DNA from: Catajapyx aquilonaris
Taxonomy: Eukaryota
DNA length: 49,287 nt
Direction of reading: 5' to 3'
NCBI GenBank assembly: GCA_000934665.2
Contig: KZ538760.1
Coordinates: 1-49,287, forward strand
This document shows, piece by piece, positions 1 through 49,287 of the stretch (within the stretch, counting starts at the first letter, position 1; each line of letters starts with the position of its first letter). Position numbers and translations under genes: made by a program. The notes beneath the pieces were generated by a model. That model was not told the DNA's origin. It ran no database searches and worked only from the letters and a program-made list of their open reading frames with translations.

Positions 1-986
1 CCCTGGAGCGCCTGGACTACCTGTTCCCGTTGCTCAGCTGAGTGACAGCCCACCCTAATTCCTGAATGCACCTTGGTGATAGTTTTAAACCCTTGTTAGG
101 TAGGATTCTCTTGTAGGTAGGATTCTAGGGAAACTGTGCAAACATGTGCAACCACATCCAGGAGGCGAGTCACTCCTTTTATTAGCATAGTGTGGGTTTG
201 TGACCTTTAGGTCCTAGCCACACTTTCGCTCAAATGGAATAATGAGTCCATCACAGTAAATCCCCCGGGCATCCTGTATACCCAACGACCCCTGAATCTG
301 ATACACATTCTCACTCCTTGACCACACGTCCTGTACCATTGCGCAAAGTCATGTGAGTCCTGCAGGGTTCTTGCCCTGGGACTCTGACGACATTCACTGC
401 CGGTTCCGACTCAATAAATACTAGAGGATTGTCCACAAACGGGGGCAATTCTTCTGAGCTTGGTTCTCAGTATGTTAGTTGTTAGTGACACCAAGCCAGA
501 AGCCAACCTGAAGACCAGTGACGCCAGACTCTGACGACCGGGTCCTAACCAACCGAGTGAGGTCAGGATCTGAGACATCCAGGGGCGACTACCATCGCTC
601 ATCATCCATAGCCAGGAGGGCCATCTCCAGACGAGACGCCGGCACAAGTCGACTTGGGTGAGATGTCCACACCAGAGTAACCCTGTGACTTGTATAATGT
701 GTTACCTAAATAAACTGAGTTAGTCTGAGACCCTGTGTCCGTTTTGGTTCTGTTCTCCCAAGGAGCTCTCACCATCGTGGGTAGATTCAGAGGTACTATG
801 TCGCTCAAAAACATAGAGACGATTTTGCATTTGACTCAAGTGCAGCCTGCACTTGAATCAAATGCGAATCGTCTCTATGTTTTTGAGCGATATAGTACAT
901 ACGGGTAGGAACCTGCCCAGGTCCTACCTGTGGTAACACTAGCGGCTTACGCCCTAAACTTTAACTAGTTTGCCGCTAGCCTTACA
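1..986 (+). mobile_element. LTR (5' end not seen), diverged relative of the 1388-2268 and 10413-11318 LTR family
   Basis: Ends in CTTACA (981-986). Shares motifs in the same order as the other two copies: GGCGAGTCA, AGTGTGG..CCACACT, AAGTCATGTGA, ATAAATA, GGTGAGATGTC, AATAAA (709-714), TAGGAACC. Confidence 0.7.
793..898. mobile_element. ~105-bp near-perfect palindromic MITE inserted into the LTR
   Basis: GTACTATGTCGCTCAAAAACATAGAGACGATT... pairs with ...AATCGTCTCTATGTTTTTGAGCGATATAGTAC. TA flanks the CTAT..ATAG core. Absent at the equivalent site in the related LTRs. Confidence 0.8.
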
Positions 987-1387
987 ACAGTATAAATTAA
1001 TTATTGCCCATAGGTATTGCACTTATTGGATGGGGGTAATAAGTTAGGTACCTTGACAAATTGCACATAAGCATTATTGCCATTTTTATCAGGTGAACTG
1101 GATGAAATGTACTGCACAAACAGCAGCTAATAGGGAACAAATTATCCAGTACATGCGTGAAACTCACGTGGTGAGGAGGAGTAATAAAGAAAATAAAAAA
1201 ATGACGATTACAGAAATTCTGAGGATCTACCCCCGACTTCTTGATTATGAGGGGTGTCTGGTAAATTCCAGTGAATCGAATATGTTTGTATCTTTGACAC
1301 CAATACATTCTGAATTACTATATTTTCCCAGTACAACCTGAAGTATGTTTGACATGCTGAAAGTGTCGAACAAGAATTTCATGATAT

Positions 1388-2268
1388 TGTTACATTTAGG
1401 GCTAAAACCCAGTTCATTTTCGGCAATTACACGTTCTTCTAACGTTGTGCTGAAAGGGCTCTGACCTGAACTCTATTTAAGGGGGTTTGTGGTAGCATGA
1501 GTGCTCCACATCCTGGGCGAGTCATTCTTCGAACACAGTGTGGATTCATGACCTTTTAGGCTGACCACACTGTTCCCCAACTATTCAGGAAGACCTCATC
1601 TTGTTAGTTTCCCTCTGAGTAGTCAGCGGACCCTATGAACTCGAAATACTGAGAAACATCCTTTTTTCCAAGATCACGTTTCCTGTACATGTACTAAAGT
1701 CATGTGAATCCTGGAGGGCGGTGCTCTCAGGATTCTCACGCCCTTGAACTTCCAGCCTGAGTTCCATAAATAGGGGATGGGTTAGTAGAGAGGGGGCATT
1801 CGGAATTGGAGTCAGTTGTTATCCGGTACAAGTGTTAGTAGTACTTGGCTGTGACCAAGGAACGTGAACTTTTGGGAGGGGAGTCGTTCGGTGGATGTCG
1901 AGGCGGACGAGCATCGGCCACTGAAGACCTGAAGCCCTGACCAGACGTCCTACTCCGAGAAGGACAGTCACCAACCCGTAGACATCGGGACGCCTACCAG
2001 GATCAAGTCAGAGTCGACTAGGTGAGATGTCTACCCAAGAACATGGTTGTAACCATTGAGTGTGTCTGTTAAATAAATACCTGTGTTTGATGCAAACCTG
2101 TTGTTGATGACTCCGTTATTCCATGCTGAGTTCTTTATCCGTTAAATAGATCAGACGGTAGGGAATAGGAACCAGCAGGTTGCCTATTCGTAATAGGTCG
2201 TAGAGGTACGCCCTCAGGCCAAGTTAACTTCAGTTAACTTAATCCTAATTAACTACGACGCTATAACA
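1388..2268 (+). mobile_element. Solo LTR (Gypsy-type), 881 bp
   Basis: TGTTAC...ATAACA termini. 4-bp TSD ATAT at 1384-1387 and 2269-2272. TATA-like ATAAATA, then AATAAA at 2072. A close relative lies at 10413-11318. Confidence 0.9.
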
Positions 2269-2565
2269 ATATCATTTGTGAGGGATGCACCCAAAAATTC
2301 GACATTTGCCAAAAACCACCAACCGGAGATGCAGGACCAGTTGAATAACATTGAAGATGGTAATGGTTTCAATTTTACAGTAAGAGCAATTTTCATTAGC
2401 ACTTATCATTGCAGAGTGTATGAAAGCCATACTTCTGTTGACCGCAATCATCCGGAAGGCCGCGATTGAACGCCGTCAGAGCAAAGGGAACAAGAAAGAG
2501 TCACGTTACTGATGCTTGCAAGCGGATCTCAAGTGTTCAATTATATTTGTGCAGGTAAGAAATAT

Positions 2566-3689
2566 TGTCGGATTTTAATGTCACTACAGTTAATTTGAGG
2601 ATACATACACATATAATTGCAACTGTCAGACGGCCTGCAGGCTTGAGTCAGTACGGTCGTGCTCACTTGGAGCTCCTTTTCTCCCCGCATCTATCCTCTC
2701 ACCAACCGACTCCCCGTTTGACTCTGAAAATCATCTGGTGGTCCTTGTCAGTGCACATTGCTGATACCGTTCCACTATGGAGGGGGTGACAATGGACGCA
2801 ATTCGATCCCTGCTGGATGGTCTTAAAGCTGACCTAGTTGCTGGGATGGACCAAGTCACATGGACTTACGCACGTCCTGGGAGGAGTCACAGCGAGGTAT
2901 GCTCAATGAACTGGAGGACTTAAGAGCCACCACCAACACACTGAGAGGATAAAATACGTTGCTGAAAGCGGAGGTGAGCCTTTTGGGGACACAACTGGAG
3001 GAATATCCCGTCGACTCAACCTCGTCCTGTACGGGATACCAGAGAAGGGGCCGGAAAAATGGGCCGAAACGGAGGTCTTACTCCGCTCAACGCTTCTCGA
3101 CTTCAAGCTGCACTCATCCCCTAGCACTGAATTTCAACGTGTCCATCGGGTGGGGTCTCGTCCTGGACACCACCCCATAATAGCGGCTTTCCTCCGCTTT
3201 TCGGACAAGGACGTCATCATGTCGAACGCCAGAAACCTGAGGGATACGCCGTTTAGCCTGTCCGAGGACTTCGCCATGGCAACGGAGTCACCTAACCACA
3301 AGACCACAAGCTGGGGGATTTGAGAAGAGGCGATCGGACAAATAAAAGGGGAGGACACTGAGAGAAAAGAGGCAGAGTGAAAGGCAGAACGAGAGAGAAG
3401 AAGTGAAGCAGCTGAGACCAGACGAGATGCAGAGAAGACCTGAGGCTGGTACGAGGCCGTGAAGAGGAGGACCAGCCGAAGGCGACCATACACAACATGA
3501 GAGATTGAGGATAAGTGTATTATATGGAAGTGTAAATAAATGTCTGTTTTGTAAGCCTGAGTTAATCAATGTGAGACACCCGTGTAACCTTTCTGGCTAG
3601 ACAAGCAAGTGCTAACAGTCATGTGAGCGCCCCAGGCTCTGGTAAGGGAACATGGTGATCAGGGGATACCAATACAGAGCAACGTCACA
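2566..3689 (+). mobile_element. Solo LTR-like element of a different family, carrying an embedded ORF1 fragment
   Basis: TGT...ACA termini. ATAT TSD at 2562-2565 and 3690-3693. ATAAAAG near 3342, purine-rich R-like tract, AATAAA at 3535-3540. Confidence 0.75.
2860..3285 (+). pseudogene. Non-LTR retrotransposon ORF1p fragment (L1-type coiled-coil + RRM/CTD)
   Basis: Frameshifted translation ..LLKAEVSLLGTQLEE/SRRLNLVLYGIPEKGPEKWAETE../..EFQRVHRVGSRPGHHPIIAAFLRFSDKDVIMSNARNLRDTPFSLSEDF matches the SRRxN-GIPE, RxHR, RPII and ISEDF motifs. Confidence 0.8.
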
Positions 3690-4773
3690 ATATCTTAAAG
3701 AGATACCCTCGATTTGTGGACTTCAATGAATGGGTATGTAGATTGGCAACTCTAGGAAAGAAGCATTCAGATTCTATTCCCATTACTGTCTTTCATAGAT
3801 CAATGATGAATTTGAAAGCATCGTAGGAGACTTTGTGCCTCTCTCTGAGGCTTTCCAAGTAATTCAGGAGAGCCTCCTTAAGCGTGGAAAGTTGCTTCAC
3901 GATAACAGTGCCAAGGAACTGTTACATAACCTGCAAGCCACTGCTCTATAATATAATGAAGGTATCTATACAGTCCTAATGTGAAAGTACCACTATCTCC
4001 TATCATGAGACATTTTTTTGAAATGCATGTTACGAATAAAAATAATTTCTGCAGCAGAAACTACCAGGACATGTGTGATGCTTCTGCCATATCTTCTTCG
4101 TGGTCCAATGAAAAGGAGAATCGATCCGGGGAAAGCTCTCAAGCAAATGTACTTGGAAATTGAGGTAATATGTTCATTGATATTGCTTAATGAAGTTGTG
4201 ATTTCAATATTATAAGTTGGAGCAAAGTCAACTTGTAAGGGATGTAGCTCCGTCAGAGCATATCAACTTACTCATTGCTATATATCTGAATGATTAGAGA
4301 TTCTTGACCTGGATACAAAAATACAGGATAACAAAATTAATTTTTATAGTACTTATTGCCACTGGCTGGTATGAAATATGTGCTCATGTACCTGACAATT
4401 ATTTTTGTTGTCACTGATTATTCGTGTTATTTCTAGGACGGCCTGTCTTTAGAACAAGCTGTGGAGAGGGCCCAAGATGCTGCTGGAATGCTTCAGCCAG
4501 GTCTGATATGCCTCCAGGGGCAGTACTTTGTTGTGGTTGATAAACAAGCCATTTTAATAGACACTGCAAGCACACTATAGGATGGACTGTGCTTCCTCTT
4601 GAAGTGTTTTTACACATTGAATTTGAAGTACCCATCTTCACTGTCCCATGTCTACGCATTCATTGAAACTCTCATGAAGCTGAAAGGTGACAGTGTGACT
4701 AAGGCACCAGCAGTGGTACTGGATTTTCTGCAGGAACTAAAAGGGAGTGCTAAGGGTAAGGAGTGACAACATC

Positions 4774-5134
4774 ATGATACGCTACATTTGCTTGAAAAAC
4801 ATTTCAACCATACCCTCACTTCGTAAACATCTGATATGGCACAGGAACATGGGACAATTATTACATCCAGTAGCATGCAAAGAAAGTGTAAATTGTGCCA
4901 AGACCTTTGCTACAGTTTATAATTACCTGCGACATATTCAGCTGAGTCATGAAATTACCCCCAGATACTTTACTAATACCCTCCAATAATGCAACCCTTC
5001 CTGGAGGATGCAGAAATGTTCATTACCCTCATAATCCACCCAGCACCCAGGAATCAGAAGAAAAATGCAACAATACAGACTCAGTTGAAAATATGCGGAA
5101 GGATATTGTAAGGACCCTACACGGAAGCGAATAA
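4774..5134 (+). pseudogene. N-terminal C2H2 zinc-finger region of a CACTA/EnSpm-type transposase
   Basis: ATG lies 7 bp after the SAMD3-like stop. Reads ICLKNISTIPSLRKHLIWH..CKESVNCAKTFATVYNYLRHIQLSH, then frameshifts. Confidence 0.6.
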
Positions 5135-5171
5135 AGGTGTGACCGTTTTGATTTATTAATTTTCATCTCCA

Positions 5172-5499
5172 TGTCACGGGACCCTCCTTTCTACTGTATT
5201 CTGTATTACGGTATCCTCTCCCCTTCATTTCTGTTGGCTACCATGTTCTGATCTTCATCTGACATTGTATACTATGTATCATACCCACAATGCATTGGGG
5301 TCTCGTCCCTATATAAGACGAGGTCTCTAATCCCTCGAGGCCTTTTGGTCGTTCCCTCCGGGGGAGGCCATTGGCCGTGCCACTCCCTTTTCCTCAACCC
5401 CTTTACATCCTGACGCCCTTGTTGTACAGATCATTAAAGGTTACTATGAGATGAACCCATTTTGTTTTGTGTTCGCCGTTTGGTAACATTTCGGTGACA
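5172..5499 (+). mobile_element. Short LTR (328 bp)
   Basis: TGTCAC...GTGACA inverted termini, TATATAA at 5310, ATTAAA at 5433. No matching TSD or PBS seen. Confidence 0.65.
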
Positions 5500-5621
5500 A
5501 AGGTATATAAAGCGACACGGTGCTGCGGAAAAGGCAACCAGATTGAACGTTCAGTGACTCTCGTGAGTGTGTCGACAAAGAAGAGAGCAAAAGAAAGAGA
5601 GAAGGAGCAGAATGATGCCAA

Positions 5622-5890
5622 TGGAACCAGACGCATTATTTTATGCCAATAGGCAGAGAAACCGAGTGGTAGCAGGGCTACAGGGGGTTGAGCACGCTAT
5701 TACAGGTGTTGGGCGCAAATGGTTGGCCATCGCTAGGTTACTAGACCATATCCTAAAAGCAGTCCGGACCCTCACCCGTCGGGTAGGGGACCTAGAAAAG
5801 ATGCAGGGACGGTACCTAGCGGAAATACCAACCCGACCTAATAGTCGGCTCACATCTCCCATGGAAGGAGTTTTAATTACTGTGGACTAA
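5622..5890 (+). CDS. Small ORF of unknown function, copy 1 (~89 aa, MEPDALFYANRQRNRVV..)
   Basis: Open frame that aligns along its length with the paralog at 6295-6619. TATATAAA at 5504 upstream and a purine-rich leader. Confidence 0.5.
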
Positions 5891-6009
5891 AGACAACTCC
5901 CTCTCAACAGGAGAGCGGGAACTTTTACAAAAAGCAGTAGAGTCAATCTATGTAAATTGAAGGAGTTGAGGATTTTCAGAAGGAGTTTGGAATGTATTAT
6001 TTGTGTGTG

Positions 6010-6172
6010 CAAAATTACTAAGACTTTGAATTTCAAAGAGGGACATGTGGTGGCCGTGTGGTATCCCACCCGGTATGTTAAGAAATCCACGAAATTACTA
6101 CATCAGTTTAGAGGCCCATGTAAGGTAATCAAGAAACTTAGTGACCTCAGCTATGTGGTAGATGCCACGTAG
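6010..6172 (+). pseudogene. Gypsy integrase C-terminal GPY/F module fragment
   Basis: FKEGHVVAVWYPTRYVKKSTKLLHQFRGPCKVIKKLSDLSYVV. Confidence 0.75.
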
Positions 6173-6294
6173 AGTGCGAAAAAAAGCAACCAGAGTGGTT
6201 TTGTCAGTAAGAGGAACGAGAGTAACTAGACCAAGAGCAGGTACGAGAGTAAGTAGACAGAGAGAAAGAGAGTAGAGTCAAAGAAAGGGAAGAG

Positions 6295-6619
6295 ATGGAG
6301 TTCTACTCCAATAGACAAATAAACCGGGTTGTCATTCGGCTACAGGGGATAGAAGATGCCATCAGAGAGGTAGGGCGAAAGTTGGTGGCCATCGCCACCG
6401 TATTACATAGTATCTTTACAACCGTCCGGGACATCAAGAAAAAAAATGGAAACCCTGGAGAATACGCAGCGCCAATTTTTGGCCACAGTACCCACCAGAC
6501 CCCACCGTAGTCTCGAAGTACCGGTGGAGGGAGTTCTGGTACCCATGGATCTGTCCGTCCCCTCCTTCAACCGGAGTGGGGTATTTTCGGACGTGCCAGA
6601 ATCGACATTTTTGAACTGA
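6295..6619 (+). pseudogene. Small ORF of unknown function, copy 2 (~107 aa after removing one A from the A8 run at 6439-6446)
   Basis: MEFYSNRQINRVVIRLQGIEDAIREVGRKLVAIA..VRDIKKK/METLENTQRQFLATVPTRPHRSLEVPVEGVLVPMDLSV.. aligns with copy 1. Confidence 0.55.
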
Positions 6620-8601
6620 GAGATTTGGGTAAACTTGCAGATCTGAGACGTGAAGAGGGGCGTTGAACTCCCCCCAACCACTTTACAGAGGCAGTAGAAT
6701 CAAGATGCAAATTGAGGGAGTGAAAAATATTCAGAAGGATTTGGAATGAATTATTTGTGTGAACAAAATTATTAAGATTTTAAATTTCAGAGAGAGAGAG
6801 GTGATGAATGACCATAATTCAATCCAGAGAGAAGAAAAATTGATAAGGACGATCTGAAGAGGGTCTACGATGGAGAGAACGTCGAGACAAGAAAGGATGA
6901 ACTGGATAAAGGAAACGTGAGTAGAAAACGTTTGACGGGAACTAAGTGATTTTGGCACGGAATTAAAATTTGTGAAGATAACGTTGAAGAGAAAATGGCG
7001 ACTAAAATTTCAAGGGATAAGTTGAGAGGAATAATTCAGTTGTAAGCAAAACCAAGCTAGAGCTAAAATGTGTAGTCAGAGGCTACAAAAGAGAGAAAGC
7101 ATGACACATAATGCCGAGATAGGCATAAACTGAGAAGCGAAGCAATTCGTTAAACAGTATGATAATGTTCGAAAATCATTGCATTAAGTAACAAAGAGCA
7201 AATAGAGACAAAAAGGATATTGAGGATGAAAAAAGGTGTATGCGAGAATAACAGGCATAGAGCTTAAACGTGAACACCGAGGATAATATTTGGAATGTGA
7301 TGTAGGGTGAGGTTCAACAATGGAACCGTAAAAAGCTTGTCTTATGACCCTAATATAACAACGCCGTCATGAACATTTACAATTAATCCATATTGTATGC
7401 CGAAAATACGTCTTAATAGGAGAAATCTACGAAAGTTTTACCTAAGTAGGGTACGGAGATGACCCAGGACATTCGAGAACTAGGAGTTTAAAGGGTACAA
7501 GTACATGAAAACTTGCATGAAGCCGTTTTTGTTTACTTATGTAATGTGCCCTCCAACTCATCGTCATACGTTTGATGACTAACATGATTTTGTTCTAGGA
7601 TGAATTATGTACATAACATAATCTTATTTTCAGTTGAGTAATCACTTGTCATTTACTCAAAATCTTATTAAATCACTCCTCAACTTTACAATAATCAAGG
7701 AGAAGAGTCATTTTAACTTGATAATTTTTGGAGTAATTTAAATTAGCACGTCAGCTGTGACCAGTACCCTGTGAGATAGTGAGAGTAAACAGGATGTGGT
7801 AAACTGATAAACCACAAGTGTGAAGGCGTGATAGAAAAAGTTTGCGTTGAAGCAACACCACTTGCTTGTAATGACAAGCGAGTCAATGAATTAACCAGCA
7901 TCAGTTAGGGTGCAGTTGAATGGTTATTTAACGTAAAACTTATAAGTTATAGTTTGGGCCTCAAAGAATAATTGTTACCAAATGGGTATCGCATAATGCG
8001 GGAGGATGTAGATTTAAAGCAACGACAAAATATAGGCATGGAGTGAAGATTCATTTCCATATGTAATAATAATGACAGGATAACCATATTTTATTCCAGG
8101 CAGTATAAAAGTCTGAAGATGTAACCAGCATAGGTGGCATATACCACATAATGATGAAGCCACTTGTTCAAGGAGATTCTTGAAATGAATAACCAAATTA
8201 TTTTTCAGCAGTTATTAATGATTAACCAGATTTTATAACCATAATTATATGTGATTGACAAGAGTTATTTACAGAAGAGCTGTCAGAATTTTGAGAAATA
8301 ATTGAATTAAAACTTTGGAGGAAGTAATACCATTTAAAAAGAGGAGTAAATCCCTTTGTTAAACGTAAACAAATGTACTCAAAGGTCAGCCAACTGTGCT
8401 GATAAGCAGCTGTGGGATAACACACTAGATCCTACATAGCAGCCGGAGAAAGGGGGTGTTACTAATAGTTCGCATGCAACCGAGGCATTAAAATACACAT
8501 CAACTGATTTGGATGTGGTACAGTAAATCCAATTAGTTTTGAAATATTGAAGTATTGAATTATTGCAGTTAACTGATGCGCGACAGAACTTACTTTGAAC
8601 A

Positions 8602-8826
8602 TTAATAGAGGCACGAGAGGGCCACTTCATACGTCACATCCGACGTCCTTCTTACAATTTCACAAGGTCCTCTGAACTTGTGTAACAATTTGTCTGCCTT
8701 CTTGAGAAACCTGGTCGGATGCCATACCGTACCTCGGTCTCCTTTCTTGAAGTAAAGCATCCTGGGCTTTACATCATAATTTGCCTTTTGCTTTCTCTGT
8801 GCGGCAACAGTGCGGGCTTTGGCCAC
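8602..8826 (-). pseudogene. Gypsy integrase C-terminal GPY/F module fragment
   Basis: AQRKQKANYD..FKKGDRGTVWHPTRFLKKADKLLHKFRGPCEIVRRTSDVTYEV. Possible very degenerate integrase core upstream, to about 9230. Confidence 0.8.
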
Positions 8827-9848
8827 TTCATGATTTAAGCCCCGTTTAATCAGTTTATTCAGTCACGGTGTAAATTCCGTTCATGTGCGTAAGCCATATT
8901 ATATACAGCCATGGGGTAACACGTTAATTTGGGAACCGTATAAGGAAACGTATCGGCGGAAGGGGTCGGATTGCGGTTTCACAAGTGCTCCTCACCAGTG
9001 ATTGTTGACTAATCGTTTTTGCTACTTGCGATACTTGAGGGTCATTGCTCTAAGATCGACAGTCACGTGCGAATTTTCCTCGTTTGACATTCCATAAGTA
9101 ATTTGATAATAGCACTTCGGTGGGATGCAAAAGAGATATGCATTTCCCTGATGGTAGCTTCGTTGTTTTGCGTCAACCCATGAGTTGGTGAGGACATACA
9201 ACACCCTAGGAAGAATCACACCGGACTGGTAGCAACTACGACGAACTCCGAAACGTGTTTTAATGTTGAGGGATGGGCATTGTTTGTTTATATCGATTTA
9301 CGTTTAAATTACCACTTGTTATAGGGGAAAGAGTTCAGGCTTCTCTTGAGCTCGGACCGTTCTGTTGTATGCTTCACACACCGGACGAGAGTGCTCGTAC
9401 GGCGTCTGACTTCACAGTTCGAGTCGCGACGGATGACAGTCGCTGGTAGATGACAATTTTTTATCATGTCCTCATTTGTTTTGGGGGACCTATTTGAGTT
9501 GTTTATTTTTATGTATCATGGGATAACACCTCATTGTTTTGCATTATGCCAGGGGTCTCGCCACACTGCAATAAATGCACATTTGTGTTGGTCACTTAGT
9601 GAGCGAGATCGCTGAAGTTTCAATTATTTTTCTGTTCGTTGGGACAATGTCCTCTGATACGCTGGTTTGGGTGGAGCTGGAAATATGTGGAACTGTAGGC
9701 TACTCTGTGGACGTTATTGGAGCCTGCTTACAGAACTACGTGCGAAGTGTGGTACTGGCGCACCGCTCCTATGTGGTGGTGTCCTCCTGCTTTTCTGACT
9801 TTACCCTTTGAGCCTCGAGGGCGAGGCCTTCTTTTTTGAGGGGGGGAG

Positions 9849-10408
9849 TGTAAGGACCCCCCTACATGGGTATGAGAATCCATTATTCCCTTATATGGGC
9901 ATGGGTACCTCACTCTTTGGCAACTAACGCCTAGTCAGAGGAGTCTTGGAAGTGACACGCCCTTAGGGTGCGGTTGTGGTCGGCCACATACGCACATGAA
10001 TCAGAGAGCTGGGGGATAAAAGGAAGAAGCCCCAAGAGAAGTCACTCAGAAGAAGCCAAGAGTCAGTAGGCAGACGCAGCAGAAGAGTCAGCAAGAAGTC
10101 AGAAGTCAACTCAGCCATGCAGTCTATACAGCGGTGGCTGGAGAGCAACTAGGTGGAACAGGAGAGGAAGGCGACTCGGGTGAACCGAGGTCGCCTACCA
10201 GAACATCAGAAGATGGACCAGCATTGAGGTTGCCACCCAGACAGCTCATCAGAGGATCTTGAGTATCAGAATGTATTAGCGTTTATATAATAGTGTTTTG
10301 TAATAAAAGCAAAAAGAACATCTGACTGTTTGTATACCCTGGAACACTCTGGGCTACACCAAGCGAAAGGCTGACCAATGTGAGGCTACGTTACCCCGGA
10401 ATCTTACA
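9849..10408 (+). mobile_element. 3' LTR (560 bp) of a Gypsy-type element, preceded by a polypurine tract
   Basis: PPT GAGGGGGGGAG at 9838-9848 directly precedes TGTAAG. Ends CTTACA, AATAAA at 10302, followed by ATAT. Confidence 0.85.
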
Positions 10409-10412
10409 ATAT

Positions 10413-11318
10413 TGTTACATTTAGGGCTAAAACCCAGTTCATTTTCGGCAATTATACGTTCTTATAACGTTGTGCTGAAAGGGCTCTGACCTGAACTCTA
10501 TTTAAGGGGGTTTGTGGTAGCATGGGTGCTCCACATCCTGGGCGAGTCATTATTCTAACTCAGTGTGGATTCATGACCTTTTAGGCTGACCACACTGTTG
10601 CCCAACTATTCAGGATGACCTCATCTTGTTAGTTTTCCTCTGAGTAGTCAGCGGACCCTATGAACCCGAAATGCTAAGAAACATTCTCTTTCCAAGACCA
10701 CGTTTCCTGTACATGTCCTAAAGTCATGTGAATCCTGGAGGGCGGTGCTCTCAGGATTCTCACGCCCTTTAACTACAGCCTGAGTTCCATAAATAGGGGA
10801 TGGGTTACTAGAGAAGGGACATTCCTTCGGGGCATTCAGATTCATTGAGAGCACTCTTTGAGAGTCTCTTGTAATCCTGAACAAGTGTTAGCCGTACTTG
10901 GCTGCGACCAAGTGTCGTGTACTTTTGGGGCGGGCCATTCGGTGAATCCATGTGAAGACGAGTCGAAGCCATCGGAGACCAGCAGCCCTAACCAGAACCA
11001 CATCGAGGGAAGGACGGCCATCCAGCCAGAGCCATCCAAGACGAGTACCACCAGCGAATTCGACCATCTAGGGTGAGATGTCGACCAGTGTGTACTGGTG
11101 TACTTGTGATGTGTGGTTGTACAATAAAACCTGTGTTTGATGGAAACCTGTCGTTGAAGACTGTTATTCTCCGCTGCGCTCTTTACCAGTTAAATTGATC
11201 TGACGGTACGGGATAGGAACCATTGCAGGTTGCCTATTCACTATAAGTCGTAGAAGTACGCCCTGAGGCCAAGTTAACTTTGGTTGACTTAATCCTAATT
11301 ATCTACGGCATTATAACA
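10413..11318 (+). mobile_element. Solo LTR (Gypsy-type), 906 bp, same family as 1388-2268
   Basis: TGTTAC...ATAACA termini. ATAT TSD at 10409-10412 and 11319-11322. The first ~400 bp are highly similar to 1388-1790. Confidence 0.9.
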
Positions 11319-11329
11319 ATATGCAATGC

Positions 11330-11726
11330 CACTTTGTGGAAGAAAAGTTTCACATGAGGAATAAATCATGTTACAATCAAGATTTGTTCCATTCCGTCTC
11401 ACAATTTCCACATAATGGAAAATTTTTCCAATGATTCCATGCACACTCTCCTAGGAGGAGTAGTCCCTTTCGAAATGGGACTTATTTTGTCTGAATTTGT
11501 GAGTGCAAAATTTGTGACATTGCATGAACTTAATTTGGCAATAACTTCATTTCTTTCTCACAGTATTGTGGATCGGAAAAATAAGCCTTGTTCTATTGCA
11601 AAACTTCCTCAGGTGCCCTTGAAGGGTCTAACAGCAGTTCAACAGTGGCGCCTGCTGAGATATTTACCTGTTATATTAGGTGGTGTTATTCCAGAAGGAA
11701 ATGTATGTGGCGAACAGTTCATATGA
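11330..11726 (+). pseudogene. CACTA/EnSpm (CMC) transposase core fragment
   Basis: DSMHTLLGGVVPFEMGLIL..TLHELNLAITSF..KNKP..TAVQQWRLLRYLPVILGGVIPEG resembles the DxMHDLLEGV..LN..I..F..NKP..AxQxWxLLRxLP consensus. Confidence 0.8.
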
Positions 11727-12605
11727 GGCCACTTGTTCAGGGAAATTTTGGAAGGGAAGTAACCGGATTCTATTTCAGCAGATATGTGTGATTAACCCAT
11801 GTTAATTACAGGTGAGCCGTCAGAAGTTTGAGATGCAATTTTATTACACTTTACGTTGCGAAATAACACCCTTTGAAAAGGAGTGAACACATTAGTTAAA
11901 CGTAAGCAGATATATATAGAAGTCAGTCAGCTGTGCTGATAAACTGAAGTGAGATAACAAGTTGGATTCAAAATAGAAAACCTGAAGGAGGTGGCTAGAT
12001 AAAAGAATTGCAGGTGTAAATAGCCAAAGAGGCCTTACCACCTGTGGGCAACAAACCAACAACGTCCGGCTCCCAGATCCATACAATCTGGGGCCGGGGC
12101 ATACGAAACGTTCCAAGTCAATATTGTCCCAAGGAAGAACCGGAGCCGAAGCCCCAGGCCCCCGGAACCAGCATTAGCCCAAGCCCCCCTGGGCCAGCGC
12201 CCAGGGGGACCAAACCTCCTACCCACGCACACCAACAGCCCAAGAAACAGCCACGAACAATATTATAACTACTTACACAAAATAAAGAAAGAACAACCCT
12301 CTCAGGCCCCACAACCCCCCCTCAACTGCAAAAGACAGACAACCCCCCCCCAACAACAAATGTNAATGTTCCAACAAATGTCCTCAACCCTCCAATGCTC
12401 TCCCGCCAACTCCAATCGCAGCCGACGACATCAATCATGGATCGAGGACAGAAACTTGTCAGCCACCAAACAAAAACGACTAAGTGACGCCCAGTGAAAC
12501 TGAACCAGGTCTGTCAGTGCACACGGCCAATCCAGCCCCCCCTTCACCATCACCTGCACTAGAAGACGGTCGCCGGCCTCAACGATCTCATCCAATATAC
12601 CGCAT

Positions 12606-13194
12606 ACGGGCCTGATAGTTGACATCCCAAAGCAGGGATTCGGGTCTTCCAATGATGGAAACACCGCCCGCTCATTCTTCAGCAATCCTTCATTTAGCTC
12701 AGATATTACAGGCATTGACCAAGACCTCATTCACAGAATCTCCGTCCTCCTTCGTGCTCTGGGAAGTGGCTTCGCAATTGACATCCAGAAGTACCACATA
12801 TATGCAATGGAAACTGCCAGAAAATGTGTAGAGCTGTACCCATGGTACACTATGCCCCCCACTGTACACAAGTTGCTCCTACATGGTTCCGCCATAATCC
12901 AAGCTGAACCCCTTCCAATCGGCATGATGTCAGAAGATGCCCAGGAATCGAAACACAGAGCTAAAATACGTCAGGGTTTTCAACACCAGGAAGTCTTCCC
13001 GGATAGAGTGCAATCAAGACCTACTTCATATGTGCCTCATCACATCAGACCCAATAATTACCTCCTTCAGAAAACTGCCAACAAAGAAGACAGGCACCCT
13101 TTCTTCGGAAGTGCTCGGGCTTCTCAAAGAACCGGCCATTGGCCTAACACCAATTGAGGACTGTGGAATGTCCAGTGATGAAGAAGATTCGTAA
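12606..13194 (+). pseudogene. Transib (RAG1-core-like) transposase C-terminal part
   Basis: GLIVDIPKQGFGSSNDGNTARSFF..ITGIDQDLI..ELYPWYTMPPTVHKLLLHG..LPIGMMSEDAQES, frameshift, then RKSSRIECNQDL..ITSDPIITSFR. Confidence 0.9.
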
Positions 13195-13559
13195 GATACA
13201 CCAATGAAGTGATGGGCAAATTTTATGATTTTATAAAGCTGTTTATTTTGTTGTGTACTATCTTGTAATTAATAATTTACATGTACCAGGCCCTTACATT
13301 CTCCGGAAACTGGTCACAAAATCTTGGAAAGTCAGGTCAACACTATATGGAAGGCAGTGTAATGCTGTCACTGATTCAATTATTCTTGATGCCGTGGCAA
13401 TGTAGATACCTGGATTCGAGTTACTTCTTTACGAAAAATTGCGAAGCAACGTAGTGAAAATAAATCGCTTGACAGAGAAATTTTAAAAATTAGTCATACA
13501 TTTTGGCCATTAAATTATTTTCCTGGGATATCACAAAAACTGCTACCAGGGTGGTTCCT

Positions 13560-13800
13560 GTTCATCTGCACAAGTCAATCTGGAGAATCTGCAACTGCTG
13601 AATGAGGTCAAGATGATGGATCTGGTGGATGAAAATATTATGATCTGCCTCGCAGCACCACCCTCATCCCTTATCCTAAACAAGGCAAACAATTCTTTGG
13701 CCAAAACAGTATGTGGGAAGAGGGTAGACTTCACCAAAGGACAGAGCTATGAACGACAGGTCGGTGTTGCCGTACTAGCACATAACAAACCCGGACTGAC
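13560..13800 (+). pseudogene. Probable DNA-transposon protein fragment (Mutator-like/Kolobok-type region)
   Basis: SLILNKANNSLAKTVCGKRVDFTKGQSYERQVGVAVLAHN resembles the SL..N..NS..AK..GGKR(I/V)NF...SY..R..AAV..HN motif as recalled. Family assignment is uncertain. Confidence 0.45.
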
Positions 13801-14084
13801 TTGGCATATACGGTACCTCACCTGTTAAGAAACCTCAAGGAATAAATCCACTCTCACCACCACAGTGTACATAAAATGTAAAGGACGTCCAAACCGCAGC
13901 ACCCCCATGAAGCTACGAGTATTTAGTGCAATTTTTTCATTTGATGGTAGTTTTTTCTCTGAGAGTGCTACTTTTGTCACATGCTCTCACCAAATGTACA
14001 AGATGTGATGGCTGCGAAATGCAGAGGATAACGATAGGGTCACTACTTTTTATTGGTGCTGCAAAAACTCATGAAGCAGGTGCA

Positions 14085-14652
14085 GCCATATTACCAAACC
14101 GACAAACATACCTCTCAGGAGATCAACCGTTACAAATAACTAGATTGGTCTGTTCAATAAGAACTGGGTCCCCATACATATATTACAATGGTTACAAAAT
14201 ACAATGGACTAATGAAGACAGCTGTTCATTATGTAACTACAATGAAGAATTCAATTTGCATCATCTTTTATACACATGTCCTTTCTTCATAGCACAACGA
14301 AGTATACTAGAGGATATGCCACGTTTCCCCCCGAATAAAATACATCAGATAACAAACAACTTGCACTCATCAAACCTATATACATTGGCAACCTTTTTTA
14401 GCACAGTAATCCGCAAACTGAGGTTTTGTGATATTACGCTTTAAGCTCTCTTTCTTCTCCCCCCCCCCCCCTTTCCTATTGTTTAGTATATGCGATTTTT
14501 TTTTGTTTAATGAACACTCCATACTACTACAGGGAGCACAATATTATGTATCATATGTAAGTGTAATGTATTTAATGTAAACATTGCGGGGACCTCCCCC
14601 CTTATGTAAAGGCGGAAGCCTACCAGGGGAAAAGAAATAAACTAAACTAAAC
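14085..14652 (+). mobile_element. 5'-truncated LINE 3' end (ORF2 C-terminal Cys/His motif, 3' UTR, tandem tail)
   Basis: SIRTG..CSLCNYNEEFNLHHLLYTCPFF..R, stop at 14444. The UTR has hairpin AGGCGGAAGCCT and ends AATAAACTAAACTAAACT. Related to 45140-45796. Confidence 0.8.
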
Positions 14653-15789
14653 TTTTAAAAAACTATTACCAAACCAACCAAGTGAAAGTCATGTCTCATC
14701 CCAGGCGACTTTTTAGATGACCGTCCCTCTGTTTCAGATGTTCCCAATTGTGTAGAATTAGAAGTATTAAGATTCTGGCGGAGGAACAGACATGGAAATG
14801 CTGCATGCCTCGAGGCCTAGAGTAAAAATAGTGTTTTTGCGACATAACACTATTTTACCGTTGCGTCGTATGCCCCTGTTGATATCGCAACAGGGTCATT
14901 CTCATTTTTTTTTTTTTTTTGCGCATTTGGTGTGTCAATGTAGGGGAAAAAACATTAATAACTGTGACCAATCCTGCAAGTCATTTTACATTTACGTGAA
15001 AGAGACATTCACATATGTTCATTTGATATCTAAAAAATGGATTAGAATACATTCAGTCATATGTAACTAAATAAAAAATGATGCAAAGTGTATGGAAATG
15101 AGGTGAACACGATAGCAAGATTAGCCCTTTGTGAATGCTGGGTCAGTACTCGAATTTTGGAACCCAATATTTTTTTTTTAACGCTTGTTATCATTGGATA
15201 CCCCAAAGTTTATACATATCATTGTCATTTAACATAACTAAATGTTACAAATCATTTAATGATGTGAAGCGTGACACTGTCACACTCTGTTAGCATCTGA
15301 CTGACACCCTTGCTGGAACTTGTGAAATCGCTCAAAAGAGAGCAGCAAAATGCCCAAGTGTAGCATAGAATCAGTCGCGAGGGAATCCTTTGTCAGTTGG
15401 GAGTTGAGTGCTGGACAAGGAAGAGGTGGGCCATGTTTTCTCTCAAGGTTGCTGCGTATTTTTCCTGCCTGTCACGTATGTTACCTTAAATCCTATTCCA
15501 CTGCATGTAATTGTCAAAGCTAAATTGAGCTTGTTGCATACTCAGGTCCCACCTCTTCAGGTACTAATAACTTTTTCATGAAAACTAATAGTCTGCGAGG
15601 AAAATATGCATCACCTTTTCAACTTGGTGGCAAATGCCAATCTGGTGCAAAATCAGTCTAACACTGGTGATAGTGCAGCAAAAATTATGTAAGCAGATGA
15701 AACGGGCCCAGGAGGTCATGTGAAGAAATTGAGGTGAATTATGGTGCCTAATAATTGAGTCTTTTCCAGGACCATGTCCCGTCAGGAAC

Positions 15790-15929
15790 AGTGGCTGCCT
15801 GCTCGTCATCGATGGGAAAGTCGTATCGGACATCGTGACCTACTTTGATGGTGTCTTAATGTGTGCCTATTTCAGCTTTGGTTATGAGTATCCGGCAGAG
15901 GCCACAACAACGTTGGAGTTTGTGCAGAG
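15790..15929 (+). pseudogene. Second SAMD3-like (CACTA accessory gene) exon fragment
   Basis: LLVIDGKVVSDIVTYFDGVLMCAYFSFGYEYPAEATTTLEFVQR followed by splice donor GTAAGT. Confidence 0.65.
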
Positions 15930-15973
15930 GTAAGTGGTGATATTTATTTCACGTAATGGTATAATACTTGGAC

Positions 15974-16260
15974 TTACTGCAATGCATGGGAGGACTCGGT
16001 ATGTGGGTTCGCAATGGTTTGCAGAGCCGACTTTGAGTCTGAAACAATCCAGACAGAAATGCCAGAAAATCTGACGGACGCCAATTCCAAACCCTTCTTA
16101 CTCATGAACAGCTCAATGTCAAAAATGTTGGCCGACGGACCAAAAGGGACGCTATCCACGTGCAGCACCCGAGAGCGACGATCGAGGACTACGATGGCAC
16201 CACCAGCCCCACCATCAACAACGGACCCATCCGTAAAGATGAAAATCTATCCCTCACTAG
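15974..16260 (-). pseudogene. Non-LTR retrotransposon RNase H fragment
   Basis: IFTDGSVVDGGAGGAIV..GPSANIFDIELF..KGLELA..WIVSDSKSALQTIANP. Confidence 0.8.
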
Positions 16261-16619
16261 GGAAATCCTCCCATTCCCACTCGTGCAGCTGCGGGCGCCA
16301 CCAACGCCAAGGAGGTAACAAATCCCCCACAGTAACCCTGGATCTGACCAAACCTTGCTCATGTAAGATATGAAAATTCCGTCACTGTCAAAACTGCAAT
16401 TGAATCCATTACAAATCATTAATTTCAGTAGATGTGGTCCTCCTTAGGACACATTCAGTCATCAGTACTGATGGTGCCCCATATCATGATATTTTAAATA
16501 CCTAGCCTGTCTTGCTCCCAGGCGCGTTGTACCTGGAAGTTATTCACCTTAGATGAACTTGCTCTGAGGGTCACGTCACTATGTGGTGTTTATTGCATTG
16601 AAAATGCTTCGCGTGTCAC

Positions 16620-17015
16620 TGTCAAAACTTGTCCAAGAACAAGTCTCAGGTGACCCCTGAGGTTGTCAACAGATACTTTGACAATCTGAAAATCACCCTG
16701 GAAGGAATTCCCTTATCCAACGTGTACAATATTATGATGAGATTAATTTGAGTGATGACCCAGGTCGGAAAAAGTGTCTCTTCAAGAGCGGGACAAAATA
16801 CCCCAAACGGAATCTCAATTCCACGAAAGGTGCTGTCTCCATCATGGTTGCTGGTAGTGCGACAGGTGAAATGCTATCGCCGTACGTTTGCTACAAATCT
16901 CAGGGGTTGTTCGGCACTTGGCGATCAGGCGGGCCGAAACGTTCCAGATATAACAACAGCGCATCAGGTTGGTTTGTCGTTTTCGAGGACTGGTTCAAGA
17001 CGGTAACTTTGCCCA
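16620..17015 (+). pseudogene. pogo/Fot1-like DDE_1 transposase fragment
   Basis: VTPEVVNRYFDNLKITLEGIP..N/YDEINLSDDPGRKK..KGAVSIMVAGSATGEMLSPYVCYK..WRSGGP..YNNSASGWF..FEDWF. Confidence 0.85.
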
Positions 17016-17029
17016 TAAGTTGGAGGCCC

Positions 17030-17345
17030 TGACACGACACCACTATACAGCTAAGTCTCAGTACCTGGAGTCTCTCAAATGTAGTATTCCGCCATTTGAA
17101 GCCCTGGGTGACTTTTCCTTTCCTTCGTCATCCAGGATGAAGTGCAAGATACCGCTGGGAGCACTCGCAGGCTACTGCCCATCCCTTTGTAGTGTACTAC
17201 AGTGAAGATGACAGTGTCTATGTGACCCACCAAAGTTACTGTGTCATTAGTGACAGTTCAGAGCATTCCACTGTGTCGGTGTATTCATTTCAGGAGAAGC
17301 CGCTGACTAATTTGAAGGACAAAATTGGTTCCTTGAAAATCTTTA
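17030..17345 (+). pseudogene. Sola2-like transposase fragment
   Basis: Frameshifted GDF..VIQDEVQ..HPFVVYY..HQSYCVISDSSEHSTVSVYSFQEK..LK. Confidence 0.65.
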
Positions 17346-17399
17346 ACTCTCCTCATTCAAGGTCTGGCTCAGCGGATTGTGGTGCCTGGGGTCAGGGAA

Positions 17400-18430
17400 A
17401 ATTTTCTTAACGTCAATGTCAAAAATCATCTTCATTCAAAGCCCTACCTTGGCTTTGGGCTTGAAGAGAAAATGCGACCAGTACGCTCCAGCAAGCTCCT
17501 CAATGTCGACGAGGAAATGGCAATCCGGTCGAGAGGCATCGAATTTGTTGTAGCTTTAGTTGGTCAGCTGCAGCAACGGCTCCCCGACAAGATCGAGGTC
17601 CTGGAGAGAGCATCTTTACTCTCTCCAGAAAATTGTCTGCACAGTGTGAAGCCATCAGTAATACCGCTTGCCCAGCTAATGAAAGAGTCCCAAAATAGAC
17701 TTTCAGTGGTCAAGAATCTCTTTTGTGGAATGGATGAAGACCAACAAGACTGTCCCTTTCTGTGTCCAGGCTCGAGGTCCTGCAATATAAGGACACTGCT
17801 GGAGAACCCATCCTGGGTCTGGCGAATTTTTCCGTAAAGTGTCTCGACCTTCCTTGGTCAAATGAAGAGATTGAAAGAGATTTCAGTCATATGAAAATAG
17901 TGAAATCACCTCACAGAAACAGGCTGCACCATGCGAGACTTTGGTAGCCATTCTAACTATTCGGGCTGGTCTTTGCAGATTGAATGTGTGCTGCTCCACC
18001 TACCAGTTCCCAGCTTTGGTGCTCAACCAAATAGGCACCCTTACAGCATATAGAGCCCCTACACCCACAGACACACATGCAGCGCCAGCCGAGTCCGAAG
18101 CACGTGCTCTTAATGACATTGTTAATAGCTTGGAGCAATTTGAGGAGCAAAATGCAGCTGATCTTCCATTGAACCTCTTTTGATTGAGATATTTTTTACT
18201 TAAGTAAATTGTACATATCTCGATTAATTCACTTATATAAAGGTATAATGTGCCCTTTACAATACGTATGACATTTCATAAATTTTTTGAGATTTATTGT
18301 AAAAATTACGTCCAAACCGCATCCGTATATACTGTACCAACGTATCAGTCCAGTTTCGCAGGTCTATTAGGATTCTGGTAGGAGTCACAGCGCCACCTGA
18401 TAGGAAGGCTGGGTGTAGTTGGCAACATTG
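17400..18430 (+). mobile_element. hAT transposon 3' part (C-terminal/dimerisation pseudogene to 18183, plus right TIR)
   Basis: KPYLGFGLE..QLQQRLPD..LLSPENCL; LPWSNEEIERDFSHMKIVKSPHRNRL; AILTIRAGL..CC. Terminal AGTTGGCAACATTG (18417-18430) is the reverse complement of a CAATGTTGCCAACT TIR. Confidence 0.8.
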
Positions 18431-18670
18431 AGGGTCAGTCTTTGTAGAGCAAGCATGAGCGTTAAGTGTAGTGATTGAGCCTCCTGTTACTAATTCCTTG
18501 TCCCGGCTATCGAGTACAGACTACTTCAGAATAATTGTTTAGTCAAAATTGGAAAAAAAATTATTATCATGGTTGAAACATGTGCAAACCTTTTGCCTGT
18601 GACAATGGCATAATACTTTAACAAATAAGTAGGATTATGGATTCACCACCATGTACCCTGCACTTTTCAG

Positions 18671-18855
18671 GTAAGGAATGCCAGAAGAGATGGAAGGCCA
18701 TCCGGGAAAGATATATGAGGCTGCTGCGGAAGAAGGAGAAGAGGGGAAGTGGCAGCAGCAGCTTTGGCTGCGAAACCACAAGCTGGAGCCTCTTCCCGGA
18801 GTTGGGCTTCCTTGATCCAGTCCCGAGCCGTAGGAGGTTGGGAGCTGACATATAA
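18671..18855 (+). pseudogene. MADF/Myb-SANT-like exon (probably a PIF/Harbinger accessory gene)
   Basis: After acceptor TTTTCAG: KECQKRWKAIRERYMRLLRK..GSG..WSLFPELGFLDP. Confidence 0.7.
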
Positions 18856-21029
18856 TCCTGCTTGGAGACTGCATGTCTCATAAGGGCAAGTGAAAGACGC
18901 ATCACACAAGCATTAGACCAGGTGCTATAATGTTCTCATTGAATTATATAATTATTGCAGCAGGCGATAAGAAACAAGCGTCCGGCAATGACAAGAAGAA
19001 GGACGAGGAGGCACCTCGTCCCCGCCAGCAACGTAAGTCAACCCAGCAGAGCTGATGCTCGTCCTCTAATCATTTGGGCTAACAACCTGCAACACATACT
19101 AACTTAATCTGTACTTTCTTGTACTTGTGCAGGGCTGAAGGGTCCATTTTGGTCCCTCTGCCGTTGCTGGCGGTGCCAGCTACTTACTGACGATACACTT
19201 CACGGTGAGTATACATACTACACATGAGTGTGAATGATGCCTGCAGGTATGCATGGGCATACAGTACTTACATAGTGTAACGGTTTGCATTGCAAGGATT
19301 GGGGCTGACCTACCAGCAGCAGAAGGGATAGAGCCCCAAAACTGTACATCGCCTAAATAAATAAGGAGTGCACCTGGAAAAAGTTGTTGTGTTTCAATGG
19401 TTAGCAATGTCATTTTCTGCTCCATAAATAGAAGGGAGACCTGGTAAATAAGCAGTGACATATTATATAACCTCAACTACATAATACACTGTATGTGCCT
19501 ATGGGTATGGAAACATTATCATGCGATGGAAGGTGAAGGGACAAGTGGTGGGGAGGAGGGAGTGAGTGCTGAAAAATTCAGTCTCATGTGCTGTGGTTTC
19601 ACATGACCTGCTCTAGTAACTTCAGGCAGTTGTTCCTTCTCCTCACCAGAAGCCGAACATCCTCAGCACCTTCCTCAGTGGTGAACTGCTTCCCTGGAAA
19701 CCCCACATCTGCCTGCTGCACTGCACTTAGGATCTGGTCCATTTTTGGGCGCATGTTCTTTGTGTATACATGTCTGGAGGTCTGGAGACTATCTAAGATT
19801 CTAAGTGATGTTATCGTAGATTGACAGATATCAGTCATGTGTTGTGCAAAAGAGGGGATTCTTTGCACCTTCATTGCCCAAACTGCATTTTAACTGTCAG
19901 TGTCATTTACAGGTACGGTACCAGTTTGCCACAAAAATATAAGGACACTAAGAAGCAGGAGGTACAAACATAATGATGAAAATAATCGTCACACAATGCC
20001 ATCCGATGTGGCGAAATGACAAGCATCAGCAAAATTTTCCATACCTCGGAGGACACTGACCTATAAACTATCAACAAGCACATGCTGGTAAGTCAGAATT
20101 GGGCGAGTCCTTGTTTTTGTTTTCAAACTACATGTGTCCCTCCCTTTCTAGAAACCTGGGCAACCACCTGTATTTTCCCCTGCCATTGCCAATCTGGTGT
20201 GAACCAGTGTGGAGTCACGGAGGTGAACATATTGGTGGAGTAAATACCAGTCAACAAGACTACATCAAGATAAAAATATGGCGGCCATACACACCAACCA
20301 ACAACAACAATGATGAGCTAGGTTGTAATACTGTGTGTACAGTACTTCTGGCAATAGCAGAAACTGTACACATTAGCATGTTGGTGAGGTTGTGTACATT
20401 TCTGTTGGCAGAAATATCCACTTTAGCAGGTTGGCTACCCCTGGTAGCGGCAAGGACACTTGGAGTTCTGTCTTGACACGTCAGGATCAAGTGACAGTGG
20501 GAACGCATTCTGATTGGAGATTGCGTAGGAATGCGCAGTTTTTGTCTTTTGTTTCCCGACCCTCCCCGGAACGAGGAGGGGGAGGGGGAGGACTGGAGAG
20601 AGTCTGGATTTTTATGACAAAGGGCTGGTGATCAGGCTCAAGGTCAGACGCGTTTTGTTGCAGATCATGGCATCTTTGCGTGGGCAAGGGCGAGGTGCTT
20701 GGAGGGGCCGTAGTTCGACTGGGAGTTCGAACTGGGCAGAAGAACAATTTGTTGGGAAGGGTCGTCAGGGTCAGGAGAAGCAGGGGCACGAGTCAAGAGA
20801 GGCGGTGACGTATCGGATCCGTGACTTCCCATATACTCGGACGGCTGTGGCCCGCGACATTGTTGGGGGAAGACAGCGGTGTCCGCAGCCTAAGCCTAAT
20901 ACTGCACAACGTGGCACGATGTACATGGCTACATGCGTCCTACCATGGAGGAGCTGCGGGAGGCGGGTCCGCCGATTGTGCTGGGGGCTGTTGAGGGACA
21001 GGTTCCTCTAGTGCACTGCATGGCGGCTG

Positions 21030-21404
21030 GTGCGTATATGCCCGTACGAGGTGAAATACCTGCCTTATGAGTTCTTCAATGATTATAGTGATGTAAAACT
21101 GTACACTTCTGTCCGTCCTGGCATTAAGACAGGTGACCCTTGTGTGACAGACATTAGAAGCTTGAAGTATGCCAGTGGCACTGTGCAATACAAGCTCTCC
21201 CTTGGTGACCCAGAGTGGCATGATTTTCCAAGGCATAGCAGGATATCTAATCAAGGGCCACTGGAGGACATGAAGGTGAGGCCACTGTATGAAGCTCCTA
21301 TTCCGATTACTCTCCAGAAATATCAACATTTGCAGAAATTAAAGGAGGTGTTACCAGCAGATTATCACAGTTTTTATGACAACTTGTGTAAACTGGATCG
21401 TTGA
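21030..21404 (+). pseudogene. Sola1-like transposase C-terminal fragment
   Basis: PYEVKYL..FFNDY..SVRPG..GDPCVTDIRSLKY..W..PLYEAPIPITLQKYQHLQKLKEVLPADYHSFYDNL. Confidence 0.7.
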
Positions 21405-21610
21405 AAGGAATAAAATGGTCGCCATGATATTGGGGGTGTTTTTGACCCCTCTCCAGGAAGATGGAGAGAAGAGGTGGAAGAGGGCGGGGCTTCCGGAATA
21501 TCCCCCACATCCCCCCTCTCCACTATTAAACCCAAAAACGGGCGGAATGGTGGAGAGGGGAGTAAACACTCAAAACAGTTGAAGAGAGCGAGGCGACGAC
21601 CCTGGCCAAG

Positions 21611-22209
21611 ATGGAAGGCGGCGGCAGCGGCGGCCCACAGACGCTGCTGATATCTGCGATAGTAGCAATGTTTCTCCACATAAAGAGGAGGAGCGTCCAG
21701 CGGCGGGAACAATTCATCGCCCTGGCAATGAGGTCGTCAATGAACACGATCGCCTTGTTACCAGCCATGTAAGTGCACTAATGACCATGTGCATGTGGCA
21801 GCACAGAAATAATGTTCACCATCGCCTTCCTTGATATTGGCTGCTTCCTTGATGTCATGCATTGACTGAAATAATCACAACTGAAATAATCACAACTGAA
21901 ATAATCATGCTTCGCAGGTTCCTTCAGGAAACTCATCCCTACAACCTGGGGTATTCTGAAGAAACTGTGGCACGCTATTCAATGGACGACTTCAGAAGCC
22001 ACTTTCGGATGAGCAGGAGTTCGTTTGAAGCCCTGTACACAAGCCTGGCAAGAGCTGGAGGGCGTTGTGTTGAGCACGATGACGAAGGACAAGCAATAGA
22101 CATGTTCAAGGCATTGCTAATCTTTATATGGGTCTCAGCAAACCCAGACTACTACCGCTCAATAGGGCAACAGTTTGGAGTGACGAAGTCGACAGTATTT
22201 GTGTGTCTT
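21611..22209 (+). pseudogene. PIF/Harbinger (HARBI1-like) transposase N-terminal part with one intron
   Basis: ATG at 21611, donor GTAAGT near 21769, acceptor near 21918. Reads YSMDDFRSHFRMSRSSFEAL..KALLIFIWVSANPDYYRSIGQQFGVTKSTV. Confidence 0.8.
21865..21907. repeat. 15-bp tandem repeat, ~3 copies (ACTGAAATAATCACA)
   Basis: Directly visible. It lies in the putative intron. Confidence 0.9.
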
Positions 22210-22210
22210 A

Positions 22211-22400
22211 GGGCCGGTTGCACCAGTCACGGTATATGGAAAACGGCGGGTTTTGACCCCGGTATACCGAGAGAAGTGTTGCGCCACCTACGGTTGTTCT
22301 AAAACGGCCCGTTCTCCCTCCCATTTACCGCCGGATCCATCTACCCGCCGATCCTGCAGCACAAGTTGCTTATACCGCGGGTTTATGGTGTTGTCGTGGT
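22211..22400. mobile_element. Left end of a Harbinger-like element (TIR GGGCCGGTTGCACCA) truncating the transposase
   Basis: Starts right after TTA, where transposase similarity stops. The other end was not found and the end coordinate is approximate. Confidence 0.5.
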
Positions 22401-22724
22401 TGCGGACTGGTGCTTGGGATTTTGTGGACTGTGCGACACCATTGGCACCCCTGCCACATGGTTGCCGTAGATACTAGGCGAATAGCCATACTTCCATGAC
22501 GTCACGGATTGCGTCACGGGTGCTGCGATCCAATCATTCTGGCATAACTGTACATTTGTATTCTTTTTACTTTGATGGAAGGCAGTCCCACTTAGATTCC
22601 CATTGGCCTATGCACCTAATTTCTCCTACGTAAGCTCTTTCTGTGGGACGGTTTTTACCATCTCAGCTGTAAAATTTTGATTTTCGGAGATATGAGGTTT
22701 TGCATGATCACCGATGATATTGGG

Positions 22725-22820
22725 AGTAGCACAACCTTCCCATGTGGAGTTGCAGGATGCCCACGTACCATTTCGAACTTCTCAACATTTCGCTGCCACA
22801 TGTTTTGCAACCATGCTAAG
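22725..22820 (+). pseudogene. C2H2 zinc-finger fragment like the N-terminus of CACTA/EnSpm transposases
   Basis: FPCGVAGCPRTISNFSTFRCHMFCNH. Confidence 0.5.
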
Positions 22821-23060
22821 TCACGTGAGGTCCCAAGTGAGGCATGCAGGCGCGGGTGGCCGGATGTTTACGCCATGTACTATTTGGTAGTCATGACATT
22901 GACATTGTCAGGACATCAGTCAGTACCCAGACGGTATTTTGTGATCACGAAATACCATCTCTGAGATGGTACACGAGTAGGTACATGAATTACAGTGTAG
23001 AAAAATGCCACTAGACAGAACACTATCGAAGACAAACTCATCTTCATCCGAAAAGTCTAA

Positions 23061-23416
23061 GGGGTCGTCCATAAACCACGTGACCGATTTTCGGGCACTT
23101 TTTGACACCCCCCCCCCCCCNNNNNNNNNNNNNNNNNNNNNNNNNNNNNNNNNNNNNNNNNNNNNNNNNNNNNNNNNNNNNNNNNNNNNNNNNNNNNNNN
23201 NNNNNNNNNNNNNNNNNNNNNNNNNNNNNNNNNNNNNNNNNNNNNNNNNNNNNNNNNNNNNNNNNNNNNNNNNNNNNNNNNNNNNNNNNNNNNNNNNNNN
23301 NNNNNNNNNNNNNNNNNNNNNNNNNNNNNNNNNNNNNNNNNNNNNNNNNNNNNNNNNNNNNNNNNNNNNNNCCCCCCCCTCCCCCCAAAACGGTCACGTG
23401 GTTTATGGACGACCCC
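23061..23416. mobile_element. PIF/Harbinger (Tourist-like) MITE spanning an assembly gap
   Basis: Perfect TIR of at least 25 bp (GGGGTCGTCCATAAACCACGTGACC) at both ends. TAA TSD at 23058-23060 and 23417-23419. Interior is N at 23121-23371. Confidence 0.9.
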
Positions 23417-23544
23417 TAATGTGAGCTCACACTTCTAGACTACCCCCATCACTCTTTCCTCCCTCCCAGCAATACAAATTCAGTTTAATCTTCCCCGACC
23501 ACCCAGCAGTCAGCAACACAACAGCAAGAGACAACACGACCAAC

Positions 23545-23872
23545 CAACCCAGGAGAATTTCACACATGTGACTTGTTTTTGGAACATTCTGTATCCTCCA
23601 AAAGGCAGGAACAAGGACGTCTGGTCATCTCAAATGACGACGGCAACCAGGCCCATGGGTCTTCTTCCCAACTGCCACCCTCACGTCGTCCCCACCAGTA
23701 CCCCGCAAGGGATCTCTTGATGGCTAGGGGATTGAAGCCCTTCCCTTCCCTAATTCGCACAGGCCTCCTCCTCATGCCGTCCATCAGGTCCTTCCATACA
23801 AGTGCAGGAACTTTGGTTTTGTTGGTTTTGTCCATAAGTCACATGTGATTCTCTGGGCTAGGTTGGCTATGT
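23545..23872 (+). repeat. ~320-bp dispersed repeat with imperfect terminal inverted repeats (copy A)
   Basis: A reverse-complement copy lies at 35195-35497. Ends read CCAACCCAGGAGAAT..CACATGTGACTT and AAGTCACATGTGATTCTCTGGG. Strand is arbitrary. Confidence 0.8.
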
Positions 23873-25904
23873 TGCTTCAATAATACATTTCACAAACTCC
23901 TATCCTCATCATTTTTTAAACAAATGTGACTGTTGATTGTATCTCAACTTAGAGAGAGATTTTGCTTGAACCATGCAACTTTTCTGAACAGAGTAACTTG
24001 ACATATAATGATGTGATGCCATGTATTTCAAAGTGTTTTTCATATCTTCAATACTTAGAAGATTTTGAAGTACATGGCCACAAAAACATTGCTTTTTCCC
24101 GCTATTGACTCAAATGTAATGTTTACACATACTTAGGCACTTGCGTGCAAGAAGGCAAGTGTGTGAACTTCAAATGCAAATATCTCACAAATATTGTTGT
24201 GCATTTTCATGCCCATTCAGACGTGAATTGGCCCTCCCACGTTTGATGCATTCAGAATGCCTATCCTGTACATACTGAATGGTGCCCATCACTGATTATG
24301 ACAGGTCATATAAATGAAGGTGCTGGTGTCTCTCCAGCATTGGACGTATCATGTGACATGACCAGCAGTTTCTCACGTGGAAGGGGTCCATGGAGGAAAA
24401 CTCCGCCTGTAAGTATTAATTTTGTTTCCAATTATTACAACCTTGCACAATCACCCATCATCATCATCTGCCCATTGTGGATGGGCTTGGCTTGTTGTCT
24501 GGTGGTCTCGCCCTGGGGCATATCATCCTGAGATGTTTTTTTAATTTTTAATTTTTAAAGTTAGGATGGACCTCGTGACGCTGCTTGGGCAATTTGTGAG
24601 TAGAGTGAGCATTGCGAACAGGCTCTGCTCTTCCATGCCTGGTGGTCTGGACCCAGGGCAAACTAGCCAGAGAATCACCGAGGGAGCGAAGTCTGCTGAT
24701 CAAGTCCACTGCCCTGAAATTTAATTTCTCAATTAGTAATGTTCTTATACACAAGTACCTTAGAAATATTAAAATTCAAAATATGGGAAACTGGCATAGC
24801 ATGAAGCATTATTGGAATTGAAGGTAATTTTACATCAATCATAAGTTGCTTTGGCATAAAATACATTTAGGCTGCAATTACATGTTAGCGATTCGCTCAG
24901 CTATGCTCATAGCAGAGCAAACCTCTCACATGTAAATGGAGCCGTATTCCGGGGAATATTTTAAAAATTAATTTGCATTAACCCGGATATGCCGAGTGTC
25001 CCCTATATAGGGGACACCTGCACTGTTGTTATATTTTAATTTGTTTGCGCTGGTTCTTCTGCTGCTAAAGAGCTGGCAGTAGTCACGGGGGCTTCAGGAG
25101 AGTCCCAGCTAATGATGCAAGTTCAAACCTGCTCAAATATTGCTTCAGCTTTTTAAGATACAGGTGCTTGAATTTTAACTCTGGAAATAATGGCTGCACC
25201 TTCATGTTCCAAATATGATTAGTATTTAATTTTCGAATATTGATTAGTGTTATGAGTTATTTTTTGTTTGTAATACTTTGAGAACTTATGAATGATGATG
25301 TCAACGGTTATCAGTGATTTACATTGCTGAGCAAAAGAAACAATGGTGGTAACAATCTATTTTCGCCCCAAACAATTGTGCTGCAACATAGCTTATAGAA
25401 TGGCTCGCATGTAAACGTGGCTTTAAAGTTTTTTCACCTATCCAAATTCATGCACCTAAGGATGAATGTTTTTCACAGCGCCATTGGTATTATAAATGAC
25501 AGCTGGTAATATCTCTGTATAGACTAATAGAGGGTGTACTGCTATACAAGCACTTCACATATTTCCAACACTACGCTTGGTGAAAACAAAATGGCTCGCA
25601 TTTGAGATGTTGCCAAGCTCTAGTGTGAACCAAGCTCAGAGGCTACAGGTGCGAATTATTATTTGACCCCTAGGCAGCAACTCTGGCCACATTGTTGTCA
25701 GAACAATGGCGCTGTGCGAGAGTGTGTGTACAATCGGTTGCGCTCCCCCCAAAAAATTCACCAGTACTTCTCGGTTTTTAAATTTTTAATTGTTGGCTGC
25801 CATACTCATGCCACACAGAGTTGGTATTTCAATATTGGGAAAACTTTGCCCAATATTTACACCAATGTTTAGCCTGTATTGGCCCAAAATATGGGGTAGG
25901 TATA

Positions 25905-26231
25905 CAGTGCTGGACATATTAGCCGTCCCTGAATGTTTTTTTCCGGCGGCGGCGGCGTTACCTGGCAACCCCGTCTGGCGGGCCAATTCAAACATCAGCC
26001 CATGAAGAGCGCTTCCATTGTTGCCACTGTTTACAAATCGAGTGAGTGAGTGCGCAGGCAGAAGAGACCCGTCGCTGGGTCGTCTGCGTCACTCACTCGA
26101 TTTGTAAACAGTGGCAACAATGGAAGCGCTCTCCATGGGCTGATGTTTGAATTGGCCCGCTGGACAGGGTTGCCAGGTAACGCCGCCGCCGGAAAAAAAA
26201 CATTCAGCGACGGCTAATATGTTCAGCACTG
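25905..26231. mobile_element. Tc1/mariner-type foldback MITE
   Basis: CAGTGCTG...CAGCACTG termini, TA TSD (25903-04 and 26232-33), ~145-bp near-perfect inverted arms. Confidence 0.9.
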
Positions 26232-26319
26232 TACACAAGCAAGTGAAAAAAATTCCCCAGAGGGTGGGGCAAAAGTCATGGGCGGATTAAAACGACGCAG
26301 CACGGCGTAAGTAACGAAC

Positions 26320-26989
26320 AATGGGGAACTAGCCTTCATTTTGGAAACTACATAATTAATTCGCCCATATTTTTTGGATTTTTTTGGCATATTCCGTTTT
26401 AAGATATCAGTTCCCGTTCCGGAGTAATTGAGGTTTTTATGTAGGGAAATGGTGACGTCACTGTTTCCCTAGAAAATGTTGACGTCACGCGAAGTGAAAT
26501 GAACGCAAAAATGGTGTTATGGAACGCGCCCCGTCATTGTTGTAAAATGCTTCGCTGTTGTTAGCAACCGTCCCATTGCGTGAGCAAGATAGCGGCCGGG
26601 GCGCGTTTTTACTTCACGCCGCTCAATCAGCTAAGGGGCTGGCAGTGGTGCCAACTGGTAGGAATTATCTGTCACCCGAATTCGGCACATGAAGGCCCCC
26701 TTTCTCCACCTCGATGGCCTACAGCCGCCTTGCGAATGCGTTCCGTCGCGTCCGCGGTTAATTAAAAGTCAAATTCCTCATATCTCGCAGTCAACCAGGC
26801 ATTTCGGTGTACCCTTTCGATTGGCCTCCGCGTTTTTCCCGCCAATTTTGAAGGCACTTTTAAATGTGCCGTAATTTATCCAGTAATGTCATTTTGATGC
26901 AACAAAGTGATGGAATGTATGTTTACAGGCATGGGCTAGCTAGTTATGAACAAAAATCCCAAATCCCAGACCAAGGCTAGTTCCCCATT
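26320..26989. mobile_element. Non-autonomous DNA transposon with 17-bp TIRs
   Basis: AATGGGGAACTAGCCTT (26320-26336) and AAGGCTAGTTCCCCATT (26973-26989). The outer AT may be a 2-bp TSD. Superfamily uncertain. Confidence 0.75.
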
Positions 26990-27000
26990 ATATATTTTTA

Positions 27001-27567
27001 AAAATTACACTACACAGAGAAAGATGCCATTTATGGATCGAGGTCCAAAAAAGTCACTTCTCAAAAACAACACCGGATAGATGTCCACCTTTGCGGGAAA
27101 TTCCTCCAAACGCCGGACGAAACCCTTCATAACACGTTCCAGCATGTCCAGGGAAATGTTTCTCACGGCGTGTCTTATCTGATCCTTAAGATCAGCCCAT
27201 GGCTGAGGACGTGTGGTGAACACCAAACTCTTCAGGTACCCCCACAAGAAGAAGTTGGGGGTGGTCAAATCAGGCGACCGCGACGGCCAAGTAATGTCCC
27301 CAACCCCTCCCAGGAAACACTTGACTTTTAATTTGTTCGGTGTTCGCCACACGTCCTCAGTCATTGGCTGGTCTTAAGGATCAGATAAGACACGTGAGAC
27401 ACATTTCCCTGGACATGCTGGAGCGCGTTATGATGGGTTTCGTCAGGCATTTGGAGGAATGTGTGTTGCCCACAAAGGTGGACATCTATCATGTGTTGTT
27501 TTCAAGTGACTTTTTTGGACCTTGATCCATAAATGGCATATCTTTCTCTGTGTAGTGCAATAATTTT
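27001..27567. pseudogene. Inverted pair of mariner-like transposase 3' ends
   Basis: Minus strand reads WPSRSPDLTTPNFFLWGYLKSLVFTTRP..LKDQIRHAV..DMLERVM. The plus strand at 27339-27567 repeats the last ~225 bp in reverse complement. Confidence 0.85.
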
Positions 27568-27854
27568 ACTTACGTCTCGTCCCTAACCCGCACAATAACC
27601 CTGCTGGCATAGCTCATTTTTACGGTGTCTAGGGCCGTTTTTGGACTATCCGTGTTTTCTGACTATCTGGAAACACTTGTGCATTCATTATCGTAGATTA
27701 TCAGGAGTGCAACGTTTTAATCGCAGCCAGATCGCAGCAGTTGTCCGTCCACTGTCTGCCATCTTGCCCTTAATCCTTATGACATAGCCCAGGTTGCTGC
27801 AACCAGATTGCAGCGCTAGTTGCAGGATTTTTCGGGTTGTGCGGAACTTCCTAC

Positions 27855-27875
27855 TGTGTGTGTGTGTGTGTGTGT
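27855..27875. repeat. (TG)n microsatellite
   Basis: About 10 TG units, directly visible. Confidence 0.9.
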
Positions 27876-29255
27876 ATTTCAAATTGCGCGCAACCAGTTG
27901 CCATGTCTAAACGCTACTTCATGCAATTACCAGTGAATACAAGGGTCAGTTGGGGAAAAAAAAAAAGTTTTGCGATGCTACAGTATCGACACCATGGGAC
28001 GGGCAAGAGCAGGTAAGTCGAACCAAGCGTCGAACCTTCTGGTATTTTATAGGACTGGTAGGTGCCATCATGCAGATTATGCAGGCTGGACGACACAAGT
28101 GCCAAGCAGAACGTGCCTGCCCACATTCTGCCGCAAATTATGGCAAACATACGGCTGCACATAATCTGCCAGATGGTGCCTACAATACAGGCAAGTTCGA
28201 CGTCTCCGCACATTCACCCTGTCCACCACACAGCCTTGAAACTGTAGCATTGCAAATCTTGGCTGACACGGGCTCACATACCCCACCCCAGCCACCTTCA
28301 GAGGGCTCAACAACCAGCCAATCACTCAACCATACCCGGCTACTCCCCCCTTCTAAATTCATGGCCCTTGATGCTCACCTGGGCTTCTCCAATGCTCCAG
28401 TTGGGCGCTGCAGACACGGTGGGTGGCCCAGGGGCGCAGGAGGGGCCGGCAGGACCAGGGGCAGGCCTCGGGAGACAGGCGACGGAACAAGCCGCATCTT
28501 GCCCAACATTCAGAGGCGAACTGGAAGGCCTGGAAATACTGAGCGTCGTGCTTGGCGTGGTTGGACTAAAAATGGCGGCGTCACTTAATTCCAACCGTTC
28601 TCTTTCCCTCCCCACCCCCTGCCCTGCCTCCCTCCCCGCTCCCATTCCGTCTCCCCCCGCCAGCCAAACCAAGCCGGTTCCGCTCTGCGCTGCAAGCTCT
28701 GCCCGCTGCTCTGCCCCTGGGCCGACGCGGGGCAGACCCTCTCCATCATGGAACAGAGGTGAGTCTGGAGGGTACGCACAGGGTGGGGGCCAAGCACCCG
28801 GGGTTTGGGGACACTAGTCCAGGGAAGGGTTGGGTGGGTGGTGACGCCACGCCACCCACCCCAAGCATTCTATTGCTTTTTGGTTCATTTTTGGGGGGGC
28901 TTCTTCCACCATGGTTGGAACGGTGGGTGGCTGCTTCGTTGGTAGGGTAGCCTGCACTGTTCCGCAGACCAAGCCGCACTTCATGGGGGGGCCACTTGCA
29001 CCGGTTTGCACTCATTAGCATCGTTTGGGTACTGCGCGAAGAAAGCGCAAGGGAAGCGGAAGCCGATGCGGCAGTACCGCAGGCCTTTTATCGCATGCTG
29101 GTGCATATGCGCATTGAAGTATGTGCATGTTAAGTGCAGAGGCCACTAGGCCTACAACCACGTAAAATTAACCGTATCCCATTTTTAAAAAAAGGAAGAT
29201 TTGAGTCGGACTCGGCTGATGTGCCCTTGCTATACAAAAGTCAAGCGACAAAAAC

Positions 29256-30432
29256 AATTGACCAATTTCCAGATGCGCACCTCTCGCTGCCAATTTTAGC
29301 CTGCCCATCAAGATGGCGGCGAAATGATAGCAAGAGGCGGGATTTTCCTATCCCTGCCCATGTTAAATGGCCTCTGCTTGCTCGCGTCTGGGGGTCTGGC
29401 CCCGAGGCAGATCTTGTTGAGATTTTTTTTTGTAGTGAGGAGGTTCCCGCCCTCGGGTTCCAAAAGGTAATTAGCCCCGTGGCGGACTGCCCCCGGAGTG
29501 ATTTCGTGAGTGCGAGTTTCTCATTACTATATATCCTGGCTTTGCTTGTCCACGTCTGGTGGTTTGGCTCCGGGGGCGATCATCATGACAATATTTTTTT
29601 TTGGAGTGACCAGGGACGCATGCACGGAAGCTGATCTACGGAACATAAATTGCAAAATCCAAATGCCACCATTCCTGCGAAATCGAAGGCAATTTACAGA
29701 AGGCCAGATGATGTCGACTAAGAATAACATTGTTGCTGTCAGGGTGCAGTACATGTGGAATGTGCCATGAATACTCTATTAGCAACAATGTTATTCTTAG
29801 TCGACATCATCTGGCCTTCTGTAAATTGCCTTTGATTTCGCAGGAATGGTGGCACTTGGATTTTGCTATTTTTGTTCCGTAGATCAGCTTCCGTGCGTGC
29901 GTCCCTGGTCACTCCAAAAAAATATTGTCGTGATGATCGCCCCCGGAGCCAAACCACCGGACAAGCAAAGCCGGGATATAGTAAGGAGAAACTCGCACTC
30001 ACGAAATCACTCCGGGGGCAGTCCGCCACGGGGCTAATTACCTTTTGGAACCCGAGGGCGGGAACCTCCTCACTACAAAAAAAAAATCTCAACAAGATCT
30101 GCCCCGGGACCAGACCCCCAGACGCGGACAATCGGAGCCCGGACAGCATCGAGAAAAGCGCGATCACCATTCACAAAATCACTCCGGGGGCAGTCCGCCC
30201 GGGGGCCAATTAGCTTTTGGAACCCGGTGGGGGCAGGCCAGGAACCTCCTCACTCCACAAAAAAATGTCAACAAGATCTGCCCTGGGGCCAGACCGCCAG
30301 ACGCGAGCAAGCAGAGGCCATTTAACATGGGCAGGGATAGGAAAGTCCCGCCTCTTGCTAGAATTTTGCCGCCATCTTGATGGGCAGGCCAAAATTGGCC
30401 GCGAGAGACGCGCATCTGGAAATTGGTCAATT
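29256..30432. mobile_element. ~1.18-kb foldback element with an ISL2EU/HARBI1-like transposase remnant at its centre
   Basis: Both ends read AATTGACCAATTTCCAGATGCG inward. Arms pair up to a ~43-nt loop (29738-29780). The centre encodes KIQMPPFLRNRRQFTEGQMMSTKNNIVAVRV/HVECAM (compare IPPFL..Q....E...T..IA.VRIHVERAI). The right arm has an extra internal repeat unit. Confidence 0.85.
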
Positions 30433-31329
30433 AGACTGGACACAATGTAAAATATACTTTTGGCAAAGCGTCATAAAGTAAGGTATGTCAGTACAATTTT
30501 GAGGGTGGTGCATCCATTGTTGGTTACGGGTATTGCTCCTTGCATGGAGAGTATGGATAAGGGGCGTGAAGGGTTGTTCACAAACTGAATGGTGTGCAGG
30601 TTGGATTAGTCGTTTAGGGGGTGGAGAGAGAGCAGTAGTGATTCGCACGTTTCGACTCGTTGGTTGAGAGGTGTGGTTTTGACTCTTCCGGAGATGCCAC
30701 TTGGCGCAATGAAAATTTCAAAGCGGGAAATGAGGTACATTTTATTGATTAATGACAGCATTTGTATCACATTGCAAATACCAGGCGTTCCATTATGGTT
30801 TGCCAGTTGTTACGGATTGTCACTTGTAATGCAGCGAGGTTGCACCAATTTTCTTGGGTGTTAATGAATTTCCCAACTGATTAAGTAGAGTTTTGTCGAC
30901 TTTGTAATTTACATCAGGTTGCAGCTGTCAAAATTGGTACTCTACCAGTGGATATGAAGTGTTTGGATATAATTTAGTGGTTGCTGGAGTATTGGAAATT
31001 GATTACTTTTGTGCAATAATAACGTGTGTAGTTCAGAATGTAATTGTGCTTATTGCTTTTTGGTCTAGTTTGGAAGCCATGGTTGTTTTACAAGGCACCC
31101 CCCCCCCCCTAAAGAACCNNNNNNNNNNNNNNNNNNNNNNNNNNNNNNNNNNNNNNNNNNNNNGGGGGGGGGGGGGAAAGAGTTAAAGCCAGGCCAAAAT
31201 ATTATGTAGACATGAGGCAATTTTTACTAAATTCGATCATGATGCTTGAGACTGTGCACATGATGTTGCTTGTTGATGCTAGGATGAATACAGGCATTCC
31301 TCAACTTACATCGCAGCACCTCAGACAAA

Positions 31330-31640
31330 AAGTCCACAAGTTTTTATGATCTCTGTTGCACTGTGCCGCAAGTTGTACGCTGTCGCAATATGCTTCACTA
31401 CCCCTCCTATACTCCATCGCAGGGTCCTTTACCATGCCCGGCAGCTGTGAAGACCCATTCCCTCTCAGGAATTTCACTTTGCTCAAGTTCATATTTTTGC
31501 TATCGAGTTTTTAAAATGACTGGGAGCACCATCGGACACATAGGAACTAATATTCTGCCCAATGATCGATTCTTCAACTTTCATTCTCGCTAGAATAGCA
31601 TGAACCGAGTCATGAGTCTTGGCCATCTGGCCACGAGTCA
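31330..31640 (-). pseudogene. Sola2-like transposase core fragment
   Basis: HDSVHA..YVSDGAPSHFKN and EWVFTAAGHGKGPCDGV/GGVVKH, with frameshifts. Confidence 0.7.
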
Positions 31641-32068
31641 GTGGGCTCCACGCGCCTGAGTATGTAATAAAATTCAAATCAGGATCATAAACCTCGGGAG
31701 GAGAGAAATTTTCGCACTGGTGTGTGGCTCAGATGTTCCTCTGCCCAGAAATAAATCGGTGTTCAATTATCCCGTGGTTTTTTTGAGAAAATTATTTTCT
31801 TCCAAACCATGTTTTGCGAAGTGACAATGAGGAATTGTTGCATTTTAAATGTTATTAAAATTATTGTTAGTGGACAATACAGGGTGTTTCAGAGTCACGG
31901 GTCAAGCGCGCGCGAGGGGGTGGGGAAAAATCGTAGGTGGCGACAACCCTGGTTGGTTTTATAAAACACTTAGAAACACTAGTAATCAATTAATTTATTA
32001 CGGCCGTAAGGCGTGACGTCACATCCTTTCTGTTCGAATTGACTGCCACGGACTGGCAGATGCAGCAT

Positions 32069-32196
32069 GGGTTGCACTGAAAAAGGTGCTCTCCTGCTAT
32101 ACCGGCAGGGTACTGTACGCACTACTGTACAGTAGTACACTACTTTGTACAGTACCCTACTGGTATAGCATGAGAGCGCCTGTTTCAGTGCAACCC
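32069..32196. mobile_element. ~128-bp palindromic MITE (Harbinger-like termini)
   Basis: GGGTTGCACTGAAA..AGGGTACTGTAC pairs with GTACAGTACCCT..TTTCAGTGCAACCC; ~50-bp imperfect arms. Confidence 0.75.
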
Positions 32197-35194
32197 GCAA
32201 GGCTAAAAAGCCGTTCAACCAGACTTAGAATTTGCATGTGTCAGTTGTTGTATAGTTCCGGGGGAAGGGCCAAGCACAGTTGTTGTTGGATTGTTGTCAT
32301 GTACAATCTTCATGCCTTTCATCGAGGGTGTGATTAATGTGTTTCTATAAGAATGCAGCACAGTTAATGCCTAATTCGATCCCCAAATGAGAAATGTGAA
32401 TATAATTTTCCTTACAACTTCATAGGCCCCAGATAGGATCAGGAGCATTGCAGATTTTTTGTGCACATTTTTTGGCAACATCAGAAAGTAAGCAATATTT
32501 TCTGAAGTAAATGATTATGCAGCCCTGTTTGTACAATGTGGCAACACTCGAAAAGGGCAAGTGGAAAGGAAAATCCAAGATTCACAGACAGTAACTCCAT
32601 ATCAATTTTTAGATGACAATTTGTAACGTAAATGATTGCTGATCTTCTAGCATTTTTGTAAAAGAAAATAAATAGATTTTTAAAATGCTACTGATGCTTT
32701 TTGTGAGTTTAAGTTTGAAGAAATTAATTTTTAAATCCACAGTTCTCAATTTCAGGTGTAAGTGTGCAAAAACTGGGTTTGTTATGTTTAATATTACTGG
32801 AACCAGTGGATGGAATTTTCGTTCCACTGCTAACTTTGCAGTACCAGTGTTAGCAGGAACTAGCAGTGAGATGAAAATTCCAGCCAACCTCATTAAAATT
32901 ATGAGAGAGGGCATCTTTTACGTGAGTGCTTCCCCAACTGTGGGTCCCTGGGGTCGCGAGGGAGGGTAACAAATAATTTTCACGAAAAGATTCTTGCTCT
33001 CTCGGAAATATTATGCTAGTAAGGTAAGTTACAGAACAATTCGGATACTCGAATTTTAATTTCGCTATTCACATGTCTTTTCATGTTGGAGTATCAAAAT
33101 GTCCATATCTGGGGTCATGAATTTCGAAACAATTTTTTTGGGTCGCCAAGGAAAAAGATTGGGAAGCATTGCTTTACGTATTGGCAGTGACAATTGCATT
33201 GGGTCATCCTGTGTGATAAGAACTGCTGGTGTTTAATTGACAGTGTGACTGATATTAATTTCATTTTCAGAAAGAAAAGTCATCGGACCATGGCCATCAA
33301 ATGACTGGCACCTGCAGGGAACTTCCTGAAATACTAGCCAACAATTCAACGAGCGATGAGACTTGGGAACGTGACAACTGCCAAAGGTGACCACAAGAAG
33401 GGGGTCACTGCTTGGCAAGGAGGCTTCAAGGGGGCAATTGGTTAGCGGTAGATGGAGTGGTTGACAACAGCTATGGAATGAAACATCAGCTCAGATTGGG
33501 AAGATGATGGTGTTCAGCCTCACCTGGCTTATGTGCAGGTAAATTGTCACACTGAACAAGAGTTTCTTTTAGGTGAAATTGACTGTATTACGGCAACACC
33601 ATTATTTGTCACAGTTGGACTAAACCCATCTCTAATTTTTAAGGCTGCATGAGTATTCTAAACTGCATTGCCAGATTCCTTTGGGAGCCAAAGCATTGTG
33701 ATGTACCACGGTATGGTACAAAAACTTTGCCAATTTTATCGGAACGCCTATAAGTCGTAAATGAATGCAATTTTCACAAGCATTTCAAGCAGAACTTACC
33801 CCAAAAATAGTATTCTTGACAACTCAGCTGACATTTTCAAAGGAGGCGGAGGGGTGGATTCATATCACGGGACCAAGAACCGATTTTGAAAATTGAGATT
33901 TTATGAAATCTAGCTCAGTTGTAGGACTTTCATAATTAATGGGTTAGTAAAGTGAAGTTCAATATTTAGTATAAAACAATACCCATAGGTACTGTCTATT
34001 GTTTATTCTGTCCCTAGCCCTTTTTGGCGAGATGTCCTTGATTCAAGTGGGAAAGAGGATTAGTGGTCGTGTTTGACATCCCGCAGTCCAATCGCAGTAG
34101 TTGGATGGGGATTTTATCCCCAGATTACTGAGAAATGCCTGATTTTGGGGGATACCTCCCGTTAATTGCACTTTAAGAAACCATTAAACTGTGACCTTGT
34201 GGCGGCCAAAGGGTTAAGCTGTCATCTAACACACTGACCTGCATATCTGTTATTGTTCCTGTGGCACGTGTGAAATTTGCAACATCTTGAAATATCACAT
34301 TGCCTTCAGTCTATGCGGAAAGTAAGTGCAAGAGTCCCCCATCCATCGCCATGTTGGATGGACTTGCGGGGCCGCAGACATACAGGAGTCCATGAGAATC
34401 CAACCCTTGAATTGCTGGTTCAGTAGATTCATCTAAAAGTAAATGGGAATCCCTTGCAAGAAATGGGTGTAGCATAATAATTATTTTGAGCCATTGCATT
34501 GATGTGTTTTTGTTCTGTAGCGTGTATTAGCTGCTTTGTCAAAAATTCAAAAAGTGTCCAGTATTAGCCAGTAACAGATTTTTTACATTAATTTTGTCAC
34601 GAAAGTAACATGACTTGGACATAATTTTTTTCAGGGAAAAGGGAGTACTGATAGTGTATTTTGTGACATTTGCATGCTAAGTGTTGTGATTGCCAATTTT
34701 GAAATGTCCGGACTGTGTGATATAAATTGAAAATTAAAACGTACTTTCCTCTTCTTGCAGATTGGAAAAGCCACATCCACACAGCATCACATCTGGATTT
34801 TATATCATATGCTTTACCTGTTGACAATGATTCAGCAGGTAGAAGGCGCTCCAACAGGAAGCGTGGAGGTTTTCCTGCCCTCCTTCGTCCCCTGCACAGT
34901 GATGGTGTTGCGGTCTGGTGGTTCCAACAACTCAGCAGTGAGAGGCACCCCTGCCTCACCTTGTCCTTTATGGTTGGATGTCTCCAGGGACACCGCCGAC
35001 ACCAACCCATCATAGCCTGACCATTCGGCACTCTGTTGTATTTCTCCCCCTCCCCATTTCTGCGAGTACCTGACCAGTTTTCCAAAAAATTTAATAATGG
35101 TTGTTGTGGGGGTAGCGAGACCTCATCCTCGCTATCTGCTGGCAACCCCAGTCTTTTGGGAAGAGCCATGAAGGATGATGAGGAATGATGGAAT

Positions 35195-35497
35195 TACATA
35201 ACCAACCTTGCCTAGTGAATCATATGTGACTTCATGGACAAAGCGAAAGTTCCTGCACTTGACTCATGGAAGAACCTGATGGATGGCATACGAGTCCTGT
35301 GGGAAGGAGGGAAGGGAAGGGCTTCAATCCCCCAACCGTCAAGAGATCCCTTGCGGGGTACTGGCGGGGACGACGTGAAGGTAGCAGTTGGGAAGAAGAC
35401 CCATGGGCCTGGTTGCCACCATCATTTGAGATGACTAGAAGTCCTTGTTCCTGCCTGAGTGATGGAACAAATTGCTCCAAGAATGAGTCACACATGG
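35195..35497 (-). repeat. Dispersed repeat copy B (inverted relative to 23545-23872)
   Basis: AAGAGATCCCTTGCGGGGTACTGG..GGGGACGACGTGA..GCAGTTGGGAAGAAGACCCATGGGCCTGGTTGCC is the reverse complement of copy A. Confidence 0.85.
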
Positions 35498-35807
35498 GAA
35501 AGGGTCATGTTTCCTCTGCACCTGTATCAATTCATGTCTGCAGCTCGAAGTGTTTCGTGGTCCCAGGCCATTTCACTATCTTGGTCCATTTCCATCTGAA
35601 AGAGGCAATGGCCAGACCACCCAAGTATTTTATAGTTGCAATAATAATAACTGCAGTAAGTGAAACACTTGCAAATTGTAACATAGCATTGCTATACTTG
35701 CCATGTGGGAAGCACCAGTTTACCCTGTAAGAATCTGAAAAATCCAGTGTGTATTTATGGTGCAGGGATTATACATTTTATATCAGCATGGTAAATATCC
35801 ATATAAC

Positions 35808-35950
35808 CAGTGGTGGGCACAGTTAACCGAAAATTTAACTACATTAACCGTCAATCAAGTAACTAAAAAATTTAACTTCATTAAATGATAAACGTTAAAG
35901 GGCTAGAAAAATTAATGGAAGTTAACGTTAACAACTAAAGTTAACTTTTA
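35808..35950. mobile_element. hAT-like terminus with subterminal (G)TTAAC repeats
   Basis: CAGTGGTGGGCA followed by many TTAAC/GTTAA motifs. The partner end was not found. Confidence 0.5.
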
Positions 35951-36809
35951 TTTTATGAATTTAACCTTTTTTATCTAGGACCATGTTGGGCCAGCATGTA
36001 GCCCTCCCCTTCGTACGTATAAAGTTCAGCCTTAGTCCGGTAGGGTCGCCACATGATAGCCTTGGGAAATGTCTCGTAGCGATCTCAAGTGGCCACCCGG
36101 TGCGTAATCCTTCGGCAGGGGGTGGGTGGGGAGTGACCTAACCTGAGTCTTCTACAGCCGTGGTCTGACCAGTCTGGGTGATGAGGAAGAGACAGAAATT
36201 CGCCAGGCAGCCTACATCCAAGGGCGTGATGAACCTCCTTCCATCCAACGCCGCTAGGGGTGTACATGTGACTGCTATTTCCACATGGAGTAGGTTTGGC
36301 TACGTCTGGATCCTCCTGAAAGTTCTTAAAGACCAAACACCACCCTATATCATTGTTTTTGTATTTGCAATACCATTTGTGTTACAAACTGTTACCGGCA
36401 ATACAATACATAGGACCCAAAGGAATTAAAATTTTGAAAATTTAAAAGGAATTGTTCAAATAATTAATAAAAATTAAAATATGTCATGGTTCCAGGGGGT
36501 AACAATGGTTGTCACATGAAAAAAAATCAATCCTTTATCAAATACAAGGTGTGTCTCGAGTGTTTCATGGTATTTGGCGTGAGCGTGGACCATGTCTTTT
36601 TAAGGTATCTGACCTCGCGAACTTCGTCCTGCAAATTGGGTGGAAGAAACAAATATCCAGGTCGCACTGGAGGCAAATAATTTGAATTTGAAAACCTTAT
36701 TTGTCAACAATATTAATCCCCCGGTGACCTGGCCAAATTTGGCACTTTTTGTCGCCAACACTTGATAGCAATCCATGTTCAAGGTCACTAGGTCCACGTT
36801 GATTGTTCT

Positions 36810-37150
36810 TCAGAAGACTAATCTTCTGCGATCCCAGTGAGTATATTTCTTCTACGAGAAGGATCTTCAAGGTCCCTCAACGTTTAGTAGTTGCAGCTGG
36901 GAATGGAGTGCTCCGTCTGTGTTTCGCTGGACGCAGCCCTACCCTCAATTTCCACCAACCTGTCAGCAAGATCATCCACTTTAGCGGCCATAGGTTCGAC
37001 TACAGTAGTTTGCAGCAGTGATCTGAGATCTGCCTTACGATCCGTAGTAAAGTCCGCTATTAGTAAAGTCAACTGGGGTTGGATGGATTCCTCGGTGGGA
37101 GGAACAGCGGTTGCCCCCATTGTACCACGTACAGGATGAGCCAACGTCAA
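36810..37150 (-). pseudogene. Non-LTR ORF1p fragment (coiled-coil to start of RRM)
   Basis: ..AKVDDLADRLVEIEGR..LRDLEDPSRRRNILTGIAED (LEDRSRRNN..GIPE motif). Confidence 0.6.
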
Positions 37151-37397
37151 GAGGTGCAGCTCTTCTGACTCACTTCTTCTTAGGAGACTTCTTAATCACA
37201 ATGTGCTACTCGTAACAATCTGTAATATGATAATCTGGAGTATTGTCATTGGCATGGTAGGGACGAAACCATATTCACACTTCACGTGTGAGACTTACGT
37301 CCAATACTGTGTGTGGTCTTCCACAGGAGAGGTCAGCGTCCCATCCATGTTTGGTCCCATCTCCATGTATCTTCTGACAAGCAAATAATCAGAAGTA

Positions 37398-37665
37398 CAA
37401 ATAAAGGAAACCAATGTTTATCGTGTCTTACGAATCACATGATTTTATTTACTCCTTCATGGTCCAAATAAAGGAAACCAATGTTTATCGTGTCTTACGA
37501 ATCACATGATTTTATTTTCTCCTTCATGGTCCAAATAAAGGAAACCAATGTTTATCGTGTCTTACGAATCACATGATTTTATTTTCTCCTTCATGGTCCA
37601 AATAAAGGAAACCAATGTTTATCGTGTCTTACGAATCACATGATTTTATTTTCTCCTTCATGGTC
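37398..37665. repeat. 67-bp tandem repeat, 4 near-identical copies
   Basis: Units start at 37398, 37465, 37532 and 37599. One substitution seen. No spacers. Confidence 0.95.
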
Positions 37666-37689
37666 CTGCATTATCACAAGACACAAAGA

Positions 37690-38110
37690 ACAACAACTGG
37701 TGATACAAAAAGTGTTTGTTTTACTTGAATGTTTTACAATCAACACTGTGTATACTGCTAGTATGGCTTGTAGTGTGTTTTTTCGCATACCTTTCGCTTG
37801 TGGAGACAATGTGATGGTGTTCCCTATTTTGGTCATAACTATGAAAAGCTTTAAATGTATCCTCTCTCTGTTGATGTGTGATTTTGTTAGCACACTGAAA
37901 CTTGCAACTATTGTGACGGTCTTTTATGATTTTTACACTTTTGGCAGCAATTACCTTCTGCTCAGCATTAGCATATTCTTTACCTGCTTGGCGCAATTGC
38001 TTTCTTGATTGACAATCATTTGGCAGCTCCTGTTTGATGTAGTGGAACAGCCTTGACACCATCTTATTTGGGCCTTTCTTGGCCACAACCTCATGGTATA
38101 CATAGCAGGC
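37690..38110 (-). pseudogene. Sola1-like transposase fragments (a core piece fused to an N-terminal piece)
   Basis: CYVYHEVVAKKGPNKMVSRLFHYI, then RKQLRQAGKEY..KVIAAK..CKFQCANKITHQQREDTFKAF. Confidence 0.65.
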
Positions 38111-38680
38111 TACCCTGTTGCTAGAGGACTTCTGCGAAAAGAGGACACTATTTGGCTGACTTTTTGGAGAATAACATCGGCAGGTTCGAGCCCCTTCTTT
38201 ACAACCAAGTTGAGGCCGTGAGCGAAGCAGCCGAAGTGCTTCCATTTTAGCTTTTCTGCAGCACCCACGATGATACTGGCGTTGTCAGTCACCAACAATT
38301 CCACCTTTCCTGCCAGTCCCCAGTCGGATACTATGCTCTGAATTTCTCCACCCAAGTTACCTGAAGTGTGTCGCCCCTCCGTCACATCGCATTCCAGCAG
38401 GACAGGCTCGCCAATGTAGTGCGCAATGACAGCCAGGTAACTGTCATTTGCTAATGACCTCCAACAATCATTTGACAAACAGACTGTTGCTGCCCCACTA
38501 AGTTTTTCTTTCGTCTCTACGACGAAGACTTCATATATGGCAGGTAAAGTGGATTGGGATAAGGTTTTCCGATTAGGAAGCTTGTATGAAGGGTTTAGTG
38601 TCCAAGTGTATTCGCGAAATCCTTCCTCCCCCACAATCGAAAATGGTTGGTAATCCTTGTAAAAGAGCCTCTCTTTTTTT
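38110..38680 (-). pseudogene. hAT (Ac/ZBED1-like) transposase fragment
   Basis: KDYQPFSIVGEEGFRE..LNPSYKLPNRKTLS..CLSNDCWRS..SYLAVIAHYI..HTSGNL..VTDNAS..HFGCFAHGLNLVV..FRRSP. Confidence 0.9.
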
Positions 38681-39060
38681 GTAATCTATTATTTCTCATT
38701 GTATGGGTTTCCCCGGCACTATCGACGTGGCCTGTAAGGCCGGAGGGGTGCAAGGTGCTGCGAAACATACTGATGCGAACCCCTTGGATTATCCCTTTTC
38801 TGGGACCAGCTCTAATATTAGCCCTTTTATGGCCGTTTGGCGCCAGGAAGCCTGCATTACATCGGTCCTTTGCCGCTATATTCCCACATGTCAGATTATT
38901 TAGAATAATCACTCTACAACATAGCCACAATATGCCTCATCACATGACTTGCTCATGTAGCACTTGTCCAGAATATCTGCATCCCTCCCATCCATTAATA
39001 TAACATGGATTATAGGATATGTCTCAGCAATGTCTGCAGCATTTGCCATCAGGCTATCCA

Positions 39061-39414
39061 TCAGATCTCAACCACACCACTTATCTTAGGCGTCGTAGGT
39101 TTTCCTGCGTCCATCAACAGATACTGCTCCGGTTCACATTTCTCTAGATACAGCATGTGCATCTTCTTGACTAACAGTTCAGGGGATAGATAGTCATGTT
39201 TCGTGTTGGCCTGGCGACTGTTGTGGGAATGTCTTCTAGGGAAACTCCTGATGTGGTCATCCACATATTGCACCGGATGTTCAGGATTGGCATTCCACCA
39301 ATATCTATGCTTACTTAGTTGGTGCAATCGTGCCTGTGCAGTATATGTAGCGCTGCGAACTTTGCTGGAAATTCCAGTGCCACAGCATGCCTGTACTTCG
39401 AGGACTTTTTCCAA
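39061..39414 (-). pseudogene. Sola1-like transposase fragment
   Basis: VDDHIRSFPRRHSHNSRQANTKHDYLSPELLVKKMHMLYLEKC. Confidence 0.7.
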
Positions 39415-39589
39415 CAGGCTGTCAACGCCAGCTGTTGAAGGAACAGATTTTGACCCCAGATCAATGTTACCTCCATTGAAAATGATCTCTAGTTCAGCAT
39501 TCTTGTAAATAGTGCTGCTCTTGTTAATGATGAGATTAGGTGTTACATGGACAATATAAATATATCTTCATTTCGAAAATAAAACTTGT

Positions 39590-40020
39590 TCCACTGTCCA
39601 GATGGCATCTTAAAATGAGTTGGAAAACTCCACCCTTGCTCTGCTGTCTCGGTTTTTGCTCGAGCTCAGGGAAATATGCTGTCACGTATGGACCGCCTCA
39701 TCTCCAGCAGAAAACACATGGCTTATAGTCGTTTTCTCGGCCCTGATCGCGACCAAACCTGCCTGCCCTTGTCACATGGTCGTTGTAGTAATGCTTGAGC
39801 TTCGCCCACCCCTGCTCGATGGGGTTGTAATAACAATGGTACGGGGGAATCCTGCACACCTTGATGGCCCTCTTTCTTCAGCAACTCATCGATGGCATAC
39901 CTCTGGAAGCGAGGCTTGTGGGGGGGAATAGCCAGAGCGTACAGTTGCTTCTTCAGCAATAATTCACTTCCACCATCAGGTACGGTACCTTTGTTACTGC
40001 ATTATCAAAGATCCGCCAGA
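39590..40020 (-). pseudogene. Tc1/IS630-like DDE_3 transposase fragment
   Basis: LKKQLY..KPRFQRYAIDELLKKEGH/CRIPPYHCYYNPIEQGWAKLKHYY (RLPPYHCxxNPIExxW motif). Confidence 0.8.
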
Positions 40021-40350
40021 ACACCCGAAAGGCAAGGTACCGAGTCGTACAAAAGCCAATGAAGCCACTTTGTGGCTTTCCAGTAACTCCGTTCCCGCAA
40101 TGAGCGAGGTTGTCTTTGAAACTTCTTTGGAACCTCACTTAGCCGAGCCTGCTGCTGAACATTAGGGAAATGGTAACTCTTATTGCATTAGGCATAGAAA
40201 GCAGTTCCAAGCAGCCGCTTTCTCTTTAATTACAAGAACTACAGCATCAGGGAACAGATGAGCGCAACTTGATGGTAGTGACTCATAGTGCCTTCTGTGT
40301 AACCGATATTTTATCGGTTGCTAATAACATTATGAAACGTCCATAGTAAT

Positions 40351-40697
40351 ATTTTTTTATTATTATGTACCCCGTTGTGGGCCCTAAGCCCTATAGGGGG
40401 GTGGCTCACCACCATCAGTTTTCTATGTGTATACACACTTTTCTTCGTACACCGGTGCAAGGAGTCAAGGATGTAGGGTAGGGGAAGGGATTTTTGGGGA
40501 GGGAACGTAAGTGCAAGTGCAATGTCAACAACTGGGTCATGTGCTGTCCCCCAGGAGGTTAGGTTGCCAGACACCTCCTTGGTGCAGGTCAGAGACCCTC
40601 CTGACGCAGGCGAAAGGATAGTTCCCCAGGCGGGGATCGAACCTGGGGCCTTTCGCTCAGCAAGCCGTGACGTTACCATCACGGCCACCACACCTCC
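40351..40697 (-). mobile_element. tRNA-derived SINE
   Basis: Minus-strand head GGTGGCCGTGATGGTAACG..GGTTCGATCCCCG contains Pol III A and B boxes, followed by a ~270-bp body and the tail ATAATAATAAAAAAAT. Confidence 0.8.
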
Positions 40698-40849
40698 ACG
40701 TCCATAGTAATATAAAACTTTTAGCGTCTGGAAAAAAATGTGCGCAGTAACTTAATCGTTGCTGGAGGTCGTAAGGTAATTAATTACTGGTCAAATTTGC
40801 AAATTGTGTGTTTATTTCTTGATGAATTGGATAACCTTGCGTGCGCACA

Positions 40850-41510
40850 TAAAATCGGCAGTTTACGTCTGATATCTTGTTACTGCCTGTTTCACTGGAT
40901 CCAGATACGTCAATTTTAATGCCAGTGGAAAAATTTGCCCTGTTCCTTGTGGCCCAAGTATTACTCTGCTTTTCACTCAAGATGCTTTGGTAGCTCATCG
41001 AAGGCTTTTCCTGCAGCCAGGTGAAGAGAGTGGCAGATACGTCGTATAGCAACTAGGTGAGGAACTCGCTGCTGCAGTAGTGTGGCTACTGAGTGATGAC
41101 TCCTGACCACTCCACACCCCACACCCCGTCCACACCAATCCCCAGAAGCGTCCACATGGAGATTATTTTCTTCTAGAGCCTGTAAGATGACTGACGTCAA
41201 TGCCTACCGTGCCACATCCATCCGGCAATGGAATTAGCCGGTAGTCCTTTTCTTGATCGAGTAATACTTTATCATTATCGCTAGACACTTGACATCTGAA
41301 TTGTCGTTTGATTCATCTAGAATCAAGTTGAAATGCTGATTTCCTACATCCTCAACTAGTTCCTTGTGGAGTTCTGGTGCTATGAACTCCCTTATGAGAC
41401 CGGTGCACTTGGTTCGATGAATTTTAATTTTCTTCAAGACCACAGATTTTTCATCTAGATATGCGACAGTTTCGCCTAGGTGGTCTATTGTTTTGATTGA
41501 AGCCATACTT
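40850..41510 (-). pseudogene. hAT transposase N-terminal/core fragment
   Basis: IDHLGE..IKIHRTKCTGLI..FNLILDESND..KCLAIMIKYYS; HHSVATLLQQ..ICHSLHLAAGKAF. Confidence 0.85.
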
Positions 41511-42299
41511 TGATGTCAGTGTGAGTTCTTCCCTTTGCACACGCATTGTTGTCTCTTCTACTTGAAGGAGGGCTGAAAGCTTTTATTTTGGAGTAGGCTA
41601 TTGTCATCATAATTGTCCCCCCCCCCCCCAATTAGCCTTCTCATGCGCCATTTGTGTGAAAAGTTATACACTATATGCAAGAATTTACATCGACGACATT
41701 CAGCAGGTGATGAAATGGAGGCATCGGCCATCGACTGGTCCTTTGGCCTTGCTTGTATTAGATTAACAATAACCACGCCACCCTCTTGTCTTATTGTAAA
41801 ATGTAATAATGTGAGGCTTTTGTGGGGAGTGAGAATCAGTTGCTCCTGTGGTTTGTGTAGGCCTAGTCCAGATCAATTGACTTTTTTGTTACTTGGGGAA
41901 CCATTGTTACGGGGCCAAAAATACTGCAGCCTACTACTGATTATTTATTTGAACCAATTCCCCACCCCCCTGTCTGACATAATAGTCAGTTTGCCAAATG
42001 TGGCCTTTCCTAAGTTGAATATGGTAAAAAGTGCAGACACTTTGCATAGTAGTCGTGTAAAATATTGAATGTGTTACTGCTGGGTGCATACAAGGTTTTT
42101 GGCCACGGTCAGGGTGGTAGGAGTCTGTGGCGTTGCCGTCCTTTGAGGAAATGCTAGCCATGGTCGGAAGTGATGTTCAGGGTTCGAATCGCACGACCAT
42201 TGCTCGAACCGTTCTCTTCACCTCGTTACTACTAGTGAGAGGAATTCCTCCATACCACTTGACATTGACATCCTATCAGAATCTACTTCGCTACCTGGA

Positions 42300-42710
42300 T
42301 CGAAGTCAGGGTCTTTTGAATCATTAAATGCCTCCAGATCAGATGGATACTGATTTTAGCAACTGGGTCCGGGAACTGCTTCTGGTGTTTCGTCTGCGGT
42401 ACTGGCTTCCAGTAACTCTGAATGGATATGCTTTTCTTCCTCCATATATGGTTGCAGCATTCCATCAACCTTGTTCTGCCACAGCCAACTCCTCCATCTT
42501 ATAGTGCACCTGTTTAAAAAAGATCAAGAAGTGAGAATTCAAGATAAAATTGGTAGGATATTACTACGGATTTTTCACTCACCATTATTAATACCCAGAC
42601 GTTCCATTCCCATCGCTGCTCTCCACCGGTTTCGGGAATTTCCGCAGCACTTGTTGACAGCCCAGGGCAGCTTCGTATATGTTGGAAAGTACTTGTTCAT
42701 CAGTCCTGTG
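42300..42710 (-). pseudogene. Possible SAMD3-like (CACTA accessory) exons
   Basis: QVLRKFPKPVESSDGNGTSGY and VHYKME weakly resemble the family motif, with GT/AG boundaries between them. Confidence 0.3.
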
Positions 42711-43189
42711 GAAATAGGAGAAAATAATCTCCATTAATTGTATACCTATACATTGCTATCTTTGTTTTCAATTTAAAGTTCACATGGTTCCTTTGATATT
42801 TGGTATAGTCCCTATACAATCTATGTTTCAGCACTTGAGAATTGATAATTAAGTGTCTAACAAATGAGGTTACTATAATGACCAAGCCTGCCAGTTTGGC
42901 ATGAAGAACACACACGTTTTTCAGTGTTCTGGTGTAGTATACAGTAACATGTTATCCACTCGTTACTGTACAAATGAAAAGCTGAGATTTATCAATGGTC
43001 CAGATTTTTCCAAAACTGTACCATAATGGCCAAGATGATATGATTTTGGTTTCAGAGTGTCATTAGGGAAGAGTTTCTTAAACATGGTATGACGCTCGCT
43101 TACAAGAGTTCGAAGTAGTTACCCCAACTCCTCTGCAGTCTTCCAGATAAAATTATATCCATGATCTTTCGCATGAGAAGATACAATTC

Positions 43190-44180
43190 CCAGACACTGC
43201 CATGCTGCACAAGGCGCTTTTTTGGGATGAAAAGTCGAGCCACGTGCTGCTCAAGAAGACTATGTATGTGGTCTGGAACTTCCTCATTTGGGTTTCCGAT
43301 GAACTGAAGAGCCTCAGTTGACTCTTGGAATTCCATCCAGTCTTCTTTCTGTGGGAGACGAAGAACAGGCACTTCGTCGCAACCACTGGAGGCATGGAAG
43401 CCCCGCATCGCAACAGCCACATCCTTCCCCAGTTCAATGGCAATTGCATGCGCAGGAATGTAGCGACGATGTTTGGCAGCGTTACCGCATAGTATCCATA
43501 GCTCCTGTATAAGTGAATCATGCGTGCAATATTAGGAACGTTTTCCTTCAACGACTTTGTGTTTGGAATGCCCACCTTCAATCCAAGGTCCTGCAGAAAG
43601 AAGTGTGAAACGGCAAGGACCACAACGTCTGCGTCAGAGGCACGTATCAGTATGCTTGTAGCTCCGTGGAGAACAGCGTCGCGCGCATGCCAGAATATTC
43701 TGGCATCCGCTTCCTCCATGTCTCCGCACTGGCAGCCATTTAAGTTGGAGCTGTGACCAAGGCGACATTTCAGATCATTGCCGACGTTCGTCACAACTTC
43801 AAGATTTGTATTGATCTGAAGGAATGCATTAGCCAGGAAGACAAACTACTCGTCTTTATTCTCAGCGTTTTTGAGGTAATCGTTTCAGATTGGTGCAATG
43901 AGACCTGCAAGAGCATACAACTTCAGTGTTGAGCACAGATGGAGTGACGAACAAATTGGCGGCATGTCACATACCTTTTGTTGGTAAATTATTTCGCTTC
44001 ACTCCCTCCCCCCGATCCATTTGTGTGGCAGATTTCGTGCTGTGTGGGAAATACAAGTCCCAGCGCATATCGAGTCGAGTGGACTTCAGGTTTTCCGCTA
44101 GCTTGTGTCAGGAACCCCTTCCTAAAGGGCCCCTGGCTCAGGAACTACCTCGCAGGTTCACAAAGAACCCGTACAGAGGG
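43190..44180 (-). pseudogene. Intron-containing, probably TE-borne protein with FEN1/XPG(PIN)-like nuclease motifs
   Basis: RLDMRWDLYFPHSTK..RG|..YLKNAENK..FLA..MEEADARIFWHA..ILIRASDADVVVLAV..IPAHAIATELG..FHASSGCD. Contains stops and frameshifts. Confidence 0.7.
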
Positions 44181-44914
44181 TAAGGTAAAAAGATGTATTT
44201 TGTATCACTCCACCGGCCCGCCTACACAACACCAAGGCGGGGCTCGGACTGCCTCACTTTTCCCCTCCACCCCCAAAATGGGGTGCCTCTACACTGATGC
44301 CAGGTTGCGCCCTGTTGCCACATCTGGCAATTTCCCCCACTACACGAAGGACGAACAGACAGCTGTTCGAGATCGTGACCCTTGGCTCTCATACCCTCTG
44401 GAAAGAAGCACCAGCGCAGCGACGACAGTGACAGGATAACCACAAAAACAACGACAAATGAGAAAAGAAAAGAAAAACTGATCCCACCAACAAAACACTA
44501 CCGAGAAATCGCACGCGCAATTGGGGACAGATCGCTGGCCCTTCGATGTAATATGTAATTTGTAATGTAATACGCACAGGGAACAAAAATGATCTGAACT
44601 TTCACCTAGTGTGTTAAATGACCACTTTCAAATGCACACAAGAGGACCAGCAGGGTTATTGTGCGCGTTAGGGACGTGACATGAAATGCGCACCCTTTTC
44701 GGAGGGGGGTCACAGTATCTGAAATTCCTGCGAATTATGTGAGGTTATGATCCTTTCTCAGGCAAGGATCACTGCAAGGCCAGTGTGTTCGTATTCATAA
44801 TGGACTTACTAGTAACTTACAAGAATTGCCGCTGTTGTACTTGCATAGGTGTTTCGAATTCACGGCTGGTCGCGGACGAGGAGGCGTCTTCAGGAGGTGC
44901 GATCCCCTAGAACA

Positions 44915-45130
44915 TCTGGCAGCCGTAGTCAAGTGTACATGTCATTCCGATGAGGAAGTCCGTGCCCAATATCGCGGGGTGGAGCGAGGTCTACGAGGAA
45001 CTTCTTCCTGATACCTTCACAATCAGGTGGACGCTTCCCCAAGGCCGGATACGGCTTTGGTCCGCCATCGTCAACTGGGACGTTGTTCCGGTGTCGACGG
45101 AGGGTCGCGTGTCCCTCCTAATGCCGAGAG
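44915..45130 (-). pseudogene. Retropepsin (Gypsy-type aspartic protease) C-terminal fragment
   Basis: LTMADQSRIRPWGSVHLIVKV..AILGTDFLIGMTCTLDY. Confidence 0.65.
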
Positions 45131-45139
45131 CATTAAGCA

Positions 45140-45796
45140 GGATCAGCTTAACAGATTACAAGACACTTAAAGATATCTTCACTACAAAGAAATAAAACTC
45201 ACTTTCCAAATTGAAAATTATTTTGCTATGGATCTCCCTCTTTCCCACATTCGCCTGCTTGCAAACTTGAGGAACAATTCGCAAGTCCTTCGTGTCCAAA
45301 GTCAGCTAGCGATTAACCTAAATGATTCAGAAAAATGTGATTGGTGTAACTGGTCCACAAATCGCTCTATCTTTCACCTAATTTATGAATGTCAACTATT
45401 CAATTCACCAAGAAGAAAATTCCTATCTAATCTTCCAAAATTCCCTCCTGATCGGCTGTTTTATTTATTTGTCGAAACCCGGATGATGGATGCGTACAGG
45501 TACCTACTATATTCTTTCTTCCTCGCTGCAGTTAAAATACTAAATTTTTGTGATTATTGAAGTTGATAGTAACTTTCTTCAAAAGACTGAGGTGCTAGTC
45601 ACCACTGCTGCTGGTATGATGTCCTCTTTTCTTTTTTTGTAAGCACACATTATTGCAACTCTGAACTTTTGTCCAAATAGTGTCAAATTTATTATGGAAG
45701 ACAATGTATTAATATGTGTAGTGAGTGGATGTCCCCCCATACGAGCCTATGGCTCGCAACACGGGGCTGACAAATAAATAAATAAATAAATAAAAT
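45140..45796 (+). mobile_element. 5'-truncated LINE 3' end
   Basis: LLANLR..CDWCNWSTNRSIFHLIYECQLF..R..LPKFPP..FF..LNFCDY, stop at 45560. UTR hairpin CGAGCCTATGGCTCG, then an (AAAT)n tail. Related to 14085-14652. Confidence 0.8.
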
Positions 45797-46094
45797 ATTT
45801 CCGTATAATATCAATGTTACGTTCAATGCTAAGACGCAACAATGCATTGGACACCACTGCATTGCGGTTTTGATATGGGCATCCATCACTCCATAAAAGC
45901 AAGGTCTTGACATTCGGATCCTTATCACAAACTGTACCTAGGAAATCATAGACTCTCTGTCAAACCTAGATCTGTATTTTGCATGTATCACATGTAAGCC
46001 TGATTCAAAAATGAAAAGTCAAGAAAAGTAAAAAAGATGAAATGAAGGATGTAGTTTTATTAATAAAATCATCCGTTATAATACAAGGACTTAC

Positions 46095-46325
46095 TTGTCT
46101 GGGATAGAACACTTCAGTCGCTGCGAGTATTGGTAAGGGCTGGTTCTTCTGACAATCAAAGCAGACAGTGATTGCATTTGCTGGATTTGTTCGCAACAAC
46201 CGGTAGAACTCCCTCGCTCGAACTTTGTGTACATGTCTATGTAGACGTATTTCCTTCTTCTTCTTGCCATCCTTCGCTTCTTTCTCTTGCTTTTGCAAAC
46301 TTTCACAATAGTAGCACACATCTGT
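46095..46325 (-). pseudogene. Sola1-like transposase exon fragment
   Basis: CYYCESL..HKVRAREFY..VCFDCQKNQPLP..VFYPRQ followed by donor GTAAG. Confidence 0.75.
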
Positions 46326-46329
46326 TCGC

Positions 46330-46911
46330 GGATTGCTGCGGCTCTTCGTCGTCTATATTCTCCTAGGATCTTCTCCCGTACCATACCAGCATGCCCACAG
46401 TCAAGTCTTCTTCTGCACGGCACTCCAACGCTGTGATGAGGACTCCATAACTTCCAGGGAGGTTCCCAAGCAACATTCCGATCCGAAAACGGTCAGTCAC
46501 CGGCTCTCCAACAGCGATCAACTTATCCACCACTGACTCGACTTCATGGAGTAGAACTTGCACGTCTCCATCCTCCCCAATCTTCATATTTGCCAGCCTG
46601 GTGTACATATGGACGGTGCTGGACAGGGTGGCCCTCTCGTGGTGTTCCTTCAGGTTGTCCCACGCCTCTCTTGCGGTACGGGCAGGTCTTGTAAGTACGT
46701 GCTGACTCTGCTCCACCAACAACCCAATGGTACCAATCGCCTTGCTGTCAGCATTAACCCAATACTTCTTGTTACCGACAGCGGGTGCAGGGTTAACAAC
46801 CGCGAACCAGGTATCTTCCCGCCTCAACATCAATTCTGCCTCATAATTCCAGGACTGGTAGTTGTCATTGTTCAGCTTCACAATCGGCAAGCGTGCAAGG
46901 TCAGCCATCAC
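46330..46911 (-). pseudogene. gag: Ty1/copia gag fragment
   Basis: KLNNDNYQSW..L.REDTW..W..ADSKAIGTIGLLVE..TAREAWDNLKEHHE..L..GE..LLGNLPGSYGVLITALE..LT. Confidence 0.9.
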
Positions 46912-47239
46912 ATGTTATATAGCCTGCTCTATTCGATGATGTAGTGACATTTATTCATTTGTACAGGGTGACTCACTAACAGGAGGCCCCGAGGTATCAT
47001 TTCCTACACACATAATATAACTGTTTACCCAATATGAAAGATGTAATATTCTTGTACTGAGAGAAGCCATCCTTCTCACCTTGTCCAGCCCAGTTCAATT
47101 TCACGGCAAACTCTGGCTTGCATGGGCCCTTAGGCAGTTTCATTCAGGGGACCCTCTCCCCTTCCACGCCCTTCCCCAATCTGCTAAAAAAAAAACCAAT
47201 TTTCAAACACCAGTGGGGTTTATTTCTTTCAATCTACGA

Positions 47240-48350
47240 GAGGGTAAACTTTCTTGCTTTTCTCATTGCAAATTATTGAATTGCCTCTTGGAAGTCAATA
47301 TTTTTGGCAAGTTCATGTTCAATGGATAGCATAGCCAAATTAGTCAAGCGAATGTGGGTCATGGTGGATCTCTGATAAGTTTGGATCAACTCTAGTTTGC
47401 TGAAGGATCTCTCTGCTTCGGCCACCGTCCCCGGAAGGGTACAAAAAATTCTCAGAGCAATGAAGACCTCTGGGAAGACCCCTTCCAATTTTGCAAATGC
47501 CTCATCTGTTCAACTAAATCACTGGAAAGATTTCACAATACAGTCACTTGCGTGGATCTGAGGAGCTGGATATCTTCCTTCCTGAGGTCCTTCCTTGGCC
47601 TGCCTGGCTCGAGAGAATCCACCATAAGCGCCATTTTCAGAGCAGGGTATCGACAACTCGTGCTACAGCAATCGTTTTCGACCAAGAGCATAGCTCCGAG
47701 TCACATTGTTCACATTGATTCCCTCTACCTCTTCGCACTTTTCAAATATTGACTGGGATTCTTCATCCGCATTTTCTGTCGCATTCTGACCAGAATTGTA
47801 ATGATGACTTCTGCATGCGAAATGGAAGCTGCAAGGTCATAATGTGTTGATTGTAGTTTTCTACTCAGAGGTAAAGTGTAGCTCATTAGCTTCTCTGCTG
47901 ACAGCAGAGAAGCTATGAAGTTTGGTTGCTGTAGAGCACTGAGTAGAACACCAGCACCACATGAGGCATCTCTTTCTTCCCACTGCAGAATGGTGCAACT
48001 GGGCCATGACCATCACTGCCTCATGTCGATCTACTTTTCCCATCTTGTAGGGCAGAGCTGCTTCTACTTTTTTTGTGTGTATGAATCTGGAGCAATCTCT
48101 GCAACTTTCTTCTGCAAAATTATATGTCTCTTTGGTGCGTTGAAAAAGTAATATAGTTTCCGTACAGTATCGAAACAGTTCCTTACGGAGGTTACGTCGG
48201 AGGAGTCTGAGATTGTTAAATTTAGACTATGGGATGAACAGTGAACGTCAAGAGCTTTTGGACACTGCAGAGATATATGCCTGTGCGCCTCTAAATTTTC
48301 ACTCATTGATGCAGCGCCATCATAACCCTGACCTCTTAAGGAAAGTAGTA
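47240..48350 (-). pseudogene. hAT (ZMYM1/Tip100-like) transposase remnant
   Basis: LRGQGYDGAASMS..PKALDVHCSSHSLNL..LYYFF..PKR; FPEVFIALRIFCTLPGTVAEAERSFSKL..TYQRSTM..RLTNLAMLSIE. Confidence 0.9.
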
Positions 48351-48498
48351 TCTGCCTCGCTCTTTCAGTCCACGAAGAAGAGTTTCTGCTAAATTCTTGC
48401 CTGTTGTTGACTCTAAAGGCATACACTGCAGAAAGTTTTCCTGCAGAGTATATCCTTTCTCAATGTCTTATTTAACGTAGCTAAAACAGATCCTCACT

Positions 48499-49287
48499 TT
48501 TCGTACGTCCCCCACCACCAGCCTCTGCGTGGAGGCCCACGAGCCCCCTCTGGCCCTGCGGAGGGAGCTGCTCGCCCTCCGATACGCGGCCAAGATAAAG
48601 TCCCTTCCCGACCATCCGGCACACGGCTGCATTTTCCATCCTGCCTACGTCGAAGTGTACGACCGGAGGCCCTCTCTGGTCCCCTCCTTCGGCGTGCGGA
48701 TGCAGCGGTTGCTGGACAGGCTCGGGCTGGACCTGAGCTGTGTGGCCGAGTTCACTGGCCCACCTGCCCCTCCTTGGGCCCTGGTGGACGTGGACTGCTG
48801 CCTGGCACTCTCCGGGAATGCCAAGGCCGACACAGCGGACATCGTTTACCGCATCCTCTTTGCCCAGCTTAAGAGCACACGATACAAGGACTGGGCCCAC
48901 GTGTACACCGACGGATCCAAGTCGGCGGACCACGTGGGTTGCTCTTTCGTCTGCTGCGGAGAAGCTCACTCTGAGTCCCTCCCCGCAGCATCCACTGTTT
49001 ATACGGCTGAGCTCCAGGGCATCTCCAACGCCCTGGAGCACATCCGCCTTGCCGGACACGCCCGCAGCGTCATCTTCTCGGACTCTCTGAGTTCGTTGAC
49101 GGCGCTGCACTCCTACTCCGACGGCACCCACCCGGTGCTGTCTTCTGTTATCCAGCGCCTCCAGCAGCTGGCTCTGCTGGGAGTGTCTGGGAGTTTTTGT
49201 TGGGTTCCGGGGCACGCGGGCATTCGGGGCAACGAGTTGGCGGACGAGGCAGCTCGCACCGCCTCCTCCCCCCGTGCCCAGGGCTGC
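48499..49287 (+). mobile_element. I-group non-LTR retrotransposon ORF2 (tether + RNase H), 5'-truncated, runs off the window
   Basis: Uninterrupted frame FRTSPTTSLCVEAHEPPLALRR..PPW..VYTDGSK..TVYTAELQGI..IFSDSLS..WVPGHAGIRGNELADEAAR. Confidence 0.9.

Follow-up and report, generated by a model that had tools for sequence, protein, structure and literature searches.

Decayed transposon fragments with a weak mirrored strand lean in a three-contig scaffold of Catajapyx aquilonaris

Results

The window, i.e., the whole 49,287-nucleotide stretch of Catajapyx aquilonaris DNA that we analyzed, is a scaffold in which N gaps separate three contigs, and it is transposon derived throughout, being made up of old, broken fragments. 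At roughly even odds (probability about 0.5), we take it to be an ordinary old transposon graveyard in which the modest, opposite strand lean of the two outer contigs reflects chance co-orientation and has no function. A preliminary description had counted 17 of 19 orientable fragments on the + strand of a left arm and 14 of 16 on the - strand of a right arm; these arms correspond exactly to the outer contigs, and assembly gaps set their limits (Table 1).

Table 1. Contigs, gaps, repeats, and transposon fragments in the window
Feature	Position	Strand	Evidence and remarks
Left contig (left arm)	1..23120	.	Decayed transposon fragments; 5/7 tool-supported on +; AT skew +0.047
About 900-bp TIR-bounded repeat, copy 1	1384..2272	.	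81% identical to 10409-11322, direct orientation
LTR-retrotransposon integrase C-terminal SH3	5891..6169	+	Pfam SH3_Tf2-1, E 4.8e-4, below cutoff
Second integrase C-terminal SH3	8605..8862	-	Pfam 4.8e-6; exception to left-arm rule
About 900-bp TIR-bounded repeat, copy 2	10409..11322	.	Self-blastn
Transib-type (RAG1-like) transposase, C-terminal third	12603..13185	+	Homologue-profile matches 1.7e-62 and 7.9e-17
Non-LTR reverse transcriptase C-terminal region	13911..14441	+	zf-RVT 3.7e-3; tblastn 2e-13 to 45213-45554
RNase H-like fragment, weak	15977..16246	-	RVT_3 2.9e-3, RNase_H 0.024; exception to left-arm rule
hAT transposase C-terminal half, DUF4371-type	17337..18120	+	tblastn 2.5e-64
MADF DNA-binding domain fragment	18622..18852	+	Pfam 2e-6, above cutoff
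Assembly gap, 251 N	23121..23371		Flanked by poly-C and a 36-nt inverted repeat (23060-23095/23382-23417)
Central contig	23372..31118		Three palindromes; AT skew -0.031
Central palindromes	25900-26236, 26999-27568, 29369-30140		Self-comparison
Assembly gap, 45 N	31119..31163		Flanked by poly-C and poly-G
Right contig (right arm)	31164..49287	.	Decayed transposon fragments; 6/8 tool-supported on -; AT skew -0.051
hAT transposase fragment, BED/DUF659-type	38113..38670	-	tblastn 2.8e-53; profile 3.4e-77
Tc1/mariner-type DDE_3 fragment, weak	39701..39877	-	Pfam 7.9e-3; 0.07 with read-through
Second hAT, N-terminal part, DUF4371-type	40976..41500	-	Pfam DUF4371 2e-3; tblastn of P0276 1e-18
230-aa ORF, eukaryotic multicopy family without name or element class	43156..43845	-	Atlas score 0.95
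Non-LTR reverse transcriptase C terminus	45213..45554	+	Self-tblastn 7e-14/2e-13 to 13911-14441; exception to right-arm rule
Copia-type gag	46366..46914	-	Pfam Retrotran_gag_2 6.2e-27
Third right-arm hAT fragment	47315..48464	-	Dimer_Tnp_hAT 3.5e-10; profile matches; tblastn 1.3e-4
Non-LTR element RNase H region	48481..49287	+	Pfam RNase_H 5.4e-13; open to window end; exception to right-arm rule

Recognizable domains were sparse. Only 4 of the 449 ORFs (each at least 51 aa) scanned against Pfam passed the curated cutoffs, and 16 matched any family at an E value of ≤0.01, 10 with transposon domains and 6 at a sub-threshold, chance level. No host-gene domain was found by Pfam among the 449 ORFs, reading through stops gave no extra Pfam matches, and neither tRNA nor Rfam genes were detected across the window. 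Many of the families concerned are absent from Pfam, which makes this annotation insensitive, and the higher counts of the preliminary description may for this reason be closer to the truth. The Sola1 and Sola2 candidate ORFs matched no Pfam family, in a profile set with neither a Sola profile nor a Sola reference, and a word-based search with the Sola candidate at 39064-39567 returned no match.

By their homology to proteins with BED, DUF659, or DUF4371 domains and the hAT C-terminal dimerization domain, the fragments at 17.3-18.1, 38.1-38.7, 41.0-41.5, and 47.3-48.5 kb are identified as hAT transposase. The left-arm copy has six homologues, 58 to 74% identical, with PF05699 or PF14291 (Pfam checked on P0272 and P0276). 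The three on the right are independent copies, all on the - strand; the first has 7249 library matches at an E value of ≤1e-3, with the Pfam domains carried by the homologues P0121 and P0126, and the third consists of collinear pieces at 48369-48464, 48022-48246, and 47315-47485. The fragment at 12603-13185, likely one of those previously assigned to Sola, is on homology grounds a Transib (RAG1-like) transposase instead. It has 165 homologues at an E value of ≤1e-3, and the homologues P0006 (E 1.6e-9, above the cutoff) and P0004 (2.1e-4) match Pfam RAG1, the recombinase core, over the region aligned to it; the ORF itself has no Pfam match.

Among the remaining fragments, the integrase SH3 domain at 5891-6169 belongs to a tandem duplication of 5567-6169 with about 6253-6806 (self-tblastn), and the second SH3 domain, at 8605-8862, matches 6020-6160 on the other strand (tblastn, 1.5e-15), i.e., in the orientation opposite to that of the first. 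A poly-T run at 14905-14920 could be the poly-A tail of the RNase H-like fragment at 15977-16246. All 30 Atlas matches of the ORF at 43156-43845 are to unnamed eukaryotic clusters, and it matches no Pfam family. The second of the three central palindromes contains a Tc1/mariner-like fragment, and the central contig also has a GC-rich stretch at 28-29 kb.

The "six LTRs, all on +" reported earlier are not borne out: self-blastn gives three direct-repeat pairs, and direct repeats reveal relative orientation only, not strand. The main pair (1384-2272 and 10409-11322), the one whose ends were examined, starts with ATATTGTTA and ends with TAACAATAT, that is, with a terminal inverted repeat (TIR) and not TG..CA, by which we reject it as an LTR pair; it is a nonautonomous DNA element. 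Pfam, read-through included, found no reverse transcriptase or protease domain between its two copies. The second pair falls within a tandem duplication.

As to the coding fragments, the direction of the mirrored bias was reproduced: the + strand carries 5 of 7 tool-supported fragments in the left arm, and the - strand carries 6 of 8 in the right arm. The reported strength of the bias was not reproduced. A change-point scan of these fragments, 11 of 15 of which fit the arm rule, gave a p value of 0.58 with a statistic that lets both break point and direction float. When seven fragments recognized by eye only, from recall, were added, 18 of 22 fit and the scan p value was 0.048; since a very large scan had been made before this pattern was singled out, a p value of about 0.05 would be expected to arise somewhere by chance. 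All eight DNA-transposon or unclassified fragments follow the rule. Retroelement fragments do so in 3 of 7 cases, and the two left integrase fragments are mutually opposite. ORFs of at least 100 aa are clearly asymmetric between the strands on the left (16 versus 9) and evenly divided on the right (17 versus 17). The related claim that several families (hAT, Sola1, Sola2, and ORF1p) lie on both sides in opposite orientation is confirmed for hAT only; the only cross-arm protein match in the self-tblastn, between the two non-LTR C termini, joins fragments in the same orientation.

AT skew needs no annotation. It is positive in the left contig and negative in the other two, with the center grouping with the right arm (Table 1), and its sign switches near 22-23 kb, at the first gap, with p values from 0.0006 (1-kb bins) to 0.024 (4-kb bins). 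A few bins (0.16, 0.22, 0.15, and 0.28) dominate the left-arm value. The skew is kept in the roughly 33 kb that carry no annotation (+0.043 left, -0.043 right). Because the switch is significant even at 4-kb bins and persists in unannotated sequence, some genuine regional asymmetry is likely present. The sense strand is A-rich in 11 of the 15 fragments, and transposon orientation alone therefore predicts much of the skew. The CpG observed/expected ratio is 0.63, with TpG/CpA in excess, values for the window taken by itself; such CpG depletion would be compatible with a transcribed unit that is methylated in the germline.

Discussion

Among the points in favor of a transposon graveyard is the poor fit of the retroelements to the arm rule (3 of 7), since a selected bias would be expected in that class. 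The window would be a mosaic of about 20 to 25 independent, truncated, and frameshifted insertions of hAT, Transib, Tc1/mariner, MADF-bearing, copia, gypsy-like, and non-LTR elements. The opposite lean of the outer contigs would stem from a few several-kilobase insertions, each with its own compositional skew, that came to be co-oriented by chance, and by-eye counting of nonindependent pieces would have amplified this lean in the preliminary description. The asymmetry is, on this account, most likely functionless.

The bias had been taken to suggest a piRNA source locus transcribed outward as a uni-strand pair; in a looser form of this model, it would be one uni-strand cluster with a contig mis-oriented. 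In either form the precursors would be antisense to most fragments. A piRNA cluster is defined by dense, uniquely mapping small RNAs of 24-32 nt with a 5' U bias and by long precursor transcripts. The direction of the bias (11 of 15, or 18 of 22 with the by-eye items) is consistent with such a locus, as are the mirrored AT skew, which would make the putative outward transcripts rich in T, and the dense packing of many unrelated families, as in clusters; passages in PMC11615739 (mouse, planaria, fish, and slug) and in 10.1101/2025.09.05.674496 (diverse insects) describe uni-strand clusters and bidirectional pairs. However, the bias is nonsignificant on tool-supported items alone, the skew switches outside the 24-31 kb zone suggested to hold the promoter, and the center, as judged by repeat and domain annotation, holds transposon fragments and three palindromes with nothing recognizable as a promoter. 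Moreover, the retroelements are poorly oriented, whereas antisense retroelements define known uni-strand clusters in the relevant passages of 10.1101/2025.09.05.674496. We consider a piRNA source doubtful on these grounds; at the level of sequence the strand bias is its sole support, and the points above lean against the outward-transcription model in particular, although they are compatible with transcription. A variant that we regard as quite improbable is a divergent small-RNA source in a non-model invertebrate, the arms of which would trap antisense hAT, Transib, and Tc1/mariner copies, with retroelements unoriented, as a piRNA or siRNA library against DNA transposons, to which hairpin-derived siRNAs from the three palindromes of the central contig might be added.

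The lean and the skew could also arise without small RNAs if the arms lay inside host transcription units (long introns of one or two genes, or lncRNAs), through selection against sense insertions or transcription-coupled mutation. The TA skew seen here, about 0.05 in size, is comparable to values reported for human introns, which counts for this explanation, and the CpG ratio would fit invertebrate gene-body methylation. A preference of transposons for the antisense orientation within mammalian introns is well established (PMC3517506, PMC1794541, and PMC3088655). That bias is strongest, however, for LTR and LINE elements, the classes that fit poorly here, a host-gene domain was found in none of the 449 ORFs, and the GC skew has the sign opposite to the mammalian transcription-coupled pattern, so that a host-intron origin appears unlikely. 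Part of the pattern might instead be an assembly artifact, one outer contig being mis-oriented and the true locus being biased uniformly, or not notably at all. The polarity switches at the 251-N gap, the other arm boundary is likewise a gap, the homopolymers and inverted repeat at the gap flanks are hard to scaffold across, and the sole cross-arm homologous pair is co-oriented, not mirrored. No contig of the one sequencing run compared (X1) extends across a gap. Yet the specific gap sizes (251 and 45 N) would suggest paired-read scaffolding, which usually fixes orientation, and mis-orientation would account for the mirroring while leaving unexplained why fragments inside an arm share an orientation; we hold it to be rather improbable. 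Least credible to us, at long odds, is a regional mutational strand asymmetry, e.g., from replication starting or ending near 22-23 kb, that drives the skew and leaves the coding lean coincidental. Of the four exceptions to the arm rule, three (15977-16246 on -, 45213-45554 on +, and 48481-49287 on +) do share the + strand AT skew of their neighbors, with sense-strand skews of -0.29, -0.09, and -0.14, and the skew extends to unannotated sequence; against this, the fourth, 8605-8862 on -, goes the opposite way, and the A-rich sense strands let orientation alone predict much of the skew.

Comparison with known systems gives partial likenesses. Mouse pachytene bidirectional pairs likewise consist of two oppositely polarized blocks that border on a central region; they are recognized by piRNA polarity and a shared promoter, whereas the center of the window is itself made of transposon remains along with palindromes, and its polarity switches within an assembly gap. 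Pachytene clusters are transposon-poor. The window resembles loci of the flamenco type (Drosophila soma, mosquitoes, bees, and crickets) in its extent of tens of kilobases, its many families, and its blocks in which most fragments lean to one strand. Flamenco-type loci are defined, in the passages of 10.1101/2025.09.05.674496 that treat them, by single-strand piRNAs and antisense insertions of gypsy and other LTR elements; in the window, by contrast, it is hAT, Transib, and Tc1-like fragments that show the bias, and there is no enrichment of antisense gypsy/ERV or other retroelements (3 of 7, LTR and non-LTR elements not being co-oriented). Dual-strand clusters and heterochromatic graveyards such as Drosophila 42AB are alike in their nested, decayed fragments of many families and low gene content, and hold insertions in both orientations according to passages of the same source; for these as for the flamenco type, the likeness of the window is one of sequence alone. 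Intronic antisense bias, as described in PMC3517506 and PMC1794541, shares co-orientation over tens of kilobases with no small-RNA function; it is moderate and concerns chiefly LTR and LINE elements, and in the window neither exons nor host domains were detected.

The window is a cautionary case, in that orientation counts made by eye overstated the bias, repeats that are not LTRs were called LTRs, and the arm boundaries proved to be assembly gaps. What solidly remains is one feature, the mirrored AT skew with its change point near 22-23 kb. Were the piRNA reading true, a cluster would have been spotted from the raw sequence of an unannotated genome, and it would have an unusual bias towards DNA transposons.

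Opposite strand lean of the two arms

The left arm of the window (1-23120) and its right arm (31164-49287) lean to opposite strands as proposed in the preliminary description, but less strongly: 11 of 15 tool-supported fragments follow the rule of + on the left and - on the right (left, 5 + and 2 -; right, 6 - and 2 +), against 31 of 35 claimed. A scan statistic on the strands, with break point and direction left free, gave p = 0.58 for these fragments. Seven further candidates picked out by eye, presumed from their motifs to be coding fragments, all fit the rule; with these included (18/22) p was 0.048, a value further weakened because the locus was picked out of a very large scan. Read-through Pfam searches of the seven regions on both strands recovered no transposon family (0/7) beyond a known weak DDE_3 match, and a PDB search of three gave no relevant match (0/3). 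A word-based search with 39064-39567 found no match; its score of 0.89 in Atlas (similarity of an ORF to clusters of a protein collection) is a lead only. In an annotation-free test, ORFs of at least 100 aa numbered 16 versus 9 by strand in the left arm and 17 versus 17 in the right, i.e., the ORF-length asymmetry was clear on the left and absent on the right.

Fragments, candidates, and palindromes in the window, with strand and fit to the rule (left +, right -)
Feature	Position	Strand	Location	Class	Rule	Basis
Integrase SH3	5891	+	left	retroelement	follows	tool-supported
Integrase SH3	8605	-	left	retroelement	breaks	tool-supported
Transib	12603	+	left	DNA/unclassified	follows	tool-supported
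Non-LTR C-terminus	13911	+	left	retroelement	follows	tool-supported
RNase H	15977	-	left	retroelement	breaks	tool-supported
hAT	17337	+	left	DNA/unclassified	follows	tool-supported
MADF	18622-18852	+	left	DNA/unclassified	follows	Pfam, above curated cut-off
hAT	38113	-	right	DNA/unclassified	follows	tool-supported
DDE_3	39701	-	right	DNA/unclassified	follows	tool-supported
hAT	40976	-	right	DNA/unclassified	follows	tool-supported
Unnamed family	43156	-	right	DNA/unclassified	follows	Atlas score 0.95
Non-LTR C-terminus	45213	+	right	retroelement	breaks	tool-supported
Copia gag	46366-46914	-	right	retroelement	follows	Pfam, above curated cut-off
hAT	47315	-	right	DNA/unclassified	follows	tool-supported
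hAT dimerisation domain (of the hAT at 47315)	47276-47509	-	right			Pfam, above curated cut-off
RNase H	48481-49287	+	right	retroelement	breaks	Pfam, above curated cut-off
ORF1p-like candidate	2910-3320	+	left		follows	by eye, presumed
Candidate	11358-11723	+	left		follows	by eye, presumed
DDE-like candidate	16682-17029	+	left		follows	by eye, presumed
Harbinger-like candidate	21853-22299	+	left		follows	by eye, presumed
Candidate	36887-37195	-	right		follows	by eye, presumed
Candidate	39064-39567	-	right		follows	by eye, presumed
Candidate	46008-46352	-	right		follows	by eye, presumed
Palindrome, arms 88% identical	25900-26236		centre			self-blastn
Palindrome, arms 77% identical	26999-27568		centre			self-blastn
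Palindrome, arms 90% identical	29369-30140		centre			self-blastn

Six LTRs had also been placed on +. These most likely correspond to three direct-repeat pairs detected by self-blastn. The main pair (1384-2272 and 10409-11322, 81% identical) starts with ATATTGTTA and finishes with TAACAATAT; these ends, which are not those of LTRs, form a terminal inverted repeat and therefore indicate two copies of a non-autonomous DNA element of ~900 bp. Another pair falls within a tandem duplication (5.6-6.2 kb and 6.3-6.8 kb). Because direct repeats give only the shared orientation of their copies, they provide no evidence for a + assignment. Within the duplication itself (5567-6169 and 6253-6806; ~700 bp, protein identity ~49%) lie an unassigned ORF and part of an integrase C-terminal SH3 domain. 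That families recur on the two sides in opposite orientation held for hAT and failed for the non-LTR C-terminus, the sole cross-arm protein similarity in self-tblastn, where 13911-14441 and 45213-45554 are co-oriented.

Coding content

Of 449 stop-free ORFs of at least 51 aa on both strands, 16 had a Pfam match at E ≤ 0.01, 10 to transposon domains and six, sub-threshold, to unrelated families, about the number expected by chance from 449 tests. Only four matches passed the curated cut-offs (see table), and no host-gene domain was found among these ORFs at E ≤ 0.01. At E ≤ 10, the first 150 ORFs added solely a Dimer_Tnp_hAT match at 17738-17944 (E 0.15), and six-frame read-through of 1-8214 with X at stops returned solely the known SH3 match. 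Scans of the window found no tRNA genes, no Rfam families, and no tandem repeats relevant to the question. At 37398-37666, a 67-bp tandem repeat (4 copies, 99% identity) is far younger than its surroundings.

The hAT transposase at 38113-38670 (-) had 7,249 library matches at E ≤ 1e-3 and scored 3.4e-77 against a profile built from 40 of these relatives, among which zf-BED, DUF659, and Dimer_Tnp_hAT are present. The left-arm hAT fragment (17337-18120, +) derives from a DUF4371-type element, of which it represents the C-terminal half; its six homologues reach up to 74% identity, and the longest of them also matches 40976-41500 (-; 1e-18) and 48040-48339 (-; 1e-4). The three right-arm hAT fragments overlap in protein coordinates and are therefore separate copies. 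Protein identity of 17337-17711 to ant-named sequences is 72-74% (P0271), with 58% for P0276, a DUF4371-type relative likewise named from ants; the former is high for a decayed fragment and may reflect an arthropod source or horizontal spread of this hAT lineage. A single element split by an inversion into the left C-terminal half and the right N-terminal part was rejected because the missing middle adjoins neither piece and identity to P0276 differs (58% versus 31%); reversing such an inversion would in any case leave the mirror pattern in place.

The segment 12603-13185 (+) represents the C-terminal third of a Transib-type (RAG1-like) transposase with 165 homologues, both of the two tested matching Pfam RAG1; this Transib-like fragment may be one that had been read as Sola. 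The homologues, ~650-720 aa and unnamed, are widespread in insect genomes, and many have precomputed PF26100, a family not reported by the present Pfam scan.

Scaffold structure, repeats, and strand asymmetry

N runs at 23121-23371 and 31119-31163 (plus a lone N at 12364) make the window a scaffold of three contigs, and the arms as originally delimited (1-23.1 and 31.3-49.3 kb) coincide exactly with the two outer ones. Homopolymers border both gaps. A 36-nt inverted repeat (23060-23095 and 23382-23417), beside poly-C runs, encloses the 251-N gap, where the assembly break probably fell inside a foldback or TIR-bounded element. Three near-perfect palindromes are packed into 4.3 kb of the central contig (23372-31118) and, if transcribed, would give long hairpins; the one at 26999-27568 consists of a Tc1/mariner-like transposase fragment (Sleeping Beauty transposase match, E 0.018) duplicated in inverted orientation. 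An ancient inverted duplication of the arms was rejected, as self-blastn and self-tblastn found no arm-to-arm inverted similarity; the sole inverted match, an unassigned repeat (23558-23872 and 35196-35501, 81% identical), connects the centre with the right arm.

A sequencing-run search with 31164-41163 listed no RNA run and a single run of unspecified kind, X1, which contained 0.25 of the sampled words. Across 29288-49287, contigs of X1 fell in 14 of 30 bins, chiefly 31.3-38.6 and 40.0-41.3 kb, with no piece spanning the gap and no strand information; this coverage is neutral with regard to expression. Word depth was 74-176 at 39960-41293 versus 0-33 in the rest of 29.3-49.3 kb, and this segment, in which the 41-kb hAT fragment lies, is apparently repeated at high copy number in the X1 data.

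GC content is ~45% across the window, with a CpG observed/expected ratio of 0.63 and an excess of TpG/CpA. On the + strand, AT skew was positive in the left arm (+0.047; 17 of 23 one-kb bins above zero) and negative both in the centre (-0.031) and in the right arm (-0.051; 14 of 18 bins below zero), switching sign at ~22-23 kb, i.e., at the first gap. Sign-flip permutation of the change-point statistic gave p = 0.0006, 0.003, 0.017, and 0.024 for 1-, 2-, 3-, and 4-kb bins, respectively. The sense strand is A-rich in 11 of the 15 fragments, so transposon orientation can account for much of the skew. With the fragments masked, skew remains (left +0.043, right -0.043), and three of the four rule-breaking fragments have the skew of their neighbourhood; some regional strand asymmetry is therefore probably real.

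Origin of the pattern

Overall, the direction of the reported mirror pattern stands, its magnitude and several of its components do not, and we consider an ordinary transposon graveyard, with modest and largely chance co-orientation, the leading reading (probability about 0.5). The bias resides in DNA-transposon or unclassified fragments, all eight of which follow the rule, versus three of seven retroelement fragments; with n = 8 and a division chosen after seeing the data, this difference may itself be chance. An ordinary host transcription unit is an unlikely source, and a piRNA source locus is equally improbable. Intronic orientation bias is strongest in LTR and LINE elements (PMC3517506, PMC1794541). 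The insertions that characterise known uni-strand clusters are of gypsy, BEL/pao, copia, or LINE type and lie antisense (10.1101/2025.09.05.674496). Neither model accounts well for a bias limited to cut-and-paste elements.

Contig orientation as the cause of the mirror pattern is more doubtful still. Regional mutational skew, which the rule-breakers sharing the AT skew of their surroundings would favour, is the least credible of the alternatives to a graveyard.

piRNA clusters are defined by their small RNAs and precursor transcripts. Were the window such a source locus, it would add one more instance of cluster types already documented, uni-strand clusters and bidirectional cluster pairs being known in many animals (PMC11615739).
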